Shown here: positions 1 through 64,000 of the stretch, one piece after another
How positions within the stretch are numbered: position 1 is the first letter of the stretch
Layout: every line of letters begins with the position of its first letter
DNA from: a virus
Taxonomy: Duplodnaviria > Caudoviricetes
Direction: 5' to 3' (one strand)
IMG/VR virus record: IMGVR_UViG_3300033121_000370
Location: 8,742 to 72,741 of that record
Length of the DNA: 64,000 nucleotides
The notes under the pieces: model-generated
The model's database searches: none
The model's input: only the letters and a program-made list of their open reading frames with translations
What the model was told of the DNA's origin: nothing
Position numbers and translations under genes: made by a program

Positions 1-259
1 CTTCCAGCTCTTCGAGGTATTCATCGGCCAGGAAAGTCTCAGCCAGGTTACCATCAAGAAGAGCATCTAAATCCAGCTCATCAACAGTCGTATTCCCCGA
101 AGTATCTTCCTCGGGGGTTGTCTGGGATTCAAGGACGCTTAGAGAGCCATCCTCATCATCTTCCATGAATTGTAGGGAGTCCAGGTAGTCCAGTTCCTTC
201 GACGGTGGAGGAGTGAGGAAATCTGTGGGAGCGTAGGAATTTTTCTTAGAAGGTGCCAT
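1..259 (-). CDS. Probable portal protein, N-terminal fragment (runs off the window)
   Basis: Not in the ORF track. ATG at 259 reads MAPSKKNSYAPTDF...DALLDGNLAETFLADEYLEELE, open to position 1. It lies directly downstream of terL, and the acidic N-terminus with an NLAE motif resembles podovirus portal N-termini. Confidence 0.55.
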   Translation of the reverse strand, partial: MAPSKKNSYAPTDFLTPPPSKELDYLDSLQFMEDDEDGSLSVLESQTTPEEDTSGNTTVDELDLDALLDGNLAETFLADEYLEELE

Positions 260-278
260 TCGGTTATTATATCATCCT

Positions 279-2342
279 TTACCAGTAAAATCTCTGTTTG
301 GATACCCGAGCTTGGCGTTCATCTTCCAGTTCCTCAAGGGATACTTCCCCCTCGTAGTTCAAATAGTGGGAATCTCTCAGCCAGATAACAGCCTGGCTCA
401 TTGCGTCCACCTGGTCATCCTTATCAGTTTTCTTGCCCCCAAAGGCTTGGCACTCGTCTATGAAGTCTTGGCACCAGATGAGGTGCATAGGCATATAGAT
501 ACGCTCATCTTCAATGAAGGGCGTAGCGGAAATTACCCTGGTCAGCTTGTCTTTGTCTGGAGAGTACTCAACCACAAAGTAACCTCTGCGCCTGAGGTCC
601 TGGATAAGACTCTGGCCTGAGGCTTTCTTCTCGATTAGCCAGGTATCTGGTACGTGGTCATCCTCTACTTCCTGGCAGTGCTTGATAAGCTCCGGGTATT
701 CCCATTTACCCCGGTGCTGGTCCAGGAGTACCAAACATTTGATGTCCCGTTCCGTGCCTTCCGAGTCTACCCGGCGTTGGTTAAATACGCCCCATACCTG
801 TATAACTGAATGGTCGGCGTGGGTAGAAGTACTAAAGGCTGTATCGAGCGAGGCAATTACGTGCTCAATCTCGCCTTTGCCATTCTTACCCCAATCCTGG
901 AAGTGCTCAGTCTTGATAATGTTGCCATCCAAGGCAATGGGCTCTTGCTGGTACGTGGCAAGCCAATGGCTACGAGGCATACCTGTTTGCATACGCTTAA
1001 CAGTATCAGTGTCGTAGAACTCAGGCCAGTAGGACTCCCCTTCAACTCCACCAAGCATCTTGGCGGCGGCCTTGTCAAGGAGGGCAGGGACCTTTACTAC
1101 CTTCCACTGGCTAAGCGTAGGATTGGACTCTGCTCTATCCAAGAGCCAGCCAGCAGGGTCAAAGCAGTTATGGACTAACACTCCACCAGCTGTGAAACGG
1201 GCTGGCTCGGTTGTTAAGTCAAAGACAGAACCTGAGTACCCTTCTTCGTGGATGTAGTTTACCTTGTAAAGAAGTTTATCCCCATCAACTCGGATATACT
1301 TGCTATTTGCCCCCTTAAACTCGTAAGCTTTGTAGCCCCAATCACTGGGCCAGATGGGAGCAAACTTAATCTCATAGGCACCTATCTCGTTATCTGTTAT
1401 AGCTACACCACTAGGGTGATTAAAGCGACTAGCTAGTAAAAGCTGTATCTGGTTCAAGAGTGTTAGGGATACTGAAGTTATTGTTGCCCAGTTCTCTTTT
1501 CCTTTGTTACACCCATCCCCCTGGTAGTACCCAAAGAGAAACTCCATCTGGTAACCTCGCGGTATGTGGAAGAACCAGCTTGGTAACTCCTTGTGGTGGG
1601 CTAGCTCTTTGAAGTTATTTCCTAGAAAGGAAGCTAGTTGGACTGATGAGCAACGGATTTTGACACCCCGGCCTAACTTCATAGGTGAAAGAACCGATGG
1701 TATGTTATATCTGTCTAAGGTTCTCATCACTATATCGTGGAGTTCCAGCTCATCTTGGTGGAAAGCCCAGTCGATGCGATTTCTACTTCTACCTTTGCCG
1801 CCTGAAGAAAGACATCCTTCAGCAACCCAAAGGCCAACAAGCCGCCAAAAGTCTTTATCCAGCAGGGGATTACGGCTAAACTCCTGGTTATTGGAACTTT
1901 GAAGGCCATATAGGAGGGTATACTGGTACACAGCTCCTTTAGTCTTAAGCCCCACTTTTCCTGCTATTTCCTGGTACGTCAGGCCTAGGCCTAGTAACTC
2001 CTGGAGTAGTTCTTTAGAGACTTTTCCTTTACCCCCGGTTAGCGAGGGGGGTGTTATTCTTTCCCTCATCTCAAACTTAGGCCATTTTGCCAGGAACTCT
2101 TCCTCAGTCAAATCTGGCTTGTCCAGGATGTAACCAAACGTCTTAAATCCCCAGTCTGACGTGGACAACTCAGAGGCCTTCTTAAAGGTGTGTTTTTCCT
2201 CGTTGTGGGGGTCAGTGGGGTCAATGGTCAGAACTTGGTGGTCTGGGGTTACCTTTAACTCAGTAGGGGAGCCAAAGAATCTAATGTGTAGGACTTCACC
2301 TGAGAAAGGTGTTTCTTCTAGGCGTGAGCTCGTACTTAGCAA
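279..2342 (-). CDS. terL: Terminase large subunit, C-terminal part, preceded by most of a LAGLIDADG intein
   Basis: Intein blocks TPDHQV, LVGLWVAEG, LFGYYQGDG and VLVHN/C. Then the ATPase end and RNase H-like nuclease motifs SLDTAFS...ADHSVIQVW, IEKKASGQSLIQDLRR, DDQVDAMSQA. TTG start overlaps the stop of the upstream ORF. Confidence 0.9.
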   Translation of the reverse strand: MLSTSSRLEETPFSGEVLHIRFFGSPTELKVTPDHQVLTIDPTDPHNEEKHTFKKASELSTSDWGFKTFGYILDKPDLTEEEFLAKWPKFEMRERITPPSLTGGKGKVSKELLQELLGLGLTYQEIAGKVGLKTKGAVYQYTLLYGLQSSNNQEFSRNPLLDKDFWRLVGLWVAEGCLSSGGKGRSRNRIDWAFHQDELELHDIVMRTLDRYNIPSVLSPMKLGRGVKIRCSSVQLASFLGNNFKELAHHKELPSWFFHIPRGYQMEFLFGYYQGDGCNKGKENWATITSVSLTLLNQIQLLLASRFNHPSGVAITDNEIGAYEIKFAPIWPSDWGYKAYEFKGANSKYIRVDGDKLLYKVNYIHEEGYSGSVFDLTTEPARFTAGGVLVHNCFDPAGWLLDRAESNPTLSQWKVVKVPALLDKAAAKMLGGVEGESYWPEFYDTDTVKRMQTGMPRSHWLATYQQEPIALDGNIIKTEHFQDWGKNGKGEIEHVIASLDTAFSTSTHADHSVIQVWGVFNQRRVDSEGTERDIKCLVLLDQHRGKWEYPELIKHCQEVEDDHVPDTWLIEKKASGQSLIQDLRRRGYFVVEYSPDKDKLTRVISATPFIEDERIYMPMHLIWCQDFIDECQAFGGKKTDKDDQVDAMSQAVIWLRDSHYLNYEGEVSLEELEDERQARVSKQRFYW

Positions 2343-2428
2343 TTTACCAGGTCTTCCTTAGGGAGAATGTCTTTAATGGGCTTTAGTAACCCATATTCTA
2401 ATTCTACCATAGTTTCCGGTAATAAGCA
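1167..2428 (-). mobile_element. terL intein with HTH-like segment and LAGLIDADG endonuclease, interrupted by a reading-frame break at ~2336-2342
   Basis: Cys1 codon at 2428-2426 and terminal His-Asn ending at 1167, followed by Cys+1. Excision gives NTRWN-CFDPAGWLL, matching the TerL TRWHxxDLAGxL motif. Length is 1262 nt, not a multiple of 3. Confidence 0.88.
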
Positions 2429-3097
2429 ATTCCAGCGGGTATTTATGAGTACAATCTTGCCCTTAGGCAGGATACGGGACTCAAAACCGCGGGGCCACCA
2501 CTTGTGTACCTTCTCATTCTCTGGTTTGGAGTCAGCATTTTGCTCAGAAATCAAATCATCGCATATCCCAAAGTTTCCTCGCTTACCGGCAATAGCGCCC
2601 CCTACACCAGCCGAGCGATATATGCCCTTCTGTTTGGTACGCCAGTGCTCTCGAGCCTGGTAGTTCTCATCCAGGCTGAGATTAGGGAATATTTCCTTGT
2701 ATTCATCCAGGCACATCAAGTCCCGGATGTCAGCGCCAAAGGAGGCCGTAAAGTCTGCCGAGTGGCCTACGTGCAGAATCTGCCAGTCAGGCCTCTGGCC
2801 GAAGACCCAGGCAGGAAAAAGAATAGAACCTAGCCGAGACTTCATGGCCCCTGGAGGAAGGAAAATCATGACTCGGGCATTATCAGTCCTGTAAGCCCAC
2901 TCAAGCGTGTCAGCTACCAGTTTTATGTGTTTGCCGTCTATAAACCCAGGGATGATTACCGGGGCCATGAGCTGCACAAAGGTGTAGAAGCTGGAGCGAG
3001 CCTTAATAAGCAGAATATCCCGAAGCTCCTGGCGTACACGAAGGTCGTGCTCCAGCTGAGCCTCGATATTCATGCCTATAGTAGTCTTAGGGGGCAT
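2336..3097 (-). CDS. terL: Terminase large subunit, N-terminal ATPase part, ending in the first 30 aa of an intein
   Basis: IFLPPGAMKS (Walker A region), GVGGAIAGKRG, Walker B ICDDL, and INTRWN followed by intein block A CLLPETMV; then stop TAA. Confidence 0.9.
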   Translation of the reverse strand: MPPKTTIGMNIEAQLEHDLRVRQELRDILLIKARSSFYTFVQLMAPVIIPGFIDGKHIKLVADTLEWAYRTDNARVMIFLPPGAMKSRLGSILFPAWVFGQRPDWQILHVGHSADFTASFGADIRDLMCLDEYKEIFPNLSLDENYQAREHWRTKQKGIYRSAGVGGAIAGKRGNFGICDDLISEQNADSKPENEKVHKWWPRGFESRILPKGKIVLINTRWNCLLPETMVELEYGLLKPIKDILPKEDLVNC

Positions 3098-3112
3098 GGC
3101 GAAATGAGGTGT

Positions 3113-3709
3113 TTAGTTAGGCTTGACAGATGAGGGGCTAGAAGTCTTGGATAGAAGGCTCTGGAAGCGACTAATGTCGTCCTTGACCTCCATAGGCTTG
3201 TCGCCAGAAAGGTGGCTCTGGGAGGCCTCTGGGCTAAGCGCAGAGGCATTCTTGCGGCTCTCGGGAGTCATACCCTTAAAGGAGCCCAAAAAGCTAACAG
3301 CTTGCATGGCAGCCTTAAGGTCATCCCGTTCACAGCCCAAGTCAAATATCTTACGGGCCTTCTCGATAACCTCGTCGATGCTAAGGACCGAGCGTACAAG
3401 CCCCAAGCTCTTAATTCGCTCCATGTAAAGGCGTGCATCGGGGGTCTTCAGGCAATTACGGTAACGCTGAACAGACGTAGGATGGGTACCTAAGTTAGCT
3501 TGGGTAAGAGCCTTGGCTATGTCATTGGTCATGGCATATTGCTCTAGAAAAGCTCTTTGCTTAGGAGTAAGCCTTAGAGCAGCCTCTTCAGCTACTTCTG
3601 TGTAGGTAGTTACCTTAGAGCTCAAGTCATGTAGCTCTTGGTACTTTTTGTCCGAAGCTAGAGCTTCTAGAACTTCTTCAGAGGATATTTTATTAGTTGG
3701 CCGGGCCAT
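3113..3709 (-). CDS. terS: Terminase small subunit (probable)
   Basis: Immediately upstream of terL. LTPKQRAFLEQY...A N-terminal HTH pattern and SIDEVI...KAA helical region typical of TerS. Confidence 0.7.
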   Translation of the reverse strand: MARPTNKISSEEVLEALASDKKYQELHDLSSKVTTYTEVAEEAALRLTPKQRAFLEQYAMTNDIAKALTQANLGTHPTSVQRYRNCLKTPDARLYMERIKSLGLVRSVLSIDEVIEKARKIFDLGCERDDLKAAMQAVSFLGSFKGMTPESRKNASALSPEASQSHLSGDKPMEVKDDISRFQSLLSKTSSPSSVKPN

Positions 3710-4530
3710 ATGAAGGGGATTACCTAAGTGAGTGGAGAAAAAGAAAGAGGGGAGTTGGGTAACTCGGTATTTACAACAAACAAACTTCCCGAAGGGAGCA
3801 AATACGTTGAAAGAACCGAGTTGGAAGCTTAAGCAGCCTAAAGGCTCTTAGGGGATTACAACTAGATTCATATCTAGTATATCACCTAGAGAGTAATTAC
3901 ACAAAACAAATGTTTTTGGGGATTTTTAGCTTGCTTAGTTAATACTTTAGTTAGCTAAGGTTTAACCTAGCTCTTTGGTTTCTAACTATCTAGCGTTTCA
4001 TCTAGCATTTTTTACTAGCAAATTTTATCTAGCGTTATCTTATTTGAGCAAATGTTTTACTAAGCATTGCATAAGCATTATACCATGAGTTGTTCAAGAA
4101 AAGCAAATATTCTTATGCGGCTAATTGTCGCAGGGGATATTCTTTAACTAAGTCGTTAAAGGGGCGTAAGCTCCGCCTACGGGAGTTTTCTAGCTAAGCC
4201 TATGTATTTGCTAAAGAAGCGTTCGCTTCGCTCTCTAAATATTTTTATATATATACCCGGCTAAAGGAACAAAAGCTACACGGAGTAAATATCTTAGGGT
4301 AAAGCTAGGGCCAACTTTCTAAATTTCATAGCGGTGTCAGAGGGGCTCCCCCCTACCCCCAAGCTCACTTCGTTTTCCCCCTCCCCCTCCTCCGCAAATG
4401 CCTGTGCAGCTGCTCAGTTGTACACTTGCACACATGAACAGATGCTCAGTTGAACACTTGAATACCTATTCATGTATGCACTTGCTCACATATCCAAGTA
4501 TACATATAGTCAAACGTAGTAATGCTGAGC

Positions 4531-4600
4531 AATGTTCAGTGAACAGTGCTAAGTGAATACTGTTTAGTGAACAATGTTTATTGAGCAATGCTCAGTGAAC
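4531..4600. repeat. Five tandem degenerate 14-bp palindromic repeats (core TGYTCAGTGAACA)
   Basis: Units aatgttcagtgaac / agtgctaagtgaat / actgtttagtgaac / aatgtttattgagc / aatgctcagtgaac. Related tgctcagttg(t/a)acacttg copies at ~4409 and ~4442. Confidence 0.8.
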
Positions 4601-4857
4601 AGGGTTTATTACTTGGCTGTAACAATGTGTAACAATTGCGTGATGTCTAGGGGGGCTGTAAACACTAGGCAAAAATTGCCTAGCTACGTATCCCCGACAA
4701 TAACCAAGCATTTACAAAGACTTACAGAACAAAGCAACTAACACAAGCCTTGCTAGGTGCAACACACCAGCACCACTAGGCCTAGATAATCCGATTAAAC
4801 CCGCAATTAAATTACCTTCTAAGTCCTATTAACGCAAGATAATAAGCCAGATTAGCC

Positions 4858-4886
4858 TTGCATGCAGAGGGGAGAGGGATTATAGT
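4858..4886 (+). promoter_or_regulatory. Sigma70-like promoter for the early arm
   Basis: TTGCAT-17 nt-TATAGT upstream of the first plus-strand ORF. Confidence 0.55.
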
Positions 4887-5035
4887 CTAACACATAGGGC
4901 GGCAGGATGCTCCCCTAGCCAAGGTGAAGAGCCTAGGCGCTACAAACTGAGAGGCTATTAGTCCCGGCCTATGCACAAGGGGATTAACCAAGAAGGTTAA
5001 GCCGGGATAGGCCTAACCGAGAGAGAGGGGTTAAC

Positions 5036-5839
5036 ATGCCTAAAGTAAAGCTGAGACGCTTGGACTATGCCACAAGGCAAGAGTTCCGGCAAGCCATTCA
5101 TAATCAATGGACGCGTAAACGTAAAGCCTCCAAGGCTATTACCTTGGAAGCAAGCCGGGCATGTGGTGAGTTGATGCAAGGTCGCCAGATAGCCAAGAGC
5201 TATGAAGACCTTGAAAATACGGTTTTGAAAGCATTTGAGGCAAACACAACTGAGCGCAAGAACTCGGCGCGCTTGCCTCTGCCCGAAAAGCAAGATAAAG
5301 CCAAGCCTAGGGTAGAGTTTACTCCTGACCAGTTGCGCCTGCTCAATGCTGAGGAACTGGCAATCATCCATGAAGCTAGAGCGAAAGCCAGCTTTAAGGC
5401 TAATCCTTACAGGCCCTTGAACAAGCTGAAGATTGACAGGGAACGTGCCTATCTGGAGCCGGAGGATTACTCGCCTATTAATCCCCTTGAGCAAAAGGCA
5501 AGGGATAACAAGAGGTTATCACATGGGCAATCCCGTATCTATCGGGAGCGTATTACCCAGGAAGAGCATGCCCTTAACCAAGTTAACCAAGTTAACCAAG
5601 AGGCAGAGCTGAAGCGGGATAAGAACTTGCCGGACTACGTAGACTTACGTATCAGGCAAGCTGAAGCCAAAGAGAAGGAAGAGCTGAAGCGCAAGGAAAG
5701 AATGGAACTGCGCTTGCTAGCCGCAAAGTATAACTTATCCCTGAACAAAGACAGGAAGGCTCTTGAAAAGATTTACCTTTCTGAGCATGAGTCTTCCCTT
5801 AGACTTGAGCGAGAGAAATCCCTAGGCAATGTGGGATAG
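5036..5839 (+). CDS. Hypothetical basic, coiled-coil-rich protein
   Basis: 267-aa ORF with RBS gagggg. Contains a 9-nt tandem repeat encoding NQVNQVNQ. No family recognised. Confidence 0.65.
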   Translation: MPKVKLRRLDYATRQEFRQAIHNQWTRKRKASKAITLEASRACGELMQGRQIAKSYEDLENTVLKAFEANTTERKNSARLPLPEKQDKAKPRVEFTPDQLRLLNAEELAIIHEARAKASFKANPYRPLNKLKIDRERAYLEPEDYSPINPLEQKARDNKRLSHGQSRIYRERITQEEHALNQVNQVNQEAELKRDKNLPDYVDLRIRQAEAKEKEELKRKERMELRLLAAKYNLSLNKDRKALEKIYLSEHESSLRLEREKSLGNVG

Positions 5840-5871
5840 TAACATTGCGGAAGATGTCTTAACCTTTACCA

Positions 5872-6357
5872 ATGGAGGAACTAAACATGTCTAAGGACCG
5901 TTACGGATTGGCTAAACTTAGCCTTGATGAAATTACCTTGCTTAACCAAGCTACCAATGGACGGGCTGGAAGTCCCGCGCCTGGCGTAGCTACACCTGAG
6001 CCGGAAAAGAAGCCGGAAGAGCGGCCGCGCGCCAGATGGGACGCGGTTAACAAGGTGTGGAATACACGACTCACTCCGAAAGTCAGTGATAAATATGTCA
6101 CTGTCGTTTCTACCTTACTGCGGAAGGTAGCTGTCTCGGATTTGTCAGTCGCTCAGGATACTGTTGCCGCAGCGATTGCGGAAGAACATGCAAGCCTTGG
6201 AGCATACAACACACAAGTCTATTTCTGTGGGGACAAGGGCGGGACTGGAGCCGAAGTTGCGCAAGCCAAGGCCGAAGTTGCGCAAGCCAAAGCCGAAGCC
6301 GCTGAATTGAAAGCGCAAGTTGCTGAACTTATGGCACTGTTGAAAGCTAAAGCCTAA
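5872..6357 (+). CDS. Hypothetical protein with C-terminal coiled coil
   Basis: RBS ggagg precedes an alternative ATG at 5887. Duplicated AEVAQAK repeat (gccgaagttgcgcaagccaa twice). Confidence 0.7.
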   Translation: MEELNMSKDRYGLAKLSLDEITLLNQATNGRAGSPAPGVATPEPEKKPEERPRARWDAVNKVWNTRLTPKVSDKYVTVVSTLLRKVAVSDLSVAQDTVAAAIAEEHASLGAYNTQVYFCGDKGGTGAEVAQAKAEVAQAKAEAAELKAQVAELMALLKAKA

Positions 6358-6386
6358 CCTAGCCTTACCTAGTTACCCTGCTATAA

Positions 6387-6423
6387 CCCTGCCCGGCGGT
6401 TGACCCCGCTTGGCAGGGCTTTA
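6387..6423 (+). terminator. Rho-independent terminator
   Basis: ccctgcc...ggcaggg stem followed by a T-tract, just after the 6357 stop. Confidence 0.5.
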
Positions 6424-6545
6424 GGCTTTCCTTAGTATCTTCACAGCTAAAGGGTACTAAGAAAAGCCTAAGCTTTTTCTGCATAGGGATAACCTATCAT
6501 CGCTTAGCGTTAGCTCTTAGTGCCTCTAAAAAGGAGTGGCTACCT

Positions 6546-6857
6546 ATGGTTGGATTCTACCTTGATGATACACGGGAGCCGCCTAACAACGGGGAGTGGG
6601 TTGTAGCTCGTAACTTCGAGGAAGCTATCCTAGCCTATGCCCGGAATCGCTTAGTCATATCTACCCTGAGCCTTGACCATGACTTAGGGGAAATAGCTAC
6701 AGGCTTGGACTTTCTAAGGTGGTTAGAACGTAACTACCCGAATGATTTGCTGGATAAAGCTATCATAGTGCACTCAGCTAATCCTGTAGGTAAAGCTAGG
6801 ATGCAGAACTTCATCAGTGACTTTATCAGGAGTAACCCATATGGATACACCACTTAA
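6546..6857 (+). CDS. Cyclic-phosphate-processing receiver-domain (cREC)-like protein
   Basis: FYLDDTREPP...WVVARNFEEA...LSLDHDLGE..TGLDFLRWLE...IIVHSANPVG matches the LDDxR / SLDHDLG / HSaNPvG pattern of this stand-alone receiver family linked to RNA repair. Confidence 0.8.
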   Translation: MVGFYLDDTREPPNNGEWVVARNFEEAILAYARNRLVISTLSLDHDLGEIATGLDFLRWLERNYPNDLLDKAIIVHSANPVGKARMQNFISDFIRSNPYGYTT

Positions 6858-7044
6858 AGTTTCAGTAGTTATATCCGTAGCTACTGTAATATTCCTGGGA
6901 TGGGCAGCTGTAGATGCTATAGCTAAGCTACCCCAGCCTACCGCCTCAGCTCCTACCTCTATCCAGGAGTGCTGGGACAAGCCTCTGGTCCCGAACGATA
7001 AAATCCTTGAGGTTCAATCTCTTATGGAGGCTTTGCTCAAATGA
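6841..7044 (+). CDS. Small membrane protein
   Basis: ATG at 6841, one hydrophobic helix, overlaps neighbouring genes. Confidence 0.5.
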   Translation: MDTPLKVSVVISVATVIFLGWAAVDAIAKLPQPTASAPTSIQECWDKPLVPNDKILEVQSLMEALLK

Positions 7045-7292
7045 TACATCACACTCCACTTAGCCTACCGGCCAACACCCCATTCAGGTTTATACCTTTG
7101 CCCGGAGCTACCGAGCCTTGGACAGCTTCTACCTTCTGCATCGACGGGGTAGGTGAGCTGTATGTATTCGATGAGGCTGGCTTGCCCCAGTCCAACACTA
7201 GCCACTACAACGAGCTAAATGAATTCTGGCAGTATCTCGGGGTATTCCTTACCCTTGGGCTGCCCGAGTGTTTTGAAGCTGAGAGTGAGTAA
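7041..7292 (+). CDS. Hypothetical protein
   Basis: ATGA overlap with the previous gene, RBS ggagg. Confidence 0.55.
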   Translation: MIHHTPLSLPANTPFRFIPLPGATEPWTASTFCIDGVGELYVFDEAGLPQSNTSHYNELNEFWQYLGVFLTLGLPECFEAESE

Positions 7293-7313
7293 AGCGAAGA
7301 GGAGTAACTTAGT

Positions 7314-7595
7314 ATGATGCAGCAGAACAACGCCTTTAGTCGCTTGGTAGGAGAGCCCTACCTGGCCCGTATGACTGTGGATAACTTGGCAAAGTTTGCC
7401 CGAGACTGTATCCGTAACAACCGTAGGGTAGGTTCTACCTATCTGGCCAGGTACGCTCGGAATTCCTATCACAATGCCGAGCTGTTCTATGCGTCTGATG
7501 CCAAGGCTATTCAGATGCTGCTTAACTACAGCCAGACGTGTAGCCTACGTATCCCAGCCCCAGCCGTAGTTGTTGAAGGGGCTGTAGCAGCTTAA
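7314..7595 (+). CDS. Hypothetical protein
   Basis: RBS gaggag, co-oriented with neighbours. Confidence 0.6.
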   Translation: MMQQNNAFSRLVGEPYLARMTVDNLAKFARDCIRNNRRVGSTYLARYARNSYHNAELFYASDAKAIQMLLNYSQTCSLRIPAPAVVVEGAVAA

Positions 7596-7622
7596 CCCTA
7601 GAAAGAGGGGGAGAAAGAGAAC

Positions 7623-7913
7623 ATGCCTACTACCGAAAAACCCCCTGTTGTAGTACACACCTTCACTACCTTATCCCTTAGCGATACCAAAGCGTACCTA
7701 GAGAGTATCGTGGGCCGCGAGCACTCCGGCTGGGCAGACATAATCTCCAAAGCTGAGAGCCTTGCATATGAAGGCCACAAAGTAGCAATCTCCTACACTA
7801 TCTCTGGTACTGAAGAATTAGTTAACCAAGAAGATGAGGTATTCGAGGTCTTACTCAAGCGTGAGTTTGGCCTAAAAGATGGGGATGAAATCCTTTTTGT
7901 AGATGTAGCCTAG
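7623..7913 (+). CDS. Hypothetical protein
   Basis: Purine-rich RBS, co-oriented with neighbours. Confidence 0.6.
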   Translation: MPTTEKPPVVVHTFTTLSLSDTKAYLESIVGREHSGWADIISKAESLAYEGHKVAISYTISGTEELVNQEDEVFEVLLKREFGLKDGDEILFVDVA

Positions 7914-7928
7914 AACAGTTAAACCATT

Positions 7929-8125
7929 ACAGGTGGTGTGGAGCAGTGGTAGCTCCACTCTGGCGGACGAAGCCCTAGCGTTACCGGGAAACCGGCCCGC
8001 CTAAGCGGGTTAAGTACTCTTATGTCACCTTCAGACCACTGAGAGTACTGAGTTAGGAAGCAGTCAGAAATATCGGAGTTTGAAGGCCCGACCAGTTATC
8101 CTTATAAGACCGACTGGCCACCTGT
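7929..8125 (+). ncRNA. Unclassified structured RNA with a tRNA-like 5' D-arm
   Basis: 9-bp terminal stem acaggtggt/gccacctgt. D-arm GAGC-agtggta-GCTC. Hairpins ccgg-gaaa-ccgg, cccgc-ctaa-gcggg and agtactct/agagtact. Possible pseudoknot ccttca/tgaagg. No canonical T-loop or CCA. Confidence 0.6.
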
Positions 8126-8156
8126 TCTATTACCCTCTAACTAGGAGTAACCTACT

Positions 8157-8666
8157 ATGGAATACATTAGGTACACATCGAGAGATGTAATGCTCGCTGC
8201 CCAAGCTAGCGGTATCTTCGACGAGGACTGCGAATTTAAGCTAGGAGAGTTTTACCCTGAAAGAGCCCCCGTTGACCTGTGCTCGAGCCCTAAAGGAGCT
8301 CGAGCCCTACAAGAGTTTCTTGGTGAGATGCTCGAGCTAGTAGAAGGGGGTACCTATGGTGAAGACCCAGTTACCTTACTACCAGTTATGGATGAGTTTG
8401 GGAATAGAGTAGAGCACTACCGAGCTGTTCTGTACGTGGAAGGTCTTCAGTTCCTGGTTAGCCCTAAGAAAGCTCTAGACATGGTTTGGTCCAGCGCCAC
8501 AAGAATGGCCACATGTAACCGTATCTACGACAATTATAATCACCCACTCAGTCTAGAAGAGGAACTCTCTAGTAAGGCCTTCAACCTGTTAAAAGAGCTC
8601 CGTAAGTTGAAGCTTAGGTACCTCCCGGAGGATAGACAGTTAGCCTTAACAAAAGAGCAGGAGTAA
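8157..8666 (+). CDS. Hypothetical protein
   Basis: 169-aa ORF with strong RBS aggag, flanked by identical 17-nt repeats. Confidence 0.7.
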   Translation: MEYIRYTSRDVMLAAQASGIFDEDCEFKLGEFYPERAPVDLCSSPKGARALQEFLGEMLELVEGGTYGEDPVTLLPVMDEFGNRVEHYRAVLYVEGLQFLVSPKKALDMVWSSATRMATCNRIYDNYNHPLSLEEELSSKAFNLLKELRKLKLRYLPEDRQLALTKEQE

Positions 8667-8672
8667 CCTACT

Positions 8673-9890
8673 ATGAAGGTATTCGAGGGAATCCGTGTGC
8701 CTATCAAGGCTTGGACAGACGGGGTAGAGTTAGAGGATGAGGCCAAGCAACAGCTAGTTAACCTTAGCTCTCTCCCGTTCGTACACAAGCACGTAGCTGT
8801 TATGCCTGACGTTCACTGGGGCAAAGGAGCTACGGTTGGCTCAGTCATAGCTACCAAGGGTGCTGTAGTCCCAGCTGCTGTAGGTGTAGACATAGGCTGT
8901 GGCATGATTGCCTGTATGACGAGCCTAGTAGCCAATGATTTGCCAGATAACCTATCACAAATACGCTCAGCTATAGAGCAAGCTGTGCCCCACGGACGTT
9001 CAGATAACGGAGGCTTGGCTGATAAAGGAAGACATCTAGGAGAGTTACCTAGTGAGGCTTCCAGTAATTTCCTAAGCTTACTAAATAGCCTGAACCAAAT
9101 AGTAGAAGCAGCCCCCATTCTTGCTAAGCCAGCTGCTGCCTGTAGCCGACACATGGGCACTCTTGGTACCGGCAATCACTTCATTGAGATTTGCCTAGAC
9201 GAGGCTGACCGGGTTTGGATTATGCTCCACTCAGGTAGCCGGGGTATCGGTAACGCTATCGGTACCTACTACATCAACAAGGCCAAGGAAGAGATGCGTA
9301 AGTACTTCATCAACCTTCCTGATGCAGACTTAGCCTATCTCCCAGAGGATACTCAGGCGTACAAGGAGTACCTAAGAGCTGTAGAGTGGGCTCAGGAGTT
9401 TTCAAAGGCTAATCGGGAAACCATGATGAGCCTTGTTGTATCCAGCTTGAAGAAGTCCTTAGGCCGAGAATTTACAAGCGCTGTGGTAGCTGTGAACTGC
9501 CATCACAACTATGTCTCTACTGAGAGACACTACGGAGAGAACTTGGTTATCACCCGTAAGGGTGCAGTATCTGCTAGGGAAGGGGAACTAGGCATTATCC
9601 CCGGCTCTATGGGTGCTAAGTCCTACATTGTCCGAGGTAAGGGCAACCGGGAGAGTTTCTGTAGCTGTTCCCACGGAGCAGGGCGTAGGTTATCTCGCAA
9701 CAAGGCAAGGGAAGCTTTCACCCTTGAAGACCATGCTAGGGCAACTGCTGGTGTTGAGTGCCGTAAGGATGCCGAGGTCTTGGATGAGACACCGGGAGCC
9801 TATAAGGACATTGACGCAGTTATGCAAGCTCAAGCCGACCTAGTGGACATTGTTCACACACTAAAGCAGTTGGTTTGTATCAAAGGTTGA
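8673..9890 (+). CDS. rtcB: RtcB 3'-phosphate/2',3'-cyclic phosphate-5'-OH RNA ligase
   Basis: MPDVHWGKGATVG, VGVDIGCG, GTLGTGNHFIE, LHSGSRG, HHNY, TRKGA, IPGSMG, SCSHGAGR and DETPGAYKDI all match RtcB motifs. Confidence 0.97.
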   Translation: MKVFEGIRVPIKAWTDGVELEDEAKQQLVNLSSLPFVHKHVAVMPDVHWGKGATVGSVIATKGAVVPAAVGVDIGCGMIACMTSLVANDLPDNLSQIRSAIEQAVPHGRSDNGGLADKGRHLGELPSEASSNFLSLLNSLNQIVEAAPILAKPAAACSRHMGTLGTGNHFIEICLDEADRVWIMLHSGSRGIGNAIGTYYINKAKEEMRKYFINLPDADLAYLPEDTQAYKEYLRAVEWAQEFSKANRETMMSLVVSSLKKSLGREFTSAVVAVNCHHNYVSTERHYGENLVITRKGAVSAREGELGIIPGSMGAKSYIVRGKGNRESFCSCSHGAGRRLSRNKAREAFTLEDHARATAGVECRKDAEVLDETPGAYKDIDAVMQAQADLVDIVHTLKQLVCIKG

Positions 9891-9904
9891 AGGAGTAACT
9901 AGCT

Positions 9905-10117
9905 ATGCTAAATATAGGAAAATTGGTAAGGGACGTTGTAGCCCTCTCATCTGTAGGGATTATCTCCTTCTTTTTTGGCCAAGGGGTAATGCTAGCTCTA
10001 TTGAATATACCTTGGTGGGTACTAATGCTTAGCTGTGCGGTGGCTACTTTACCAGTATCCGTGCGCTATCTAGCAGAGTCTGGAGATACGAGGATTGGCC
10101 GCGATGAAGGCTGCTAA
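9905..10117 (+). CDS. Small two-helix membrane protein
   Basis: RBS aaggag, hydrophobic sequence. Confidence 0.55.
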   Translation: MLNIGKLVRDVVALSSVGIISFFFGQGVMLALLNIPWWVLMLSCAVATLPVSVRYLAESGDTRIGRDEGC

Positions 10118-10421
10118 GCTCCTCCAGCTTGGAGTAGCCCTTATCCTATCAACAACAGCGGCCAGTGCTAACACAGACTTAACCCTATCTGACAAGCCTA
10201 TGTTCCTGAAGGTTCAGCTACCTAGTGGTGAGTGGAGGGATGTAAATGTTACAGTTGTTGAAGAAGTTCCTGGGCCTAACTACGCCTTTGCCCCCGGTGC
10301 TGAGAACCAAAAAAGTAGGTGCCTTGTATACATCGAACGTAAGCACCTTCAGTTCCTCTGGCACGAGCTTGACCACTGTAGGGGCAAGAGGCACCCCCGG
10401 AGCGATTATACCCCCGGTTGA
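10095..10421 (+). CDS. Hypothetical protein with signal-peptide-like N-terminus and HELDH (HExxH) motif
   Basis: Hydrophobic N-terminus ending ASA. WHELDHCRG suggests a zincin-like motif. Confidence 0.45.
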   Translation: MAAMKAAKLLQLGVALILSTTAASANTDLTLSDKPMFLKVQLPSGEWRDVNVTVVEEVPGPNYAFAPGAENQKSRCLVYIERKHLQFLWHELDHCRGKRHPRSDYTPG

Positions 10422-10525
10422 GTGTACCCTCAGAGACCAGATAGACTTTATCAACTTGGTACTTCTTCTAGGCAAGAAAGACTTACTAGAAGAGAGCCTA
10501 GCAAAGTTAGGAGATACCAACAATT

Positions 10526-12316
10526 ATGCCTGAACTTACCCCTGACGAGAGAGCAAGAGTTATCGGAGCATTAGAAAGGACTAATGCTATCCTAGAAGGA
10601 ATTCCCTTCAGAGAGGAGTTCTATCTAAGTTACCGGGACGGAAGACCTATTCCTGAGTCCGCCCTTAGCTTCAGTATTGCCTTACCTCTTTCTGAGAAGA
10701 AACGTTGGTGCTTTTTTAAGCTCCACAGCAACGGTCGAAGAGATTTCCGAGAAATGAGCCTTAGCGGGGCTGACCTCCGCGGGGCTGACCTCCGCGGGGC
10801 TGACCTCAGCTGGGCTAACCTTAGCGGGGCTAACCTTAGCGGGGCTAACCTTAGCGGGGTTGGCCTCCGCAGGGCTGACCTTAGCGAGGCTAACCTCAGC
10901 TGGGCTAACCTTAGCGAGGCTAACCTTAGCGGGGCTAATCTCAGCAGGGCTGACCTTAGCGAGGCTAACCTTAGCGGGGCTAATCTCAGCAGGGCTGACC
11001 TCAGCAGGGCTGACCTCAGCAGGGCTGACCTCAGCAGGGCTGACCTTAGCGAGGCTGACCTCAGCAGGGCTGACCTCAGCAGGGCTAATCTCAGCAGGGC
11101 TAATCTCAGCAGGGCTGACCTTAGCGAGGTTACTCTTGTGGGGGTTGACCTCCGCGGGGCTGACCTCCGCGGGGCTGACCTCCGCGGGGCTACTATTACT
11201 TCACCTACTACAGAGGGGAAACCTGACCCAATGTCTATATATGAACCAGTAGAGAGGGCTATAGGCAGAAAGACGCCGCCTACCTTAATGAATTACTCGG
11301 ACTCACCGGCAGCTGTGTACGGGGGAGCCTATGTTGTAACAGCTGCCGAGCTAGCCAAGATTACCGAAGGGGTTAAGCGAAGTAAAAACAACACCCTCCC
11401 TGATTTACTCCTTATGGGGGTAGAGCTTGAGGTAGAGCCCTTTGACACACAGGCTAGTCTTCCTGACGAAGAGGCCCGACGCCTAGCTAAAAGCGTAGCT
11501 GGGTGGGCCATCCTTAAGTCTGATGGTTCCTTGGGAAGAGGAGGCCGAGAGATTGTTACCCGGCCTATGACCTTGGATGCCCATAGAGTAGCTTGGATGG
11601 AGTTCTTCAGGGACAAGCCTCACGAATACCTATCATCCTGGAAGAGTGGGCGCTGTGGCTTACACGTACACCTAAACAGGGCTGCTATTAGCCCCCTAAC
11701 AGAGGGTAAACTAATCAGCTTCCTGAATGCTCCGAGTAACGTAAAGTTTACTCAGGACATTGCTGGGCGTAACTTACTCCACAATGAATACGCTGCTATC
11801 GCTCCCCTAAAGAAGATAACAGAAGGCTTTAGAAGACACCGAGTAACATCTGGTGGACCTATGAAGAGATTGCTAACTGGGGGAAACCGCACAGGTAGTC
11901 GCCACACAGCTACAAACATCTCTCAGCGCAACAGTGGGACTACCTTGGAGGTAAGAATCTTCCGAGGTAACATTGGGCGCAACGGGGTGTTTCGGGTATT
12001 GGAGTTCCTGCACGCCCTTGTTAGCTACCTTAGCCTGAACACTAACTCAGCCACTACGGTAGACAACTGGCTGGATTTTGTAACTTGGTTCGGAGAGCCA
12101 GAAAATTCCAAGGCTTACCCCGAGTTCTACCAGTGGCTCCTTGTGAAGAAGTACCTGTTTCCTAAACCTATCAGAAACATTAGCAAAGCTCCCCAGCTCC
12201 TGCGAGAGAAGAAAGTAGCTTTGCTGAAGTTCAGCCTGGGAGAGGATGAGCCTACAGATATGGTAAAGGAACAACCCAACGGAGAGGAGACAAGCGAAGC
12301 ATGTGTGTCATTCTAG
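10526..12316 (+). CDS. Pentapeptide-repeat protein fused to a putative amidoligase (COOH-NH2 ligase-like)
   Basis: 29 A(D/N)LxX repeats, then GVELEVE, KSDGSL, EIVTRP, CGLHVH, SRHTATN and TLEVRIFRG, typical of the phage putative amidoligase family. Confidence 0.8.
   Translation: MPELTPDERARVIGALERTNAILEGIPFREEFYLSYRDGRPIPESALSFSIALPLSEKKRWCFFKLHSNGRRDFREMSLSGADLRGADLRGADLSWANLSGANLSGANLSGVGLRRADLSEANLSWANLSEANLSGANLSRADLSEANLSGANLSRADLSRADLSRADLSRADLSEADLSRADLSRANLSRANLSRADLSEVTLVGVDLRGADLRGADLRGATITSPTTEGKPDPMSIYEPVERAIGRKTPPTLMNYSDSPAAVYGGAYVVTAAELAKITEGVKRSKNNTLPDLLLMGVELEVEPFDTQASLPDEEARRLAKSVAGWAILKSDGSLGRGGREIVTRPMTLDAHRVAWMEFFRDKPHEYLSSWKSGRCGLHVHLNRAAISPLTEGKLISFLNAPSNVKFTQDIAGRNLLHNEYAAIAPLKKITEGFRRHRVTSGGPMKRLLTGGNRTGSRHTATNISQRNSGTTLEVRIFRGNIGRNGVFRVLEFLHALVSYLSLNTNSATTVDNWLDFVTWFGEPENSKAYPEFYQWLLVKKYLFPKPIRNISKAPQLLREKKVALLKFSLGEDEPTDMVKEQPNGEETSEACVSF
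10757..11191 (+). repeat. 15-nt tandem repeat array (29 units) encoding pentapeptide repeats
   Basis: gct(g/a)ac ct(c/t) agc/cgc (g/a)gg units in frame; 435 nt = 29 x 15. Confidence 0.9.
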
Positions 12317-13299
12317 AAATACCACCCGGTGTAAAGGTATCCCGAAAAACTCTTGAGATTTGCTACGATAATAACCCACACGGCTGGGGTATTATGTGGC
12401 ACGAGCCCACCGAGAATAAGATTTGGTACGCAAAGGACACAACATCCTTTGATAAGTTCTGGGATGTGTGGAAGGATGTTCCCGAGGATACTCCCCGAGG
12501 TGTTCACTTCCGCATCAAGACCCACGGCAAGGTAGACAGGGACAACTGCCACCCGTTCTTTATCTCCCAGAACCTAGGACTTATGCACAACGGAGTCTTG
12601 GATGTAGAAGAAGCCAACAAAGCTTTCTCTGACACTTGGCACTTCGTAGAGTATGACCTGAAGCCTCTTCTACAGCTAGGTGATACCAGTCTGCTGCAAC
12701 CGGGTATGCCCTTGAGTGAGGTAATAGAAGACTTCGTAAGCGTAGGCTCTCGCCTTCTGTTCATGGATAACCTAGGGGAGACTGTACGCTTCGGTAAGTC
12801 TTGGCACGAGGAGAACGGGGTCTTCTACAGTAACTCCTACTCCCATAAGTCTAAGAAGCACACGTATACATCCTTTAAGGGAAAAGATGCTTACGACGAC
12901 TACTGGGAGCAGCGGGCCAACTATTCCTACAGGGCTCCCCCGGCCCCTCCACCACCAACAACAACGGAGAAAGACCTGAAGCTAATAGAAAAAGAGGTTA
13001 GCCAAACCCTTACTGAAGAGGAGAAGGCCGAGGGTATTGAACTTCTGGATATTGAGTTTGATACCTATGACAAGGCTAACAAGTACCGCAAGGAAAACGG
13101 TGGCTTTGTTCGGGTATCCAAGGGAGTCTTTACCGTGTGTAATACCCGAGTGAAAGTCCCCAAGGAGACTACTTCTGGAGTGCTTAAGTCTGTAACTAGC
13201 CTCACGGACTTCAGCTTTCTTTCAGATGCGGAGAAGCTGGAGTACATTAAGACGTACCCAGAAGATACCTTGGATTTACTGTACGAAGCAATCCTGTAA
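12301..13299 (+). CDS. Class II (Ntn) glutamine amidotransferase
   Basis: N-terminal Met-Cys, NNPHGWG, VHFRIKTHG, NCHPF, LMHNG and SDT. Adjacent to the amidoligase gene. Confidence 0.88.
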   Translation: MCVILEIPPGVKVSRKTLEICYDNNPHGWGIMWHEPTENKIWYAKDTTSFDKFWDVWKDVPEDTPRGVHFRIKTHGKVDRDNCHPFFISQNLGLMHNGVLDVEEANKAFSDTWHFVEYDLKPLLQLGDTSLLQPGMPLSEVIEDFVSVGSRLLFMDNLGETVRFGKSWHEENGVFYSNSYSHKSKKHTYTSFKGKDAYDDYWEQRANYSYRAPPAPPPPTTTEKDLKLIEKEVSQTLTEEEKAEGIELLDIEFDTYDKANKYRKENGGFVRVSKGVFTVCNTRVKVPKETTSGVLKSVTSLTDFSFLSDAEKLEYIKTYPEDTLDLLYEAIL

Positions 13300-13325
13300 C
13301 ACAACGAAGGAAAGGAACCACTATT

Positions 13326-14180
13326 ATGCCGCAAGTACCAGCAACAGCGCCTGAGGGAACCGCGCCACCGGCTCCCAAGCGTATCGGACCCAGCTTAAAG
13401 GCTACCAAGCTCCTGAGTATCCTTGTAAGCAAGCGTATTGACTTATCAGATTCCCGACAGCTAAAGGTTGTACGGGTTATCCTAGATGAAATTAAGAAGG
13501 ACTACCCACGCTTCAGTACTCTACAGTTCCTGGATAAGGTACAAGCAGCGGCTGAAGAGATAAGTGCTAAAGAAAAAAAACTCTCGGAAAAGCAGCGAGT
13601 TGTGCTAGGCGAGATAGCAGCTTTAAAGACGCACTTTGAAGAGCTAGTTGAGGCAAGAGAAGCCGCCTTAAGCAAACTCCGCGATTACAGGGTATGTAGC
13701 ACTGAACTTGTCTACAAGGTATTCCTTCCCCTCACAGACAGTAATATAAATAGGGAACTTGCGGCAGAGTACTCCTGCGGGCGTCCTCCACATCGTGAAG
13801 TACTGAGTAACTACCGAGTGAACGACATTCTGTGTAAGCCAGCTTGTAAGTCCAGGCTTACACAGGGGTTCATCTGGTCTACGGTAGCTCCAGCTATCTC
13901 AGCGCTTTGGCTAGAAGAGTTAGCCCCTAAAGCAGACTTGTTCTTCGACATTGACGAATATAAGGATGCTGAAAGAAGTCCCGGTAGCCAGCTCTTAGGT
14001 ATCCCGGTGGATGAGCTTGGTAAGAAAATCTACGACTTAGTGAACACGCTGGTCTCCAAGGAAATTAGGAAAGTCTGGGCCAAGACTACCCAGCTGGAGG
14101 GAGAGAACAACCCTATAGTAGAAGTACCTAAGCTGATAGAGGCTGTAGTCGAATCTTGGGAAAAGGAAGGAAAGAACTAA
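13326..14180 (+). CDS. Hypothetical protein
   Basis: 284-aa ORF with RBS aagga; no family recognised. Confidence 0.7.
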   Translation: MPQVPATAPEGTAPPAPKRIGPSLKATKLLSILVSKRIDLSDSRQLKVVRVILDEIKKDYPRFSTLQFLDKVQAAAEEISAKEKKLSEKQRVVLGEIAALKTHFEELVEAREAALSKLRDYRVCSTELVYKVFLPLTDSNINRELAAEYSCGRPPHREVLSNYRVNDILCKPACKSRLTQGFIWSTVAPAISALWLEELAPKADLFFDIDEYKDAERSPGSQLLGIPVDELGKKIYDLVNTLVSKEIRKVWAKTTQLEGENNPIVEVPKLIEAVVESWEKEGKN

Positions 14181-14182
14181 CT

Positions 14183-14431
14183 ATGTCTGCAACTAAGAAA
14201 CTCGGCCCATCAGCCGACGATGTGCTCAGTATGTCTAATGACTTTGCCAAGTTATACCTAGCCAAGTTAATAGAGCTACTGGACATCGAGGACACAACCG
14301 GGACCTTTGGTGACGAAGGCTGGCGAGAGTATCTGTTCAACCAGTACCTAGAACGGAATGAAGAGCCCACGCCACAACTACCTCCGGCAACAGCCTTGGT
14401 AACTGCTCCAGGTACAGCTACCCTACAATAA
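14183..14431 (+). CDS. Hypothetical protein
   Basis: ATG at 14183 directly after the previous stop. Confidence 0.6.
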   Translation: MSATKKLGPSADDVLSMSNDFAKLYLAKLIELLDIEDTTGTFGDEGWREYLFNQYLERNEEPTPQLPPATALVTAPGTATLQ

Positions 14432-14550
14432 CCCAGCTACCCATCTTGGTCTTTCACAACCAGGTAAGTTCGCCAAGTAATAAGGCTGGGACTTCGAAGA
14501 CTAAAAGAAAGTAACTAACCTATCAACAGCAACTAAGGAGAAGACTAACT

Positions 14551-14805
14551 ATGGCTATCGACTATGTAACCAAGAACGAAGTTGTTACCCGTACCGTAAC
14601 TGAGACTGTAAAGAAGAACATTGGTGTGATTTACACCTCGGATTCTTCTGACCGTGCTATCCGTGTTACCCCGAGCTCATCCTTTCCGGGGCGCTTCACG
14701 GTTACCATCAGCAACCCGAACTCTAGCAATGAACTGGCCATCACGCTGAAGCCGCATGACCTTGCGGACTTCCTTGATGCCGCTGCTACTCTTGTTAATG
14801 TCTAA
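14551..14805 (+). CDS. Hypothetical protein
   Basis: RBS aaggag, 84 aa. Confidence 0.65.
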   Translation: MAIDYVTKNEVVTRTVTETVKKNIGVIYTSDSSDRAIRVTPSSSFPGRFTVTISNPNSSNELAITLKPHDLADFLDAAATLVNV

Positions 14806-14936
14806 AGCGAGAATAGCTAACCCTAGCCTAGCTCTATTTTCTTCTTCTACTAGACATGAGTCCCGCTGGGCAGTCAACAGTAGAACTTAGAGGTAGAAGC
14901 TAGGTGGTTCCCTAGGGGTAGCGAAGCCGTCTTTAG

Positions 14937-14981
14937 CCAAGGGTTCTTCCGGTACCCAAAAAGTAACCCTTGGCCCCTTTT
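14937..14981 (+). terminator. Putative terminator
   Basis: ccaagggtt/aacccttgg 9-bp stem followed by ccccTTTT. Confidence 0.45.
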
Positions 14982-14993
14982 ACATCTTTCTTC

Positions 14994-15022
14994 TTGCCCT
15001 AGAAGGTAGCTTAGGCTATACT
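14994..15022 (+). promoter_or_regulatory. Sigma70-like promoter for the Y RNA/Ro60 unit
   Basis: TTGCCC-17 nt-TATACT. Confidence 0.65.
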
Positions 15023-15040
15023 CAGGAAAGAGAGAGAGAT

Positions 15041-15187
15041 TGTACTTGGTAGTGTTAGTAAGCAGTTACTTCTCATTGGCGAGAGAGACACGGGTTCGAT
15101 TCCCGTAGCCCTGCCTTATCTATTATGTAGGGCTTCGTCTAGTGGTAGGACACTTAAATATCTGCTTGCGACTGTTCTCCAGGTACA
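15041..15187 (+). ncRNA. yrlA: YrlA-type Y RNA with a permuted tRNA-like module
   Basis: T-arm cggg-TTCGATT-cccg precedes a closed acceptor-like hairpin (agccctgc/gtagggct) and then a D-arm (gtct-agtggt-aggac). Terminal stems gtacttgg/ccaggtac and gtaagcag/ctgcttgc. Lies ~200 nt upstream of Ro60. Confidence 0.85.
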
Positions 15188-15192
15188 GCCTA

Positions 15193-15264
15193 TTTACCTA
15201 GTGTTGAGTGCTTCGGTTACTTCTTTCGGTGAAAATACACCGAGGCTATTGTTACCTGGGTAAA
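15193..15264 (+). ncRNA. Second, short Y-RNA-like hairpin
   Basis: Outer stem tttacctag/ctgggtaaa, internal loop, inner stem cttcggt/accgagg. Shares GTTACTTCT with the YrlA. Confidence 0.55.
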
Positions 15265-15270
15265 CCCCGT

Positions 15271-15342
15271 AGCTGTGGGTAGTGAATAAGTTGGTTTCAT
15301 CTTGTAAATGACTCGCCAGCTTAGCTGAGTACTCCCACAGCT
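15271..15342 (+). ncRNA. Third Y-RNA-like hairpin with an anticodon-loop-like apex
   Basis: Outer stem agctgtggg/cccacagct, loop tagtgaat, inner stem aagttgg/ccagctt, apical tcat-CTTGTAA-atga. Confidence 0.5.
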
Positions 15343-15383
15343 TTTCTTCTTGTAACCTCAATCTAACGGAGTGTCGAATAAAC

Positions 15384-16748
15384 ATGGCTAGTATCAATCA
15401 GGCTCGGGCTGTAGCGGCTCGCACAGAAGTAACCCACGGAGGAACTCCTGTCCGCCCGTACTCTAACGAGCAGCAGCTTACACGAGCAGTGCTTAGCTGT
15501 ATGCTTTGGGAAGACCAGTTCTACGAAGATGGCGTAGACATCGCTAAGCGTATCAGCCAGCTGGTACCTTTGTGTGGGCCTTCATTTGTAGCAGGGCTAG
15601 CTATAAAGGCTCGGAAAGAATGGGGTCTTCGCCACGTTCCTCTTCTTCTCACCGTAGAGATGCTCAAGCATCCCCTCCACAAGGCCTACGTAAGTGAGGC
15701 AATTACTAGTGGAGCTATCCACCGGGCAGATGATATGTCCGAACTCTTGGCTCTTTATTGGAAAGATGGAAAGAAGCCGCTTGCCAAGCAGCTAAAGAAG
15801 GGACTTGCTACAGTTTTCACCAGGTTCAACAGCTATGCACTTGCCAAGTATAAGGGTTTTGACAAGGCTGTATCCCTACGTGACGTTCTGTTTATGGTAC
15901 ACCCTAAGCCAAAGAACGCTGAGCAAGCTAAGACTTTCAAGGAGTTAGCCGATAAGACAATTGCTTCCCCGGATACTTGGGAAGTTGCCTTGTCAGGTGG
16001 GGCTAATAAGAAGGAAACATTTACCCGGCTTATCCAAGAGAGTAAGCTAGGCGGCCTCGCCCTGCTACGTAACATCCGTAACATGGAACAGGCAGGTGTG
16101 GATAAAGCTATCATAACCTTGGCTTTGGATAACATGGACTGCTCCCTCATTGAGCCCTTCCGGTTTATCGCCTGTAACAAGTATGCTAGCCCGGCACTAG
16201 AGCCAGCTATTGAGCGAGCCTTTCTCCGGGCCAGTAAGGCTTACCAAAGCCAAGCACTAGCTGCTAAATCTGTAGCAGTTCTTGTAGACCACTCGGGCTC
16301 TATGTTCCACACCAAGGTGTCGGCTAAGTCTGAGCTAGAGCGCTTCGATGCTGCTGTAGCCTTGGCAGCTATTGTTCGGGAAGCTTTTGATAACACTAGA
16401 GTTTTTAGCTTCGAGAATAAAGTAACTGAGGTTAAGCCACGTCACGGCTTCAGTCTTATAGATGAGGTCAGGCGCTGCCCGAGCGGTGGAACTAAGCTGT
16501 TCGATGCCCTGCACCTAGTAAAGGACACGGTTAATCCAGATATTATAATCTGCATCACTGATGAACAAGACACAGGTGGTACTCACCACAGTATGCCTGA
16601 CCTTAGCAAAGGTCAGCGAGGCTTTATCATTAATGTAGGCAGCTACAAGAATGGCATTAGCCACGGCCAGTGGACTAACATCACAGGGTTCTCGGATGCT
16701 GTGGTTAGGTACATTGTGGCTGACTTAAAAGGGTGTGAGGCTCTATAA
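15384..16748 (+). CDS. rsr: Ro60/Rsr TROVE-domain RNA-binding protein with vWA domain
   Basis: THGG, QQLTRAVLSCMLWEDQFYEDG, LRHVPLLL, RADDMSELLALYW, KQLKKGLA, YALAKY, LRDVLFMVHPKP, TWEVALS and ALLRNIRNM. vWA MIDAS motif VLVDHSGSM, and ITDEQ. Confidence 0.95.
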   Translation: MASINQARAVAARTEVTHGGTPVRPYSNEQQLTRAVLSCMLWEDQFYEDGVDIAKRISQLVPLCGPSFVAGLAIKARKEWGLRHVPLLLTVEMLKHPLHKAYVSEAITSGAIHRADDMSELLALYWKDGKKPLAKQLKKGLATVFTRFNSYALAKYKGFDKAVSLRDVLFMVHPKPKNAEQAKTFKELADKTIASPDTWEVALSGGANKKETFTRLIQESKLGGLALLRNIRNMEQAGVDKAIITLALDNMDCSLIEPFRFIACNKYASPALEPAIERAFLRASKAYQSQALAAKSVAVLVDHSGSMFHTKVSAKSELERFDAAVALAAIVREAFDNTRVFSFENKVTEVKPRHGFSLIDEVRRCPSGGTKLFDALHLVKDTVNPDIIICITDEQDTGGTHHSMPDLSKGQRGFIINVGSYKNGISHGQWTNITGFSDAVVRYIVADLKGCEAL

Positions 16749-16806
16749 TCCTCCTCTAAGTCCCTACTAAGGGCCACCGGGAGTAGCTACCCGGTGAAGA
16801 GTTTAC

Positions 16807-16910
16807 GCACAGGTATCCAAGTGGCAACTGGCAAAGCCAGCCCGCTTGCGGGTAAGGACGGGGACTGTACCGAAAGGGGTACGTTAGTTCGAATCTAGCC
16901 CTGTGCACCA
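16807..16910 (+). ncRNA. Non-canonical tRNA-like RNA (intact acceptor stem, T-arm and CCA; expanded D-loop; no complete anticodon arm)
   Basis: GCACAGG/CCTGTGC-A-CCA and T-arm gttag-TTCGAAT-ctagc. D-stem TCC/GGA with a 28-nt two-hairpin insertion. After GGGGA-CT the complementary TCCCC strand is absent. Confidence 0.7.
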
Positions 16911-16921
16911 CCCATAGCTTT

Positions 16922-17085
16922 CTCTAGGTGGGGCGTATAGATTCACGGATGAGCCTAAGTACTTAGTACCTCTGGGCCACATCGAGGTCGGGAGAGGTGT
17001 AGCTACCTAATGGTGATGAAGCTGCTTCTTAACCTTGGAAACCCGGATACGCTAAAGGCTTTCTAGAGGCCGTGCCCACCTAGAG
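16922..17085 (+). ncRNA. Unclassified ~165-nt structured RNA candidate
   Basis: 11-bp perfect terminal stem ctctaggtggg/cccacctagag enclosing a non-coding stretch. Confidence 0.4.
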
Positions 17086-17408
17086 GATTACCTAAATACA
17101 AGAATTCTGACCTAGGCGGCTCATTGACCTAGGCAGCGGGGCTCTACGACGGAGCTGACACAGAAGGGTTATTACCAGAGCTAGCCCCCTTCCGCTACAG
17201 GGAACAGGCCTGTCCGGTACGCCAGTAAGCCGGGAAGATTAGAGGTGGAACTGCAAGCGATATTATTCGCGACTGCTGACCAACTCTTCCAAGGACCTCC
17301 CTCTCTAGAAGCAGTAGAGTGAGTTGGTATCTACAGAGGACCAGTGCACGGGTAGCCTCGACTGAGTAATTCCAACGGGAAGGCATTTTACTAGGAGAGC
17401 TCATTATT

Positions 17409-17522
17409 ATGAAGAAGAAACCTAGTGTAGTAGCTAAGAACTTAGCTTCCCCTAGATACCATCAAAGGGTGGTGCCTAACAAGAAGAAAGAAGTTAAACC
17501 TGAGATAACTGAGGAGGACTAA
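17409..17522 (+). CDS. 37-aa basic micro-ORF with ArfA-like core
   Basis: Not in the ORF track. RBS aggag. MKKKPSVVAKNLASPRYHQRVVPNKKKEVKPEITEED; LxxPxyxQRVxxNKK resembles ArfA LHDPLFRQRVEKNKKG. Confidence 0.55.
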   Translation: MKKKPSVVAKNLASPRYHQRVVPNKKKEVKPEITEED

Positions 17523-17525
17523 CTA

Positions 17526-17831
17526 ATGCTATCACCACTTCAAACTGCCTATATCTCTCAGCCTAGAATTTCCAAGACTGACGGTGGGGATTATTTCTGC
17601 GTAGGTTACGTCTACGGAGATACTAAGGGGCGTTTCCTAGATGGAACCTTAATTCACACCAGTAAGCTGGAGAAGATAGACCTAAGAAGCGGGTCTATAG
17701 ATACTCTTAATTCTATTTACCGGATTGCTAGCGAGGCCGAAATTGCAACCTACCTACAGGCTAATAGAAATGGCAACGGCTGTAGCACTCACGTCTGCCG
17801 GTGTGGGCGGAAAGACTCATCAGACGTTTAG
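17526..17831 (+). CDS. Hypothetical phage protein
   Basis: RBS gaggagg. GYVYGDTKGRFLDGTLIHTS is a recurring small phage-protein pattern. Confidence 0.65.
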   Translation: MLSPLQTAYISQPRISKTDGGDYFCVGYVYGDTKGRFLDGTLIHTSKLEKIDLRSGSIDTLNSIYRIASEAEIATYLQANRNGNGCSTHVCRCGRKDSSDV

Positions 17832-18126
17832 ACTAGGCTGTGTACTATACGACCGAAAGGGCCGTGTAGTCAAGGCCAAGGTAAACTCCCTGAAAACTCA
17901 TCCAAAGATGGCCAAGCTAACCCCTTGGCCTTTTCTACATGCGGAACAGGCGTGTATCCTTAGCCAAGGCGTAGACAACTGCGAAGGCCTGAGCTTGTTG
18001 GTTGTCCGGGTGCGGAGGGATGGCAGCTACGGTATGGCTGAGCCGTGCGTTGTGTGCAAGAAATTAATAGAGGCAGCTGGAATAACTAATGTTCACTGGA
18101 GCACCCCGGAGTGGAGCGCTCGTTAA
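17770..18126 (+). CDS. Cytidine/dCMP deaminase-like zinc protein
   Basis: HAEQACI and EPCVVC zinc-binding motifs. Likely start is the ATG at 17770. Confidence 0.8.
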   Translation: MATAVALTSAGVGGKTHQTFRLGCVLYDRKGRVVKAKVNSLKTHPKMAKLTPWPFLHAEQACILSQGVDNCEGLSLLVVRVRRDGSYGMAEPCVVCKKLIEAAGITNVHWSTPEWSAR

Positions 18127-18139
18127 AGAAGGCTAAATT

Positions 18140-18604
18140 ATGGGAACGTATAGTTTTAGGAAGGACCTGGAGAAATCCAAGGCCTCAGTAGTTGAAGCAG
18201 CCAAGCGCCTAGAGGAGGCAGAGTTTCTAGATGGCTTGTTCTTTGTTAAAGAGATTCGGGACAACTCGGCTGACCTTATTATTCACAATCCTTGGACAGA
18301 AGAAACCAAGCTTGTGGAGGTAAAGGAAGACTTCTACTGCAAGAAGTCAGGCAACGTAGCTCTTGAAGTAGAGTGCCGTGGTAAGCCATCTGGACTAGCA
18401 GCTAGCCTAGCTGACTACTGGATGTATAAGATTCACCAGCCGGACTCTACAGTTTTCTGGGGCTTGGTGCCTATCCAAGACCTGTTCCGGGCTATCCGGG
18501 ATAAGGTATTCCTCCGGGAAGTAGTAGGAGGAGACAAGGGCTCAAGTACTCGTATGTACTTGTTTAGCTTGGATGATTTCAAGGCCCTTTGTAATGAAGT
18601 TTAA
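18140..18604 (+). CDS. PD-(D/E)XK nuclease-like protein
   Basis: ADL...VEVKEDF...GNVALEVECRGKPSGL..S.ADYW pattern. Confidence 0.6.
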   Translation: MGTYSFRKDLEKSKASVVEAAKRLEEAEFLDGLFFVKEIRDNSADLIIHNPWTEETKLVEVKEDFYCKKSGNVALEVECRGKPSGLAASLADYWMYKIHQPDSTVFWGLVPIQDLFRAIRDKVFLREVVGGDKGSSTRMYLFSLDDFKALCNEV

Positions 18605-18634
18605 CCTTAGTAGATAGAGAAGGAGAGAGCAAAG

Positions 18635-19183
18635 ATGACGCTGTTTGCCGAGTTTCCTAAGATTTATCGCTTCTGGGAGCAAGATATTGTTGTAACCGAG
18701 AAGATTGATGGGACTAATGGCCTTATTCTTATCAACGAAGACCTGTCCGAGGTAAAGGCTGGTTCTCGCTCTAGGTTTATTACACCAACAAACGATAATT
18801 ATGGATTTGCCAAGTGGGTCGAAGATAACAAGGAAGAGCTGAGAAAGCTTGGGCCGGGCTACCACTACGGAGAATGGTGGGGCCAGGGTATCCAGCGGGG
18901 GTATCGTATGCCGAGAAAGGTATTTAGCCTCTTTAATGTCCACCGTTGGTCCGACCCTCTGGTTAGGCCTAGCTGCTGTGACGTTGTACCTGTGGTATAC
19001 CAAGGACTCATTCAGGGTTATCTGGAGAAGTTCCCTAACTACACAGCTGTTCCGAGCACCTCGCCCGCAGCAGACCGTTATGGCGTAACGTTTACTGACG
19101 TTGAAGGTCTTATGCTTTACTTTACGAAGTCTGGGACGTACATGAAGCACCTAAAGAAGCCAGGCCACAAGGAGGAGAAGTAA
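18635..19183 (+). CDS. ATP-dependent RNA ligase (Rnl2-like adenylation domain only)
   Basis: Motif I TEKIDGTN, AGSRSR, DNYGFAKW, motif III YGEWWGQGIQR, FSLFN and EGLM. Confidence 0.8.
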   Translation: MTLFAEFPKIYRFWEQDIVVTEKIDGTNGLILINEDLSEVKAGSRSRFITPTNDNYGFAKWVEDNKEELRKLGPGYHYGEWWGQGIQRGYRMPRKVFSLFNVHRWSDPLVRPSCCDVVPVVYQGLIQGYLEKFPNYTAVPSTSPAADRYGVTFTDVEGLMLYFTKSGTYMKHLKKPGHKEEK

Positions 19184-19188
19184 TCTAG

Positions 19189-19404
19189 ATGAATTTGTTA
19201 GATAAATGTGTAATAGCATTTGTGGTTTGCCTTACCCTATCTGTGCCCAGTTGTGTCGCGCACTCGGACTACCGAGCAAGTAAGATGGTGGAAGCGGGAG
19301 CAGACCCAATAGCTGCCATGTGTGCAACCTCAACTGCTAGCGCTCAGGTGTGCTCAGAGTATGTTTTAACCCGAGAAGAAGAAGGAGAAGTTAAGTATGA
19401 GTAA
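19189..19404 (+). CDS. Small exported or membrane protein
   Basis: Hydrophobic N-terminus, co-oriented with neighbours. Confidence 0.5.
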   Translation: MNLLDKCVIAFVVCLTLSVPSCVAHSDYRASKMVEAGADPIAAMCATSTASAQVCSEYVLTREEEGEVKYE

Positions 19405-19666
19405 TCCTATCCTAAATGAAGGCCAAGTGAAACGCAAGAGTGAAACCAAGTCAGACGGTATCAGGGCCAAGTATACTCGGTACCCTTTTCCATTCATGGA
19501 AGTGTACGACTACTTCGAAGTAGATAACACACGCCAGACGGCTGTTCGCACGGCTGCTTACTCATGGGCTAAGCGGAACGGGGAAGGTGTCCAGTTTGTG
19601 ACCCGCGTTGTTCACAAGAAGACTAACTCTGAACCAGCGGCTATCCGAGTTATCCGGGTAGCTTGA
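19397..19666 (+). CDS. Small hypothetical (possible DNA-binding) protein
   Basis: KYxxYPFxFMEVxDYF...FVTR pattern; overlapping start/stop. Confidence 0.55.
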   Translation: MSNPILNEGQVKRKSETKSDGIRAKYTRYPFPFMEVYDYFEVDNTRQTAVRTAAYSWAKRNGEGVQFVTRVVHKKTNSEPAAIRVIRVA

Positions 19667-19667
19667 G

Positions 19668-19961
19668 ATGGACATCAAAAGCATGTTAGGGGCCGTCAGG
19701 GACCTCTCCAAGCGTGAAGTCTTCCACCCTACGGTTGTTCAGTACTTGGGCCTTATAGAGGCTTCGGTAGAGCGTTTGGAGGGTAAACTAGTAACTACTG
19801 CTAGGGAGGCTAAAGATTACCGAGACACTCTAGTGTACGTCTTGGATTACTTCGGCCTAACTGACAGAATGCACTTGGAAGACTACGCTCCCGAGAACGT
19901 AGCTTCCACAATCAAAGGATTAAGCAAAGATGCCAATGAACAACGAGCAAACCACGTATAG
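19668..19961 (+). CDS. Hypothetical protein
   Basis: Tightly packed ORF. Confidence 0.55.
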   Translation: MDIKSMLGAVRDLSKREVFHPTVVQYLGLIEASVERLEGKLVTTAREAKDYRDTLVYVLDYFGLTDRMHLEDYAPENVASTIKGLSKDANEQRANHV

Positions 19962-20118
19962 TATCCTACCGCACAACGTATTCAACCGGATGGTCCAGGC
20001 TACCCTAGAAGACGTAGAGTTCTTGCTGAAGCGTGGTAAGGTCCAGGAAGGGCTGGACAAGATAACAATCCTGAAGTCTCTGTCAGCAGCTAGAGCAAAG
20101 GTAGACTTTCTACCATGA
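19930..20118 (+). CDS. Hypothetical protein
   Basis: Tightly packed ORF with ATGA overlap downstream. Confidence 0.5.
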   Translation: MPMNNEQTTYSILPHNVFNRMVQATLEDVEFLLKRGKVQEGLDKITILKSLSAARAKVDFLP

Positions 20119-20462
20119 CTAAGAAGAAAACCTATCTTAATAACCCTATTGAATTCGAGCTAGGTGTTCCTTACACAGATGATACCCTGGACTACCAGAT
20201 TCAGTATCCCTTTGAGACACCTAGCGCTGTACGTGCCAAGAACAACGTGGGAGATGTCTTCAGCAATGCTGCTCGGTGTAGAAGCTGTGGCAGCTATGTA
20301 CGCTCCAAGAACCGCCACGACAACCGTAGCTGCTCCTGTGGAGCTATCTCTGTAGATGGGGGTAGCTGGTACTGTAAGCGCTCAGGTAAGCCGGAGCTCA
20401 TTGCCAACATGATTCTTATGTATAAGGATGTATCAGATGACGATGCACAGAAAAGACTATGA
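20115..20462 (+). CDS. Cys-rich phage protein
   Basis: ARCRSCG..VRSKNRHD.RSCSCGAISVDGG zinc-finger-like motif. Confidence 0.65.
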   Translation: MTKKKTYLNNPIEFELGVPYTDDTLDYQIQYPFETPSAVRAKNNVGDVFSNAARCRSCGSYVRSKNRHDNRSCSCGAISVDGGSWYCKRSGKPELIANMILMYKDVSDDDAQKRL

Positions 20463-20781
20463 ACTCATAGCTAAGGTCTTTAAGAGGGCACGTTCCTTAA
20501 GCGAAGCTGTGGAATTGCTAGCGCCTGAGCTAGCAAGGGATAATCCTGCTTTTAATCCAGACAAATTCTTTACTGCTTGCCGGAAAGGAGTAACCGAGGA
20601 ACCACGCTCTCTTAAGCCTTGTCCCTTCTGCGGAGGGAAGAATGTTCACTTAAACGAGAACTATGAATCCTTCGGTATAAGGATGACCTCGATTTGGTGT
20701 GGTACATGCGATGCTTCTTTCACCAACACAATGGCAACTAAAGAAGCTACTATTAGCTTATGGAACTCTCGCCAGGTGTAA
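20443..20781 (+). CDS. Lar-family (restriction alleviation)-like zinc-finger protein
   Basis: C-terminal LKPCPFCGG...IWCGTCDA...ATISLWNSR. Confidence 0.65.
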   Translation: MHRKDYELIAKVFKRARSLSEAVELLAPELARDNPAFNPDKFFTACRKGVTEEPRSLKPCPFCGGKNVHLNENYESFGIRMTSIWCGTCDASFTNTMATKEATISLWNSRQV

Positions 20782-20844
20782 TAAATAAGAAACAGTTGGG
20801 ATAAATACCACGTTACGTTACGTAAGCTCACAGGAGGGCAAAGG

Positions 20845-21294
20845 ATGACCACAACCACTGACGCCGTTGAGGCGCTGACAGAAATACTACGTATTGGCGT
20901 AAATCCATCGTTTAGGAACCAGTATGGGCAATACGCCAGTTTTATTGTGGATAACATGGTTGCCAAGGGCTTCACCATCACGCGCCAGCAAGACTGTGTA
21001 CCCAGTAGTGGCTGTGTTTACGCAGATATTAAAGCATACCCACCAGACGGACGGTGCATTAATGCTCCAGCTTTGCGCTACACGGCAATTCCAACCGGAC
21101 ACGACCGTGGTTACATGGTTACAGAGCCATCCATGAGCGAGGCTGAGCTTGAGCGAGAGGCACGTAAGGTAATGCGCCACGCTTTTCCGTCGTATGTTGG
21201 AGGTGCCTGTGTTCAATCACAGAATAACTACAGCATTAAAGAGCGTAACCATGTAGCGAAGATTATCGAACTCGCCAAGAAATACAGGGGGTAG
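20845..21294 (+). CDS. Hypothetical protein
   Basis: RBS aggagg, 149 aa. Confidence 0.6.
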   Translation: MTTTTDAVEALTEILRIGVNPSFRNQYGQYASFIVDNMVAKGFTITRQQDCVPSSGCVYADIKAYPPDGRCINAPALRYTAIPTGHDRGYMVTEPSMSEAELEREARKVMRHAFPSYVGGACVQSQNNYSIKERNHVAKIIELAKKYRG

Positions 21295-21296
21295 GG

Positions 21297-21518
21297 ATGA
21301 CAAGCGAATATGTAACTGGCAAAAAGCGGTATTGTACTGGTGATACAGAGCGCAAAAAGAATATTTGCGAAGGTTGCGTATATAGCCATCAGACTGATGA
21401 ACACAAGCCGTGCAACACATGCTTTAACCCACCTGGTGATTGGTGGGCTTCTAAACCTTATAGCAACTGGAAGCCGCGTGTCAGAGTGTTGGCTGCGACG
21501 CAAAAGGAGTTACCATAA
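21297..21518 (+). CDS. Small Cys-rich protein
   Basis: CEGC and CNTC motifs. Confidence 0.55.
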   Translation: MTSEYVTGKKRYCTGDTERKKNICEGCVYSHQTDEHKPCNTCFNPPGDWWASKPYSNWKPRVRVLAATQKELP

Positions 21519-22075
21519 TGACAACCCCCGACCCCAAGTCCCCGCTGCCGGATGATGTAGAGAAATCACTTAGCAATGTCGCTTGCGGTGTAACCGACTA
21601 TTCGGACTGCACGGTACTCCGCGCCCACGTTTCGTCCCTTTACGAAACCATCGCCGCGCTGCAAGCAGAAAAGATGCAGTGGTATCATAACGCGACAAAT
21701 AACGCGGCAGAGTTACTCGCAGCAGAGAGCGAGTTATTTGGAGCAAATAATAAGATTGCCGCGCTGGAGGCCGAGAACAAGCGGCTGGTGGAGGCGTTGC
21801 AAAAGATAGCCACAACAGAATACCGCATCTATGACGGAGGTAGACCGTACACAAGTGAGCATAGCAGTGGGTACGCTTTAGGAGTCGCGGACGGCCATAG
21901 ACTTGCCGCGAAGTGGGCAGAGGAAGCCCTCGCGCAGATGGGAGAGAAGTCATGCCAGAAATGTGATGGAGCCGGGTATGACCACGGTATAGGTGAAGGA
22001 CTAAGGCTACAAGACATACCGTGCCAACAGTGCAGCGGAACCGGAAAGGTAGGTGAAAGATGTCTACAGCGTTAA
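21518..22075 (+). CDS. Coiled-coil protein with C-terminal CxxCxGxG (DnaJ-type) zinc finger
   Basis: CQKCDGAG and CQQCSGTG; RBS aaggag. Confidence 0.6.
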   Translation: MTTPDPKSPLPDDVEKSLSNVACGVTDYSDCTVLRAHVSSLYETIAALQAEKMQWYHNATNNAAELLAAESELFGANNKIAALEAENKRLVEALQKIATTEYRIYDGGRPYTSEHSSGYALGVADGHRLAAKWAEEALAQMGEKSCQKCDGAGYDHGIGEGLRLQDIPCQQCSGTGKVGERCLQR

Positions 22076-22443
22076 AAGAAGCACTGGCAGTCTGGGATAG
22101 GCTAATAGAGGGTGAAGACTGGGACTTCCCGGAGAAGGTCAGGAAACAGTATAAGCTAATTCGAGATACCGTAGAGCAAGTAGAGGCTGCTAAGGCTTTA
22201 TCTATAGCTTGGAACGAACGGGCCGTTGAGGAAGACTTCAAGCGGAGGAAAGCAGAGAAAGCAATCACTTCCCTAGAGAAAAAGATTAAGCGTCTGGAAA
22301 AAGACAACATAAAGTGGCGGATTAGAGCTACAGACTATTTTGAGGATATTCACAACTTACGCGATGGGTACAAAGTTCAGATTAAGCGTCTTACCCATGA
22401 CCTAGAAAGCGCACTCGAGAGGATTAGCCATGTTCAAGTTTGA
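22060..22443 (+). CDS. Coiled-coil hypothetical protein
   Basis: Co-oriented, overlapping ORF. Confidence 0.55.
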   Translation: MSTALKEALAVWDRLIEGEDWDFPEKVRKQYKLIRDTVEQVEAAKALSIAWNERAVEEDFKRRKAEKAITSLEKKIKRLEKDNIKWRIRATDYFEDIHNLRDGYKVQIKRLTHDLESALERISHVQV

Positions 22444-22615
22444 AGATTTGGATTGCCTTCGCCTGGTCGCTATGCGAACCCGCTTCAAGGTAAACCAGAA
22501 AAAGAGAGACCTGGAGTTTCTTCAGGGTGAAATCAAGAGCTTAGAAGCTGAGGCTGACGGCTTGGAAAGACTCCTGAAAGACTGTGGTGAAGTAGCCTCC
22601 AAAGATTTTTCTTGA
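22430..22615 (+). CDS. Hypothetical protein
   Basis: RBS gagga, overlapping ORF. Confidence 0.5.
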   Translation: MFKFEDLDCLRLVAMRTRFKVNQKKRDLEFLQGEIKSLEAEADGLERLLKDCGEVASKDFS

Positions 22616-22640
22616 CTACTCAAGTCCAAGCTGTTAAGCT
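22612..22640 (+). promoter_or_regulatory. Sigma70-like promoter
   Basis: TTGACT-17 nt-TAAGCT. Confidence 0.6.
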
Positions 22641-22966
22641 GAGACTTGAGAAACATATAGCTGCCTCGTCCGTCCCACACTATAGCGACAGGTTAAACAA
22701 AGGCTCTACCAATTCAGGCGGTAGACTGGGAATGCAGCAAGAACCCTGTAAAAAGAAAGCCCCCAAGTTTCGCTTGGGAACCGAGTAGCGCACAACTACG
22801 TGTGCTTGGTTAAAGAGGATATGGCAAGGAAACACACACTCCGCCTTCCCTCCTAGGATAACCCTAGGATAAAACTCTTAACCAGTCCCAGCGGGGGGAT
22901 ATAGTTACGCCTAAGCGCTTAGGCGCTAAGAGATTACAACTAAAGATTAGAAAGGGAGATAAGCTA

Positions 22967-23527
22967 ATGTCCAACGTCTACTTTTTGGCGGACTTACACC
23001 TAGGGCATAGGGCAATCCTAGGCTTCAACGACTCCTCTAATAAGCCCTTGAGGGTATTCCCAGGCGGAGTACCCGAAATGCACAAATACCTAGTGTCTAA
23101 ATGGAATGCTAAGGTAGAGCCTAGCGCTAAGGTTATCGTTCTAGGAGATATTTTTCTAGTAGGTTCCTCTAGTGAGCCTGGCTACAAGGAACGCCTAGAC
23201 GAGGTAGCAGAAGTACTTAGAAGCCTGAATGGAGCTACTAAGGTCCTAGTTATGGGTAACCATGATGTAGACCCTTCGAAGCATCCTCTTCTGAAGGAAA
23301 TCTTTCAGGTACACCTAGGTTGCTACCAGTTTAAGAGAGCCATCTGTACACATATTCCGGTACATCCTGGCTCTCTAGAAGGGCGCTTCGACTACAACAT
23401 CCACGGCCACCTTCACACTTACCAGGTGAAGGATACTTTAGGTAATCCAGACCCTAGGTACATTAACGTAGCCGTAGAGCAACTAGACTACACACCTAAG
23501 ACTTATGAGGAGCTTACCAGCAGATGA
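22967..23527 (+). CDS. Calcineurin-like metallophosphoesterase
   Basis: ADLHLGH, VLGD, VMGNHD, CTHIP and IHGHLH. Confidence 0.9.
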   Translation: MSNVYFLADLHLGHRAILGFNDSSNKPLRVFPGGVPEMHKYLVSKWNAKVEPSAKVIVLGDIFLVGSSSEPGYKERLDEVAEVLRSLNGATKVLVMGNHDVDPSKHPLLKEIFQVHLGCYQFKRAICTHIPVHPGSLEGRFDYNIHGHLHTYQVKDTLGNPDPRYINVAVEQLDYTPKTYEELTSR

Positions 23528-23694
23528 AGAAGTTACTAAGTGAAGAAGCTAAGGATGCCTCGGTAATCCTTATTCTGTTTGTAGGTGCTTTGTACCTCTT
23601 AGGCTGGGCTGCCTTTCACTCCCCAAAGGGAGGGCTGCCTAAGCCATCAACTGTAGTTTGTCAAGCATCGACTAATAGCGGGTTGGAGAAGTAG
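23524..23694 (+). CDS. Small membrane protein whose 3' end overlaps the tRNA
   Basis: Not in the ORF track. ATGA overlap; MKKLLSEEAKDASVILILFVGALYLLGWAAF... Confidence 0.4.
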   Translation: MKKLLSEEAKDASVILILFVGALYLLGWAAFHSPKGGLPKPSTVVCQASTNSGLEK

Positions 23695-23751
23695 TATCTC
23701 GTCAGGCCCATAACCTGAAGACCACTGGTGCAATTCCAGTACCCGCACCCA
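23677..23751 (+). tRNA. tRNA-Met (CAU), initiator-like
   Basis: Full cloverleaf with 1:72 A.A mismatch, A11:U24, anticodon arm tcagg-ccCATaa-cctga, T-arm actgg-tgcaatt-ccagt and encoded CCA. Confidence 0.9.
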
Positions 23752-23774
23752 TTCTAGCTATAGAGGCTGTTTAG

Positions 23775-26495
23775 ATGCTAAAGCCTTCAGACATGCGGTT
23801 TAATATCAAGGCCTATAAGCCGGATGAGGGCTCTAGCGAGCTTCTTGGCCACGGTCCTTGCCCTAGGTGTAGAGCCTCGGGCAAGGATACCAAAGGGGAT
23901 AACCTGGCTCTTTACAAGAATGCCGATGGTTCCCAGTCTTCTTTTTGTTTTGTTTGCTCGTATTACTCAAGGAAAGGTGACCCGGCAATGCCAAGTGTAG
24001 CCGAAGTAATTGTGCCAGAAAAATCCCTAGTGGAATTCGACACAGGCTCCTACAATCCGAGCGTGGTAAAGGCTTGCCGTAGTATCTCCCCTCAGATTTT
24101 CCAGAAGTACGCTGTACACGTCGAGGATGACAAGCACATCTATCCTTACTACGACCGGGAGAGTCACCTCCTGTGTGGGCTGAAGTACCGCTTCGTAGCC
24201 GAGAAGGGTTTCTCGTGCAAAGGCAAGATGGGCCGTGAGGCTCCTCTGTTCGGCATGAACCTGTTTCCCAAAGGTGTATACAAGACTTGTATTCTCACAG
24301 AGGGTGAGCTTGACGCTCTATCCGCTTACCAGATGATGAGTGGCCGAGTGCCTAGCCTAAGTATTGCTAACGGGGCTCAGGCTGCTAAGCGAGCTGTCCA
24401 GGCTAACTGGGATTACCTATCATCTTTCGAGACGGTCTACCTGTGCTTTGACTCTGACGAAGAGGGGCGTAGGGCTACTGAAGAAGTGGCTCCTATGTTT
24501 CAGGCGGGAAAGGTTAAACTCATCCAGCTTCCGGGCGAGGCCAAGGATGCTAACGATGTTCTGGACAAGTTAGCTGACCCTGGTATCTTCAACCGGGCCT
24601 ACAACAACGCTAAGGTATGGGTGCCGGAAGGAATCATCTGCTCTAGTAACTTGTGGGAGACTCTCCTTGAGGATGACACCAAGGAATCTGTTCCGTACCC
24701 GTGGGCATCTTTGAACGACTACACCTACGGTATTCGTCCAGGTGAGCTTATTACTCTCTGCTCAGGCTGTGTTGACGCCGATACAGAGTTTCTAACACGT
24801 GCTGGTTGGAAGAGAATCGCAGAGTACGAAGTAGGAGATGAGGTTCTTCAGTATGATAAAGATACTAAGGTAGCCACGTTTACACTTCCACAGAAGTATG
24901 TAAAGCTACCAGCTAAGAGCCTGTGGCATATTAAAACCAAGTACGGGGTTGACCAAGTATTGTCTGATGAACACCGTATCCTCTACGACACAGCTGATGG
25001 CTATACTTACGTGAATACCCTAGCTGAAGTAATGGACATCCATGCTAGCCAGGTAACAGGGTTTAGGGGTAAGCTCAGAACTACCTTTATTCTAGGTGAT
25101 ACCGGAAGTTCCAGCCCAATGAGTGACCCCATACTCCGGGTGATGACAGCTGTAATAGCTGATGGACACTTCCCTAGTTTAAATAACAAGTGTAAAATGC
25201 GTTTGAAAAAGGAGCGTAAGAAGGAGAGAATTACGAAGCTTTTAACAGAGGCTAATATACCCTTTACAAGGGAACCTTGCTCACCATACGAGGGTTTTGA
25301 GGTATTCACATTCGTAGCCCCTTACAGAGTTAAGGAAGCTAGCCAAGAGCTATTCTGGTCTATGGATGCTAGGCAGCTAAAACTCTTTACAGAGGAAGTT
25401 CTATTCTGGGATGGTTGTATCTCTGGTAATTCCTTTTCTTCTAGAAACAAAACTACAGCTGACTTCGTTCAGTACGCCTTTAGTGCTAACGGTCAAAGGG
25501 CTACACTTCTGACACAGGTTAGAGGTGACCAAGGTATAGACCTAAGTGTGTATATGACTAAGAAAACTCTAGTCTCTTTTAGAAAAACTAATATGAGTAA
25601 ACCTGAATTTAAAGAATACCCTACAACTGACGGATTCAAGTACTGCTTTGCTGTGCCTACAGGTTTCCTAGTCCTACGACGCGGGCCTAATATCTTTATT
25701 ACAGGTAATTCCGGCCAAGGCAAGTCAGCGTTCATGAAAGAGATTGCCTACCACCTGCTGAAGAACACCAGGGCTAACATAGGTCTACTCTTTCTAGAGG
25801 AAGGTGTAAAGAAGACAGCCAAAGGCATCATGAGTCTGGAACTTAATAAGCCTCTCCACATCCCGGATACCAAGTACTCTCCTGAAGAGTTCCAGAAGGC
25901 GTACAACGTAGTTATGAAGCCGGGCCGGTTCTACTTCTACGACCACTTCGGCTCTACGTCGATTGACAACATCGTAGCTCAGGTACACTACATGGCTATG
26001 GTTGCTGGTTGTAGATACATCTTCCTTGACCACATCTCCATCATTGTCTCTAGCCAGGAGAATGGCGATGAGCGCAAGGCCCTTGATGAGATTATGACCA
26101 AGTTACGTACTCTGGTCCAAGAGACTGGTATCTGCTTATTCGTAGTCACGCACCTTAAGCGCGTGGATGATGGCCACGAGAACGGTGGAGAGATTAGCCT
26201 AAACCACTTGAGAGGCTCAGCCGGTATCGCCCAACTCTCAGATTTTGTCATAGGGCTAGAGCGTAACTCTCAGGACCCTGATGTATCCCGGCGCAATACA
26301 ACCGTACTGCGCGTACTGAAGAACAGGCCATTCGGTATCTCCGGGCTGGCAGCCGCTGTACACTTCGACCGTAAGACTTGGCGCTTGAATGAGGTAGACC
26401 TAGAATCTTACTTGACTAAAGGCAAAGGAGGTGCTAAGGTTGAGGCTGGGCCTGGCCCAGCCCCTGAGGGCTTCCAACCGCGTAGGCCACAGTAA
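23775..26495 (+). CDS. T7 gp4-like primase-helicase with an intein in the Walker A motif
   Basis: CPRC/CFVC zinc finger, TOPRIM (TEGELDALS, FDSDEEG, KDAND), SG/SGQGKS, IFLDHIS, HLKR, LRGSAGIAQLSD and VLKNR. Confidence 0.95.
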   Translation: MLKPSDMRFNIKAYKPDEGSSELLGHGPCPRCRASGKDTKGDNLALYKNADGSQSSFCFVCSYYSRKGDPAMPSVAEVIVPEKSLVEFDTGSYNPSVVKACRSISPQIFQKYAVHVEDDKHIYPYYDRESHLLCGLKYRFVAEKGFSCKGKMGREAPLFGMNLFPKGVYKTCILTEGELDALSAYQMMSGRVPSLSIANGAQAAKRAVQANWDYLSSFETVYLCFDSDEEGRRATEEVAPMFQAGKVKLIQLPGEAKDANDVLDKLADPGIFNRAYNNAKVWVPEGIICSSNLWETLLEDDTKESVPYPWASLNDYTYGIRPGELITLCSGCVDADTEFLTRAGWKRIAEYEVGDEVLQYDKDTKVATFTLPQKYVKLPAKSLWHIKTKYGVDQVLSDEHRILYDTADGYTYVNTLAEVMDIHASQVTGFRGKLRTTFILGDTGSSSPMSDPILRVMTAVIADGHFPSLNNKCKMRLKKERKKERITKLLTEANIPFTREPCSPYEGFEVFTFVAPYRVKEASQELFWSMDARQLKLFTEEVLFWDGCISGNSFSSRNKTTADFVQYAFSANGQRATLLTQVRGDQGIDLSVYMTKKTLVSFRKTNMSKPEFKEYPTTDGFKYCFAVPTGFLVLRRGPNIFITGNSGQGKSAFMKEIAYHLLKNTRANIGLLFLEEGVKKTAKGIMSLELNKPLHIPDTKYSPEEFQKAYNVVMKPGRFYFYDHFGSTSIDNIVAQVHYMAMVAGCRYIFLDHISIIVSSQENGDERKALDEIMTKLRTLVQETGICLFVVTHLKRVDDGHENGGEISLNHLRGSAGIAQLSDFVIGLERNSQDPDVSRRNTTVLRVLKNRPFGISGLAAAVHFDRKTWRLNEVDLESYLTKGKGGAKVEAGPGPAPEGFQPRRPQ
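24768..25709 (+). mobile_element. Helicase intein (314 aa) with LAGLIDADG-like core
   Basis: CVDADTE...VIADG...FWDG...FITGN/S. Excision restores TLCSG-SGQGKS. Confidence 0.92.
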
Positions 26496-26575
26496 TCTGA
26501 TGTACAGGAATGGCCCGTGGTGGTACTTCTACTGGATGCTAGGTGTTCTACAGAGAGATAGAGGGTTACCCAAAA

Positions 26576-28468
26576 ATGCCCAGGCGCAACGTAGTCATTG
26601 ACATCGAGGCAGACTCCCTTAAACCCACTAGGCTCTGGTGTATTTCTACGCTTGAGATTGATACTAATGTTGTCCGTACCTGGGATATACGGGAAGGCTT
26701 CGCTGGGTTCCTGGAGTTCTCGCGGGACCCAGACATTTACTGGGTAGGCCACAACATCATTGACTTCGACTTCCCTGTACTCAAGAAGTTCATCAAAGGA
26801 TTTACCTATGACCTTGCGAAGACCCGAGACACACTTGTTATGTCTAGGCTGGCTAATCAGGAGCGTGACGGCGGACACTCCCTTGAGAACTGGGGAAACA
26901 TTCTTGGCTTCCACAAGTCTGAATTCTCCGACTTCTCCCAGTTCTCCATGCAAATGCTTGACTACTGTATCCAAGACACCAGAGTTACCGCCCGTGTATT
27001 CAAGCAAGTCCTCAGAGAGCTAGCCGACTTCGACATGCGTTCTCTTCGCATCGAGCAAGAGACAGTCCAAGTACTCCAGCGTATGGAGGAGCGTGGATAC
27101 ACCCTTGACTACGAATTCACTACGGAGCTTCTTACCACTGTCACTACTCTTCGGGACCGCTTGGCTATCTCCCTATCCGAGAGTGCCCCTAAACTTCCCA
27201 AGTTCAAGCGACTGATTGAGCCAAAGATTACCAAGAAGGGTGACTTCTACCACCACAACGTAAATGCGCTAGGCGACCAGGTTAAGTACTTGGAGGGCCA
27301 AGCATCCCTTATCGACTGGATTACATTCAACCCCGGCTCCCACAGCCAAGTAGCTTGGCAGCTGATGCTTCGTGGCTGGGTACCAACAGTCTTTACTGAA
27401 GCTGGTGCTCCCTCTACCTCTGAAGAAGTTCTGGAAGAGCTGTACGAGACTATGCCCGAGGCTCGGGACATTACCCAGTACTTCATGTTAGTAAAGCGCC
27501 AAGGCCAGATTAAGTCTTGGGTAGAGTTGTACAACCACGAGACAGGCCGGGTACACGGACACATCAATCACGTAGGTGCCCGTACCCACCGGGCTAGCCA
27601 CTCCAACCCTAACATGGCCCAGATACCTGCTGTTAAGCGGGACACCAAAGGTAATATCCTTCTAGGCTTAGATGGCACCTTCAACGCGGAGTGCCGTAAG
27701 TGTTGGAAGCCTGCTCCAGGCTTCAAGCAAGTAGGTGTAGATGCTGCGGCTATCCAACTAGTTATTCTTGCCCATGCAATGGGGGATAAAGACTACGCTG
27801 ATGCTGTGGCTTTCGGAGACAAGAAACTAGGCACTGACGTTCACACACGTAACCGCAACATCCTGCGTGATACTGTAACCAAGTTAACTCGGCGCAACGA
27901 CGTGGAGTACCTTGACCGGGATACGGCCAAAACTTTTATCTACTCTTTCCTCCTAGGTGCTGGGGCTGCTAAGACAGACCAAGTACTCTCCACCGATGGT
28001 ATCGGGGCCAGCATCAAGAAAGAGTTCCTGGAGCGCATCCCGGCACTCAAGGCCCTCCTGGATAGACTACGCCGGGAGGTACGCGAGACTGGGCGTATAG
28101 CTGGCCTAGATGGCCGCTTCTTTCCGTGCGATGACCCTCACTTTGCTCTAGCTTATATCCTTCAGGGCTTTGAGGCTGCCATAATGAAGCTGGCCCTCAT
28201 CTACACTCAGCGCTGGTTTGATAAGCACTTCGGGGATGACCTTGTAGGTATTCTCACGTGGGTCCACGATGAGTTTCAGATGGAAGCTCGGGATTGTACG
28301 GTAGCTTACCAGGGCTGCTCGGACTTCCCAGCCGGGGAGTACTACCTCCCGGAGCTTGTGCGGGATAAGACCGTAAAGATTATTGAGCAAGTTGGAAAGG
28401 AGTTTAATTTAAAGTGTTTCCTAACAGGTGAAGGCCGAGTAGGCAACGACTGGCTGGAAACTCATTGA
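26576..28468 (+). CDS. polA: Family A DNA polymerase (T7-like) with 3'-5' exonuclease
   Basis: DIEAD, GHNIIDFD, RDTLVMSR, YCIQD; motif A VDAAAIQL, motif B AKTFIYSFLLG, motif C VHDE. Likely start is the ATG at 26576. Confidence 0.95.
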   Translation: MPRRNVVIDIEADSLKPTRLWCISTLEIDTNVVRTWDIREGFAGFLEFSRDPDIYWVGHNIIDFDFPVLKKFIKGFTYDLAKTRDTLVMSRLANQERDGGHSLENWGNILGFHKSEFSDFSQFSMQMLDYCIQDTRVTARVFKQVLRELADFDMRSLRIEQETVQVLQRMEERGYTLDYEFTTELLTTVTTLRDRLAISLSESAPKLPKFKRLIEPKITKKGDFYHHNVNALGDQVKYLEGQASLIDWITFNPGSHSQVAWQLMLRGWVPTVFTEAGAPSTSEEVLEELYETMPEARDITQYFMLVKRQGQIKSWVELYNHETGRVHGHINHVGARTHRASHSNPNMAQIPAVKRDTKGNILLGLDGTFNAECRKCWKPAPGFKQVGVDAAAIQLVILAHAMGDKDYADAVAFGDKKLGTDVHTRNRNILRDTVTKLTRRNDVEYLDRDTAKTFIYSFLLGAGAAKTDQVLSTDGIGASIKKEFLERIPALKALLDRLRREVRETGRIAGLDGRFFPCDDPHFALAYILQGFEAAIMKLALIYTQRWFDKHFGDDLVGILTWVHDEFQMEARDCTVAYQGCSDFPAGEYYLPELVRDKTVKIIEQVGKEFNLKCFLTGEGRVGNDWLETH

Positions 28469-28508
28469 CCTTGTTTTACAAGGTACAGAAAAGAAAGAGA
28501 ATATTTGA

Positions 28509-28766
28509 ATGGAAAGCACTAACGTAATACCTTTCGCCCCTTACCTGGAAAAGAAAAGGGCTCCCACTACTGCTCAAGAGCCTACTAATGAGGGAGTCAC
28601 TTTCTACGGGGGCACTTGTCAACCAATTCTTACTAATCACGTAACAGTTACTGATGTAACCTACACACTAATGGACACAGTAGATTTCCTCCTGAGCGAG
28701 GGCCGTAAGGAAGAAGCTATCTTGCTCCTGGAGCAGACAATGAACCAGCTAAATACTTTAGATTAG
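28509..28766 (+). CDS. Hypothetical protein
   Basis: Co-oriented 85-aa ORF. Confidence 0.55.
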   Translation: MESTNVIPFAPYLEKKRAPTTAQEPTNEGVTFYGGTCQPILTNHVTVTDVTYTLMDTVDFLLSEGRKEEAILLLEQTMNQLNTLD

Positions 28767-28769
28767 TAG

Positions 28770-28798
28770 TTGCTTTCAGGTATGCCGAGCGGTATACT
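28770..28798 (+). promoter_or_regulatory. Sigma70-like promoter
   Basis: TTGCTT-17 nt-TATACT upstream of the SSB-like gene. Confidence 0.6.
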
Positions 28799-28905
28799 CA
28801 AGAAATAGGGGAGAGGTCCCGGACACTTCGAAGCATCTACACATATCGGGACCCGCCTCTACTAGTTCTAGCAACCAAGTGTAGATGCGGAAAGAAAGCA
28901 TAAAT

Positions 28906-29394
28906 ATGCCAGTAGCAACAGGAAAAGCCAAGTGGGCACGTATCTTCGAGAATAACCGTGACTACGGCTTCCAGGAAGATGGCCAATATAATATGGTTGT
29001 CCAGCTGTCCCCAGCATCAGCTGAGCAGCTCAAGAGTGAAGGTGTCCTTCTAACTTATTCAGAAGAAGGCCCGGAGTTCACGTTCCGCCGCAATCATACC
29101 TTCATCAAGGAAGGAAACAAAGTAACCCTAGGCGCTCCTAAAGTTGTCGATGATGACCTGAAGCCTTTTCCCTCTGACACTATTATCGGGAACGGCTCTG
29201 AGGTAGAAGTCCTGTACAACCTGTACACCCCCACCAAGGGCAAGGGCAAGGGCAAGACCACAGCCAAGCTCGAAGCTGTCCGAGTAGTGAAGCTTGTGGA
29301 GTACGCTGGAGCCGAAGGTTCTTCAGGGGCCACAGGCTTTAAGCCCCGGTCCAAGGAATTATCTGATGACTTACCGAATGAGCTAGTAAACTAA
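28906..29394 (+). CDS. Probable single-stranded DNA-binding protein
   Basis: GKAKWA...IGNGSEV...LEAVRVVKLVEY pattern with an acidic tail, located after the polymerase as in podoviruses. Confidence 0.7.
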   Translation: MPVATGKAKWARIFENNRDYGFQEDGQYNMVVQLSPASAEQLKSEGVLLTYSEEGPEFTFRRNHTFIKEGNKVTLGAPKVVDDDLKPFPSDTIIGNGSEVEVLYNLYTPTKGKGKGKTTAKLEAVRVVKLVEYAGAEGSSGATGFKPRSKELSDDLPNELVN

Positions 29395-29487
29395 CCCTTT
29401 CCTTTCCGGGATTGTTACAAACTAGCTAATGGGGCCGGGCTGCCCAAGTGGTGGCTCGGCATCCCCTAAGGGAAGGACCAAGAAGAG

Positions 29488-29691
29488 ATGACTAAAGAAG
29501 TAAAAGTAAAGAACCTGTTCCACGCTGTGGGGGATACACTTTCCCTGGCCGAGGAGCCTGAGGAAAACCTCTTCGTGCTCTCCCGTAACGAAGACAAGGA
29601 TTACCTCTCTTCGTTTACCTCTGAAGAACTAGATGAAATTGAGCAACTGATAAGGGCTTTACATGACGCAGCAAGAAAACCCAACGAGTAG
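29488..29691 (+). CDS. Hypothetical protein
   Basis: Co-oriented acidic ORF. Confidence 0.5.
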   Translation: MTKEVKVKNLFHAVGDTLSLAEEPEENLFVLSRNEDKDYLSSFTSEELDEIEQLIRALHDAARKPNE

Positions 29692-29980
29692 CCAGCCACG
29701 CCTGGTAATCACCAAGTATTCCGCTAACTGGTGCGCTCCCTGTAAGGCCTTGGCTACATCCCTGGAGTTCGAGCTCCAGAAGCGAAACAATGGTGTATCT
29801 TTCGTGCTGAACAACGTGAACATCGAGGATAGCCCTGAAGAGGCAGCTTTGGCTGGTGTTCGTGCCGTTCCCACAGTTGTTGTCTGGGACAATGACCTGA
29901 ACACCGAGGTACACCGCTTCATAGGCAATAAAGGGTTAGTTGAGGTAAAGGCTATGCTAGACACTCTTGGTGTCGTATGA
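29663..29980 (+). CDS. Thioredoxin
   Basis: SANWCAPCK active site and VRAVPT cis-Pro loop. Confidence 0.9.
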   Translation: MTQQENPTSSQPRLVITKYSANWCAPCKALATSLEFELQKRNNGVSFVLNNVNIEDSPEEAALAGVRAVPTVVVWDNDLNTEVHRFIGNKGLVEVKAMLDTLGVV

Positions 29981-30900
29981 TGGCACAGACGAAGAGCATC
30001 GACTCCCTAGTACCAGACATCCAGAAGCTCCTAGTTGAGGGTGGAGACTTCCCTGATGAAGCTTATCTTAGCTTGGGTAAGGCTGTAGCGAAGTGCGTTA
30101 AAGAGCGTATGGAACGGCCTAAGCTGGATGCTGTAGCTCCAAAGGGAGGTCTACGCCTATCCAACATAGGTAAGCCGGACAGGCAGCTCTGGTACATTCT
30201 GAACCTGGACCGGGAGGAGAACGCGCAAGAGCAGCTAACGCCTGAGCAGGTGTTCAAGTTTCTTTACGGCTCTATCCTCGAAGAAGTAATGCTGTGGCTG
30301 GCTTCCGCCTCAGGGCATTCGGTTACAAACAGACAAGAGACTGTTGTAGTCGAGGGTATTACCGGGCACATAGATTGCAGGATAGATGGAGTAGGTGTAG
30401 ATGCAAAGTCAGCCTCTGGTCAAAGCTTTAAGACAAAGTTTAAACAGGGCTCTATCCTCAGAGGTGATGACCCATTCGGTTATCTTCCTCAACTCGGCGG
30501 ATACTTTGGTGGAGAGCCTGACGCGGCTTTCTTCGTATCTAATAAAGAGGATGGCTCCCTTCTTCTCTTCAAGGTACCAGGAGATAGCCTACCGGATACA
30601 CCTGCTCGTGTCCGCCACATCAAAGAGATGGCCAAGCTTCCTGAACCACCTGAGAAATGTTACGGTACCAAAGACATTGGAGCTAATAAAGCACTTAGGG
30701 CAGGTTGTAAGTCGTGTAGTTTCAAGACTAAGTGCTGGGAGAATATCCGGGTATTCCAGTATTCGGACGGCATTGAATACCTGGTTGAAGTAAACAATGT
30801 ACCAAGAGTACCGGAGTTAAGTTTAGATGCGAAAACGGTTATCAACAACATCGAAGAAATACCCCAAGGGAGGGAGTGGTTCGTCCCCAAACCCGTTTAA
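29977..30900 (+). CDS. PD-(D/E)XK (Cas4-like) exonuclease
   Basis: LRLSNIGKPDRQLWY, KFLYG, GHIDC, DAKSAS, Y..QLGGY and C..CSFK..CW. Confidence 0.8.
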   Translation: MMAQTKSIDSLVPDIQKLLVEGGDFPDEAYLSLGKAVAKCVKERMERPKLDAVAPKGGLRLSNIGKPDRQLWYILNLDREENAQEQLTPEQVFKFLYGSILEEVMLWLASASGHSVTNRQETVVVEGITGHIDCRIDGVGVDAKSASGQSFKTKFKQGSILRGDDPFGYLPQLGGYFGGEPDAAFFVSNKEDGSLLLFKVPGDSLPDTPARVRHIKEMAKLPEPPEKCYGTKDIGANKALRAGCKSCSFKTKCWENIRVFQYSDGIEYLVEVNNVPRVPELSLDAKTVINNIEEIPQGREWFVPKPV

Positions 30901-31306
30901 ATCCAAGTTTGAACAGAGGTTCTTTGAAGCCATGCCCACTAACAAGAAGCCCACCTACGAAGCTACACGACTAAAGTATGTCCTGGAATGTACATACAGT
31001 CCTGACTGGGAGTTCATGCGGCCTAACCAAACGTACTTCTACTTGGAAACCAAGGGTAACTTGGACTCCGTTGCCCGGCGCAAGATGTTGGCAGTCAAGA
31101 AGCAGAACCCGGACATAGATGTACGCTTTGTATTCCAGCGGGATAATTACCTGTACAAAGGCTCCAAGAAGAAGTACTCTGATTGGGCCGAGGAGCACGG
31201 GTTCCCCTGGCACGTAGTCGGGGCTACTAGTAGGTATATACCGGACGCTTGGCTAAAAGAAGCTAAAGCATTTACAGTTTGTAACAAGAAGTTTAAGGCG
31301 CAGTAA
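30827..31306 (+). CDS. T7 endonuclease I-like Holliday junction resolvase
   Basis: FKSKFE, YSPDW, LETKG, KMLAVKKQNPDIDVRFVF and YSDWAEEHGF. Confidence 0.88.
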   Translation: MRKRLSTTSKKYPKGGSGSSPNPFKSKFEQRFFEAMPTNKKPTYEATRLKYVLECTYSPDWEFMRPNQTYFYLETKGNLDSVARRKMLAVKKQNPDIDVRFVFQRDNYLYKGSKKKYSDWAEEHGFPWHVVGATSRYIPDAWLKEAKAFTVCNKKFKAQ

Positions 31307-31310
31307 AAGA

Positions 31311-31553
31311 GTGAGCATTAAGTTAAATAAGTACTATTCAGTAGTGTCAAGGGCTGACTCTATCAGCAAGTGGCTAGAAGTAGAAACCTTCCCTACGAAG
31401 AAACAGGCAGAAACTTACCTGCTTGAATATTCGAGGGACGATGGTTATATAGATGTGGACCTACGCCTAGAAATCATTTACCGCTGGGAGGAAAGCACTA
31501 CAAATGAACCGGATTACAACAATGACGATAAGGAAGAAGCCGGAGTACACTAA
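31311..31553 (+). CDS. Hypothetical protein
   Basis: GTG start, tightly packed. Confidence 0.45.
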   Translation: MSIKLNKYYSVVSRADSISKWLEVETFPTKKQAETYLLEYSRDDGYIDVDLRLEIIYRWEESTTNEPDYNNDDKEEAGVH

Positions 31554-31899
31554 AGATAACATTGAGGAATACTGGGACCTTTACCGCCTGTGGCCCTCAG
31601 TTGTTATTCAACTAGTGAACGACGCTCTTATCGAGGATAACCTGTGCACTTCTCCAAGTGTCCTGAATGTACGTACATCTGCTCGGGCCTTCTTTCAGGC
31701 TTCTAGCGGTGAGCTAGCTGAGCACCGGGAGTTAATCCTCTCTTGCCTCGGCTTTGACCCGGATAAAGCCACCAAAGCTATCCTGGACTTAATTAGCTCT
31801 GGGACTACTCAAAAGGACATCCTGAAGATTAGGGATTCCTTTGAGAAGCAACTACGACAAAGAACCAAACAACGCCGCCAGAAAGAAAGGGTCACCTAA
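31504..31899 (+). CDS. Hypothetical protein
   Basis: Co-oriented 131-aa ORF. Confidence 0.55.
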   Translation: MNRITTMTIRKKPEYTKDNIEEYWDLYRLWPSVVIQLVNDALIEDNLCTSPSVLNVRTSARAFFQASSGELAEHRELILSCLGFDPDKATKAILDLISSGTTQKDILKIRDSFEKQLRQRTKQRRQKERVT

Positions 31900-31902
31900 A
31901 AG

Positions 31903-32139
31903 ATGCCACGCAAGAATGTTACCCACATCAGCACAATGGACGTTCCTGACTACTTAGGTAGCTTTGTGCTAAGCCATAAAATGGCTAAGGCTATCAACCA
32001 GTACTGGAGGGTACGTGGAGTTGAAGCAGGGGCTTACGTAGAGAAGGGCTCTATTGGTAAAGATATGCCAGCTGTTTACTTCGTTCGTTCGAAGCTTTCT
32101 TTCAGCTTCCCGAAAGCCGCTACCCCCCATGCGCGGTAA
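31903..32139 (+). CDS. Hypothetical protein
   Basis: Co-oriented ORF. Confidence 0.5.
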   Translation: MPRKNVTHISTMDVPDYLGSFVLSHKMAKAINQYWRVRGVEAGAYVEKGSIGKDMPAVYFVRSKLSFSFPKAATPHAR

Positions 32140-32698
32140 GCTAACTCTCATCCAGGGGCCCATGTTCGCTGGCAAAACTACAAGGCTTATCAAGGAGATA
32201 GCTGAGGTAGAAAGTTTAGGCTTGGCTTATGTTGTCTTGAAGCCAGCTTGGGACACTCGCTACGATGGCCAAAGAAAGCTTGTGTCTCACTCCCAGATAA
32301 CCGTAGAAGCTCAGCCAGTAAGCTCTTTAGACTTAGGTGATATAGGAACTGAGTACATCTTTCTGGACGAGGTTCAGTTCTTCATAAGCCCTTACGTAAA
32401 CGTGGGCCGTGGAGAAATCTGGGAGCAGGTAGACAAGGCTCTAGATAGAGGAATCAACGTAGTTGCAGCTGGCTTAAACCGGGGCGCTGGTGGATGCATT
32501 TTCCTGGCCTCAGCACGTCTAGAGGCCTTAGCTGATGAGGTAATTGAGCTGAGGGCTAAGTGCCACCTTTGTCATCGTGTGGCTACCGAAACTGTGAGGA
32601 TAAACAACAGCTTACCTGCCGCACCTTACCAAGTGGGTGGGGCTGAGATGTACCAACCAGCTTGCCTTATACACCTTGCCCAACAAGTTATTCCATAA
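32129..32698 (+). CDS. tdk: Thymidine kinase (TK1 type)
   Basis: GPMFAGKTT, KPAWDTRY, FLDEVQF, AGL, CHLC zinc site and VGGAEMYQPAC. Confidence 0.92.
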   Translation: MRGKLTLIQGPMFAGKTTRLIKEIAEVESLGLAYVVLKPAWDTRYDGQRKLVSHSQITVEAQPVSSLDLGDIGTEYIFLDEVQFFISPYVNVGRGEIWEQVDKALDRGINVVAAGLNRGAGGCIFLASARLEALADEVIELRAKCHLCHRVATETVRINNSLPAAPYQVGGAEMYQPACLIHLAQQVIP

Positions 32699-32781
32699 GT
32701 CAACCAGAGTACAATAGTAATTCTCCCCGCTAGCCGGGGCCTCCCTATAAACCCCGAGTATACAGAAAAGGTTAATTACCC

Positions 32782-35682
32782 ATGGAACAGCTGTCCTTTA
32801 ATTTTGACGTAGTTGCTGAAGAAGCTCCTCCTGCGCCTACCGTAACGAGTGGTCCTACAGTACCACTTAGCAAGGAGGTTTGGCAGCAGAAGTACGCAAA
32901 CGGGACGGAGACTCATGCTGAGGCTATGGCTCGCATAGCCAAGGCTTTGGGAGATTCTGAGGAACACACAGCCAAGTTCCAGGAAATCCTATCAGAAATG
33001 AGGTTCCTGCCAGCAGGGCGTATACAGGCTGGTGCTGGGTCGCCTAAGCGTGTTACATACCTAAACTGCTTTTTGTCTGGAGAAATCTTCGATTCTATGG
33101 ATTCCATCATGGATGCAGCCAAGGAAGCTGCTGAGACCATGAGGATGGGAGGCGGCATTGGGTTTAACTTCGGGCGCATTCGTCCTAGGGGAGACCTAAT
33201 TAAATCCTTGGATAGCCGTGCCTCTGGGCCTATTTCTTTCATGGGTATCTTCAATGCAGTGTGTCAAACTATCGCCTCTGCTGGCCATCGCCGGGGGGCC
33301 ATGATGGGGACTTTGCCCTGCTCCCACCCAGACATCTTCGAGTTTGTCAGGGCCAAGCGAAACGAAGAGAGCTTACGGGGTTTCAATATCTCTGTTCTGT
33401 GTACAGATGAGTTTATGGAAGCAGTAAAAGCTGATGGTGACTACAACCTAACCTTTGAGGGAAAGGTATACCGGACTATCCGTGCTCGTGAACTCTGGGA
33501 CGAAATTATGATGTCTACTTGGGACTGGGCGGAGCCGGGCATACTCTTTATTGACCGAATAAACCGTGAGAACAACGTCAGCTATGCCCATGAAATTATG
33601 GGAGTTAACCCTTGCGTTACCGGAGATACTCGTTTAGCTACCTCACGAGGCCTAGTAACAGTCAAAGAGTTATTCGATAGCCAAGAACAACTCAGTGTAG
33701 TAGCCGACAAACGCATCTTAAACTCCGGCCTCGGTGTGGAATTTAGGGATGCTGTACCTGTATTCCAGACATCTGAGATGGCTAAGGTGTACAAGGTTAC
33801 AACTAAGGCTGGTTACTCTATTCGAGCTACAGATTGGCATGGTTTCTTTGTCGCAGGAAGAGAGAAAGAGATTACTAGACTAAAAGATTTACAGGTTGGC
33901 CAAAAGCTACTAATACAGTCTGGAGAGGGTGGATTTGGCTTACAGGGGTATCCAGAACTTGGAAGAGTATTAGGGTTTATTACTGGTGACGGACATATCT
34001 CAGGAGAAATACCAAAGGCTACCATAGGTTTCTGGGGTCTAGACACTGAGTACGCTGACTCCTTAGCTCAAGACGTAGAGGTAATCCTCAAACGGGAAAC
34101 TAATAGTCATAAAAAGGTAAGTCCTTATGCTACCATAGCACGGAAATATCGTGGTATCGGTTCTACTGTACTAGCTCGTGTTCTAGCCCGCTATGGGTTT
34201 ACAAAAGAAACTAAATTAAAGGTTCCTGATGTTATTTGGAAAGGTAACCGTGAAACTGTAGTTGCTTATCTGCAAGGTCTGTTCGAGACCGACGGTACTA
34301 TCAATCGTTGCGTAGATACGTGCTCAGTTAGACTATCTTCTTCACACCGTTCTCTCCTAGAAGAAGTACAAATACTCCTCAGCAACTTCGGGGTGTACTC
34401 AACGATTAGTTCCCGCCGTAAGCCTGGATATAGAAACATGCCTAAGAATGACGGAACAGGTGAAATGAAGGCTTACTTCTGTAAAGAGAACTTTGAGCTC
34501 ATTATTGATGGTTCTTCAAGAGAAATCTTTATGGAAGAGATTGGTTTCTATGGGCTCCGTAAGCAGGAGAAATACCTCGACTGGAAAGTAGGTAAGGCCC
34601 TCTACAAGAAGCAGCCGTTTACATCCGAGATTAGCTCTATCGAGGAGGACGGTTACGAGCCTGTTTACGATACAACTCAGCCTGATATGAACACAGTTAT
34701 CTTCAACGGTTTAGTTACATCTCAGTGTGGAGAGGTCCCACTTCAACCCTATGGGGCTTGCCTCCTTGGTTCATTTAATATGGTAAAGTACCTAAACGAA
34801 GAAGCTAAAGAGTTTGATTGGCACACCCTTATACAGGACATTTCTACTGTAGTAAGGGCTATGGACAATGTAAACGATGTTAGTCCCTTTCCTCTCCCAG
34901 CCCAGAAGGAGGAAGCTCGTAAGTACCGCCGCATAGGCTTAGGTGTTACCGGCATGGCTAATGCGCTAGAGTTTTTAGGGCACTCATATGCCTCAGACTC
35001 TTACCTAACCGAGCAAGACAAGATTCTTGAGACCCTGTGTAATGCTGCCTATCAGGCATCTGCTTACCTAGCTAAAGAAAAGGGGGTTTTTCCCCGATTT
35101 GATAAAGAGAAGTTCCTAAATTCCCCCTTTGTGCAGCGCTTGGCTGAGCCCACTAAAGCTTTAATTAGGGAATACGGGGTACGAAATTCTCACCTAACAA
35201 GTCTTGCACCTACAGGAACAATCAGTTTAACAGCTGATAATGTATCTTCTGGTATTGAACCAGTGTTCAGTCATTCGTATACCCGGACCATCCAGACATT
35301 TGACGGCCCTGTGGTTGAAGCAGTTAAGGACTACGCATACGCCAAGTGGGGTATTAAAGGCAGAACATCTGGTGAGTGTCCAGTAGAAGACCATGTAGCT
35401 GTACTGGCTAGGGCTCAACGCTTCGTAGACCAAGCAGTGTCTAAGACGTGTAACGTTGGTAACCGTGTTACCTTCGATGAGTTCAAGGATGTTTACATGT
35501 TGGCCTACGAGAAAGGTTGCAAAGGTATTACTACTTTCCGTGCTGCCGGTAAGCGCTACGGCATCCTGAACGAGACTACCAAGAAGGACGATAAACCTGA
35601 GCAGGAAGCCACTTTAGATGTTGCACCAGCTGCTGAGGCGTGCTATTATGACCCTAGTACTGGTAAGAAGAGCTGTGAATGA
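32782..35682 (+). CDS. nrdJ: Class II (B12-dependent) ribonucleotide reductase with intein
   Basis: FLPAGRI, NCF, GGGIG, RRGAMM, NP/CGE, GLGVTG, APTGT, SSGIEP, SKTCN and KGITTFR. No nrdB nearby. C-terminal C...CE pair. Confidence 0.9.
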   Translation: MEQLSFNFDVVAEEAPPAPTVTSGPTVPLSKEVWQQKYANGTETHAEAMARIAKALGDSEEHTAKFQEILSEMRFLPAGRIQAGAGSPKRVTYLNCFLSGEIFDSMDSIMDAAKEAAETMRMGGGIGFNFGRIRPRGDLIKSLDSRASGPISFMGIFNAVCQTIASAGHRRGAMMGTLPCSHPDIFEFVRAKRNEESLRGFNISVLCTDEFMEAVKADGDYNLTFEGKVYRTIRARELWDEIMMSTWDWAEPGILFIDRINRENNVSYAHEIMGVNPCVTGDTRLATSRGLVTVKELFDSQEQLSVVADKRILNSGLGVEFRDAVPVFQTSEMAKVYKVTTKAGYSIRATDWHGFFVAGREKEITRLKDLQVGQKLLIQSGEGGFGLQGYPELGRVLGFITGDGHISGEIPKATIGFWGLDTEYADSLAQDVEVILKRETNSHKKVSPYATIARKYRGIGSTVLARVLARYGFTKETKLKVPDVIWKGNRETVVAYLQGLFETDGTINRCVDTCSVRLSSSHRSLLEEVQILLSNFGVYSTISSRRKPGYRNMPKNDGTGEMKAYFCKENFELIIDGSSREIFMEEIGFYGLRKQEKYLDWKVGKALYKKQPFTSEISSIEEDGYEPVYDTTQPDMNTVIFNGLVTSQCGEVPLQPYGACLLGSFNMVKYLNEEAKEFDWHTLIQDISTVVRAMDNVNDVSPFPLPAQKEEARKYRRIGLGVTGMANALEFLGHSYASDSYLTEQDKILETLCNAAYQASAYLAKEKGVFPRFDKEKFLNSPFVQRLAEPTKALIREYGVRNSHLTSLAPTGTISLTADNVSSGIEPVFSHSYTRTIQTFDGPVVEAVKDYAYAKWGIKGRTSGECPVEDHVAVLARAQRFVDQAVSKTCNVGNRVTFDEFKDVYMLAYEKGCKGITTFRAAGKRYGILNETTKKDDKPEQEATLDVAPAAEACYYDPSTGKKSCE
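33613..34725 (+). mobile_element. RNR intein (371 aa) with LAGLIDADG core, ending in Ser-Gln
   Basis: CVTGDT...TDWH...LGFITGDG...LQGLFETDG...VYD...NGLVTSQ/C. Excision restores GVNP-CGE. Confidence 0.92.
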
Positions 35683-35915
35683 CCGTAGCTAAGATTGGCA
35701 AGGTAACTTTGAAATCGCTGGATAACTTAAGGTTTATCCCAGGGCCTACTGACTGTCACCCCTTTGCCATTATAGACAAAGCTGCCCGAGAAGACTGGGA
35801 GAGGCTTACTATTACAGGCAAGACTAAACAAGGGGAGCACATCCACTGGAGCTCTACTAGCAGTAAGCCTCTTATCTTGTTTGACATAGAAGTACTAAGA
35901 AAGGACTTGGTGTAA
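35679..35915 (+). CDS. Hypothetical protein
   Basis: ATGA overlap with nrdJ. Confidence 0.55.
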   Translation: MTVAKIGKVTLKSLDNLRFIPGPTDCHPFAIIDKAAREDWERLTITGKTKQGEHIHWSSTSSKPLILFDIEVLRKDLV

Positions 35916-35917
35916 AG

Positions 35918-36190
35918 ATGACTAAGAAGAAACAGACAGAAGACAAGGATGCCCTACAGCGGGATGTAACCCCTCTGGACATCTGCCGCTACGACTACCG
36001 GAAGCACATCTTCAGGGGCTTCTTTGACACTGTAAATGACTCAGTGGAGTTTACTCCAAGCGGCTGGGGCACAGGGGAGACTACTGACCTGACGAAGAAA
36101 GAGTTCAAGCACTTTGCCAAGATGGTCCAGCGTATGTACCAAGACATCCTGGCTCTTGAGGACAAATACGGAGATTCAGATGCTTTCTAG
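35918..36190 (+). CDS. Hypothetical protein
   Basis: Tightly packed ORF. Confidence 0.55.
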   Translation: MTKKKQTEDKDALQRDVTPLDICRYDYRKHIFRGFFDTVNDSVEFTPSGWGTGETTDLTKKEFKHFAKMVQRMYQDILALEDKYGDSDAF

Positions 36191-36410
36191 TCGCTATTTC
36201 CCACCTTTTACGTTTACAGAGTGTGTAGATGTGTCGTCGGGTACCGATTACTTTCACATTTGGGCTTCCTCAACCCCTACCTCTTGGCCACAGGAACGGT
36301 CATACTTTGCAACGGGTAACCTAAAACTAGATAGAAAAGCTGCGGCAATTTTGGCAGGTGCCCTAAAGCTCTTTCTGGACACAGAAAAGGACATCCAGGA
36401 CAATGACTAG
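36180..36410 (+). CDS. Hypothetical protein
   Basis: ATG at 36180, in the same frame as the track ORF 36114..36410. Confidence 0.45.
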   Translation: MLSSRYFPPFTFTECVDVSSGTDYFHIWASSTPTSWPQERSYFATGNLKLDRKAAAILAGALKLFLDTEKDIQDND

Positions 36411-36705
36411 AGAAGAACTACTGGCTAAGGCCAAGGAATATGTGTGCGCCGATAGGGCTGCTAGCTACGCCGGGCCTGAGGAATCCTTTGGCCTAATAAG
36501 CCAGTTCTGGTCAGTATACAAAGGTGTACACTTCTCACCGAGAGATGTAGCTGCCATGATGGCCCTGTTGAAGCTGGCTCGTATAGCCAAGAACAGCAAC
36601 CATGAGGATTCCTGGATAGACGTAGCGGGCTACGCTGCCTGTGGGGTTGAGTGTAAGCAGGAGATGACTGAGCTTCCTACTAGTGAAGCTTTCCTAAAAT
36701 GCTAA
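36403..36705 (+). CDS. DUF6378-like phage protein
   Basis: DRAASY..PEESF..I...W...SPRDVA.MM.LLKLAR...DSWIDVAGYAA. Confidence 0.75.
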   Translation: MTREELLAKAKEYVCADRAASYAGPEESFGLISQFWSVYKGVHFSPRDVAAMMALLKLARIAKNSNHEDSWIDVAGYAACGVECKQEMTELPTSEAFLKC

Positions 36706-36793
36706 GGATAACCCGTCCGTACATATCTTCCTAAAGTCAAGTCCTGTATAATTTGTGGAGGCAACCTACTAATCTCTAAGGACCTCCTCCCAC

Positions 36794-37228
36794 GTGACCA
36801 GAAGCCCCATCTACCAGAGAGTACTTAGTTCCCAATTTAACAAGTGTGCTTACTGTGAAGATGAGATGATTCTGGAGTACGGAAAGGCTAAGTCAGTAAC
36901 CCTAGACCACGTAGTGCCCAAGAGCCGAGGCGGAAGAGATTTAGTAGGCGCTTGTTATACCTGTAACCAAAAGAAAGGTGCTAAGCCCTTGATGCAGTTT
37001 CTAAAAGAGGATTTATACCCCCATGACCATGAAAAAGCTTCTGCTCTTTTTAACTCCATTGCTAGTGGTCTTAACCGTGACCGGGTGCTCCTTCACAAGG
37101 ACAATACCCCAAGGGAACGAGTTGTGCTTGGTCCTTCTACAGCCTATCTCTATGGGCGGGGTATTGCCGGGGTCAGAGTCCGAGAGACAAGTAGTCCTAC
37201 ACAACTGTCGCTATTTAAAGCTTTGTAA
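36794..37228 (+). CDS. HNH endonuclease
   Basis: CAYC...TLDHVVPKSRGG...ACYTCNQKKG. Confidence 0.8.
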   Translation: MTRSPIYQRVLSSQFNKCAYCEDEMILEYGKAKSVTLDHVVPKSRGGRDLVGACYTCNQKKGAKPLMQFLKEDLYPHDHEKASALFNSIASGLNRDRVLLHKDNTPRERVVLGPSTAYLYGRGIAGVRVRETSSPTQLSLFKAL

Positions 37229-37251
37229 GCCTGACCTTTGGGAGGATACCT

Positions 37252-37503
37252 GTGGAAGCTAAATACCTGGAACAGATTGATAAGGCTATAGAAAATGCCC
37301 CTACCCGCGAGGAGAAGGAGCTTATTCACTGGCACACTACCAACTTCTATAACTTGGCTATCCCTAATAAGTACAGCCCTTGGGGTATAGACCCAGAGGC
37401 TTTCAACGCTATGTTAGGCAGCCACGACTTCCTTAGGAAGTATATCTCTACGGAAACAGCTTCCGAAGCTCCTCCTGAACCGAGTGAAGCTTCTCCGGGC
37501 TAG
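37252..37503 (+). CDS. Hypothetical protein, last gene of the plus arm
   Basis: GTG start with RBS ggagg; overlaps a convergent gene. Confidence 0.45.
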   Translation: MEAKYLEQIDKAIENAPTREEKELIHWHTTNFYNLAIPNKYSPWGIDPEAFNAMLGSHDFLRKYISTETASEAPPEPSEASPG

Positions 37504-37675
37504 CCTTAGCTAACTCTGCATCCGACTTAAGAGCGTCCTTGATAACAGTATCTTGGGCGCTTCTTTCTTTGGAAGCCTCTGCGCGTGTACCGGCCTCATA
37601 TGTAGCCCAATAGGAAATCCCCCTCCAGATGTACTCCAGAAGGGGACCCAAGAGCTCTTTAATAGAAAAGCTCAT
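37448..37675 (-). CDS. Small lysis-cassette protein
   Basis: Follows the holin-like gene; short hydrophobic N-terminus. Confidence 0.5.
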   Translation of the reverse strand: MSFSIKELLGPLLEYIWRGISYWATYEAGTRAEASKERSAQDTVIKDALKSDAELAKASPEKLHSVQEELRKLFP

Positions 37676-37684
37676 CTATGTCAA

Positions 37685-37843
37685 TCACTTAGCAGTAATA
37701 CCGTTACGGATAGTAGCGCCTAGAGCGGCAGTTACTACCAGCTGAATGGTGTCAGCCAGGGAGGCGTCACCAACCAAGTAAGAAGCAATAGCGCCTAGAG
37801 CGGCTACAGCAGCTACAATGTATGTCTTATAACCCTTTAGCAT
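37685..37843 (-). CDS. Holin-like two-TM protein
   Basis: Not in the ORF track. MLKGYKTYIVAAVAALGAIASYLVGDASLADTIQLVVTAALGATIRNGITAK, next to the endolysin. Confidence 0.65.
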   Translation of the reverse strand: MLKGYKTYIVAAVAALGAIASYLVGDASLADTIQLVVTAALGATIRNGITAK

Positions 37844-37848
37844 TTCCT

Positions 37849-38259
37849 TCAGTTGTCCTTTCGTAGTTCAAAGTGTGGCATGTCGATGAACTTGTCATCA
37901 CCTACAACGCCGTTCATGTTAAAGTCTCCACCCCACCGGATAGAGATTCCAAGGCGTTTAGCTTCGCCTAGAATATGTGTAGCTAGCTTACGCAGCTTAG
38001 CTTTGTTCCAACTTAGCTGCCCGTTAACCATAGGGCAAATGTCTACAGCCTCGGAGGGCTGCCTATTGTGCTTTGAAGTAGGCCAAGGCGTCTTGGACTT
38101 ACCCTCTAGTACAGCTTTGTCCTGGTCTTCCCTGGAGCGATAGCCACAGACAACCATAAAATCTATGGGGGTAGTCTTAATAGCCTCGGTAAATAACTCC
38201 TGAAGCTTTGGGTGGGCTGTGCTAAGACGCCCTAGAGAGAGCTTAGAGAACCTAGCCAC
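37849..38259 (-). CDS. Endolysin, M15-family peptidase
   Basis: CGYRS..Q, SKHN..PSEAVDI, WGGD and DMPHFEL. Confidence 0.88.
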   Translation of the reverse strand: MARFSKLSLGRLSTAHPKLQELFTEAIKTTPIDFMVVCGYRSREDQDKAVLEGKSKTPWPTSKHNRQPSEAVDICPMVNGQLSWNKAKLRKLATHILGEAKRLGISIRWGGDFNMNGVVGDDKFIDMPHFELRKDN

Positions 38260-39007
38260 TTCTACCTGAGCTCCTTAGCTTTTGTTGTGGGTGAGGGCGC
38301 TCTTCAGGGGGTTTCCGGCCCTCTAGGCGGGCTTTTACCCGCTCAACGTGGAACCAGGTCTCATCTGGGAGGTACCTAGAAATTACGTTGTAGTCAGTTG
38401 TACCCAAGCGGTCTATCAACCTGCGGAGGTGGCCCTGGCCCCAATTATAACCAGCTAGGCCTAGCTCTAACGTACCAAACTTACTTACCTGTTGTCTGAT
38501 GTACTCTTGCCCAAAGCTCCTGTTTAGGGAGGGGTCATTCAACATCCCCTCATGGAAATTGTCTATGCCTCGTTTCCTAGCTAGCTCTGCCGCTGTTTCA
38601 GGCATAAGCTGCATAAGGCCCCTTGCACCTGCTTCTGAGCGGGCTCTAGGCCTGTGGGAGCTCTCTACAAACTCTAGAGCGTTGTACACAGATTCCGGTC
38701 GGTGCCCTGCCCAAGGGCCTGTCTCTGGAGGAGCACTACGCCGTGGGAACACTACAGGCGCTGGAGGCTTACGCTGGGGCAAGGGAGGAAGGACTACAGG
38801 AGCTGGAAGGCTGGGAGCCAAGTCTCGTAGCCCTGCTTCAGCTAGCGGGTCTTCTTGGGTCATCTGGTCCAGCATATCCCTAGAGATAAGGTCCTGGACA
38901 GTAGGGCCGCTAGGCCGCTGAGGGTTAGCCGCTATCTGCTGTAGGAGCCTATTAGAGCGCTCTACACCAGGTCTACTTGTACTTAGGAAATCCAGAAAAC
39001 CAGCCAC
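38252..39007 (-). CDS. SLT lytic transglycosylase
   Basis: VESS, AGARGLMQLMPETA and AGYNWG. Probable GTG start at 39007. Confidence 0.85.
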   Translation of the reverse strand: MAGFLDFLSTSRPGVERSNRLLQQIAANPQRPSGPTVQDLISRDMLDQMTQEDPLAEAGLRDLAPSLPAPVVLPPLPQRKPPAPVVFPRRSAPPETGPWAGHRPESVYNALEFVESSHRPRARSEAGARGLMQLMPETAAELARKRGIDNFHEGMLNDPSLNRSFGQEYIRQQVSKFGTLELGLAGYNWGQGHLRRLIDRLGTTDYNVISRYLPDETWFHVERVKARLEGRKPPEERPHPQQKLRSSGRSG

Positions 39008-39014
39008 AGCTAAG

Positions 39015-39344
39015 TTAGTACTCCATGTCCAAGGTATAGTCGCCATCAATAAGAGGACCAGCCTCAGCCTTGATAGCTTCCTTGAGCAGCTCGGCTGCCC
39101 CCAGGGCTTCAATAAGAGAGAAGCCAACATTCAATACCTGTATTTCATCGTCTTTGTCCTTTACAAGGCACAGCAAACTAGATACATTATCTGCTTCGAA
39201 AGCTTTCTTTAGATGACTGTAAGCAGTTGCCAGTCCTTGGTCTACTACGCTCAACGGATTCACCTCTACGGCTTCTTGGGCTTTCTTTGGCTTCTTAGCC
39301 TTTTTTGGCTTTAACTTTGTTGGAAACTCTATTACGTCTGCCAT
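39015..39344 (-). CDS. Hypothetical protein
   Basis: ORF in the late-arm orientation. Confidence 0.6.
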   Translation of the reverse strand: MADVIEFPTKLKPKKAKKPKKAQEAVEVNPLSVVDQGLATAYSHLKKAFEADNVSSLLCLVKDKDDEIQVLNVGFSLIEALGAAELLKEAIKAEAGPLIDGDYTLDMEY

Positions 39345-39439
39345 TTCTCTTCTTCTTCTTAGCTTTCTTCTTTTTCTTTAGTAGGCTAGGAGTGCTAATC
39401 ATTCTAGGAGTGGATGCTCGGGATATTACCATCTTCTAA

Positions 39440-39775
39440 TTATCTGTACCGGGGGAGCTTTTTCCTGCCCCCTTTAGGCCTTCCACCATTAGTACTGTTC
39501 CTGCCCCTATTAGCAGACTTCGAAAGAATGCGTAAATTGCTTTTAGTAGTTGAGCCACCGGACTTCAGAGACCTTTTGTGGTCTACATCCTTTCCATCCC
39601 CCTTGTGGGCTTTACCGGCTTTAACCATGATGCGTCTGGCTTTGTTTCGCGCCGCCCTCTTCTTCTTCTGCTCAGGGCTAGCGTGATACATTTGGTATTC
39701 TCTTTTATAATCACGGACTCGGCCTGTAGCCTTAGTAGTCTTTTTGCTACTACTTCTTTTCTTTTTTACTGGCAT
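39440..39775 (-). CDS. Small HNH-like protein
   Basis: RDYKREY...KRAARNKARR...DVDH...GG...NLR...NR. Confidence 0.7.
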   Translation of the reverse strand: MPVKKKRSSSKKTTKATGRVRDYKREYQMYHASPEQKKKRAARNKARRIMVKAGKAHKGDGKDVDHKRSLKSGGSTTKSNLRILSKSANRGRNSTNGGRPKGGRKKLPRYR

Positions 39776-39891
39776 CGCTCTTTTTTACTTTCGGAATATT
39801 CACTTTAACCGAAGGCTTTAGGGAGTACACAATCTTAAAAGGCACATCTGTGTTCGTAGGCATACCGTTTGTGTCTCCCTTAAATTCAACC

Positions 39892-41682
39892 TCAATTATA
39901 GCACGGAATCTTCTTTTGAAAGAAATCATTATAATCCAATGGCTTACCAGCAGCAGCCTCTGCTTGCTCTTCCAGCTTCTTCTGCTTTTCCTGTAGGGCG
40001 AGGTACTGCTTCCAACCGTATCCAATCAAGCTGTTATCGTCTAGGTGGAGGGTCATCCCTAACTTCTTCTGGAAAGTCGGTACTACGTGCATGAAGTCCT
40101 GGTATAGGGCTACAAACTCTCCGGTAGTAAGGAACTTACGGTAAGTGCTTGGAAACTCCCCTACAAATGGCTGGGGGTTAGCCTCATCAATACCTACAGT
40201 AACATACTTAGGTTTGCCTGTATCCAGAAGAGCTGTCTGGTTTACCTGCTCGGGGTCTACATTAGAGTCAAAGCCCACCATATGGGTCTTGCTGTATCCC
40301 ATTAGCTCCAGGATTCCTAGGGTGCGAATGGCTGAGCAAGTTCCCACAGCTGTTGCCGAGGTAGTAGCTACATTGAGCTTGCCCTTGTTAGCTCTGAAAA
40401 AATCCACCAATTCGTTGTTAAACGTGTGAAACCCTAGAACCCTTAGACCGCGCTTGATGAAGTGCCTAGTAACGCTAGGATGGGTCATAGAGGCTAGCAG
40501 GAATAACGTATCAGTTGAGGCTTCCTTGAATAGGTCTTTGCGAACCTTGCCCAGTGTGGACACGCCTGTGAGCTCCCTAGGGTCTAGGATTACACAAAAG
40601 TCTGGCGTAATACCTGCCGCCACAAGGCGAGGAAAGCTGTGCTTCACGCAGAAGATGTCTGCCCCACGCTCCTTCAGCTGCTTAATCTTGGGCAGGAACT
40701 TTTCCAGGCTAGGTCCACCAGATACAACTACAGCTGTACGCTTGTGCGGCTGTAGCCGGACTAACCAGGAATCAATAAGCTTAGTGTTAGTCTTGATGTT
40801 CTTTAGGAGCTCTTTCTTGTCTACACAGTCTGTTGGGTTTACCTTGTACGCTCCGAACTTGGGTGACTCACTGTTTGCTTGCTTTACAGCAGCCGCTGGA
40901 GCATCCTTCAGGTTGCCCTTTAAATGGGTCATGAAGTTGCCAAGAACTGATTGCTTAAAGGCTGCAAGGCCTTGAGCGTCCTCAGGCGTTAGGCTCTTTG
41001 TCTTAAGGCCATGCCACTTGTGGATGTTCAACAGGCGTTCAAAGATGAAACCATCGTGCCACTCGCCGTAGAACTGGAACTCACCTGAGAGGAACATATC
41101 CAGGTTGTTACTAAGAAATACACGTACCCGTGGGTTGCTGACCTTGTACGCCACAAAGCTTGTTTCAGAGTAGTAGGTAGACTTACGGCCTAGATGAACC
41201 AGGTCAGCCTCCCCAGATACCCAAGAATCAATGTCAGCTTCAGATACCTTTTTGTTAGTGATGGTATCAGCGTCCAGCCAGATAATCCACTCGTAGTTAT
41301 CCCCTACAGTTGCATTAGCTGCTGCTAGAGCGAATACCTTATTAGTAAACTTAAGAGCATCTAGCTGCCAAGGGATAGCTCCTTGCTTAATGGCCTCTTC
41401 GGGGATACGGGTCTTTAGCAGGTTAACCGTACCATCTTTGAATACCTTAAGCTCTGGAATCTCATCCAGGTTACCATACTTAATGTTCTTCTGCTTCAGC
41501 ATATCTGTGGGAACCCAAGGCTTAACAGGTGTTGGGTACTCCGAGTGATGGTAAACGATGAGGTCTACACTCTTGGGCCAATTAGCTGCCCATGAGCTGA
41601 TGAACTTCTTACCGTACTTGTGGTAGCCCTTCTCAGAAAACGAGGTTACTACTAGATACTTCTTCTTTTTAGCTTTTACCAT
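39892..41682 (-). CDS. Glycosyltransferase-like domain fused to a DUF115/MptE-like (Maf-like) domain
   Basis: N-half: VTSFS..GY..YG..F..SW, KFTNKVFA, WLDAD. C-half: AVVVSGGPSL, FCVKH, GITPDFCVILDPR, MVGFD. Confidence 0.65.
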   Translation of the reverse strand: MVKAKKKKYLVVTSFSEKGYHKYGKKFISSWAANWPKSVDLIVYHHSEYPTPVKPWVPTDMLKQKNIKYGNLDEIPELKVFKDGTVNLLKTRIPEEAIKQGAIPWQLDALKFTNKVFALAAANATVGDNYEWIIWLDADTITNKKVSEADIDSWVSGEADLVHLGRKSTYYSETSFVAYKVSNPRVRVFLSNNLDMFLSGEFQFYGEWHDGFIFERLLNIHKWHGLKTKSLTPEDAQGLAAFKQSVLGNFMTHLKGNLKDAPAAAVKQANSESPKFGAYKVNPTDCVDKKELLKNIKTNTKLIDSWLVRLQPHKRTAVVVSGGPSLEKFLPKIKQLKERGADIFCVKHSFPRLVAAGITPDFCVILDPRELTGVSTLGKVRKDLFKEASTDTLFLLASMTHPSVTRHFIKRGLRVLGFHTFNNELVDFFRANKGKLNVATTSATAVGTCSAIRTLGILELMGYSKTHMVGFDSNVDPEQVNQTALLDTGKPKYVTVGIDEANPQPFVGEFPSTYRKFLTTGEFVALYQDFMHVVPTFQKKLGMTLHLDDNSLIGYGWKQYLALQEKQKKLEEQAEAAAGKPLDYNDFFQKKIPCYN

Positions 41683-41694
41683 TATTGTTACTTC

Positions 41695-42528
41695 TTATTC
41701 CCAAATTCTTGTTAAACGGGGTGTACTAGCCACCCATTGCTTCCATGCCTCTAGTTCATCCCACCACATGCCTGACCAGGAGCAGGACCTGTTAGGGCCA
41801 CTAAACCAAGGGGCCTTCTCAGTGTAGTGGATAATCTTAGGAGGTTTATCGGTATTGTCCTCCGAGTGGTCAGGGATGAACTGGTACTCTTCAGGCAACC
41901 CCACAATGGCTGATTCGTCAGGCAGCCACTTGAATGTATGGAGGTACATACCCGGCATCTGGTTTACACTCTCTGCACTGAGGTTATCCAGGAGGTAATG
42001 CTGGGTATTGAAACACATAAAGGCCGACCAAAGTTTCTTCTCGTACTTCAGCTGTAGGCAACCATCCATCTTTACCTCCGTGTAGGTAGGAAACTGATGC
42101 TTCACTACAGCCACAGGGTTAGCCGCGTAGTCCTTGTTCAGGATGTCGAAGAGGCTATTCAAGTCTGTACGAAAGAGGAAGTCACAGTCGGCAAATATTG
42201 TGTAGCCCTTCAGGCCTAGAGCCCGAGCAATCGTAGGCACCAGAAAGCGGGTGAAGGAGAAGTCGACAGAATGAGGCCGAGTCTCCAGGACATCCACGTA
42301 CTGGCCTGTAGAGCCCTCAATGAGGGTAGGCCGAGAATATAGGCCTATCTGACGTAAGGCCTTGGTGTACAAGGGGAAAACCTTTACACCTGGGCTCCTA
42401 CGTTCAATGGAATACTTGGCTACCAGGTAGGCCATAGTCTCTCGAGTGTCTAAGCCGATAAACACTACATTGTCCTCTGGCTCTACGCCAGGGAACATAT
42501 CCTTAAGGGCTGATACTGTTTTTAGCAT
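41695..42528 (-). CDS. GT8-like glycosyltransferase
   Basis: FIGLDTRE, FSFTRFLVP, FADCDFL (DxD), KKLWSAFMCFN and IIHYT..PW. Confidence 0.75.
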   Translation of the reverse strand: MLKTVSALKDMFPGVEPEDNVVFIGLDTRETMAYLVAKYSIERRSPGVKVFPLYTKALRQIGLYSRPTLIEGSTGQYVDVLETRPHSVDFSFTRFLVPTIARALGLKGYTIFADCDFLFRTDLNSLFDILNKDYAANPVAVVKHQFPTYTEVKMDGCLQLKYEKKLWSAFMCFNTQHYLLDNLSAESVNQMPGMYLHTFKWLPDESAIVGLPEEYQFIPDHSEDNTDKPPKIIHYTEKAPWFSGPNRSCSWSGMWWDELEAWKQWVASTPRLTRIWE

Positions 42529-43474
42529 GATTACTCGTAATTACCTTCTTAACACAACCTGAGCAAGGGGTACCCTCTATCTGCTTGGATAGGTGGGCTT
42601 GGCGTAGCTCCTGCATAATCTTAGAGTTCCATACATCAACGAAGCTGCTGTTGTTTAGGTCACCGTGGATGAAGCGACTATCCGGTACCCCGAAGCAGCA
42701 AGCATTCATGGTTCCATCAAAGTTTACGTGGCCCTCCCGGAATAAAGCCCAACAAGGGACTACTGGAACTGGGTTAGCTGCCCGGCCTGGATTACCCCCT
42801 ACGAATTCCCAAGCCTCCTTCTCGATGTTACCAGCCTGATTGAACAGGGGTAGAGCATACACTTCATCTACAAAGGGTCTAATCTGCTCTAGGGCCTCAG
42901 ACATCTGGTCAGCTTGGTCGCCTGTGTACTCAATGTATGAAGCGTACAGGCCACACTTGTAGCCACCCTCATCACGGACCTTCTTAGCTGCTTGGATATT
43001 CTCTATGGACTTGTACCAATTCTTACGTGGTACTCGGGCTACTTCCTCATATTGCTCAGGTGTGGCAAAGTTAAATGAGAACTTCAGGGAATCCAGTCCA
43101 GCTTCCATGCACTCTTTTACCTTCTTGGGCGTAGCGAGTGTACCATTGGTGGTTAGGAATACGTACTCGAAGCCAATGTCCTTGGCATGTTTGATGGCTC
43201 GTGGTAGCCACGGCACAATCATGGACTCTCCAAAATAGAAGACCCCCAGCTCTTTTACCCCAGCATCCCGAATCTTCCGGATGTACTCCAGGTACTTCTC
43301 TTCGGGCATGTGGTCCTTCACAGCCAAGTCCGCATTCACACAGAAAGAGCACCTCTGATTACAGTTACGGGTAAGCTCAATCTTTACGGAAACAGGCGGA
43401 GGAATAATAGGTTCCTTCCAGCTCTCCGGGATAGTAGCTGTTGCGTCAATCTTCTTGGTAATACTATATTCCAC
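42503..43474 (-). CDS. Radical SAM protein with SPASM/twitch domain
   Basis: CNQRCSFC, GE, TTNG, then C...NFDGTMNACC...DVWNS...CSGC. Confidence 0.88.
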   Translation of the reverse strand: MEYSITKKIDATATIPESWKEPIIPPPVSVKIELTRNCNQRCSFCVNADLAVKDHMPEEKYLEYIRKIRDAGVKELGVFYFGESMIVPWLPRAIKHAKDIGFEYVFLTTNGTLATPKKVKECMEAGLDSLKFSFNFATPEQYEEVARVPRKNWYKSIENIQAAKKVRDEGGYKCGLYASYIEYTGDQADQMSEALEQIRPFVDEVYALPLFNQAGNIEKEAWEFVGGNPGRAANPVPVVPCWALFREGHVNFDGTMNACCFGVPDSRFIHGDLNNSSFVDVWNSKIMQELRQAHLSKQIEGTPCSGCVKKVITSNHAKNSISP

Positions 43475-43489
43475 TGTAGTCTCTCTCCT

Positions 43490-44203
43490 TTAAGCCCTAA
43501 CGGCTATGTAATCGTTGCTGAATTTATCTGTCACTGTGTACCCCATCTCTTTCAGTAGTTCTAGGGGCCTCTCAGGGTTATCCTTTGTAGCTCCTAAGCC
43601 TTTTACCTCTACTATAATCACCGGGGAGTCTCTGGCTATAAACTGCCTAGCTCCCTCCAACACATAAGGCTCAAAGCCTTCTACGTCTACCTTGATGAGG
43701 TCTACCTTAGGGGTAAGGTCTAGGATAGCGTCAAGAGGAGTTGATTGGACAGGTCTAGCCCATATAAGCTCTTCCTTATGGGGGATTGAGTTACCTGTAT
43801 TTGTGCCACCCACTTCTATGTAAACCAGTTCAGATTTGTCCGAGACAGCCATGTTAAATATCTCAATGTTATTGATTTTCCTAGTGTTCCTTCTCAGGCA
43901 GTTGTATATAGGTCTAACCGGCTCGAAGGCGATTACCTTCTCAAAGTGCTTACTAAAGTGGATAGAGGCTATGCCTACGTGTGCCCCAACGTCCAAGCAA
44001 GTACGCTTAAAGAACAACTTGGCCATAGCCTTGTCTCGTACTTCCTTTTGGTACTCCAAGCCATAGGGGAGAAGGTGCTCTTCCCCATCAGGCCACCAAA
44101 GGCCGTTTACAAACTTCATAATGGTTAAATGTCCTCCTCGGGCCACATCTTTGCTAGTAATCTTAATTTTTGAATATCGCGTCTTGTACGTGACTCGCTG
44201 CAC
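43490..44203 (-). CDS. FkbM-family methyltransferase
   Basis: LDVGAHVG, IAFEP, AVSD, IKVDVEGFE..VL.GA and P.IIVE. Confidence 0.88.
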   Translation of the reverse strand: MQRVTYKTRYSKIKITSKDVARGGHLTIMKFVNGLWWPDGEEHLLPYGLEYQKEVRDKAMAKLFFKRTCLDVGAHVGIASIHFSKHFEKVIAFEPVRPIYNCLRRNTRKINNIEIFNMAVSDKSELVYIEVGGTNTGNSIPHKEELIWARPVQSTPLDAILDLTPKVDLIKVDVEGFEPYVLEGARQFIARDSPVIIVEVKGLGATKDNPERPLELLKEMGYTVTDKFSNDYIAVRA

Positions 44204-44421
44204 CGCCAGGCTTGCTTTACGTTACCATTATTGGTATAAGGCCAGATGTGGAGCTTCACATACTTGTAGATTGCTGTGTTTACTTCACGCTCACCTGGCC
44301 AGTTACGGTTTAGCCACGCCCAAAGCTTAAGTAGCTTATAGGGTGTCGTAGGTCTCCTCTTGGTGAAACCTTTGCGATTGCGTATAGATATGGTGGGAGT
44401 AGGTGTGAAGACTTCAGCCAT
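44125..44421 (-). CDS. Hypothetical protein
   Basis: ORF in the late-arm orientation. Confidence 0.45.
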   Translation of the reverse strand: MAEVFTPTPTISIRNRKGFTKRRPTTPYKLLKLWAWLNRNWPGEREVNTAIYKYVKLHIWPYTNNGNVKQAWRCSESRTRRDIQKLRLLAKMWPEEDI

Positions 44422-44522
44422 ACTCTAATTCTAGTATAGCTGAAGCCCAGGAGCAAGAAGTATTAAGAGGTGTTTAAAAAGCGTTCGTTAAGGAGCATTC
44501 GCTCCGCTCACTATCGCTCTCT

Positions 44523-44822
44523 TTAGGGGGCTGTGTGAAGAGAATTCAAGAAATTATGGGTTATTTCGCTTAGTTGCATAAGGGATGGGACTAGGACTAT
44601 TAGACCTACTACAACCCCAATGGCTATGCGGATTCCTTTGCCTTTATTGTATACATCCAGAAGTGTTTTAATCGCTGAGGATATTTCGTTTAGACGTATT
44701 TCCACTCGCTCCTCAAAGGCAGTGAGGCTGTCTTCTATAGAGTCAACTCGGCCTTCGAGCTTACCGAGGTTGTGGTATACGTCAACTATCTTATCAACCA
44801 AGTCTTGGGGGGCTGGTGTCAT
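44523..44822 (-). CDS. Coiled-coil plus C-terminal TM protein (hemolysin XhlA/holin-like architecture)
   Basis: Heptad region followed by GKGIRIAIGVVVGLIVLVP. Confidence 0.5.
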   Translation of the reverse strand: MTPAPQDLVDKIVDVYHNLGKLEGRVDSIEDSLTAFEERVEIRLNEISSAIKTLLDVYNKGKGIRIAIGVVVGLIVLVPSLMQLSEITHNFLNSLHTAP

Positions 44823-44853
44823 CTTTCAAGTTTCTTCTCAAAAGTTAGAGTTT

Positions 44854-47800
44854 CTAGTGCTCTGGGTAGACCTGAGCAAGGTTAGCTTGCTCTCTACGAA
44901 TAGCCGGAGAGGCTCTTCGCTGTTGTAACTTTCCTTGATTGATGCTACGTAGCTGTTCCATCACCCGCCTGGTTACCGTTGGCATGTCTATTTTAACACG
45001 GTTTTTCACAGCAGCTGATTGGTTAGATGCCTGTAAATCCTTCAGATAATCCCGGTACTCTTGTAGGAATTCTTGTTCTTCTTCGGCGTTGCCTTGCTGG
45101 CGGGCTAGGATAGACTTAACCCGTAGGGCCACCAAAGAATCATAGGCTCTTTCCTTAGCTACGGCAGTCCGGGAGACTAGCCGGTTAGAAGCGAACTGCT
45201 CCTCACGGGCACGAGATACCTTGGTAGGAGTGAACCCAACAGCCTGGAAAGCTGTATCGAGGTAGTCATAAGTAGTCGGCAGTACGTTACCTTGGCGAGA
45301 TACAACCCCGTACTCATTAGCGTACATGGCCTTAATTGGGTTACGGATAGCTGCCGGAGCTAAAGTAGCCATAGCTAGAGTTTCGTGACCGCTTACCCAG
45401 TAGTTGTAAGCATCCTGAATAGTACCTACTGTGGACCCTGCTGGGCCAAGAAGGTCCCAGATGTCGCCGCTAGTGGTCACTCCGCTGAAGGTTTGTACAC
45501 CCACACGCTGAGAAATATCGATACCGGCTAAAGCACGTACAGCCCCTTTATCAACCATCTCAGCCACCATGGATGAGCCAGTTAGGTCTGTGAGGGCTTC
45601 TCGTAGCTCTGTTTCGATGTCAGGGTCAATGCCAGTAATTAGCTTGTACAGCTTGTCATAGGCATCCTTAGCGGGTTCACCAAAGGGTACTGCCCCGGAC
45701 AAGCCAGATGTTGCCATTAGGCCTAAGAACAACACAGCAAAGGCCTTACGGGCCTCTGGTGTAGTCCCACTCCAGTCGAGCCTTCCGTCTGTAAGCTTAA
45801 TTCCAAAGGCTTGTTTGAACAGCCCTATATACTGGTCCAACATCTTCACAGGGAAGGCTAGGAACTGGGTGGGAACAGCTAGAGCACCTCTGAAGGCCTT
45901 AGCCCGGTTGAACTTGGTAGTATCCGGGTGGCTAAGCTCAATAGCTATTTCAGCCATAAGAGAGGCATCGTTTACGTCTGAGCCAGCCCAGGGAGTGCTT
46001 TCCAGCATCTTCTCAAGGCGAGCTTTGATTGCTGGAGAGCTCTTAGCTTTCTTGGCTAGGTCATAAGCGGCTAGGGCTGTGGCTACTCGAGTGGTTGCCT
46101 CGACCCGGTTGAACATGAAGGAGAAGACGTTACCGGCCTTGTTAGCGAAGTCAGTGAAGCCTTCTATCTGCTTCTTTTCACCTGGTAACTGAAGGGCCAC
46201 ATCGCGTGCTTGCATCTCCTCGACGACAGTGTGGGGCCTTAGAGTACCCTTCTCAATTAGGTCGTAGATAAGGCGCTCGTGCTCAGAGAGACTTTCCAAG
46301 TCATCAGTGGCCTTATCAATAATGTCCTTGTAAGGATTTGGGTTGGAGGGGTCACTCCAGCGGATAAACGAATCCTTAGACAGGAGGGATTGGTTAGTGT
46401 ACTTGGCTAGAGCCTTAGCTGCTTCACCCGGGCTACCGTACATATTGGTAAGAATAGGCAGCGAGGAGTGCACTACCTGAAGCATATTGAGGGCTGCCGA
46501 GGAAGGATTCAAGCCCAGGAAGTAGTTAAACATCCAGCTACGAAGCTGAGCAAACTCATTCTGGTTAGAGAAGACGTAGTTTACGTAATCGTCAGCATAC
46601 TCTCTGACTGACTGATGGATTACCCCGGTCATAGCCTTGTGGGCCAATTCAGCTCTGGCACCGTTCATGCTAGAGGCATACTGGTTCTTGGCAATGGTAG
46701 TAGCTGCCCGGCTAGCATAGACTGAGCCAGCACCTACTACATAGTTGTCCAGGTTGTCATTGTGCAGGTACCCTTGAAGGCCTAGGGATTTCTTCTCATG
46801 AAGAGCAAAGCCTCTCTTGGCCCAAGCTTCTCTCATGGACTGAAGAAGGGCTAGGCGCTCTTCATTAGAGAGGCCTGGAATCTCATTAGCCAAAGCCATT
46901 TGCTCAAAGATGTCGAATTGGCCAGCAGTAATGAAGTTGCGGGCAGCCGCTGCTGATTTTATGCCGGTGAGGTCAACTACGCCGAAGTTAGGCTTATCCA
47001 CGGGCATGAAAGCACCTGGATGAACAGCCTTGAACTCTTCCAAGCGCTTGTTCATGTATTCCAAAAGATTAGCTTTGCTCTGGAGCTTACCAAACATATT
47101 AGTAGGTAGATTGATTGTACCTATACGCTCATAGGGCTCATCTTCAGCTACTGTAGTCTTGATACGGGAACCAATGGTTGGAGTAGCTGTTGGCTGGCTC
47201 TTGTCGTAGATAGTTACGAAGTAGGGAGACTGACGAACACGGGGTAGATGGAAATGCTTGGACATCTTCTCAATCTGCTCTAGGGCTGTAGCAGCAGCTT
47301 CTAGTTGGCCTAGTTCTTCCACTGTAATAGTGTTGGCTACTCTTCCCTGCTTAGCTCTAATCCGGATAGTATCTGAAACTATGTTCCGCATGTTCAAGTT
47401 TGTAAAGCCAGCCTTCTCCAAGGCATCGCCGAAGACATCCCAAGTGGTCGAGAGATAATGTTCCTTACGGAGGCCGCTAAATAGTCTGTCAATTACCTCT
47501 AGGTGCCGCATGAGCTTAGGTGTAATAGTTACAGTATCTCCAGCCTTCACGCCTAGACCTGCAAAGTCAGAGTCTAGCTTAATGTCAAAGGTATCTGGGT
47601 ATGAGCCGTCAGGCTTGGTAAACTTGGGTAGAGGCTTTTCATTGATAGCTAGGTAAGCAGCAGCCTTGCTGAACGATGCCCTATCTTCCTTGGACCACTT
47701 AAGGATAGGGACAAGTTTAGCTGTTGCATAGGAACGAATAGCGTGGGCCTTTTGCTCCATCTGCTTGGAGATGTGGAACAAGGGGCGTAAACTTGGGATG

Positions 47801-50800
47801 CGGCTAGCGTGTGTCTGAAGGTCCCTGAACCACCAACCAATCAGGCCAATACGGCTGGTGGCTGAGCGCAGGTCTTCCTTGAAATTCTCTGGGCGCTTAC
47901 CGGGTAGTGCTGATACAAGGGAGTTCTTTTCTTTAGCAATCTTATCCTTGAGGCCCGCAGACATCTTTTTAACGGGATTCTCCCAGTTAAAGGTATCCTT
48001 GTCCTGGATTTCCACAAAGGAGCCATCGTAGATTACGTAGTTAGGCTCACTCTCGTTAGTACCTCCCATAGCCGCGTATCTGTGGCCTGGGATATTCCCT
48101 ACTTGAGCTAGGGCTAGAGAGGCTTGCATGTCAGAGGGATGCTCATGGCTAGGTACTCTCAGACGAAGTTCTTCGTAAAAGTCGCGGCCACTAAGATTCA
48201 TAATATCTAAAGGTTCCCCTAAGGCGGCCTCTGTAAAATCATTTGGGTCTAACTCGTCTAAAATACGCACGTCCTCTGTATGGCTAGGGGGGTGGTACCC
48301 ATAACCATTAATCTTATCGTCTTTAATCCTAGCAATAGCATCTTTAGCGGGGATGTTATCAGTTTGCATAAGTGCAAGAACTTCTCCTATAACACCTAGT
48401 CTCATGCCTGAATTTTTCCCCTTATAAGTAGGGTCTATCTGGACCCTTAGGAATTTCTTAGCAATGGCCATCACACCCCTTTTAACATACTCACTCTGCT
48501 GATTAATAGGTTTATCCCAGTCTAGGAGGTGGCTTTGATTAATTGGGTCATTCCAGAACTTAACCCAGTAGGAGATGGGTAGAGGCGTAGGTGCTCTGTA
48601 TTTAAAGTTAGTTGTATCTAGACTTTCTAGAGCTTCTATATAACTCTTAGACTTTCTTATCTCATCGCGTACTCGCGCTAAAAGTACATCCCTAGTTTCG
48701 TATAAAGGTTGGAAGGTTTGGTCCTCGGTAACCTCTTTATAGTCCTTCTCGGTTATGAGGAGTACTTTTTTCCTATAGCTTACACTACTCGCTATAGCGT
48801 CTTCTGTTGTCTCGAACTGGTCAAAGTCTTCAGCAAGCTCTGAGAGGGCCCTGTACATAATATCAGGGTCTTTATACGACATAGCTAATTCTAGCATCTT
48901 TTTTGTTGTTAGCGGTACCCCCTTATACTGAAGGATTGGGTTTTTATCTCTAACAGCTGCTTTAAACTGTCTAAAGTAGTTCTTAGCAACTTCTTGGGCT
49001 GAGCCAAAGTATAACCCCCAGCCAAAAGCTTGGTTACCCTCCCCAGTACCTATAAAGTCTGTATTGAATTCACTAAAGTCATGAGGAGAGATGTGAGTAG
49101 CATCTACCGTGTTCATCAGGTTACGCACATGAGCAAACTTTACAATGTCCAGGTTCTGGAAAGCCTTGTTGGCTGGTGTACGTCCAGCTACCAGCTCACC
49201 TGAGCTTATCCGGTCAAACAGGTCAAAGACTTCCTCAGGCGTAGAAACACCTAGGATGTTATTTATGTATGTACGGAGATAGCCTAGAAACTTCGCTACG
49301 CGGTTTCTAATCTTTTCTACGAGGTGGGGGTTTTCATTTTGGAAATCATTCTTGAAGCGCTGGGTTTGGCTAAAGTGCTCAGCAATAGCTTCCTCTAGTA
49401 ATCCCTCTTTTCCAAGGTTCTTGTACTCGGGGTTTGTATCAAAGCCATACAGGCTTACCCAATTACCCTTAACAGCAGCCCTCTCAAGCATTTTCCACTC
49501 AGGCACCGAGATGAGCCCAAGGTTACGAAGAGCGTGGATGCTCTCGTGATTAATGGTAGAGATAAGGCTACGCCCTTCTGGCTGAAGAGCTGAAATAACT
49601 AGGGTCTTACCCTCTACGTACCCACCGGCCCCATTAGCCAGCTTCTCGAGGGTAACAACAGGGTCTACGTGGCCCAGGAGGCCCATCCGTTGGAGAACAC
49701 CCTTTAGAATTGTATCTGTCTCGTGCTTCAGAAGGCCAGCCATAGTCCGCTTGACAGCTTCCTCACGCTGCTTAACAGCCTTGTCTCTAAATCTATTCGG
49801 AGCCAGAATGCCCGCTAAGCCTTTGTTAGCGGCCAGGTCCTGATTGTACATCTGTAGACCAGCGTCATTCTTTGTAGGGAAGTCCAGAACAGCTGACTTC
49901 TTTAAGGCGTTACCGAAGACATTTGGGCTCCTCCGTGTAGAAGCTGTGAGCTGCTCAATGACATCAGATACATTGGCCCGAGCTGCGGCATCCCTAGGCT
50001 TAGTACTAGTCATGCTTGGGCTGAGGTCAGCTGTAGCTATCTGCTCATTGAACTTCTTACCGCCGAGGTACAGTTCTTTCTCAGCAGCAGCCTTCTCAGC
50101 TGGAGTTAGCGCTCGATAAGAAGGGGAATTAATTAGGTTCAGGCGAGCCTGTTCAAATTCTTCAGTACCTTCAGGAATAGCATTTAGCATATAGTCACCA
50201 CCTAGGTGACGTTCCCCTGGAGGATTAGCAGCTGCCTGATTATTTATCTGGTTACGCTCTACGATTTCCTGAAGCTCCAGGTCAATTGGAGCAGCTACCT
50301 GTTTCTTGGCCTTACGCTGGATGCTAGGGAGCACAGGCTTAGAGATGCCTAAGTCCTTGTTCTCGTAAGTATATTTAGCCTGGAAGAGGTCATAGGCTTC
50401 TTTTAGTTTAGCCTCTCTAGCTTCTTTTGAAAGGGTTCGAAAACCTGGGTCCCTCTTTACCTTGTCGAGGTATTCTACTATCTTCTTGTTGAACTCAGCA
50501 GCCGAAGAGACCGCAGCCTTCTGACCCACTTGAGTAGCTACATCTTCCGGTAAACCGAGTGAGGCAGCCCTTTCAGTAGCCCAGCGGCCTACAAGAGGAG
50601 GGGCCATGCCTTCTTGGGTGACTTCGCCACCAGAAGCTGTTACTCCCCTGGAGGGAGCAAAGGTAGCTCCTACAGGGTTCTTGGGATTGTATGATTCGTT
50701 CTTGGCTGCTTGGGCTGCATTGGCCTTGGAAATTTCTCCTATAGCCTTTTGCTGGCCTCTGGTTAGGTCTCGAGGTTGACGAGGCTGGAACTCCATCCCG

Positions 50801-51996
50801 GCTGAGCCTGGGCTTAAGTTAGCAGCTGTCCGGGCCTTCTTGGCTACTGAGATACCTACAGGTCCCGATTGAATTAATTGGTTATAGACAGCCTCAACGT
50901 TATTCGGAGCTATCTTCTGGGCAGCTAATACGAAGTCTTCTTTGGTAACAGGAGCTATGTCTTTAGCTGCTTCCTGGTCTACCCTCTCCTCAAGCGGATT
51001 AGTTGCCGGAGACTTACCTAGAAGGTAAGACATACTTAGCTCAGCTACGCCACCTGGTAGCTCTAGCATACCCTCCATTGCAACACCGGCTGGGTCGTAG
51101 ATACTACCTGTCTCACTTACCTGACCAGCTACTTCTGAGCCAGCGCCTAGACCTACTTGAGTGGCAACACCTTTAGCTACCTGCCCCGGAATAGAGCGAC
51201 CAGCTAAAGCAGCTTGTTCAGCCGAGCGAACAGCTAGGGGAACTCCGCGAGCTCTCTCGATAGCCTTTACGGCACCAGTAGCCCGCCCGGCCATACCCAT
51301 AGATAAAGCGTCAATAGCAGCCACTGGAGTTGCATAAGCTAATGCTCTCCGTTGTACTTCCTGTTGAACTTGGGGGTTATTAGCGAATACACCAAACTGG
51401 TCAGAGGCCGGGTCTACCCCGTGCTGCTGAGCTAGTTCCTTTAGGACATCATTGTAGCGGGTAGGCTGGTTAACAGCAAAAGAGCCAATACCTGCGCCAG
51501 CTACAGCACCGAGCGGATTACCGCCACTAACCACGAGGCCAGCAGCTGTGGTAGCCAGAGGTACAGCCATAAGGGGAGCTGATTGAGCTAAAGCTGGAAG
51601 AGTAAAATTGAGGGGATGAGCTACAGCTTGGCCAATGGCAGGAAGGATGCCTTCACTTGCCTTCTCGGATGCTGCTCGATATTCAGGACTAGGCATCACA
51701 TCAGGCATAGGAGCAGGGGTATCCCTCATCCACTCCTGGGCTGTGTCTTCGCTGTAGAAGCCTAACTGCTCTCCGGCACGAACCAAGGCATCATAGCCTT
51801 GGGATATACCCATCTTTGCATAGTCAGCTGTATCAGCTTCTTTTACAAAGGTACCCCGGTTAGCGTCGTAAAGGACTGGCTCGCCCTTACTATTTGTAAG
51901 CCGAGTCTCCCCATGTACTAGAGGCTTCCAGGATAGATTGTCACTTAGATAGCTAAGAGACCCATCTGGATTACGCTTAACGTGCACCTTTGCCAT
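44854..51996 (-). CDS. Giant internal virion (ejection) / polyvalent protein
   Basis: 2380 aa, following other core-protein genes. Contains an HESIH...EEAIAE zincin-like motif and a HxSPxxF..F...IGTGEG.QAFGWGLYF module. Confidence 0.75.
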   Translation of the reverse strand: MAKVHVKRNPDGSLSYLSDNLSWKPLVHGETRLTNSKGEPVLYDANRGTFVKEADTADYAKMGISQGYDALVRAGEQLGFYSEDTAQEWMRDTPAPMPDVMPSPEYRAASEKASEGILPAIGQAVAHPLNFTLPALAQSAPLMAVPLATTAAGLVVSGGNPLGAVAGAGIGSFAVNQPTRYNDVLKELAQQHGVDPASDQFGVFANNPQVQQEVQRRALAYATPVAAIDALSMGMAGRATGAVKAIERARGVPLAVRSAEQAALAGRSIPGQVAKGVATQVGLGAGSEVAGQVSETGSIYDPAGVAMEGMLELPGGVAELSMSYLLGKSPATNPLEERVDQEAAKDIAPVTKEDFVLAAQKIAPNNVEAVYNQLIQSGPVGISVAKKARTAANLSPGSAGMEFQPRQPRDLTRGQQKAIGEISKANAAQAAKNESYNPKNPVGATFAPSRGVTASGGEVTQEGMAPPLVGRWATERAASLGLPEDVATQVGQKAAVSSAAEFNKKIVEYLDKVKRDPGFRTLSKEAREAKLKEAYDLFQAKYTYENKDLGISKPVLPSIQRKAKKQVAAPIDLELQEIVERNQINNQAAANPPGERHLGGDYMLNAIPEGTEEFEQARLNLINSPSYRALTPAEKAAAEKELYLGGKKFNEQIATADLSPSMTSTKPRDAAARANVSDVIEQLTASTRRSPNVFGNALKKSAVLDFPTKNDAGLQMYNQDLAANKGLAGILAPNRFRDKAVKQREEAVKRTMAGLLKHETDTILKGVLQRMGLLGHVDPVVTLEKLANGAGGYVEGKTLVISALQPEGRSLISTINHESIHALRNLGLISVPEWKMLERAAVKGNWVSLYGFDTNPEYKNLGKEGLLEEAIAEHFSQTQRFKNDFQNENPHLVEKIRNRVAKFLGYLRTYINNILGVSTPEEVFDLFDRISSGELVAGRTPANKAFQNLDIVKFAHVRNLMNTVDATHISPHDFSEFNTDFIGTGEGNQAFGWGLYFGSAQEVAKNYFRQFKAAVRDKNPILQYKGVPLTTKKMLELAMSYKDPDIMYRALSELAEDFDQFETTEDAIASSVSYRKKVLLITEKDYKEVTEDQTFQPLYETRDVLLARVRDEIRKSKSYIEALESLDTTNFKYRAPTPLPISYWVKFWNDPINQSHLLDWDKPINQQSEYVKRGVMAIAKKFLRVQIDPTYKGKNSGMRLGVIGEVLALMQTDNIPAKDAIARIKDDKINGYGYHPPSHTEDVRILDELDPNDFTEAALGEPLDIMNLSGRDFYEELRLRVPSHEHPSDMQASLALAQVGNIPGHRYAAMGGTNESEPNYVIYDGSFVEIQDKDTFNWENPVKKMSAGLKDKIAKEKNSLVSALPGKRPENFKEDLRSATSRIGLIGWWFRDLQTHASRIPSLRPLFHISKQMEQKAHAIRSYATAKLVPILKWSKEDRASFSKAAAYLAINEKPLPKFTKPDGSYPDTFDIKLDSDFAGLGVKAGDTVTITPKLMRHLEVIDRLFSGLRKEHYLSTTWDVFGDALEKAGFTNLNMRNIVSDTIRIRAKQGRVANTITVEELGQLEAAATALEQIEKMSKHFHLPRVRQSPYFVTIYDKSQPTATPTIGSRIKTTVAEDEPYERIGTINLPTNMFGKLQSKANLLEYMNKRLEEFKAVHPGAFMPVDKPNFGVVDLTGIKSAAAARNFITAGQFDIFEQMALANEIPGLSNEERLALLQSMREAWAKRGFALHEKKSLGLQGYLHNDNLDNYVVGAGSVYASRAATTIAKNQYASSMNGARAELAHKAMTGVIHQSVREYADDYVNYVFSNQNEFAQLRSWMFNYFLGLNPSSAALNMLQVVHSSLPILTNMYGSPGEAAKALAKYTNQSLLSKDSFIRWSDPSNPNPYKDIIDKATDDLESLSEHERLIYDLIEKGTLRPHTVVEEMQARDVALQLPGEKKQIEGFTDFANKAGNVFSFMFNRVEATTRVATALAAYDLAKKAKSSPAIKARLEKMLESTPWAGSDVNDASLMAEIAIELSHPDTTKFNRAKAFRGALAVPTQFLAFPVKMLDQYIGLFKQAFGIKLTDGRLDWSGTTPEARKAFAVLFLGLMATSGLSGAVPFGEPAKDAYDKLYKLITGIDPDIETELREALTDLTGSSMVAEMVDKGAVRALAGIDISQRVGVQTFSGVTTSGDIWDLLGPAGSTVGTIQDAYNYWVSGHETLAMATLAPAAIRNPIKAMYANEYGVVSRQGNVLPTTYDYLDTAFQAVGFTPTKVSRAREEQFASNRLVSRTAVAKERAYDSLVALRVKSILARQQGNAEEEQEFLQEYRDYLKDLQASNQSAAVKNRVKIDMPTVTRRVMEQLRSINQGKLQQRRASPAIRREQANLAQVYPEH

Positions 51997-52011
51997 TTAC
52001 TTTTACCCGGT

Positions 52012-53988
52012 TTATTCTGTGGTTAAGCCATCTGTGTCGATGGTTGAAATATTAGATGAGCTTACAGCGTCGGCATCCCCACCTTGACCTAAGTAGGCTC
52101 CGAGAAGTTCGTCCCGCTTAACCATAGCCTCCTGGGCAGCTTCAGTGTTCCCAGATTCCATAAACTTGGCAATCAGGTTATTATAGGAAGTAATAAGCTG
52201 GGGATTAATACGAATACCTGCTTGGGCTTTAGAAAGGGCTAGCGAGTATGCCTGGTCTAGCTGTCTCTGCTTAAGTGCCTCGTTCACCTGATTAGCTCTA
52301 CGCTGCTCCTGGAGCATACCTTCATTGTAATCAGCTGTACGGCCTCTGGACATTGCTTCGGCTACATCAGCACCACGCTTATTGGAAGTTTCCTGGCGTT
52401 GGTTCTTCATACCCTCGTATGTCTCTAGGGCATTACCGACACCTGAAGCAAACTGGTAGCCAGCATCGTTGGGATTACCTGAAGCACCTAGAAGGCCTAG
52501 ACCCATAGCAAGCATTGGATTCATCTCGAACATCTTGTCCATGCCTGTAGAGGTATCCGGGAATAGGTCAGCCATTGTAGAGACCTCTGTCTGGCCCTTA
52601 TCAGCGCCTAAGGGGTTGTAAGCATTGGGGCTGGGCTGTTCCTTACCGCCTTGGGTTAGGCTTTGGAGGATACCTTGAAAAGCTGGGTTAATCTCTCCCG
52701 AAGGCATCCCCTGAACATCTGTAGGTGCTGCGGGGCCGAACTGCTCACCGTAAGAAGTAGGAACAAATGGAGGAGTACCTACCTGTTGCTGCTGGGGCAT
52801 ACCTGCTGGAGCTGTAGCAGCGTCCCACAGTTCTCCGGGACTGGGGGGAACTAGCGATAGTAAGCCACGGCCAGCACTCTCGAAGAGACCCCCAACTGGG
52901 TTACTAACATTCTCTTTTAACCAAGCTAGAATAGCCGGGTCTGTCTCGTAAGAAGGGTCTTGGTAAGTGGCTCTTCCAGGGTTACGAATACGACCTCGGT
53001 CTACTTGACCGCCTTCAGCATAGCCCTCTACGAGACCACCTTCAGCCTTCTTGTTGGAGTTGAAGATGCCTGTGTTGCTAAGGAATCCTAAGCCAGTGCT
53101 TAGGCCCCCTAGGATTGAGTTTAGAGTACTCTGCTGGGGATATGTGTTAGCCTGAGTAGTTGTCTGGCCTGTCTGATACTTCGACATATCAGCACCATTA
53201 ACAAGATTGCTAAGGAAGCCAATCTGGCCCTTGTTGTAATCCCTCTGGTTAGTAAAGTCCTGGTAAGCTGTATCCAAGCCAGTCTGTGCCAGGTTACGCT
53301 GGATGTTACCTGAGTTATAAAGAGCCTCAGTATCCTTAAGCTTGTATGCCTGATTAGCATCACCAAGATTAGATAGACCTTGGGCATACTGAAGGTTAGG
53401 CTGAAGCCGGTCAATGCCAAACTGGCGGTCTTTGTTAAATTGGTCAACTGCTTGGCCATAACCTGAAGAATAGAGGTCAGCTACTGTAGAGTTCAGATTA
53501 CGCTGAGTATTACCAAATAGTTCCTGCTCAGCAATGGCCTGGCGAGAACCACCAAAGGCACCAGCTAAGCCAGCAGAACCACGAAGCCGATTAAGCTCCT
53601 GTTGGTTGGTACGCAAGGCCTGTTCAGTTGTAGTGTTTACTACGCCCTGAATGTAAGGATTCATGTACTGATTGAGTTGGTCAGTACCAAATGTACTTGG
53701 CATATTGCCTAGGGCTTGTAGCCCTTGCATACCCTGGTTTAGAGCAGTACCTGCCTGGTCGTACAGGCCTTGCTGAGAACCCTGTAGGTTACGGGTCTGC
53801 TGAAAAGACTGTAGCTCATCAGGCGTAAATCCAGCTACACGCTGGCCTGTATACGCAGTGTACGGAGTGTTCGCCTCAGCCTTAGCTGCTCCTAAGGTGT
53901 CATAGAGAAGACCCTGGAGATAAGTGTCATAGGAGGACGAAGAAGTTGAATTAGCCCCAGTAGCTGTGGGTGGTTGAATTAGAGCCAT
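52012..53988 (-). CDS. Internal virion / DNA pilot-like protein
   Basis: YTGQRVAGFTP, YMNPY and GAFGGSRQA motifs; Q/G/A-rich. Confidence 0.65.
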   Translation of the reverse strand: MALIQPPTATGANSTSSSSYDTYLQGLLYDTLGAAKAEANTPYTAYTGQRVAGFTPDELQSFQQTRNLQGSQQGLYDQAGTALNQGMQGLQALGNMPSTFGTDQLNQYMNPYIQGVVNTTTEQALRTNQQELNRLRGSAGLAGAFGGSRQAIAEQELFGNTQRNLNSTVADLYSSGYGQAVDQFNKDRQFGIDRLQPNLQYAQGLSNLGDANQAYKLKDTEALYNSGNIQRNLAQTGLDTAYQDFTNQRDYNKGQIGFLSNLVNGADMSKYQTGQTTTQANTYPQQSTLNSILGGLSTGLGFLSNTGIFNSNKKAEGGLVEGYAEGGQVDRGRIRNPGRATYQDPSYETDPAILAWLKENVSNPVGGLFESAGRGLLSLVPPSPGELWDAATAPAGMPQQQQVGTPPFVPTSYGEQFGPAAPTDVQGMPSGEINPAFQGILQSLTQGGKEQPSPNAYNPLGADKGQTEVSTMADLFPDTSTGMDKMFEMNPMLAMGLGLLGASGNPNDAGYQFASGVGNALETYEGMKNQRQETSNKRGADVAEAMSRGRTADYNEGMLQEQRRANQVNEALKQRQLDQAYSLALSKAQAGIRINPQLITSYNNLIAKFMESGNTEAAQEAMVKRDELLGAYLGQGGDADAVSSSNISTIDTDGLTTE

Positions 53989-53996
53989 GCTTGTTG

Positions 53997-55169
53997 TTAC
54001 TTACCCCTCATCGCGGTCTTCTGAAGCTTTACCGGGTCTACGGATTCGCCATAGAGCTTGTTAATTTCCTGTTGTACCAAATTCTTAATACGAGCTGAGC
54101 CAGCCTTGCTAGACCCTCTGCCGAGCATGGCTACCTGAAGAGCGGGTACAACGTGCTCCCCATCACTTAGGGCTGCCGGAGTTCCACCACCAATTATGGC
54201 AGGAACACCGTCGGACATGCCATCACCTGGCCCACGGACTATGCCACCACGGGCCATACCAGCTGCCTGTAGGAAGGCAGACCTGCGCTGACCTCCCCCT
54301 TGTTGCTGAAGTTGCTGAATAAGGGCTGCTAACTGAGCCTGGTCATCTGAGGAGTAACTGCTTTGACTATTAGACGTAACTCCTTCTAGTCCCGAAGCTA
54401 GTTTAGCCAGACTTGATACATTCGTCAACCCTGAGCTGCCGCTCCCTAAAAACCTTGAGGCTTTACTAAGTGGAGAAAAGAATGGGCTAACAGACCCGGA
54501 AGCGCCTACTTTACCAGCAGCCTTTGTAAGACCACTTAAGCCACCAGCACCGCTGAAGGCACCACCAGCACCACCAAGAGCTGCCCCGAGAAGGGCACCC
54601 TTGGCTCCACCGCCCGAGATTAGTCCACCTAAACCACCTAGACCAGCACCAGCAAGAGCTGAGCCAGCTGTAGCACTAATGCCTAATCCGGCACCTAGGG
54701 CTGTCCCGATACCGGGAGCAAGAAAAGAAAGAGCGATAGGGGCTACTAGGCCCATTATGCCCCCGAGGCCCCCCTTCTTATTGCGCTTGGCAATAATGGG
54801 GTCTAGGGCTCCAGGGACTTGACTCCAATTAGAAACCGGCTTACCCCCTTTGTAAACGACAATCTTGTTGATGTCGTCAAGGGTATCTGCTACACCCTTT
54901 TGGCCAGTATCTTGGTCAGTTCCTTTCCAGAGGCCCCACTTCTTTTCTAGGATGAACTTGTACGGGTCAGAGAGGGAACTATAAGCCTGTTGGTTAGCCA
55001 TAGCTTCACCCCCGCTGCCTATGAGATTAGTTAAGCCTCGTGGTTGCTGGGTATCTAGAGCTGGACGACTGAACGTAGCTACTGGTTCGCTAAAGCCTTT
55101 TTGGCCATACGAATAGAGATTATCCGGGCTGTACTCTTTAGCGTAAGTATCGGTGTAAGCAGTTGTCAT
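53997..55169 (-). CDS. Internal virion protein, Gly-rich
   Basis: GGIVRGPGDGMSDGVPA...LSDGEHVVPA..V..LG.GSS.AG C-terminal motif. Confidence 0.65.
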   Translation of the reverse strand: MTTAYTDTYAKEYSPDNLYSYGQKGFSEPVATFSRPALDTQQPRGLTNLIGSGGEAMANQQAYSSLSDPYKFILEKKWGLWKGTDQDTGQKGVADTLDDINKIVVYKGGKPVSNWSQVPGALDPIIAKRNKKGGLGGIMGLVAPIALSFLAPGIGTALGAGLGISATAGSALAGAGLGGLGGLISGGGAKGALLGAALGGAGGAFSGAGGLSGLTKAAGKVGASGSVSPFFSPLSKASRFLGSGSSGLTNVSSLAKLASGLEGVTSNSQSSYSSDDQAQLAALIQQLQQQGGGQRRSAFLQAAGMARGGIVRGPGDGMSDGVPAIIGGGTPAALSDGEHVVPALQVAMLGRGSSKAGSARIKNLVQQEINKLYGESVDPVKLQKTAMRGK

Positions 55170-55215
55170 CCCTAGATTATACCATAATAAGCGGAGCGAA
55201 CGCCCCTATAAGAGG

Positions 55216-57600
55216 TTAAAACAGACGTTCTATATATACGTAGGTGTACCTCTCGTTAACTCCGCCAATACCAGCTGCTTGGCCCCACCCGTCTGTAGCT
55301 CTGGTGGTTGTGCAGTTGTGCTCAATCTGGTACTCTGTGGCACTGGTAATTGTTACGTTGACTATTGTCTCTGCCACTGACTGAGTTGTAGCGTTAGCGT
55401 AAGCGGACTGGCCACTGGTTAATCCCGTAGCATTGGTTACATCGTAGACTCTTAACTTATGTCCATCTACCAGATAAGCCGGGGCAAAAGCCCGGATTAC
55501 GTAAGACCCAGGGACAAGAGTGAACTTGTTAGAGGCTAAGGAAACTATCTGGCCTGGGTCAAAGCTTTCGGTAGTTAAGTCCCGAAGCTGCCAAGAACCT
55601 GAAGTGGCTGTGCCTCCGGCTGTCCCGGAAGATTTCTCATCAAAGAGTAAGGCCTTGAAAAGAGGACCTATTTCTAGAACTTCCACAGAGGGAGTAGAGC
55701 TAATGAATACCTTGATGTAGCTACCCTTACGAGGTAAATACACGGAGGTTACATCTTCCCCATTGACCCTAGTAGTTGTCGGAAAGGCCACAGTTACACC
55801 GTTACTGTGCCCGGCATAAATGGTGTAGGTTCTTCCTACAGCAGCCTTTGTAGGAGTTGGTATTGTAATTGTGCCCGTGGAACTAGACCAGAAGATACCT
55901 TCTACAGAGAGGTCAAAAGTTATCGAACCACTAGCCGTGGAGTAAGCATATTCCTTCTCAAAGATACCAACAGGCCCCCGGCTGGAGGTTGATATTACGG
56001 CACAGGTGTCGTTTGTAATTGAGCCGAATGTTCTTGTAACTAGAGCTTTGTAAGTATCTGAAAAAGCTACATTGTACGGGATTATGTTACCGCGTAATAA
56101 ACAGTGTTCAAAAGATACCTGGACATTAGCTGAGAGGGGCTTACAGAAGAGAGCTGTACGTGTATCCCCTTGACTTGCCTCTGTGACTAGAAGCTCACGG
56201 CAAGCTACAGAAGCCTTACCACCAATAGATAGCATGTTTAAGCAGGCCATCACCACATTGCTATTCAGGGTAAAAGACCGTGCAGCTGTAGACTCAAAGT
56301 TGTAGCAGGTACTCTTGTGGGTAAGCTTTAGAGTAGCCGCTCCATCAGTAACGGTGTCATCATACTCAGTGGGCCAAGCTGGTTCAGTACCACCGCCTAA
56401 ACCACCAACTGTGACTTCAAAGATAGCGTGTTGGCCTATATAGGTAGCTGTTGGCTTTACAAGTTCTCCCACGGCATATGTCCGGGCTGCTGTCCATCGG
56501 GGCGAGGAGCGGCTAACGCACTGCCAGACTACCGTACCATCAGTTGTGGAAGCGCCTATTGTGTAAGTAAACGTAGGAGGGCTACCTGCAGAGGTCCCTC
56601 CTGTGGTAGCCGTAAAGCTGTAGTTATTGTAGGTAACTTCTTTGCCACTAGAGTAGGCGGTGGAATTAGCTCGAGCATCTAAGTCATTGATAAACGGCCT
56701 GAAATCTTCAGAGTGGTTACTGCTAATTATAGGGCAACGGGTGGACTTATGGGTAGGGCTGTTGTCTATGATGTCAAAGTTGGTGTCAAAACCATTGATA
56801 ATATTACTGTGGATGAAGGCATTCTCAAAGCCGCTCAGGTGGATACCATATTTGTTCTGGCCATACACAGCAGAATTCTGGCGGGACACATGACACCCGA
56901 TAATTTGGATAGAAGCCGCTGGAGCTGCCGAGGAACTGGCTACTTCTCCCCACAGCCACGCATAGCCATAATTAGAGAAGCCTTGGCAATCCTTGATAAT
57001 GAGGCTATCTGTTTCCCCTGTTATCTTTATACCCATGTACAGGTCTTGGCTGAAACGAACATTCTCAATTGTAAAAGAAGAGCCAACCCGGCTAGAGCCA
57101 ATATCGTTTAGAGTAACACCTACAGAATCAGGGTCTGTAGCATCTTGGCCTATAAGGCGAAAAGAAGAAAGTTTAGGGCCAAACTTCAACTCCGATTCAA
57201 CCTTGATTGTGGGGGTAGCCCCAGTAATGTGTTGGAGGATGGATATATCAGTACCAGCCCCAACTAAGCGATTATTACCAGTTAAAGTAATATCCGTGGA
57301 GAAATACCAGGTACCCTCAGGAATTAAGACCGAGAAGCCATATAAGGCCGCTGTAGTAAGCGCCTGGTTAATAGCGGGACCATTATCAAATGTAGTATTG
57401 TTAGCAACAGCCCCATAACGACGGATGTCTATGAAGCCTACGTTATCGTAAGTGTTTTCGATATACCTGGAGAGCGCAGCATCATTCAGGCTTAAAGCCT
57501 TGATGAGTGTACCCCACAGAGCAGGGGAGATAACTGTGTTAGTTGGTGCTTCAGGGTAGCGAGTTAAACCCTGTTGCTTAGGGTAAGCTGAAAAAGCCAT
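55216..57600 (-). CDS. Tail spike/fibre with pectate-lyase-like beta-helix and two carbohydrate-binding-like repeats
   Basis: IRRYGAV..DNGPAINQAL...IPEGTW. Paired repeats (TAYSSG...TGGTS...TTDGTVVW and WTAARTYAVG...TEPAWP...TDGAATL). Confidence 0.7.
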   Translation of the reverse strand: MAFSAYPKQQGLTRYPEAPTNTVISPALWGTLIKALSLNDAALSRYIENTYDNVGFIDIRRYGAVANNTTFDNGPAINQALTTAALYGFSVLIPEGTWYFSTDITLTGNNRLVGAGTDISILQHITGATPTIKVESELKFGPKLSSFRLIGQDATDPDSVGVTLNDIGSSRVGSSFTIENVRFSQDLYMGIKITGETDSLIIKDCQGFSNYGYAWLWGEVASSSAAPAASIQIIGCHVSRQNSAVYGQNKYGIHLSGFENAFIHSNIINGFDTNFDIIDNSPTHKSTRCPIISSNHSEDFRPFINDLDARANSTAYSSGKEVTYNNYSFTATTGGTSAGSPPTFTYTIGASTTDGTVVWQCVSRSSPRWTAARTYAVGELVKPTATYIGQHAIFEVTVGGLGGGTEPAWPTEYDDTVTDGAATLKLTHKSTCYNFESTAARSFTLNSNVVMACLNMLSIGGKASVACRELLVTEASQGDTRTALFCKPLSANVQVSFEHCLLRGNIIPYNVAFSDTYKALVTRTFGSITNDTCAVISTSSRGPVGIFEKEYAYSTASGSITFDLSVEGIFWSSSTGTITIPTPTKAAVGRTYTIYAGHSNGVTVAFPTTTRVNGEDVTSVYLPRKGSYIKVFISSTPSVEVLEIGPLFKALLFDEKSSGTAGGTATSGSWQLRDLTTESFDPGQIVSLASNKFTLVPGSYVIRAFAPAYLVDGHKLRVYDVTNATGLTSGQSAYANATTQSVAETIVNVTITSATEYQIEHNCTTTRATDGWGQAAGIGGVNERYTYVYIERLF

Positions 57601-57617
57601 TTAGTTAGCACAGCCCC

Positions 57618-59423
57618 TTAGTTTCTGCCGTTAGTGCGGGTGCGGAGTCTCATCTTACCTAGCTGCCAGAAAGAGCCAGCAGAATCGGCCTCAATCTTTA
57701 TGGACAGTTGTCTGCCCCGGCCTCTAATATCTACCTTTTCTGTAGATGGTTCTATGAGGTAAGGGCCCTTTTCTTCAACAGGACCATTGGGGTACTTACG
57801 AAACTTAAGTGTTATTGCTGCTTGCCCCAGCATACGGAAGTCTGGAACAAGCCTGTCTGCAAATACAATCTCTTCCCCATTAGCCATGTCAAACTCGGCA
57901 GACTCAATATAGGACTCAAGAGCATCGTTGTCAGCATCCAGGCCCAGCTCGTGAGTATACATAAAGCCGTCTGTGCCGAAGCCTACAGGGTTGTTCAAGA
58001 GGCCAACATCTAACCAGCACGACCTGTTTAAAGTGCCGTAGTAGAATACATTTTCATCGTAGTTAAATATTACGTAAGCATCACAGTCATTGGTAGTTGA
58101 GTTTACACTTTGGTAAAACCATATGACTTCTCTGTACAGGCTGTTATGGCCCGCAAAGATTTTTTCCTTCTGGAATTTATCGATGTTAAAGGCTCCAGTA
58201 TCCTCAAACAAGTCTTTAGTAATTGGACAAGCAATGGTTTGCACTTGGCCATTGTACGAGAAGAAGCCCTTTAGGCCCATCCAGTAAATAGTGCCACCTA
58301 CGTCTATAGTGGCTTGCTGGGAGAGCAACCCACAGTTTTTGCCTAGTACGTCGAAGGAGAAATAGTAGGGCTCCCCTGTGTACTTGATGTTGTAGAGAGC
58401 TGTGTCTGTCCAGGCTAATGTCTCAGCCTTTGTCTCCTGGATACCCACAATGCGCGAACCATCCTGGAGTCGATAGTCACCAGCGGTATTTATACCTGAA
58501 GGTGTCCACGTTGTGTAATCTTCATCGGCACTCCAGCGCACAAGCATTGGGTCATAGGTACTAGTGGCAATATCTACGGTGCCGAAGGTCATTAAGTGAC
58601 GTGTAGGGTATGTTACGTTTATAAAGTCATTAACAGCAGGAGCCTGTGTAATCTGAGTAGCTCTTACACCTGTCCCACCAGAAGCATCCCAAACATAAAC
58701 GGGGCCACCTTTGTAGTTGAATACTAGGTCCTCACCCCAGTTATCCCCGGACCACTTGCGCAGTTTACGCACCAGACCCATAGGAGCAGCCATACCGTAA
58801 GGACCTGAACCATACGTACTACGGCCATAGCCATAGACGATGTTGTTGCTCTGGTAGCCAGAATGAATAGGGATTAAACCAGTAACAGTGCCACCAGCAT
58901 TAGTGCTTGTGGCTGTTGCTACTTGTTCAGAGTCTACTATAAAGGAATTGGCGTCTACCACAGAAGTTACCAGGTAGGAGCCATTTAGAAGGACAGAGCC
59001 GCCTATGGTAGTGGCGGCTAGAAGACTGATGTAATCTCCAGCTACTCTATCGTGGGCTGAAAGGGAGACAACAACGGAGGTCTCTCCAGTTACTACACTA
59101 AGAGCATTAGAGACTGATACACTACTGGACACTGGGGTAATATCATTAAAGACACCCCCCTCTACAATGTACATCTTGGCGTGAGTGCCTAAACCCACGT
59201 ATGTGTGGTAGGTGTCTAGGGTAGTCCAGTTAGTCGTATAGCGAGCTACGCCATCAAATGTATTAGGCGAGCCTTTTTGCCAACCACCAATACTCTGTGG
59301 TAATCCCTGCTTAAAGCGGACCTTATCCATCTGGTACCAGCTACCTTCGGAACCGTAGCTAGTAGTATCCCGGCTAATCCCCGGCTTTAGCTCCAGTGGT
59401 ATAAACTTTGAATCTGAGGACAT
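57618..59423 (-). CDS. Tail tubular B / head-closure (P22 gp10-like) protein
   Basis: KPGI.RD.T.Y..EG.W...DKVRF..GLP..IGGW, VRWS..ED...W, G..RL..GS.I and AYVIFNY. Confidence 0.7.
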   Translation of the reverse strand: MSSDSKFIPLELKPGISRDTTSYGSEGSWYQMDKVRFKQGLPQSIGGWQKGSPNTFDGVARYTTNWTTLDTYHTYVGLGTHAKMYIVEGGVFNDITPVSSSVSVSNALSVVTGETSVVVSLSAHDRVAGDYISLLAATTIGGSVLLNGSYLVTSVVDANSFIVDSEQVATATSTNAGGTVTGLIPIHSGYQSNNIVYGYGRSTYGSGPYGMAAPMGLVRKLRKWSGDNWGEDLVFNYKGGPVYVWDASGGTGVRATQITQAPAVNDFINVTYPTRHLMTFGTVDIATSTYDPMLVRWSADEDYTTWTPSGINTAGDYRLQDGSRIVGIQETKAETLAWTDTALYNIKYTGEPYYFSFDVLGKNCGLLSQQATIDVGGTIYWMGLKGFFSYNGQVQTIACPITKDLFEDTGAFNIDKFQKEKIFAGHNSLYREVIWFYQSVNSTTNDCDAYVIFNYDENVFYYGTLNRSCWLDVGLLNNPVGFGTDGFMYTHELGLDADNDALESYIESAEFDMANGEEIVFADRLVPDFRMLGQAAITLKFRKYPNGPVEEKGPYLIEPSTEKVDIRGRGRQLSIKIEADSAGSFWQLGKMRLRTRTNGRN

Positions 59424-60577
59424 TAAGCATTTAGTTCCGTGATGAAAATCTTGGTAGTTGCGTTACTGCCATTGACTGTACCTGTGTTTAAGCCTGTCTT
59501 GGCAGCTCTCACTGAGACTGTAATAGCACCTGTAGTTGCCGGGCTTAACTCAGCAATTAGTGTGTGCTGTAGTGTCTGGCTAATGGCTGCATTATATGTA
59601 TTAACAGCATCTATGGCTGTGGGAGACCCATCCCAGAATAAGCCCGTCATTAGCACACTGTCAGCGGTTGTACAAGCAACTGGTACATAGGCCTGGACGA
59701 TGAGGCGACTGGTTGTTGACTTGGGGGTAAATGTGAGGGAGCCCACACTCCATCCAGTGCCAGCCGAAAGAGAGGTAGCCGGGCTGGATACGATTACTGG
59801 AGTAGCTGACTTGGAGACGGCAGCGTTGATGCAAACAGTCCCGCCGCGAAGATTGTCGAAGTACCCTGTAGAAGCGGATACTCGTGAGGCATCAACAGCG
59901 GAAACCCCAATAGAGTTACAGTTAACAACCCCTGCTGTGAGGGTACCGGAAACTTGGCCTGATGTAGCTCTTAGAACTCCTACACTAGCAGTAGCTACAA
60001 CATCCAGTATTCCACTGAAGGAACCGTTAGTAGCTACCAGGTTAGGAGTAGTTAGCGAGGTAGCTGTTAAGTTAGTTATAGAGGCAGCAGCAGCTGTTAA
60101 GGCTGTAGTGATACTTACATTAGCAACTGTTAAGTTCGTAGCTACTAAACTAGCAACAGAACCGTTCTTGTACATAGGGAAGGTAACAGGAAGTACTGAA
60201 GTCCCTGTAGAGTACACCAGGATTGCTGTAGACGCAGGGATACTAACTCCAGTTCCCCCTGAAGTCCTAAAGGTAACAGTCTTATTTCCCGTGGTGTAGT
60301 TGGTAACTACTTTGAACGTAGGGATGTCCGGATACACAAGAGTGGCTGTAGTAGTGAGAGCACCCTCAGCCTGTAGTATACGGTAGCGGGCGTCGTCAGA
60401 GACACCACTAGCCACAGATACAGTGTTAGAGCCATCAGCTACCGTAATAGCCTTAAATCCGTTGAGGGCCGAGTCAATCAGGCTAAATTGGGTATTGATA
60501 GTCTCACCCCAGGTACCGTCGTTATCCCCGGTGCCTTGTAACTGAAGGCGGACTGTCGAAGTAAAAGTAGATGACAT
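59423..60577 (-). CDS. Tail fibre-like structural protein
   Basis: STFT..VRLQLQGTGDNDGTWG..IN N-terminal anchor; S/T-rich. Confidence 0.65.
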   Translation of the reverse strand: MSSTFTSTVRLQLQGTGDNDGTWGETINTQFSLIDSALNGFKAITVADGSNTVSVASGVSDDARYRILQAEGALTTTATLVYPDIPTFKVVTNYTTGNKTVTFRTSGGTGVSIPASTAILVYSTGTSVLPVTFPMYKNGSVASLVATNLTVANVSITTALTAAAASITNLTATSLTTPNLVATNGSFSGILDVVATASVGVLRATSGQVSGTLTAGVVNCNSIGVSAVDASRVSASTGYFDNLRGGTVCINAAVSKSATPVIVSSPATSLSAGTGWSVGSLTFTPKSTTSRLIVQAYVPVACTTADSVLMTGLFWDGSPTAIDAVNTYNAAISQTLQHTLIAELSPATTGAITVSVRAAKTGLNTGTVNGSNATTKIFITELNA

Positions 60578-60582
60578 AGTTG

Positions 60583-61251
60583 TTACTCAGTCCCTTTTAA
60601 AGTATTTTCAAAATGCACACCGCTGATTGGCTGGAAGCCATCGTCACGTCTGTTGCGCTTGGCCTCGTTTTCTACAGCTTGGCGTTCACGGTCATAGAAC
60701 TGGCCCCACACATTTGCATCGGGCATATCCTTCTTAATCATGTTAGCCTCCACAAGGCAGCGAGAAAGGAGAAGGCCTGGATACATATCCAATAGGTAGC
60801 AATTAGGGTTATCAGAAGTTGGGATACTAACAGTGACTACTCGTACCTCAAGCTCTTGGGTAGAGGTAGGCGTAGGGGCCAGATAAATAGAGTTGTTGTC
60901 GAGGCGTGTGTAATAGGTTGGATTACCACCACCTACGTCTACCGTGGGCCACAGTTCTACCAGATAAGTGTAGGGGCGGTGCAGAAGGAACTTCTTTCGC
61001 CCGGCTGAAGTCTTAGCTACAGATTTGATTACATAAGAGTCAGTAGCCAAGGTAGCTGTGGGGACGCCACCAGTAGCTGTGACCGAGGTAATCACGTTAA
61101 AGCCAGTAACATCTACCTCACGCACGATGGTGCGACAAGCATTCCGAATTACGTTCGGGATTAGCTGGGTAAACTCTTCTCCCGTATCCTCGACATAGTG
61201 TTGGATGCAGGAAACAAGGCTGTTGTAATCGGTGGCTACTAATTCAGTCAT
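60583..61251 (-). CDS. Head-tail adaptor / tail tubular-like protein
   Basis: Y..LV..IQ.Y.E...F...IP..I and PTYY...LAPTP...YP.LLL pattern. Confidence 0.6.
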   Translation of the reverse strand: MTELVATDYNSLVSCIQHYVEDTGEEFTQLIPNVIRNACRTIVREVDVTGFNVITSVTATGGVPTATLATDSYVIKSVAKTSAGRKKFLLHRPYTYLVELWPTVDVGGGNPTYYTRLDNNSIYLAPTPTSTQELEVRVVTVSIPTSDNPNCYLLDMYPGLLLSRCLVEANMIKKDMPDANVWGQFYDRERQAVENEAKRNRRDDGFQPISGVHFENTLKGTE

Positions 61252-61279
61252 AAGGTAATTATACCACTATCTCTCTGGT

Positions 61280-61537
61280 TTATAGGTAGCGTAGACCGCC
61301 GGTTGACACAGAAGCTGGTGCAAACACAGCATCCGGGCGAGGCCGCTCTAGCGGAGCATCAGGCTTGGGAATTGGGGGTTTAAGCTGTGGGTGGTTCAGG
61401 CGCTGGAACTGGCCATCGTAGCAGGTATCACATACCCAGATGCCACTTAGTTCCATTGTCATCTGCTTGTAGGGGTATACGAAGGCGCACCTATCGCATA
61501 CGGCTTTAGCATTCTTTCCTGAGTTAAATCTAGGCAT
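61280..61537 (-). CDS. Small Cys-rich virion-module protein
   Basis: GK.A.A.CDRC.F.Y...VC..C.D...PQL pattern. Confidence 0.6.
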   Translation of the reverse strand: MPRFNSGKNAKAVCDRCAFVYPYKQMTMELSGIWVCDTCYDGQFQRLNHPQLKPPIPKPDAPLERPRPDAVFAPASVSTGGLRYL

Positions 61538-61543
61538 ACCTGT

Positions 61544-62206
61544 TTACCTCAGTTTAGGAACTATACGTAGCCGGGTGCGGTCCCTGTCATCTTCATAGGC
61601 TAAGTCCCAAGATTCCTTGGCATCCTGTTTTAGAATACTTAGTTTGGCTATGCTTTCCTGGGAACCGTCTATACGGTCTTTGAAGATTAGATAAGCCAGG
61701 CCATTAACTAAAGAAGGCATAAAGCGATAAGGGGCATCAATGGAATCTGTTGGGCTGGTAATGTCGTCTACGCGCTTGATGGCCCAGAACTTGAGAGCAC
61801 CAGCCTGTGCAGGAAGAGGCCACAGAGTAATGTTAGCTCTGTCTTTTAAGCGTTCTACCAGGAACTGGGTGGGCCGAGAAGCCTGTTGCTTGTTCGTAAT
61901 AGGCAGGTAGTCCTTGTAGGACATCCGGTTCATGGCCAGGTCTGCTGTAGAGCTTTGGACCCACACACAGTCAAGGACATCAGATACGCCTGAGCTGAGA
62001 GAAACTGTAACTGTACTGGCCGTAACAGGCACGGACTCCAGGGATAGCTTCCAGAGGTTAACGCCTCGGTTCTGCCATTCAGTCATGAGTAAATTCAGCT
62101 TAGTACGAGCAGCTCGTAGCTCTTCATACTGGGTAGGCTGACCTCCAGCCATGCGAATAGCTTCTTCGATGGCCTGGTCTACTGTAAGGGTAAATGATGT
62201 GGTCAC
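61544..62206 (-). CDS. Tail tubular A / adaptor-like protein
   Basis: AR..LNLL..EW.NRG.NLW, RPTQF.VER, LWP.P and F.P.LV.GLAY. Confidence 0.65.
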   Translation of the reverse strand: MTTSFTLTVDQAIEEAIRMAGGQPTQYEELRAARTKLNLLMTEWQNRGVNLWKLSLESVPVTASTVTVSLSSGVSDVLDCVWVQSSTADLAMNRMSYKDYLPITNKQQASRPTQFLVERLKDRANITLWPLPAQAGALKFWAIKRVDDITSPTDSIDAPYRFMPSLVNGLAYLIFKDRIDGSQESIAKLSILKQDAKESWDLAYEDDRDRTRLRIVPKLR

Positions 62207-62209
62207 TTA

Positions 62210-62392
62210 TTATTTCCAGAACTCTAAGTGTAGTTCCCTCTTGTGAAGGTCGTTAGTTTTAGTGAGGACCAGCTTGGCCTTTTCTAGGGTACGAAGGGCA
62301 TCTGTAGGACATCCGTTACGTAACTCATCAAGGGCTTGGTCTACAAAGGTAGCTAGTCTATTGAATTCTCGAGTAGGTGCTATTGTATGCAT
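62210..62392 (-). CDS. Hypothetical protein
   Basis: 60-aa ORF in the late-arm orientation. Confidence 0.4.
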   Translation of the reverse strand: MHTIAPTREFNRLATFVDQALDELRNGCPTDALRTLEKAKLVLTKTNDLHKRELHLEFWK

Positions 62393-62549
62393 GTGATAAC
62401 AGGGGATTATTTAACCTTCTTAAACTTCAAAGACTTACTATCGAATTCCTCTTTACGGGGGCACCGAAGGCAGCATCGCTTAGAATCATCTAGTAATGAG
62501 TAGTGCCAATCATGGAGTCCTACAATGCAGAGGATGTCGCGGAAGGTTA

Positions 62550-64000
62550 TCACTCAAGCCCCCAATATGCCAGCTTGAAGGCGTAGCTTGCACTTGCAGC
62601 TCCGCGCATAAGCTGAGAGTCGTGCGCCCCGTCTGGCGTTGCCACAAAGTCAACGCGCCATTTGGTCGGCTCCGTCGCGTCACGGCAGATAGCATCCGCG
62701 TCTGGATACTGCCAGTCCGATACGATTGTTCCATCCCGGATATAGGCGTTCACCTCATCGCGGCGTTCGCCAACTCCGAAGCCGGAGCGCGGCGTCTGGT
62801 TAGCCAATGTTGCCCAAGAGTCCGTTGAGTTTGTGCGGCAGATAATTGGACATACCGCTACTTCCATCCCAAGACCGCGAAGATGATTGGCAATCGTCTT
62901 GATGTTGGTCTTAATCTGGGCGGCAGTGTCAGCCGTAGTATTGATGTCGTTTGTTCCAACAGCCAAGAGCGCATGGGTGAACAGATTTGCGTAATCAGCA
63001 ATTAGGCCGTACATCTTCGGATAAGAAGCCGCCAGATTGTCTAGCGTCCGCGCCACCGCAGAGCCAATGCCGAAGTTCGCCACGCCGCAGCGGTTATTCA
63101 GGCCAATCTCATAAAGACCTTGGTTCTGATTTGCGTCTGAAACAAGTGCATTTCCGTTCCCTCTAACAATACTGTCACCCATCATAAGGAGCGACTTAAC
63201 TGGTGTGCTCGGAATGCCGGAGATAATTGAGCTTGAATAGCAGCGAAGGTCAGACGTTAAGCTGAGAAGCGAATGGCCATAGACAATATTGATGGACGGA
63301 GTAACCCACGCAGCGAGGCCGCTGGGCGGGGTTCCGCTGGTCAGCGTCATGCCAGTTACCACGCCACCAGAAACCTGAGCAGTGCCAACTTGCTTTGAAT
63401 ACATTACGCCATCAGCGCCGACCTCATACCCCATTACGTAAGCCGTAGCTGTGTAGCCAGACCCGCCAGTGACAAGGTTAAGTGCAGAAATATCAGCCCC
63501 GGTTACAGTAGCCGTACCAGTTGCGCCCATGCCAAGGCTTCCAGTAGCGAAGTTAATCGCTGTGTCTGTTCCAGATACAAAGAACTCTCCCCATACGTCG
63601 TTCGTGACCTGAGAGCCGGGGTAGTTATACGCCCCGGTAGACGGGCCAAGCATTCTAACCCGTTCAAAGAACAGCGCCCCGGCGGGAAGGGTGAGGCCAG
63701 CAACAGCGTCACTCTCGACGTAGGCTCCGGCGGCGATGTCAACGCTACTTGCCCCGCCAAATGTTACCGGGTAAAGGGTTCCGTTATATTCGATGCTGGC
63801 TTCAATCGTCACTGTCGGGGTAGTCGCATAGCTGTCTGTGGAACTGGTACTCGCCCAATTCACAAACACCAGCTTAATAGCGGAGAAGTTGGCATTTGAC
63901 GCTACCCGGTGAGCCTTCTTATAATTTCTGACGTAATCAGTTGTTCTAGTTGTCTCAAGCTGATACGGAAGCACCATAGCGTTAGCGACTAGGCCGCGTG
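62550..64000 (-). CDS. SGNH/GDSL hydrolase-domain protein (probable virion-associated esterase), 5' end outside the window
   Basis: MMGDSIVRG (Ser), NFGIGS (Gly), AVGTND (Asn), DGAH (Asp-x-x-His). The frame stays open upstream of the ATG at 63977 to the window edge (RGLVANAMVLP). Confidence 0.8.
   Translation of the reverse strand, partial: RGLVANAMVLPYQLETTRTTDYVRNYKKAHRVASNANFSAIKLVFVNWASTSSTDSYATTPTVTIEASIEYNGTLYPVTFGGASSVDIAAGAYVESDAVAGLTLPAGALFFERVRMLGPSTGAYNYPGSQVTNDVWGEFFVSGTDTAINFATGSLGMGATGTATVTGADISALNLVTGGSGYTATAYVMGYEVGADGVMYSKQVGTAQVSGGVVTGMTLTSGTPPSGLAAWVTPSINIVYGHSLLSLTSDLRCYSSSIISGIPSTPVKSLLMMGDSIVRGNGNALVSDANQNQGLYEIGLNNRCGVANFGIGSAVARTLDNLAASYPKMYGLIADYANLFTHALLAVGTNDINTTADTAAQIKTNIKTIANHLRGLGMEVAVCPIICRTNSTDSWATLANQTPRSGFGVGERRDEVNAYIRDGTIVSDWQYPDADAICRDATEPTKWRVDFVATPDGAHDSQLMRGAASASYAFKLAYWGLE

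What the first reader, a model, noticed from the sequence alone, without database searches (positions are those of the whole stretch)
6546..23751. Dispersed phage RNA-repair and tRNA-mimic system: RtcB, Ro60, Y RNAs, a second ligase, healing enzymes and tRNA-like RNAs
Seen in the sequence: a cREC-type receiver protein (6546), a structured RNA (7929), RtcB (8673), three Y-like RNAs and Ro60/TROVE (15041-16748), an aberrant tRNA-like RNA (16807), an ArfA-like peptide (17409), a deaminase, an Rnl2-like ligase (18635), a metallophosphoesterase (22967) and an initiator-like tRNA-Met. Established: in Salmonella, rsr, yrlA/yrlB and rtcB are co-regulated and respond to tRNA fragments with 2',3'-cyclic phosphate ends, and T4 uses Pnk/Rnl1 against the PrrC anticodon nuclease. 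Inference: this phage carries both repair routes (direct RtcB sealing and phosphatase plus ATP-ligase healing) together with its own RNP scaffold and possible decoy RNAs to defeat host ribonuclease-based abortive infection. No polynucleotide kinase was recognised, so the ATP-ligase route may be incomplete.
Basis: partly seen in the sequence, partly recalled or inferred. Interest (0 to 1): 0.85.

Follow-up and report, generated by a model that had tools for sequence, protein, structure and literature searches.

The report
Phage RNA-repair genes and Y RNAs
An uncultured 73-kb phage carries several separately acquired, already known kinds of RNA-repair and RNA-quality-control parts (RtcB ligase, Ro60 with three Y RNAs, a mini RNA ligase), plus tRNA-derived RNAs, but they behave as independent gene cassettes rather than one coordinated system.

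Summary
HMMs confirm cREC, RtcB, Ro60/TROVE, a cytidine/dCMP-type deaminase, a 182-aa Rnl2-type nucleotidyltransferase, a metallophosphoesterase and tRNA-Met. A covariance model built here from Ro60-linked phage RNAs gives the three tandem Y RNAs as the top three hits in the window.

The ArfA label is not supported. That small ORF is nevertheless a real, conserved gene.

The "aberrant tRNA-like RNA" is a remodelled phage tRNA-Tyr. One close relative has the intact gene. A second has it with a 10-nt anticodon-arm deletion. This phage adds a 26-nt D-loop insertion.

A new lineage-specific structured RNA of about 165 nt lies just downstream.

The "one system" reading fails its own test:
- Close relatives carry RtcB without cREC, and the RtcB-adjacent ORF without RtcB.
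- One relative has Ro60 and the deaminase but no ligase.
- RtcB occurs in 3 of 50 Ro60 phage records, and TROVE in 3 of 50 RtcB records.
- The phosphoesterase sits in the conserved replication module.
- The genome has no kinase, RtcA or 2H esterase.

Verdict: a new member of the phage RNA-repair and Ro/Y-RNA gene sets already surveyed in print. This scan has noted similar sets on many other genomes.

The parts
6546..6857 (+). cREC (cyclic-phosphate-processing receiver-like) protein, 103 aa
   Evidence: PF20274 E 1.7e-21, 77 bits against a cut-off of 27; phrog_1479. Present in close relative L269 but absent at the same place in L268.
7929..8125 (+). RNA A: candidate structured RNA. It opens like a tRNA (acceptor 5' strand plus D arm) and closes with a CAGGUGG/CCACCUG helix.
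   Evidence: MFE -79.8 kcal/mol, z -4.4, 0 of 200 shuffles fold as well. No Rfam hit. It contains the twin hairpin GCCCGC..GCGGGU, which occurs only here and in the tRNA-like RNA. Absent from relatives L268 and L269.
8673..9890 (+). RtcB RNA ligase, 405 aa
   Evidence: PF01139 E 1.6e-131, profile positions 1-426 of 426. 95% identical copy in L268. Absent between the o8157 and o9905 homologues in L230.
14994..15022 (+). Promoter-like site in front of the Y RNA array
   Evidence: TTGCCC-17-TATACT, 9 of 12 matches. The -35 box is kept in L247. This is a consensus match only.
15039..15191 (+). Y1: YrlA-type Y RNA with a permuted tRNA-like module (V, T, acceptor-like and D stem-loops) closed by a long 5'/3' stem
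   Evidence: R1 116.6 bits, E 3e-29. The model alignment has 33 of 40 pairs with compensatory changes. Homologues in L247, L271 and L268.
15195..15264 (+). Y2: short Y RNA with the Ro-handle stem only
   Evidence: R1 E 0.039, third-best hit in the window, matched with the tRNA module deleted. Homologue in L247 at 1616-1684. Absent from L231.
15272..15343 (+). Y3: short Y RNA with the Ro-handle stem only
   Evidence: R1 E 0.009, second-best hit in the window. Homologues in L231 at 176-246 and L247 at 1842-1913.
15384..16748 (+). Ro60 / Rsr-like protein (TROVE plus vWA), 454 aa
   Evidence: PF05731 42 bits against a cut-off of 23; vWA families fall just under their cut-offs. 88 phage records hold relatives at 38-48% identity. 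Close relatives at 79-98% identity.
16807..16910 (+). tRNA-like RNA derived from a phage tRNA-Tyr(GUA). The acceptor stem, T arm, A73 and CCA are kept, the anticodon arm is destroyed, and 26 nt are inserted in the D loop.
   Evidence: Three-way alignment A10. L247 3500-3587 is called tRNA-Tyr by ARAGORN. Neither the window copy nor the L271 copy is called.
16920..17086 (+). B RNA: conserved structured RNA of unknown class
   Evidence: z -2.45. Four-sequence alignment A11 has 50 pairs, 9 with compensatory changes, and two apical hairpins are replaced in L247. Model R2 finds it only in the four close relatives. No Rfam hit.
17409..17522 (+). Small conserved ORF, 37 aa (the 'ArfA-like' peptide)
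   Evidence: Against L247: 9 synonymous codon changes (plus an ATG/GTG start-codon difference) and 3 non-synonymous changes, all in the last five codons. No family hit. BLASTP to E. coli ArfA gives 9/23 identities, E 0.002 pairwise.
17770..18126 (+). Cytidine/dCMP deaminase-like protein, 118 aa
   Evidence: PF00383 E 1.5e-8. Best PHROG matches are dCMP deaminase families. HAE and PCxxC motifs are seen in the translation.
18635..19183 (+). Minimal Rnl2-type RNA-ligase nucleotidyltransferase, 182 aa
   Evidence: PF09414 E 1.1e-11; phrog_548 RNA ligase E 4e-28. Full-length homologues of about 170-180 aa occur in Caulobacter jumbo phages and mycobacteriophages. A profile of 11 homologues hits the T4 Rnl2 N-terminal domain at E 8e-7. 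KIDGTN, GEWWG and EG motifs are invariant.
22967..23527 (+). Small calcineurin-like metallophosphoesterase, 186 aa; probably part of the replication module
   Evidence: PF00149 24.4 bits against a cut-off of 21.5; phrog_547 E 1.5e-39. Best solved relative is aq_1665. In L272 it sits directly before tRNA-Met, primase-helicase and DNA polymerase A.
23677..23751 (+). tRNA-Met(CAU) with encoded CCA and atypical features
   Evidence: ARAGORN and Rfam, 48.9 bits. Cloverleaf: A1xA72, A11:U24, two G:C pairs next to the loop, C33. The L272 copy has A1-U72.

Best explanation
The stretch is the mosaic early/accessory region of an uncultured tailed phage of about 73 kb. Several individually known RNA-damage-response modules lie in it as separate cassettes.

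(1) RtcB seals 2',3'-cyclic-phosphate or 3'-phosphate ends to 5'-OH ends. A cREC protein lies 1.8 kb upstream; it is predicted, not shown, to process cyclic phosphates.

(2) A Ro60 ring protein is preceded by its own promoter-like site and three Y RNAs. One is YrlA-type with a tRNA-like head. Two are short and have only the stem that resembles the Ro-binding handle. By analogy with Deinococcus and Salmonella, these RNAs would bind Ro60 and tether it to other factors such as PNPase.

(3) A stand-alone Rnl2-type nucleotidyltransferase of a short phage family.

Around Ro60 lie tRNA-derived RNAs: a tRNA-Tyr that has lost its anticodon arm and gained a D-loop insertion, RNA A, and a lineage-specific structured RNA, B.

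What is shown: the identities of the parts, the RNA structures by covariation, and the independent gain and loss of cassettes among close relatives.

What is inferred: that RtcB and the Ro60 particle help the phage survive host RNA-cleaving defences or RNA damage.

The deaminase and the phosphoesterase most likely belong to nucleotide metabolism and replication, not to RNA repair.
For: - Family assignments.
- Y RNAs: alignment of seven Ro60-linked phage RNAs with 33 of 40 covarying pairs. R1 gives the top three hits in the window at 15039-15343. R1 gives 94 hits in 63 Ro60 viral loci, mostly tandem, upstream of Ro60 and on the same strand.
- The Y array itself is modular: the window has a, s2, s3; L247 has a, s2, b, s3; L231 has b, s3.
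- Cassette behaviour. Identity to L230 begins and ends at a shared ribosome-binding-site box, GGAGTAACCTACTATG.
- Rare genome-level co-occurrence.
- tRNA-Tyr series.
- The phosphoesterase sits in the replication module.
- Published background: Y RNAs lie next to Ro60 in more than 250 bacteria and 22 phages, and each characterised species has at least two Y RNAs (PMC4201824). Phages carry RtcB, Rnl1/Rnl2, cREC and TROVE sets (PMC7824862). The Salmonella rsr-yrlBA-rtcBA operon is induced by damaged tRNA (PMC7790460).
Against: - There are no expression, binding or activity data. The host is unknown.
- RtcB and Ro60 do stay together, about 5.7 kb apart, in close relative L268. A second phage lineage (L073, L078) carries cREC, RtcB and a homologue of this phosphoesterase within about 18 kb. 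Some functional coupling therefore cannot be excluded.
- The Y RNA handle here (GGUAGUG) does not match the published GNCGAAN0-1G motif, and no Rfam family is hit.
- The 182-aa ligase lacks the Rnl2 C-terminal domain. From published T4 Rnl2 work, as I recall it, that domain is needed for the RNA-adenylylation step, so it may not be a complete ligase on its own.
Confidence: 0.7

Rival explanations
1. One reading: one dispersed but coordinated counter-defence system. It would combine two repair routes (RtcB, and phosphatase plus ATP ligase) with a Ro60 scaffold and decoy RNAs aimed at anticodon nucleases.
For: - All parts lie on one strand within 17 kb.
- RtcB and Ro60 persist together in L268.
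- cREC, RtcB and the same phosphoesterase family recur together in one other lineage.
- Ro60 lies directly beside RtcB in two provirus records, L132 and L137.
- The Salmonella operon shows that such parts can be co-regulated (PMC7790460).
Against: - The parts are gained and lost independently in close relatives.
- Co-occurrence is 6-8% at genome level.
- No polynucleotide kinase, RtcA or 2H esterase is present.
- The phosphoesterase belongs positionally to the replication module.
- The deaminase is dCMP-type.
- Unrelated genes (pentapeptide-amidoligase, GATase-like and others) separate RtcB from Ro60.
Confidence: 0.15
2. The tRNA-like RNA at 16807-16910 is simply a dying tRNA-Tyr pseudogene. 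RNA A and region C are likewise decaying or selfish remnants without function.
For: - The series runs from intact (L247) to 10-nt deletion (L271) to deletion plus 26-nt insertion (window).
- No tRNA caller accepts it, even after systematic in-silico deletions.
- Its fold is not better than shuffles (z -1.7, on 16807-16902, which lacks the last 8 nt and therefore the acceptor 3' strand).
- RNA A has no homologue in close relatives.
- Region C shows no excess structure.
Against: - The deleted form is found in two independent samples.
- The acceptor stem, T arm and CCA are untouched.
- A T-to-A change in both deleted copies creates pairing for a new GUACC/GGUAC hairpin.
- The inserted twin hairpin recurs in RNA A and nowhere else in 64 kb.
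Confidence: 0.5
3. The Ro60/Y RNA particle serves RNA degradation or host take-over rather than repair. For example, it could direct host PNPase to structured host RNAs, as in the Deinococcus Ro60-Y RNA-PNPase machine.
For: - In the characterised bacteria, Y RNA tethers Ro60 to PNPase for structured-RNA decay (abstract and text of PMC4201824).
- Most Ro60 phages lack RtcB altogether: 47 of 50 records.
Against: Nothing here tests it directly. The Salmonella operon links rsr to rtcB expression (PMC7790460).
Confidence: 0.3

Closest known systems
Salmonella Typhimurium rsr-yrlBA-rtcBA RNA repair operon (PMC7790460; PMC4201824)
   Same: Ro60 orthologue, one tRNA-like Y RNA plus short Y RNA(s), and RtcB in one genome on one strand.
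   Different: Here RtcB and Ro60 are 5.5 kb apart with unrelated genes between them. No RtcA was found. RtcR was not sought. There are three Y RNAs, with a handle sequence that differs from GNCGAAN0-1G. The setting is a phage.
Phage Ro60 with YrlA-type Y RNAs (22 phages in Chen et al. 2014, PMC4201824; Caulobacter phage CcrColossus = L009 here)
   Same: Same RNA architecture (V-T-AS-D module inside a long stem). Same position, within 0.4 kb upstream of Ro60 and on the same strand. Tandem arrays.
   Different: Ro60 is only 38-48% identical to any isolate phage protein. Rfam does not detect the RNA.
Phage RNA-repair gene sets surveyed by Iyer et al. 2021 (PMC7824862): RtcB, Rnl1/Rnl2, cREC, TROVE, kinase-phosphatases
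   Same: The same families. cREC is proposed there as a 2',3'-cyclic phosphoesterase linked to RNA ligases. TROVE is reported in a small subset of phages.
   Different: That survey concerns jumbo phages; this genome is 73 kb. No kinase, HAD phosphatase or 2H esterase was found.
T4 Pnk + Rnl1 (against PrrC) and T4 Rnl2
   Same: The 182-aa protein shares the Rnl2 nucleotidyltransferase motifs, and a profile of its family hits T4 Rnl2 at E 8e-7.
   Different: There is no Rnl2 C-terminal domain and no Pnk. The family is the short 'divergent actinophage-type' ligase mentioned in PMC7824862.
M. smegmatis YrlA, whose 7-bp acceptor-like stem is cut by RNase P and receives CCA (PMC4201824)
   Same: Y1 has an 8-bp acceptor-like stem, and the separate tRNA-Tyr derivative keeps a 7-bp acceptor stem with CCA. 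Both could be handled by tRNA enzymes.
   Different: Processing was not tested here. The tRNA-Tyr derivative is not permuted and has no Ro handle.

Membership tests
RtcB (PF01139) | Full-length match to the family profile above the curated cut-off | tested here: met
   439.9 bits against a cut-off of 27, profile positions 1-426 of 426; confirmed on the genome.
RtcB (PF01139) | 3'-P / 2',3'>P to 5'-OH ligase activity with GTP and Mn2+ | not testable with these tools
   Needs a biochemical assay.
cREC (PF20274) | Profile match above the cut-off | tested here: met
   77.2 bits against a cut-off of 27. Acidic residues (DD near the N-terminus, DHD mid-protein) are seen in the translation.
cREC (PF20274) | Gene linkage to an RNA ligase, as reported in PMC7824862 | tested here: inconclusive
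   It lies 1.8 kb upstream of RtcB here and in L269. It is absent in L268, which has RtcB. It is found in 4 of 50 RtcB viral records and in 1 of 18 short-ligase loci.
Ro60 / Rsr (TROVE + vWA) | TROVE domain | tested here: met
   42 bits against a cut-off of 23.
Ro60 / Rsr (TROVE + vWA) | C-terminal vWA/MIDAS domain | tested here: inconclusive
   VWA_2 scores 24.1 against a cut-off of 27, and vWA_Ro60 21.6 against 27.7. Both fall just below their cut-offs.
YrlA-type Y RNA (Chen et al. 2014) | V, T, acceptor-like and D stem-loops in that order, enclosed by a 5'/3' stem | tested here: met
   R1 116.6 bits; 33 of 40 pairs covary in the seed alignment.
YrlA-type Y RNA (Chen et al. 2014) | Within 4 kb of Ro60 on the same strand | tested here: met
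   The RNA ends 193 nt before the Ro60 start codon, on the + strand.
YrlA-type Y RNA (Chen et al. 2014) | GNCGAAN0-1G motif near the 5' end | tested here: not met
   The window has GGUAGUG. The related phage RNAs have GGCGUAG or GGUGUAG.
YrlA-type Y RNA (Chen et al. 2014) | Binding to Ro60 | not testable with these tools
   Needs immunoprecipitation.
Rfam Y RNA families | Any hit to a curated model | tested here: not met
   No Y RNA or YrlA hit at gathering threshold or at E<=10.
T4 Rnl2-type RNA ligase | Nucleotidyltransferase motifs I, III, IV and V, and profile similarity | tested here: met
   KIDGTN, GEWWG, EG and a C-terminal K are invariant in 11 homologues. PF09414. Profile against 1s68/2hvq at E 8e-7.
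T4 Rnl2-type RNA ligase | C-terminal domain of Rnl2 (334-aa architecture) | tested here: not met
   The protein is 182 aa, and the family is about 165-205 aa over its full length. The phrog_548 match covers positions 27-134 of 341 only.
ArfA (PF03889) | Profile match | tested here: not met
   No hit with hmmscan at E<=10 or in the six-frame genome search. Only a 23-residue BLASTP match. The C-terminus is acidic, not the basic tail of E. coli ArfA.
Bacterial initiator tRNA | CAU anticodon and purine11:pyrimidine24 | tested here: met
   A11:U24 and CAU in the ARAGORN cloverleaf.
Bacterial initiator tRNA | Unpaired 1:72 | tested here: inconclusive
   A1xA72 in the window, but A1-U72 in the 94%-identical L272 copy.
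Bacterial initiator tRNA | Three consecutive G:C pairs at 29-31:39-41 | tested here: not met
   A29:U41, G30:C40, G31:C39.
Canonical tRNA (for 16807-16910) | Cloverleaf with an anticodon arm, accepted by tRNA finders | tested here: not met
   ARAGORN and the Rfam tRNA model are silent. The 10-nt deletion removes the 3' half of the anticodon arm.
T4-type healing-and-sealing pathway | Polynucleotide 5'-kinase | tested here: not met
   No AAA_33 or Zeta_toxin P-loop kinase in the 72.7-kb genome at E<=1. Other kinase folds were not searched.
T4-type healing-and-sealing pathway | 2',3'-cyclic phosphodiesterase / 3'-phosphatase | tested here: inconclusive
   No 2H esterase. cREC and the metallophosphoesterase are candidates by fold only. 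The phosphoesterase's best solved relative is aq_1665, and it lies in the replication module.

The most novel reading that the evidence does not exclude
The phage lineage may be converting its own tRNA genes into non-decoding tRNA-shaped RNAs. Examples are the anticodon-less tRNA-Tyr derivative with a twin-hairpin D-loop insert, RNA A carrying the same insert module, and a tRNA-shaped element in L247. Together with the lineage-specific B RNA, these could serve as ligands, decoys or regulators for the Ro60 / RtcB machinery. One possibility is soaking up a nuclease that targets GUN-anticodon tRNAs.
Probability: 0.15. Interest if true: 0.6.

Novelty: new member of a known kind. Interest (0 to 1): 0.35.

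Why it matters
It adds a mid-sized (73-kb) uncultured phage to the list of phages that carry both RtcB and a Ro60/Y RNA particle. That pairing is uncommon in phages: about 6% of records in either direction here.

The close relatives give an unusually clear view of how these parts move. They are single-gene or single-RNA cassettes, swapped at a shared ribosome-binding-site box, and are not a co-inherited system. This tempers the tendency to read every cluster of RNA-repair-like genes as one defence-evasion machine.

The three-step tRNA-Tyr series and the B RNA are concrete, testable cases for the question of whether tRNA-derived RNAs near Ro60 are functional.

Tried and rejected
- Megablast of the whole stretch against isolate phages found nothing.
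- Rfam at permissive thresholds gave no family for Y1-Y3, RNA A, the tRNA-like RNA or B.
- I looked for a close relative through the primase-helicase. The best viral record (G001) shares only replication genes and has neither Ro60 nor RtcB, so it is uninformative.
- Reading 16807-16910 as a tRNA with an intron or insertion failed. ARAGORN with intron options, and after every 5-49-nt deletion, gave no sensible tRNA.
- A 19-mer from the B core found nothing in viral contigs and only 15 unrelated high-GC coding hits in JGI metagenomes.
- o8157 as a dedicated RtcB partner (archease-like) is rejected. It is an orphan, and in L230 it occurs without RtcB.
- The ORF at 18140 as the deaminase is rejected. 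The deaminase is the ORF at 17770.
- The ligase as a truncated gene is rejected. The family is short over its full length.
- Region C as a structured RNA is rejected on fold energy.
- cREC could not be traced in viral contigs by peptide patterns. The HMM search over records was used instead.

Full report
**Setting.** The window is bases 8742-72741 of a 72,741-bp IMG/VR virus record that CheckV rates complete. From about 5 kb to 37 kb all plausible genes run on the + strand. No isolate phage matches at the DNA level.

**Proteins.**
- Pfam confirms cREC_REC at 6546-6857 (E 1.7e-21), RtcB at 8673-9890 (E 1.6e-131, full profile), and TROVE with a vWA-like C-terminus at 15384-16748.
- RNA_ligase PF09414 matches 18635-19183 and Metallophos matches 22967-23527. 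PHROGs agrees on both.
- The deaminase is real but is the ORF at 17770-18126 (PF00383, E 1.5e-8). It has HAE and PCxxC motifs, and its best PHROG matches are dCMP deaminases.
- The ORF at 18140-18604 has no family and reads like a PD-(D/E)xK protein.
- Between RtcB and Ro60 lie a pentapeptide-repeat/amidoligase fusion, a GATase-like protein and orphan ORFs.
- The whole genome has no AAA_33 or Zeta-type kinase, no RtcA and no 2H phosphoesterase.

**The short ligase.** It is not a truncation.
- Homologues of about 165-205 aa match it end to end in Caulobacter jumbo phages and mycobacteriophages and in 18 viral contigs.
- In an alignment of 11 homologues, motif I (KIDGTN), GEWWG, the EG of motif IV and a C-terminal lysine are invariant.
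- A profile of that alignment hits only T4 Rnl2, in its N-terminal domain, at E 8e-7.
- So it works like the Rnl2 adenylyltransferase module but lacks the Rnl2 C-terminal domain. From published T4 work, as I recall it, that domain is needed for RNA adenylylation. Its competence as a stand-alone ligase is therefore unproven.

**Y RNAs.**
- The 578-nt gap before Ro60 contains a T arm, a closed acceptor-like hairpin and a D arm in YrlA order.
- A simple pattern found the same layout next to Ro60 in other viral loci.
- Seven of these align well. RNAalifold gives a structure in which 33 of 40 pairs show compensatory change.
- The covariance model R1 scores the window RNA at 116.6 bits. With its tRNA module looped out, R1 picks 15272-15343 and 15195-15264 as the second and third best hits in 64 kb on both strands.
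- Across 63 Ro60 viral loci, R1 finds 94 hits. Most are tandem, lie just upstream of Ro60 and are on its strand.
- This matches Chen et al. 2014 (PMC4201824): YrlA-type RNAs lie within 4 kb of Ro60 on the same strand in 254 bacteria and 22 phages, and each characterised species has at least two Y RNAs.
- There are two departures. The 5' handle here is GGUAGUG rather than GNCGAAN0-1G, and no Rfam model responds.

**Close relatives.** These exist only as short assembly contigs, reached through exact-protein look-ups. They resolve most of the open points.

1. *The tRNA-like RNA.* L247 has, at the homologous place, an 88-nt class-II tRNA-Tyr(GUA) that ARAGORN accepts. L271 is 96% identical to the window over 3.4 kb. 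It has the same gene minus 10 nt, which removes the 3' half of the anticodon loop and the 3' strand of its stem. The window has that deletion plus a 26-nt twin hairpin in the D loop. The acceptor stem, T arm, A73 and CCA are unchanged in all three. A T-to-A change shared by the two deleted copies lets a new GUACC/GGUAC hairpin form. The inserted hairpin pair (GCCCGC-loop-GCGGGU) occurs exactly once more in the window, inside RNA A, with none expected by chance.

2. *B RNA.* The 165 nt after the tRNA-like RNA are conserved in L271, L231 and L247. They have invariant junction sequences, covarying closing helices and two apical hairpins replaced wholesale in L247. Model R2 finds B only in these four sequences among 1.2 Mb of Ro60 and related loci. 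It is a real structured RNA of unknown class and narrow range.

3. *The small ORF at 17409-17522.* It differs from the L247 copy by 9 synonymous codon changes (plus an ATG/GTG start-codon difference) and only 3 non-synonymous changes, all in the last five codons. It is therefore translated. The link to ArfA rests on a 23-residue BLASTP match. The ArfA profile finds nothing.

4. *Cassette behaviour.*
   - L268 keeps RtcB (95% aa identity), the pentapeptide genes, the Y region and Ro60. It has other genes where cREC, o7623, RNA A and o8157 lie here.
   - L269 has cREC, and RtcB follows directly after the o7314 homologue.
   - In L230, o8157 is 90% identical at DNA level but flanked by unrelated DNA upstream. 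Downstream it runs straight into the gene that follows RtcB here. Identity starts and stops at the shared box GGAGTAACCTACTATG.
   - L247 has Ro60, the small ORF and the deaminase but no ligase.
   - The Y array also varies: the window has YrlA-a, s2, s3; L247 has a, s2, a second YrlA-b, s3; L231 has b, s3.

5. *The phosphoesterase.* In L272 it lies immediately before tRNA-Met, a 595-aa primase-helicase, DNA polymerase A, thioredoxin, endonuclease I and thymidine kinase. That is the replication module.

**Wider co-occurrence.**
- No Ro60 viral locus has RtcB, cREC, the ligase or the phosphoesterase within 10 kb.
- Of 80 RtcB loci, 2 have Ro60 beside RtcB and 4 have the phosphoesterase nearby.
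- Over whole records, RtcB is in 3 of 50 Ro60 records (2 of 26 near-complete ones). TROVE is in 3 of 50 RtcB records. cREC is in 4 of 50 RtcB records.
- One other lineage (L073, L078) does carry cREC, RtcB and the phosphoesterase within about 18 kb, which is the only hint of recurring association.

**tRNA-Met.** The cloverleaf shows A11:U24 (initiator-like), A1xA72, only two G:C pairs next to the anticodon loop, C33, and an unusual UGC start to the T loop. The L272 copy is identical except for a T-loop base and the 3' end, where A1 pairs with U72. Initiator identity is therefore uncertain.

**RNA A and region C.** RNA A folds far better than shuffles (z -4.4), and it starts with a tRNA-like acceptor strand and D arm. 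It has no homologue, so it remains a candidate only. Region C (17089-17408) has no fold excess and no family hit for its only ORF. It differs from L271 at 2 of 320 positions, against about 4% in neighbouring genes. This is unexplained.

**Conclusion.** The parts belong to kinds already described for phages (PMC7824862, PMC4201824), and this scan has noted similar sets on many other genomes. The evidence favours independent modules that may each help the phage cope with RNA damage, over a single coordinated system. The most original elements are the stepwise remodelling of a tRNA-Tyr and the B RNA. Their function is open.

Noticed in passing
window 16920-17086 (also L271 2776-2944, L231 2458-2631, L247 3858-4013): A conserved structured RNA of about 165 nt (B). 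It has invariant junctions, covarying closing helices and swapped apical hairpins, and no Rfam match. It was found only in this phage lineage.
   Followed up: yes
window 7995-8010 and 16840-16853: A twin-hairpin module (a short GNRA-like hairpin followed directly by GCCCGC-loop-GCGGGU) occurs only in RNA A and in the D-loop insertion of the tRNA-Tyr derivative. It may be a small mobile or protein-binding RNA module.
   Followed up: partly
window 8141-8156 and 8657-8672; L230 junctions: The same 14-16-nt ribosome-binding-site box (GGAGTAACCTACTATG) precedes o8157 and RtcB. It marks the exact borders of homology to a relative. This suggests cassette exchange by recombination at shared translation-initiation regions.
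   Followed up: partly
window 23775-26495: The primase-helicase is 906 aa here but 595 aa in close relative L272 and about 520-560 aa in most viral homologues. It probably carries an insertion of about 310 aa (an intein?).
   Followed up: no
window 10526-13299: A pentapeptide-repeat protein is fused to an amidoligase-like domain (phrog_7469, weak). An overlapping GATase_4-like gene follows it. The pair is conserved in L268.
   Followed up: no
window 17089-17408: A 320-nt non-coding stretch with no fold excess. It differs from L271 at only 2 positions, while flanking genes differ by about 4%. It is absent from L247, where a 129-aa ORF lies between B and the small ORF.
   Followed up: partly
L247 3388-3492: An extra tRNA-shaped element lies between Ro60 and tRNA-Tyr in a close relative. 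It has an 8-bp acceptor-like helix, a T-arm-like hairpin and an ACC end. Its 3' part resembles that of RNA A.
   Followed up: partly
L231 about 2374-2466: A near-canonical tRNA-Asn(GUU)-like gene with a 14-nt D loop, G73 and CCA, which ARAGORN does not call. It lies directly before the B RNA homologue.
   Followed up: partly
window 20428-20781: A Lar-type restriction-alleviation domain protein (PF14354, E 4.7e-12), next to a DUF7695 protein. These are further anti-defence or accessory genes in the same region.
   Followed up: no
window 23677-23751: tRNA-Met has C33 instead of the near-universal U33, and a T loop that begins UGC rather than UUC. Both features are conserved in L272.
   Followed up: partly

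What the first reader, a model, noticed from the sequence alone, without database searches (positions are those of the whole stretch)
15041..15342. Three tandem Y-RNA-like hairpins with shared architecture directly upstream of phage Ro60
Behind one sigma70 promoter (14994-15022) lie three consecutive elements. Each has an 8-9-bp outer stem, a U/G-rich internal loop (tagtgtta, tgttgagtg, tagtgaat), a 7-8-bp inner stem, and a different apical module. Module 1 is a full permuted tRNA-like domain (YrlA). Module 2 is a minimal tttc-ggt-gaaa hairpin. Module 3 is a 4-bp stem with a 7-nt CUUGUAA loop that resembles an anticodon loop (U33-like base, UGU). Units 1 and 2 share GTTACTTCT. Inference: a modular family of Ro60-binding RNAs with swappable effector loops; the two short ones would likely be missed by a YrlA model.
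Basis: partly seen in the sequence, partly recalled or inferred. Interest (0 to 1): 0.8.

Follow-up and report, generated by a model that had tools for sequence, protein, structure and literature searches.

The report
Three Y RNA genes beside phage Ro60
Just upstream of its Ro60 gene, an uncultured phage carries three back-to-back small RNA genes, one a tRNA look-alike and two short hairpins, that share one conserved "handle"; this handle recurs only next to Ro60 genes in many phages and bacteria, so this is a divergent but recognisable Y RNA cluster of a known type.

Summary
Three independent stem-loop domains lie at 15040-15188, 15193-15264 and 15271-15342, directly upstream of a TROVE/Ro60 gene (15384-16748).

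I built a covariance model only from RNAs that flank Ro60 genes of other phages. Searched over the whole 64-kb window, both strands, it finds exactly these three units (40.9, 37.7 and 21 bits) and nothing else.

The shared handle runs: outer stem, bulged U, a covarying 2-bp helix (AG:CU, GU:AC, GG:CC or GC:GC), YGWW, an 8-9-bp inner stem, UUACUUC, then on the 3' side ..GUU and the return strands. This corresponds to the published YrlA features (GNCGAA and YUAY), here as sequence variants.

Unit 1 carries the permuted V/T/acceptor/D tRNA-like core of YrlA. Units 2 and 3 are short, YrlB-like forms, and each has a look-alike in another phage.

Handle RNAs occur in 2-7 tandem copies per locus, always on the Ro60 strand. 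Across 13.7 Mb of five genomes they occur nowhere else.

Ro60 binding, processing and expression are untested. The promoter is only a weak consensus match.

The scan has noted similar handle-sharing RNA arrays beside Ro60-like genes on other DNA. Verdict: a new variant of a known kind, of moderate interest.

The parts
14994..15022 (+). Promoter-like site, TTGCCC-17 nt-TATACT. It would start transcription about 10 nt before unit 1.
   Evidence: Consensus scan, 9 of 12 matches. Weak: shuffles of the region give 2.0 +/- 1.2 such sites. Not tested further.
15040..15188 (+). Unit 1: long Y RNA of YrlA type. Sub-parts:
- 5' handle 15040-15072: outer stem 15040-15049, bulged U 15050, AG 15051-15052, UGUUA, inner stem 15058-15065, UUACUUC 15066-15072.
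- V hairpin 15070-15085.
- T arm 15090-15106.
- Closed acceptor-like stem 15107-15134.
- D arm 15137-15151.
- 3' handle 15162-15188.
   Evidence: Fold z -4.0. R1 model built from other phages: 40.9 bits, E 1e-7. Rfam YrlA 18.5 bits with T, acceptor and D arms aligned. Layout matches the YrlA features in PMC4201824.
15193..15264 (+). Unit 2: short Y RNA (YrlB-like) with a handle of the GU:AC subtype. Outer stem 15193-15201 with 15256-15264, bulged U 15202, GU 15203-15204 with AC 15254-15255, inner stem 15210-15217 with 15239-15246. Apical module UUACUUCUUUCGGUGAAAAUAC.
   Evidence: Fold z -3.3. R1 37.7 bits, E 6e-7. The apical module is 18 of 21 identical to L002:1013-1083, while the stems differ with compensation. 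The same GU:AC subtype occurs in L016 and L034.
15271..15342 (+). Unit 3: short Y RNA, the most divergent of the three. Outer stem 15271-15279 with 15334-15342, bulged U 15280, AG 15281-15282 with CU 15332-15333, inner stem 15287-15295 with 15315-15323. The motif variant UUUCAUC forms a 4-bp apical hairpin (15297-15311) with the 7-nt loop CUUGUAA.
   Evidence: Fold z -4.2. R1 21 bits, E 0.008 over the whole window. Same minimal design as L021:2286-2355, with the motif change compensated in the partner strand.
15343..15352 (+). U-rich tract UUUUCUUCUU directly after the G+C-rich basal stem of unit 3. It may be a leaky terminator or a 3'-end signal.
   Evidence: Read from the sequence. The terminator scan did not report it. 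Inference only.
15384..16748 (+). Ro60 (TROVE + vWA) gene, 454 aa, the presumed protein partner.
   Evidence: Pfam TROVE 9.5e-11, with vWA_Ro60 and VWA_2 below their cut-offs. PDB 9KOP and 9L5Y (phiLo Ro60), E 1.6e-21 over residues 29-444.

Best explanation
The stretch is a cluster of three Y RNA genes that serve the phage's own Ro60.

Each RNA has the same basal 'handle'. The 5' and 3' ends pair into an outer stem. Then come a bulged U, a 2-bp helix whose identity covaries, a small asymmetric loop (5' YGWW, 3' ..GUU), an 8-9-bp inner stem, and a single-stranded (U/A)UAC(U/A)UC. This handle is the docking site for the Ro60 ring. It is the counterpart of the GNCGAA and YUAY elements of bacterial YrlA and of the bulged helix of animal Y RNAs.

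The apical part is the variable, effector-facing module. In unit 1 it is a circularly permuted tRNA-like core (V, T, acceptor-like and D arms). In units 2 and 3 it is a small pyrimidine-rich hairpin.

The three RNAs are probably transcribed together with Ro60 from an upstream promoter and trimmed to the protected stems, as described for Mycobacterium smegmatis YrlA and YrlB. The resulting particles would tether Ro60 to different partners, such as a host exoribonuclease like PNPase or tRNA-handling enzymes. In this phage they would act alongside its RtcB ligase and a second RNA ligase in handling damaged RNA during infection.

Shown: the conserved sequence and structure of the handle, its exclusive linkage to Ro60, and the YrlA layout of unit 1.
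Inferred: Ro60 binding, co-transcription and processing, the partners, and the biological role.
For: (1) Model R1 was built only from non-window RNAs next to Ro60 genes of other phages. In the whole window, both strands, at E<=10 it finds exactly three hits, and these are the three units.

(2) In 31 phage loci R1 gives 81 further hits at E<=0.01 (84 rows with the window and two repeat rows), all on the Ro60 strand, several per locus. In 41 bacterial loci (Acidobacteriota, Bradyrhizobium, Hyphomonadaceae and others) it gives 111 hits, all on the Ro60 strand and upstream of Ro60.

(3) Genome-wide specificity. I searched a 7.9-Mb and a 5.4-Mb bacterial genome plus phages CcrColossus, crAss001 and Tenjo. 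Every hit at E<=0.01 lies beside Ro60 and none lies elsewhere.

(4) Covariation. 93% of cells are paired, and all 16 pairs show changes on both sides. The covariation score is 0.966, against 0.225 in shuffles and 0.09-0.18 when the partners are slid. The 2-bp helix switches GC to AU at pair 1 and GC to CG or UA at pair 2.

(5) Position relative to Ro60 is free: upstream here and in most loci, downstream in crAss-like phages and in L002. This argues for trans-acting RNAs rather than a 5' leader.

(6) Agreement with published YrlA features: a motif near the 5' end, YUAY before the V loop, and V, T, AS and D stem-loops. Rfam YrlA hits lie inside R1 hits in Bradyrhizobium (184735-184830 and 184918-184977) and in CcrColossus.

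(7) Units 2 and 3 each have a counterpart in another phage with a conserved apical part and compensated stems.

(8) The genomic context is RNA repair: RtcB at 1.6e-131, a cREC receiver domain, and an RNA ligase.

(9) Precedents: at least two Y RNAs per Ro60 locus, including short hairpins with small pyrimidine-rich loops; M. smegmatis YrlA and YrlB are processed from one precursor upstream of rsr; phage phiLo Ro60 binds two upstream Y-like RNAs.
Against: - There are no expression, processing or binding data for this phage or for any member of this handle family.
- The literal GNCGAA motif is absent. The units have AGUGUU, GUUGAG and AGUGAA instead.
- Rfam YrlA gives unit 1 only 18.5 bits and does not see units 2 and 3.
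- Unit 3 is a weak match (21 bits). It departs from the consensus in both UUACUUC and the 3' GUU.
- The experimentally validated phiLo Yrl RNAs are not found by R1, so no member of this handle family has been shown to bind Ro60.
- The loci searched were chosen because they contain Ro60. Only one search tests specificity outside them.
- The covariation alignment was fitted to the model.
- The promoter is a weak consensus match.
Confidence: 0.78

Rival explanations
1. Only unit 1 is a Y RNA. Units 2 and 3 are cis-acting hairpins of the Ro60 mRNA leader: attenuators, terminators, stabilisers, or sites where Ro60 regulates its own message.
For: They lie between a possible promoter and the Ro60 start codon. 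Unit 3 ends in a G+C-rich stem followed by UUUUCUUCUU. Unit 3 scores only 21 bits. No expression data exist.
Against: A model built from other phages finds both units. Homologous short units lie downstream of Ro60 in crAss-like phages and in L002, where they cannot be 5' leaders. Both units carry the same handle motifs as the tRNA-like unit. The apical module of unit 2 is conserved in L002, and unit 3 has a counterpart in L021. Autoregulatory binding by Ro60 would still need the same handle, so this reading overlaps with the main one.
Confidence: 0.08
2. The handle is recognised by something other than Ro60. It could be an RNA-processing or repair enzyme encoded nearby or by the host, or a folding and processing cassette that releases the inner RNAs. 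Ro60 would then only be a neighbour in the same RNA-repair gene set.
For: In some crAss-like phages the handle encloses a complete, non-permuted tRNA-Lys(UUU), which looks like a precursor cassette. M. smegmatis YrlA is cut by RNase P. No binding has been tested for this handle. phiLo's validated RNAs are not R1 matches.
Against: The only gene consistently found next to the handle across otherwise unrelated genomes (crAss-like phages, Xanthomonas and Caulobacter phages, Acidobacteriota, Bradyrhizobium) is Ro60. Hits are absent from the rest of 13.7 Mb. The handle corresponds to the region of YrlA and YrlB that the literature assigns to Ro60 binding.
Confidence: 0.1
3. The three hairpins are chance or repeat-derived structures, such as a local duplication or mobile repeat, with no RNA function.
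For: Units 1 and 2 share sequence (UAGUGUU, GUUACUUCU), as a recent duplication would.
Against: Fold z-scores are -3.3 to -4.2. Matches to the model are strand-specific. Covariation is heavy in both helices. Paralogous units have different, compensated stems. My motif-anchored descriptor gave 104 hits on the Ro60 strand against 1 on the opposite strand.
Confidence: 0.02

Closest known systems
YrlA (Y RNA-like A; Rfam RF02553; Chen et al. 2014, PMC4201824; structure in Wang et al. 2018, 10.1101/312249)
   Same: It is encoded next to Ro60 on the same strand. It has a conserved motif near the 5' end in the Ro60-binding module, then YUAY, then V, T, closed acceptor-like and D stem-loops in permuted tRNA order. 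Unit 1 has all of these. Rfam YrlA hits sit inside handle (R1) hits in Bradyrhizobium and CcrColossus.
   Different: The motif reads AGUGUU (with UAGUG) rather than GNCGAA. Here its first two bases pair with the 3' strand after a bulged U, whereas Chen et al. could recognise only the 5' strand. The Rfam score is 18.5 bits against a cut-off of 69. There is no 4-bp 'anticodon-like' stem between the handle and the tRNA-like core.
YrlB and Yrn2 (short Y RNAs of Salmonella, M. smegmatis and D. radiodurans; PMC4201824)
   Same: These are short hairpin RNAs co-encoded with the tRNA-like Y RNA and bound by Ro60, with small pyrimidine-rich loops. Salmonella YrlB shares the 5' motif with YrlA. M. smegmatis YrlA and YrlB lie upstream of rsr and come from one precursor. 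Units 2 and 3 fit this description.
   Different: YrlB homologues could be traced only within Salmonella enterica. Here the short units share a handle that is detectable across phyla and in phages. No sequence homology to the named YrlB RNAs was tested, because I held no sequences for them.
Thermus phage phiLo Ro60 with Yrl1 and Yrl2 (PMC12135203; PDB 9KOP, 9L5Y)
   Same: A phage Ro60 with two Y-like RNAs upstream that have a stem-bulge-stem build. It is the closest solved relative of the window's Ro60. Binding, and a ternary complex with host PNPase, were shown there.
   Different: The proteins are only about 26% identical. The phiLo RNAs were defined by CGAA motifs and are not matched by the handle model. 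No tRNA-like module is reported for them.
Animal Y RNAs with Ro60 (Xenopus Ro60-Y RNA structure, Stein et al. 2005, as cited in PMC4201824)
   Same: The 5' and 3' ends pair into a stem that holds a conserved bulged helix bound by Ro60. A variable loop binds other proteins. There are several paralogous Y RNAs per genome.
   Different: The conserved motif is GGUCCGA. They are individual Pol III genes and have no tRNA-like core. This comparison rests on what the papers say; I did not align the RNAs here.

Membership tests
YrlA (Rfam RF02553; Chen et al. 2014) | Encoded within a few kb of a Ro60 gene, on the same strand | tested here: met
   The units end 42-196 nt upstream of the TROVE gene at 15384-16748, on the same strand.
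YrlA (Rfam RF02553; Chen et al. 2014) | GNCGAAN0-1G motif near the 5' end | tested here: not met
   The literal motif is absent (no CGAA within 15041-15342). The equivalent position holds AGUGUU (U1), GUUGAG (U2) and AGUGAA (U3). Across Ro60 loci this position reads N1N2-YG-WW, and GGCGAA is one of its forms. I therefore treat the window's versions as variants, not as the defined motif.
YrlA (Rfam RF02553; Chen et al. 2014) | Conserved YUAY that begins the V loop | tested here: met
   UUAC is present in U1 (15066-15069) and in U2 (15217-15220). U3 has UUUC. The element is conserved as (U/A)UAC(U/A)UC in the handle family.
YrlA (Rfam RF02553; Chen et al. 2014) | tRNA-like core: T arm, closed acceptor-like stem and D arm in permuted order | tested here: met
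   Met by U1 only: T arm 15090-15106 (loop UUCGAUU), 8-bp closed stem 15107-15134, D arm 15137-15151 (loop AGUGGUA). The Rfam model aligns these three arms. U2 and U3 lack them.
YrlA (Rfam RF02553; Chen et al. 2014) | Score at or above Rfam's gathering cut-off (69 bits) | tested here: not met
   U1 scores 18.5 bits and there is no hit at the cut-off. The cut-off is not informative for this clade. CcrColossus, cited in the phiLo paper among phages with Y RNA-like RNAs and Ro60, reaches 42 bits. None of 121 alphaproteobacterial genomes or 20 Ro60 loci reaches 69 bits.
Ro60-handle RNA family defined here (model R1) | Significant match to a model built without the window's sequences | tested here: met
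   U1 40.9 bits (E 1e-7), U2 37.7 bits (6e-7) and U3 21 bits (0.008). These are the only hits in 64 kb on both strands.
Ro60-handle RNA family defined here (model R1) | Both helices and the 2-bp helix after the bulged U supported by covariation | tested here: met
   93% paired, 16 of 16 pairs with double changes, score 0.966 against 0.225 in shuffles. The window carries the AG:CU (U1, U3) and GU:AC (U2) forms.
Y RNA (functional class) | Bound by Ro60 in vivo or in vitro | not testable with these tools
   No binding or expression data exist. This is inferred from exclusive genomic linkage and from correspondence to the published Ro60-binding region.
YrlB-type short Y RNA | [quoted passage not shown] | tested here: met
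   U2 and U3 are 72 nt long and share the handle with U1. Their apical parts are UUACUUCUUUCGGU.. and UCAU-CUUGUAA-AUGA. Homology to the named YrlB RNAs was not tested.

The most novel reading that the evidence does not exclude
The short handle RNAs, including unit 3, may display anticodon-stem-loop mimics on a Ro60 platform.

In 21 of 103 distinct short units, from at least eight loci, the apical hairpin has a 7-nt loop of the form CU-NNN-AA. Composition-matched shuffles give 0.41 +/- 0.63.

The middle triplet varies between close phages (UUU, UCU, CCU, UCC, UUC, GUU, CUU, AAU; UGU in unit 3), while the stem covaries. In some crAss-like phages the same handle encloses a whole tRNA-Lys(UUU).

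If this is real, Ro60-Y RNA particles of phages would present tRNA anticodon arms as decoys, sensors or repair substrates for host anticodon nucleases. They would act together with the phage's RtcB and RNA ligase.
Probability: 0.15. Interest if true: 0.8.

Novelty: new variant of a known kind. Interest (0 to 1): 0.5.

Why it matters
Ro60-Y RNA particles are known from animals, a few bacteria and one phage, but short Y RNAs have been hard to find by homology. Chen et al. could trace YrlB only within Salmonella.

This locus and its relatives show that one conserved, covarying handle marks both tRNA-like and short Y RNAs next to Ro60, across phages and several bacterial phyla. A simple model built on that handle finds them where Rfam's YrlA model does not.

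The covarying 2-bp helix after a bulged U suggests that the bacterial and phage Ro60 site is a bulged helix, as in animals. That is directly testable with compensatory mutants.

Cultured phages that carry the same arrays in unannotated gaps (crAss001, Xanthomonas phage Tenjo, CcrColossus) offer ready systems for asking what phage Ro60 particles do during infection.

Tried and rejected
- Rfam at gathering thresholds gave only one ordinary tRNA elsewhere in the window.
- An exact 26-nt pattern from unit 1 found nothing in viral contigs, and the closest Ro60 is about 49% identical. So no close relative exists for direct covariation.
- My first loose stem-loop-stem descriptor was unspecific, with about 28 hits per 6 kb. 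It became useful only when anchored on motifs.
- A MAFFT alignment that included the window units mis-registered their 3' halves. I rebuilt it from trimmed non-window seeds.
- The handle model does not match phiLo, so I have no link to an experimentally validated RNA.
- The minus-strand ORF at 15194-15397 (67 aa, TTG start) has no Pfam match and overlaps the conserved RNAs. I rejected it as a gene.
- Two reviews (PMC10870794, PMC6542706) and the supplement of Chen et al. 2014 were not held. I could not check whether these particular phages or short forms are already listed.
- Other agents' notes point to a resemblance to Dictyostelium Class I RNAs. I could not test it, because the paper's text does not give the motif.
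- Papers holding both 'crAss' and Y RNA or Ro60 were not found among the top-ranked results. Two crAss papers mention the TROVE protein only as a possible ribonucleoprotein component.

Full report
**What is there**

The window is part of a 72.7-kb IMG/VR virus record. The ORF at 15384-16748 is a Ro60 protein. Pfam TROVE scores 9.5e-11, with weaker vWA matches. The closest solved structure is Ro60 of Thermus phage phiLo (E 1.6e-21).

The 340 nt in front of this gene hold no plus-strand ORF of 40 aa or more. They fold into three separate domains (z -3.8). Each folds alone with z -4.0, -3.3 and -4.2, and the three domains persist in a longer context.

All three have the same build: a 9-10-bp outer stem, a 7-8-nt 5' loop, an 8-9-bp inner stem and a 9-10-nt 3' loop. 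Spacers between units are only 4 and 6 nt.

**Rfam**

No family reaches its cut-off in the stretch. With relaxed thresholds, the YrlA model aligns the T arm, closed acceptor-like stem and D arm of unit 1 but scores only 18.5 bits. It does not see units 2 and 3.

**Relatives**

No close relative exists. An exact 26-mer search found nothing, and the best Ro60 homologues are 45-49% identical.

I therefore looked for the architecture rather than the sequence in 63 phage Ro60 loci.

- A descriptor anchored on UAGUG and on UYCU before the 3' stem strand gave 104 hits on the Ro60 strand and 1 on the other, none inside the Ro60 gene.
- In crAss-like phages, 2-4 such units lie directly downstream of Ro60. 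In L005, L014 and L043 they lie upstream.
- Looking instead for the shared heptamer (U/A)UAC(U/A)UC showed that almost every locus has several units, whose 5' loops read UGGCGUA, UGGUGAA, CGGCGAA, UGCCGUA or UGUUGAA.
- These pair with matching 3' ends..GUUCC..GUUGC..GUUAC and ..GUUCU.

The 'loop' is thus a bulged U followed by a 2-bp helix that covaries (AG:CU, GG:CC, GC:GC, GU:AC), and then a smaller asymmetric loop. Unit 2, which lacks UAGUG in the loop, is a regular member of the GU:AC subtype.

**Independent test**

I aligned 23 short units from other phages, with no window sequence. I built covariance model R1 from that alignment, using the structure read from it.

- Over the whole 64-kb window, both strands, at E<=10, R1 finds exactly three hits: 15044-15184 (40.9 bits), 15196-15261 (37.7 bits) and 15274-15339 (21 bits).
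- Over 31 phage loci it finds 81 further hits at E<=0.01, all on the Ro60 strand.
- Over 41 bacterial loci it finds 111 hits, all on the Ro60 strand and upstream of Ro60.
- In a 7.9-Mb Bradyrhizobium genome, a 5.4-Mb Acidobacterium genome and phages CcrColossus, crAss001 and Tenjo, every hit lies beside Ro60 and none elsewhere.
- On the model-fitted alignment, 93% of cells pair and all 16 pairs show double changes. The covariation score is 0.966, against 0.225 in shuffles and 0.09-0.18 for slid partners.

The alignment is fitted to the model, which favours the structure, but the margin is large.

**Relation to known Y RNAs**

Chen et al. 2014 define YrlA by four things: a GNCGAAN0-1G motif near the 5' end; a conserved YUAY that begins the V loop; V, T, acceptor-like and D stem-loops; and location near Ro60.

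The handle found here has the same order. N1N2-YG-WW takes the place of GNCGAA, and GGCGAA is one of its observed forms. UUAC or AUAC is the YUAY.

Unit 1 then has a V hairpin (15070-15085), a T arm (15090-15106), an 8-bp closed stem (15107-15134) and a D arm (15137-15151).

Rfam YrlA hits lie inside R1 hits in Bradyrhizobium and in CcrColossus.

Rfam's cut-off of 69 bits is not reached by CcrColossus (42 bits), by 20 bacterial Ro60 loci, or by any of 121 alphaproteobacterial genomes. Failure at that threshold therefore says little for this clade.

The same paper reports at least two Y RNAs per locus. [quoted passage not shown] In M. smegmatis, YrlA and YrlB come from one precursor upstream of rsr. 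Phage phiLo Ro60 binds two upstream Y-like RNAs and forms a complex with host PNPase.

The window's cluster is thus the known arrangement with variant motifs.

**The two short units**

The apical module of unit 2 is 18 of 21 identical to that of L002:1013-1083, while the inner stems differ with compensation.

Unit 3 has the same minimal design as L021:2286-2355: UU, a 4-bp stem, a 7-nt loop CU-NNN-AA, then four unpaired bases. Its departure from UUACUUC (it reads UUUCAUC) is compensated in the partner strand. This explains its lower score without making it a non-member.

Because homologous short units sit downstream of Ro60 in other phages, a purely cis-acting leader role is unlikely.

**Mechanism**

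I take the handle to be the Ro60 docking site and the apical parts to be partner-facing modules. The RNAs would be made with the Ro60 message and trimmed.

The phage also encodes RtcB (1.6e-131), a cREC receiver domain, an RNA ligase, a deaminase and a phosphoesterase. This fits the published link between Ro60, Y RNAs and RNA repair.

Binding, processing, partners and role are all inferences.

**A lead, not a finding**

Loops of the form CU-NNN-AA on short stems are strongly over-represented in the short units. Their middle triplet varies between close phages. In some crAss-like phages the handle encloses a whole tRNA-Lys(UUU). This suggests anticodon-arm mimicry, but I rate it at about 15%.

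**Earlier notes of the scan**

The same stretch was noted in another reading of this genome. Similar arrays of handle-sharing RNAs beside Ro60-like genes were reported on other phage DNA. I scored this case only on what I tested.

**Verdict**

It is a new variant of a known kind. Interest is moderate: the class is established, but three things go beyond what I could find in print. These are a handle model that finds short Y RNAs across phyla, the covarying bulged helix, and the unannotated arrays in cultured phages.

Noticed in passing
L149 3427-3596 and 3923-3978 (Bacteroides phage crAss001, MH675552.1, about 96603-96772): The 905-nt gap downstream of gp96 (the TROVE protein) has no annotated feature. 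It holds at least two strong handle RNAs (60 and 54 bits) and one weak one. The crAss papers I could read mention only the protein.
   Followed up: partly
L028 3823-3966, L035 2771-2921, L040 3828-3970: In these crAss-like phages the handle encloses a complete, non-permuted tRNA-Lys(UUU) (Rfam tRNA 59-63 bits; ARAGORN). Its 5' acceptor strand overlaps the conserved UACUUC of the handle. This looks like a Y RNA-tRNA chimera or a precursor cassette.
   Followed up: partly
Short units in L003, L008, L014, L019, L021, L030-L061, L037; window 15297-15311: The apical hairpins carry 7-nt loops of the form CU-NNN-AA (anticodon-loop-like). This holds for 21 of 103 distinct short units, against 0.41 expected from shuffles. 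The triplet varies between close phages, and the 5-bp stem shows compensatory changes.
   Followed up: partly
L148 1489-1928 (Xanthomonas phage Tenjo, LR743531.1, 38527-38966): Four tandem handle RNAs fill an unannotated 668-nt gap upstream of a 'hypothetical protein' that is the closest cultured-phage Ro60 (48% identical).
   Followed up: partly
L065-L142 (Acidobacteriota, Bradyrhizobium, Hyphomonadaceae and other contigs): Bacterial Ro60 genes of this clade are preceded by 2-7 tandem handle RNAs. Rfam's YrlA model at its cut-off finds none of them in the 20 loci tested.
   Followed up: partly
L002, L008, L013, L014: In several phages the Ro60 gene sits inside a long tRNA gene array, with up to about 20 tRNAs within 6 kb.
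   Followed up: no
L035 6-253; L042 49-495: A group I intron (86 bits) and a tmRNA gene (66 bits) lie about 1-2 kb upstream of Ro60 in two crAss-like contigs.
   Followed up: no
L033 4618-4759, L030 4016-4157, L042 4015-4158, L028 3975-4105, L029 4227-4354: tRNA matches of about 130-145 nt, which implies a long insertion, lie between the handle RNAs downstream of Ro60 in crAss-like phages.
   Followed up: no
window 14826-14905: My loose descriptor picked up another stem-loop-stem element between the upstream ORF (which ends at 14805) and the promoter-like site. The handle model does not match it.
   Followed up: no

What the first reader, a model, noticed from the sequence alone, without database searches (positions are those of the whole stretch)
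16807..16910. tRNA-like RNA with CCA end but no anticodon arm and a two-hairpin D-loop insertion, right after Ro60
The acceptor stem (7 bp), A73-CCA, T-arm (TTCGAAT loop) and D-stem are intact. The D-loop holds a 28-nt insert (ctggc-aaa-gccag plus cccgc-tt-gcggg). After GGGGA-CT (positions 27-33) the 3' half of the anticodon arm is missing and a long variable-arm-like hairpin follows. The break falls just after U33, where PrrC-type anticodon nucleases cut (established). Inference: a nuclease-resistant tRNA mimic, decoy, or Ro60/RtcB partner rather than a decayed tRNA, since the stems remain well paired.
Basis: partly seen in the sequence, partly recalled or inferred. Interest (0 to 1): 0.7.

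Follow-up and report, generated by a model that had tools for sequence, protein, structure and literature searches.

The report
Remodelled, non-decoding tRNA-Tyr gene beside phage Ro60
Just after its Ro60 gene, an uncultured phage carries a tyrosine-tRNA gene that keeps its amino-acid-accepting end and even its GUA anticodon, but it has lost half of the anticodon arm and gained a hairpin insert, so it cannot decode; it is either a tRNA look-alike RNA or a recently broken tRNA, and no relative was available to decide.

Summary
The element is real. Window 16807-16910 (+) has a perfect 7-bp acceptor stem, a canonical T arm, A73 and an encoded CCA. My scan found it to be the only such element in 64 kb, against about 0.01 expected by chance. 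ARAGORN and Rfam do not call it.

The new result is its origin. The same acceptor stem with A73-CCA occurs in 95 tRNA-Tyr(GUA) genes, mostly from Acidobacteriota. Aligned to them, the element keeps the 5' strand of the anticodon stem plus C32-U33-G34-U35-A36, so the GUA anticodon is still present. About 9 nt are missing (37-44 and the start of the variable stem), and about 26 nt are inserted in the D loop. The break therefore lies after nt 36, not after U33, and the PrrC link fails. The "variable-arm hairpin" is GUA+CC pairing with GG+UAC. The insert also pairs with the D loop to give a long rod that is predicted to be about 5.6 kcal/mol more stable than the cloverleaf.

No homologue or analogue turned up in about 290 Ro60, RtcB and RNA-ligase loci or in 34 whole related phage records. 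It lacks the Ro60 handle found in the YrlA-like RNAs upstream, and in the tRNA-shaped Y RNAs this scan reported in other phages. My reading: a non-decoding tRNA-Tyr mimic (about 0.4) against a dead tRNA-Tyr gene (about 0.35).

The parts
16720..16749 (+). sigma-70-like promoter match (CTGACT-18-TATAAT) inside the end of the Ro60 ORF. It could drive the downstream non-coding stretch.
   Evidence: 10 of 12 hexamer matches. The evidence is weak: 6 sites were found in the region against 2.5 expected.
16749..16806 (+). 58-nt leader with two small hairpins. AGTCCCT (16759-16765) is complementary to GGGGACT (16860-16866).
   Evidence: By my own estimate, this complementarity has roughly a 0.1 chance of arising at random.
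16807..16813 (+). 5' strand of the acceptor stem, GCACAGG
   Evidence: It is identical to the acceptor stem of Acidobacteriota tRNA-Tyr.
16814..16825 (+). U8, A9, 5' strand of the D stem (TCC) and the D-loop start AAGTGGC of the class II tRNA type, including A14, G15 and the G18-G19 equivalent
   Evidence: alignment to tRNA-Tyr (TG GCC GAGTGG T...)
16826..16852 (+). insert of about 26-27 nt in the D loop: hairpin CTGGC-AAA-GCCAG plus CCCG-CTTG-CGGG. Its 3' part is a near inverted copy of CCAAGTGG.
   Evidence: absent from tRNA-Tyr; insert folds at -12.2 kcal/mol, 2.6% of shuffles fold as well; rod alternative; unique in the genome
16853..16859 (+). TAA (including the A21 equivalent), 3' strand of the D stem (GGA), and nt 26
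16860..16869 (+). 5' strand of the anticodon stem (GGGGA, positions 27-31), C32, U33 and the retained GUA anticodon (34-36, at 16867-16869). The partner strand is absent.
   Evidence: in register with GCAGA-CTGTA of tRNA-Tyr
16870..16882 (+). remnant of the variable arm (CC-GAAA-GGGG-TAC). Together with GTA it forms the 5-bp hairpin 16867-16871 / 16878-16882.
   Evidence: pair probabilities 0.97-1.0; TAC precedes the T stem in the tRNA-Tyr set
16883..16899 (+). T arm GTTAG-TTCGAAT-CTAGC
16900..16910 (+). 3' strand of the acceptor stem (CCTGTGC), discriminator A73 and an encoded CCA
15384..16748 (+). Ro60 homologue (TROVE + vWA). Context only; not shown to bind the element.
15059..15171 (+). 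YrlA-like Y RNA upstream of Ro60, with a T arm, a loop-closed acceptor stem and a D arm. It is the likely true Ro60 partner. Context only.
   Evidence: sequence; Rfam RF02553, 18.5 bits, E 0.28, full length, below the family threshold; homologues in other Ro60 loci

Best explanation
The element is a remodelled tRNA-Tyr(GUA) gene of a phage whose host is probably an acidobacterium.

What remains and what changed:
- It keeps the whole top half of the tRNA: acceptor stem, T arm, A73 and CCA.
- It keeps the class II D arm, the 5' strand of the anticodon stem and the GUA anticodon.
- It lacks about 9 nt: A37, A38, the 3' strand of the anticodon stem (39-43), nt 44 and the start of the variable stem.
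- It carries an insert of about 26 nt in the D loop.
- It therefore cannot present an anticodon and cannot decode.

Inferred mechanism:
- It is transcribed with the non-coding stretch after Ro60.
- Host RNase P and 3' trimming release it, because both act on the intact acceptor/T-arm minihelix.
- It persists as a CCA-ended RNA of about 104 nt whose body is a new rod or hairpin in place of the anticodon limb.
- It then acts as a tyrosine-tRNA look-alike. It occupies proteins that read the tRNA-Tyr acceptor end, elbow or variable-arm region, such as a tRNA-Tyr-directed defence nuclease or TyrRS, without being usable or destroyable at an anticodon loop.
- This would fit a phage island devoted to RNA damage and repair.

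Shown: the anatomy, the tRNA-Tyr ancestry and the inability to decode. Inferred: expression, processing and the mimic role.
For: Ancestry:
- The same 7-bp acceptor stem with A73-CCA was found in 120 genome stretches. ARAGORN of them tRNA-Tyr(GTA), plus 2 tRNA-Leu, mostly in Terriglobales/Acidobacteriota.
- The alignment puts GGGGA-CTGTA in register with positions 27-36 of tRNA-Tyr. TAC precedes the T stem, as it does in those genes.

Integrity:
- The acceptor stem is 7 of 7 paired and the T stem 5 of 5. The T loop is TTCGAAT.
- U8, A14, G15, GG, A21 and C48 are present, and no stem is broken by a point change.
- The insert is structured (2.6% of shuffles fold as well) and complementary to the D loop.

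Context:
- RNA-repair genes lie around it: cREC_REC, RtcB, TROVE, RNA ligase and a phosphoesterase.
- A YrlA-like RNA lies upstream.
- A promoter-like site sits at 16720-16749.
- No convincing ORF covers the element.

Published precedent:
- tRNA-Tyr is cut in its variable loop by Septu/retron-Eco7 PtuAB, and phage tRNA-Tyr genes counter this (PMC11555353, PMC13096335).
- Hughes et al. proposed that the anticodon-less tRNA-like domain of YrlA is a competitive inhibitor of an anticodon nuclease (PMC7790460).
Against: - There is no evidence of conservation. No homologue or analogue appeared in 63 viral and 80 metagenomic Ro60 loci, 18 RNA-ligase loci, 80 RtcB loci or 34 whole related virus records.
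- The perfect new hairpin follows from GUA/UAC self-complementarity and need not have been selected.
- The dangling, unchanged GGGGA-CUGUA looks like a recent lesion.
- In the retron-Eco7 work, changing the anticodon of the phage tRNA-Tyr abolished rescue (PMC11555353). The known counter-defence therefore needs decoding, which this RNA cannot do.
- The favoured predicted fold destroys the D arm and the elbow.
- Expression is untested.
Confidence: 0.4

Rival explanations
1. It is a dead tRNA-Tyr gene. A formerly working phage tRNA-Tyr(GUA) lost about 9 nt of its anticodon arm and picked up a palindromic D-loop insertion, for example by template switching. It now has no function and has simply not yet been deleted.
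For: - Clear tRNA-Tyr ancestry, with the anticodon and the 5' stem strand left unchanged and unpaired.
- The new hairpin follows automatically from GUA/UAC complementarity.
- The insert is a nested palindrome whose 3' part is a near inverted copy of the adjacent D-loop sequence, the pattern a replication error would leave.
- It is an orphan: nothing similar was found in about 290 related loci.
- Ro60 genes of other phages sit inside tRNA clusters (L002, L008, L013), so a tRNA relic here is plausible.
- The phage has only one canonical tRNA left.
Against: - There are two large lesions but no point change that breaks any of the 15 remaining canonical pairs or the roughly 12 conserved core nucleotides.
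- It sits at the head of about 660-780 nt with no convincing ORF, in a phage whose window is about 89% covered by ORFs in a crude greedy call.
- A promoter-like site lies directly upstream.
Confidence: 0.35
2. It is a Ro60-bound partner RNA, a further Y-like RNA. Ro60 would dock on the D-loop rod or on the single-stranded 3' end, and the tRNA-like part would recruit tRNA enzymes.
For: - It lies 58 nt after the Ro60 stop codon.
- Ro60 partners are typically tRNA mimics encoded next to the gene (PMC4201824).
- Open-acceptor tRNA-shaped RNAs carrying a Y-RNA module lie downstream of Ro60 in other phages (earlier notes of this scan).
Against: - It has no Ro60-handle motif. A profile of 90 GGTGGYGAAG...TTACTTC handles hits only the upstream Y RNAs, and weakly, with nothing in 16749-17525.
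- Rfam YrlA gives no match there at E up to 10.
- It shows no similarity to the three upstream Y RNAs.
- The upstream YrlA-like RNAs already supply partners.
- The design does not recur beside any other Ro60 gene.
Confidence: 0.12
3. It is a processing signal. The tRNA-like minihelix serves only as an RNase P and 3'-end cleavage site that separates the Ro60 mRNA from the downstream structured RNAs. The released piece is discarded.
For: - The top half is intact while the body is dispensable.
- It lies between an mRNA and a long non-coding stretch.
- tRNA-like punctuation is established elsewhere, for example in mascRNA/MALAT1 and mitochondrial transcripts (background knowledge).
Against: - An encoded CCA, A73 and intact D-arm core nucleotides are more than a cleavage signal needs.
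- There is no comparative support.
Confidence: 0.08

Closest known systems
Bacterial class II tRNA-Tyr(GUA), in particular that of Terriglobales/Acidobacteriota
   Same: - Identical 7-bp acceptor stem, A73 and encoded CCA.
- Same T loop, TTCGAAT.
- 3-bp D stem with an RAGUGG D loop.
- C32-U33-G34-U35-A36 in register.
- TAC before the T stem.
   Different: - It lacks nt 37-44 and part of the variable stem, so there is no anticodon stem-loop.
- It carries an insert of about 26 nt in the D loop.
- The T stem, D stem and anticodon-stem sequences have diverged.
- tRNA finders do not call it.
YrlA-type Y RNAs (Rfam RF02553; Chen et al. 2014, PMC4201824)
   Same: - It is a non-decoding tRNA mimic encoded next to Ro60, in an island that also holds RtcB.
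- It has a T arm, a D arm and an acceptor-like stem.
- A 7-bp acceptor stem could be cut by RNase P and end in CCA, as shown for M. smegmatis YrlA.
   Different: - YrlA is circularly permuted. Its acceptor stem is closed by a loop, and its 5' and 3' ends form the Ro60-binding helix with a GNCGAAG-type motif.
- Here the acceptor stem is open, CCA is encoded, no handle is present and the Rfam model does not match.
- A true YrlA-like RNA lies upstream.
Open-acceptor 'tRNA-shaped Y RNAs' beside phage Ro60
   Same: - Normal tRNA gene order with a free acceptor end.
- The anticodon arm is not a decoding arm.
- It lies just downstream of Ro60.
   Different: - Those RNAs carry a Y-RNA module (..TAGTG.. 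..GAGTTACTTC..) in place of the anticodon arm, have a normal D arm and encode no CCA.
- This element has no such module, has a D-loop insert and encodes CCA.
Phage tRNA-Tyr genes used against tRNA-Tyr-cleaving defences (retron-Eco7/Septu PtuAB; PMC11555353, PMC13096335)
   Same: It is a phage-borne derivative of tRNA-Tyr, the tRNA that these nucleases cut in the variable loop. The variable-arm region is remodelled here.
   Different: The known rescuers are complete, decoding tRNAs, and rescue was lost when the anticodon was changed. This RNA cannot decode, so it could act only as a competitor.
tmRNA tRNA-like domain
   Same: It has an acceptor stem, a T arm and a CCA end without an anticodon arm.
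   Different: It has no G3-U70 pair (A3-U70 here), no mRNA-like part and no pseudoknots. ARAGORN finds no tmRNA.

Membership tests
canonical tRNA (tRNA-Tyr) | 7-bp acceptor stem, discriminator base and CCA end | tested here: met
   identical to 95 tRNA-Tyr genes
canonical tRNA (tRNA-Tyr) | T arm: 5-bp stem and a 7-nt TPsiC-type loop | tested here: met
canonical tRNA (tRNA-Tyr) | D arm that folds and forms the elbow through G18-G19 | tested here: inconclusive
   The nucleotides are present, but a competing rod fold is about 5.6 kcal/mol more stable and the D-stem pair probability is 0.0.
canonical tRNA (tRNA-Tyr) | anticodon arm: 5-bp stem and a 7-nt loop presenting the anticodon | tested here: not met
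   The 3' strand and nt 37-38 are absent. GUA is paired in a hairpin.
canonical tRNA (tRNA-Tyr) | recognised by tRNA gene finders or the Rfam tRNA model RF00005 | tested here: not met
YrlA / bacterial Y RNA (RF02553) | 5' and 3' ends pair into a Ro60-binding helix with a GNCGAAG-type motif | tested here: not met
   The ends form an acceptor stem instead. The handle profile finds nothing in 16749-17525. The test has low power, because the true upstream Y RNAs score only E 0.5-2.4.
YrlA / bacterial Y RNA (RF02553) | permuted tRNA-like domain with a loop-closed acceptor stem | tested here: not met
   open acceptor stem in normal tRNA order
YrlA / bacterial Y RNA (RF02553) | match to the Rfam covariance model | tested here: not met
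   No match at E up to 10, whereas 15059-15171 gives a full-length sub-threshold match.
YrlA / bacterial Y RNA (RF02553) | encoded next to Ro60 | tested here: met
   58 nt after the Ro60 stop codon
YrlA / bacterial Y RNA (RF02553) | physically bound by Ro60 | not testable with these tools
   needs a pull-down or gel shift
tmRNA | G3-U70 alanine identity pair, tag reading frame and pseudoknots | tested here: not met
   A3-U70 here; total length 104 nt; ARAGORN -m finds none
tRNA pseudogene | clear tRNA ancestry plus loss of an essential element | tested here: met
tRNA pseudogene | random, uncompensated changes in the remaining stems and core | tested here: not met
   No mismatch in the acceptor, T or D stems; the core nucleotides are intact.
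tRNA pseudogene | relatives carry an intact tRNA at the same place, or lack conservation of the lesions | not testable with these tools

The most novel reading that the evidence does not exclude
The phage deliberately encodes an 'amputated' tyrosine tRNA. It is a CCA-ended RNA, processed by RNase P, that keeps the tRNA-Tyr identity elements of the acceptor end and a variable-arm-like hairpin but has no anticodon loop. It would serve as a decoy or competitive inhibitor of a host nuclease that targets tRNA-Tyr (Septu/PtuAB-like). Alternatively it would be tyrosylated for a use outside the ribosome. Either way it would work alongside the phage's RtcB, Ro60 and ligase repair genes. This would be a gene-encoded tRNA decoy of a design not yet described.
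Probability: 0.15. Interest if true: 0.75.

Novelty: new variant of a known kind. Interest (0 to 1): 0.4.

Why it matters
Phage tRNA genes are now known to counter host nucleases that cut tRNAs, including tRNA-Tyr. Ro60 and RtcB islands carry tRNA mimics whose function is still unknown. A tRNA-Tyr derivative that keeps the aminoacyl end and the anticodon letters but has no anticodon arm would be a new way to mimic a tRNA without decoding, if it proves to be maintained and expressed. It would also give a concrete substrate for testing the competitive-inhibitor idea raised for YrlA. If it is only a broken gene, it shows that the tRNA cluster usually found around phage Ro60 is decaying in this lineage, and it points to an acidobacterial host. 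In either case the PrrC-type reading should be dropped.

Tried and rejected
**Detection**
- ARAGORN at default and relaxed settings, with the intron and mitochondrial options, and on insert-deleted copies gave only junk calls below threshold.
- Rfam at the gathering threshold and at E up to 10 matched nothing at the element.

**Search for homologues**
- blastn and nhmmer of the element and of the whole 16749-17525 stretch found nothing in any of these sets: 63 viral Ro60 loci, 80 metagenome Ro60 loci, 18 RNA-ligase loci and 80 RtcB loci.
- Exact-pattern scans of viral contigs for the T arm with acceptor stem, and for the insert, gave 0 hits.
- blastn against 50,697 phage records gave only short T-arm matches, E about 3.
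- A single-sequence covariance model R1 run over 34 whole related virus records found only ordinary tRNA-Val and tRNA-Ser plus noise.
- A structural scan for other open-acceptor, NCCA-ended elements that ARAGORN does not call found none of this design.

**Readings rejected**
- attP or an integration remnant: no tyrosine integrase in the genome, and both acceptor strands are present.
- A phage-encoded CCA-adding enzyme: none found.
- tmRNA: none found.
- A repeated mobile hairpin as the source of the insert: the insert is unique in the genome.
- A trans partner for the single-stranded GGACGGGGACT: no complementary site beyond chance.
- Similarity to the upstream Y RNAs: none.
- tRNA-Leu or tRNA-Ser ancestry: the acceptor stem, GUA and TAC point to Tyr instead. 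With the acceptor stem removed, though, body similarity to tRNA-Tyr is only tied for best.

**Inconclusive**
- A crude ORF-based map of non-coding gaps was confounded by spurious short ORFs.

Full report
**Where it is.** The window is part of a 72.7-kb virus record from IMG/VR. All plausible genes around the finding lie on the + strand. Pfam places the following nearby:
- a cREC receiver protein at 6546
- RtcB at 8673-9890
- a TROVE+vWA Ro60 homologue at 15384-16748
- a deaminase at 17725
- an RNA ligase at 18635
- a metallophosphoesterase at 22967

The element begins 58 nt after the Ro60 stop codon. It heads a stretch (16749 to about 17408-17525) with no convincing ORF.

**Check of the observation.**
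- acceptor stem GCACAGG/CCTGTGC, 7 of 7 pairs
- A73 and an encoded CCA
- T arm GTTAG-TTCGAAT-CTAGC
- a 3-bp D stem
- the core nucleotides U8, A14, G15, GG, A21 and a C before the T stem
- two hairpin-forming blocks in the D loop

A purpose-built scan looked for a T loop, a 5-bp T stem and a 7-bp acceptor stem. It finds this as the only NCCA-ended hit in the 64 kb. Shuffled windows give 0.01 such hits. ARAGORN finds only one tRNA (Met) in the whole phage and does not call the element. Relaxed settings give calls with broken stems. Rfam gives nothing, even at E up to 10.

**What it derives from.** I scanned one genome per prokaryote species for the same acceptor stem with A73-CCA. ARAGORN of them tRNAs, and 95 of those are tRNA-Tyr(GTA), mostly from Terriglobales and other Acidobacteriota. 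I then aligned the element to these genes, with four results:
- The D arm is homologous: TG-GCC-GAGTGG-TTAAT-GGC against TA-TCC-AAGTGG-[insert]-TAA-GGA.
- GGGGA-CTGTA lies in register with positions 27-36 (GCAGA-CTGTA).
- TAC precedes the T stem in both.
- The T loop is identical.

The GUA anticodon is therefore still in the gene, at 16867-16869. What is missing is about 9 nt: A37, A38, the 3' strand of the anticodon stem, nt 44 and the first bases of the variable stem. What is added is about 26 nt between G19/nt 20 and the TAA that ends the D loop.

The choice of Tyr does not rest on overall similarity. With the acceptor stem removed, tRNA-Tyr is only tied for best. The assignment rests on four features together: the acceptor stem with A73, the class II D arm, GUA at exactly positions 34-36, and TAC before the T stem. 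I put it at about 0.8.

- The break lies after nt 36, not after U33. The proposed coincidence with the PrrC cleavage site therefore disappears.
- The 'long variable-arm-like hairpin' GUACC-GAAAGG-GGUAC is the anticodon GUA plus CC, paired with GG plus UAC. GUAC is a palindrome and the variable-arm remnant supplies CC/GG. A simple deletion would thus create this perfect hairpin without any selection. That weakens the argument that well-paired stems rule out decay.
- The second insert hairpin must be CCCG-CUUG-CGGG, because a 2-nt loop is impossible.
- The 3' part of the insert (CCGCTTGCGG) is a near inverted copy of the adjacent CCAAGTGG. ViennaRNA therefore prefers a long rod pairing 16814-16824 with 16842-16854. 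With the acceptor stem and T arm held as pairs, this fold reaches -41.4 kcal/mol, against -35.8 for the cloverleaf with two insert hairpins.
- In the rod fold, U8, A14 and the GG are paired and the elbow cannot form. Which fold exists cannot be settled without covariation or probing.
- The part that is robust under both folds is the acceptor/T-arm minihelix with ACCA.

**Search for relatives and analogues.** Nothing similar was found in any of these:
- 63 viral and 80 metagenomic Ro60 loci
- 18 RNA-ligase loci
- 80 RtcB loci, 1.3 Mb
- exact-pattern scans of all viral contigs
- 50,697 phage records
- 34 whole related virus records, searched with a covariance model

The whole non-coding stretch after Ro60 is lineage-specific. 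The stretch upstream of Ro60, by contrast, does match other Ro60 loci. The closest Ro60 in the accessible collections is about 50% identical. The decisive comparison could therefore not be made.

**Relation to Ro60.**
- The upstream stretch holds a classic YrlA-type RNA with a T arm, a loop-closed acceptor stem and a D arm (15059-15171). Rfam YrlA matches it full-length but below threshold, at 18.5 bits.
- In another phage group (L028-L062), RNAs of about 130-150 nt lie downstream of Ro60. They have an open acceptor stem, most a normal D arm, and a Y-RNA module (..TAGTG.. ..GAGTTACTTC..) in place of the anticodon arm.
- Earlier notes of this scan describe the same design in other genomes.
- The present element has none of this. 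A profile built from 90 handle motifs hits only the upstream Y RNAs, and weakly. Nothing in 16749-17525 matches.
- The element shows no similarity to the upstream Y RNAs.
- Adjacency is therefore the only link to Ro60.

**Explanations.** Shown: the element is a tRNA-Tyr(GUA)-derived gene that cannot decode. Beyond that, two readings are close.

(a) A maintained tRNA-Tyr look-alike, about 0.4.
- There are two large rearrangements, yet no point lesion in any remaining stem or core nucleotide.
- The insert is structured, and CCA is encoded.
- A promoter-like site lies upstream.
- It heads a long non-coding stretch in a densely packed phage.
- It would be released by RNase P and 3' trimming. This is established for minihelices and for the 7-bp 'acceptor' stem of M. 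smegmatis YrlA (PMC4201824).
- It could then compete for proteins that read tRNA-Tyr.
- tRNA-Tyr is a known target of PtuAB nucleases, which cut its variable loop (PMC11555353, PMC13096335).
- A competitive-inhibitor role has been suggested for the anticodon-less tRNA-like domain of YrlA (PMC7790460).
- Against this reading: rescue by phage tRNA-Tyr needed an intact anticodon in the published case.

(b) A recently broken tRNA-Tyr gene, about 0.35.
- The 5' stem strand and CUGUA are unchanged and dangling.
- The hairpin arises automatically.
- The insert looks like a template-switch palindrome.
- Nothing shows conservation.
- Ro60 genes of other phages sit inside tRNA clusters.

Two further readings are less likely: a Ro60-bound partner (about 0.12) and a mere processing signal (about 0.08).

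**Rejected.** An attP remnant is ruled out: the genome has no integrase and both acceptor strands are present. The other rejected readings are:
- tmRNA (A3-U70, and ARAGORN finds none)
- a repeated mobile hairpin
- a trans-pairing partner for the single-stranded linker

**Verdict.** The element is real and odd. Its identity is now clear: tRNA-Tyr with the anticodon letters retained. Its function remains unproven because no relative could be examined. Interest is moderate.

Noticed in passing
L028-L062 (e.g. L031:4517-4661, L030:4762-4903): Many loci of this group carry one or two RNAs of about 130-150 nt downstream of Ro60. They have an open 7-bp acceptor stem, a T arm and, in most, a normal D arm. 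A Y-RNA-like module (..TAGTG.. ..GAGTTACTTC..) stands where the anticodon arm should be. No CCA is encoded and ARAGORN does not call them.
   Followed up: partly
window 15041-15342: Three Y-RNA-like elements lie upstream of Ro60. The first (15059-15171) is a divergent YrlA with a loop-closed acceptor stem. Rfam RF02553 matches it full-length at 18.5 bits, below threshold. This stretch has homologues in other Ro60 loci (L066, L002).
   Followed up: partly
window 16922-17090: Directly after the element, an 11-bp helix (TTCTCTAGGTGGG / CCCACCTAGAGGA) closes a structured stretch of about 165 nt. It contains GGTGATGAAG-CTGCTTCTTAAC (17012-17033), which resembles the YrlA handle by eye. Neither my handle profile nor Rfam matched it.
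   Followed up: partly
window 16759-16765 and 16860-16866: AGTCCCT in the leader is complementary to the orphan anticodon-stem strand GGGGACT (7 pairs, one of them G-U). It could stand in for the lost stem strand in the precursor. By my estimate it has about a 0.1 chance of arising at random.
   Followed up: no
window 6981-7035: My scan also flagged a 55-nt stretch with a T-loop-like motif, a 5-bp stem and a 7-bp closing stem, with tail TTTG. It lies inside ORFs. Since 0.41 such hits are expected by chance, it is probably nothing.
   Followed up: no
window 23775-26495: The 906-aa primase-helicase matches pelagiphage primases in two separate pieces covering about 60% of the protein. This may mean an insertion such as an intein.
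   Followed up: no
L013:5096-5172 and L114:2705-2780: These are ordinary-looking CCA-ended tRNA genes of 76-77 nt that ARAGORN missed at default settings.
   Followed up: no
Genome-contig hits L182, L207, L245, L286 (Variovorax and others): The same acceptor-stem pattern also closes non-tRNA stretches of 92-104 nt with a conserved core (..GGGTACTCCCCTCCGCGAATGTCCCCC..). They look like a repeated structured element and seem unrelated to this finding.
   Followed up: no
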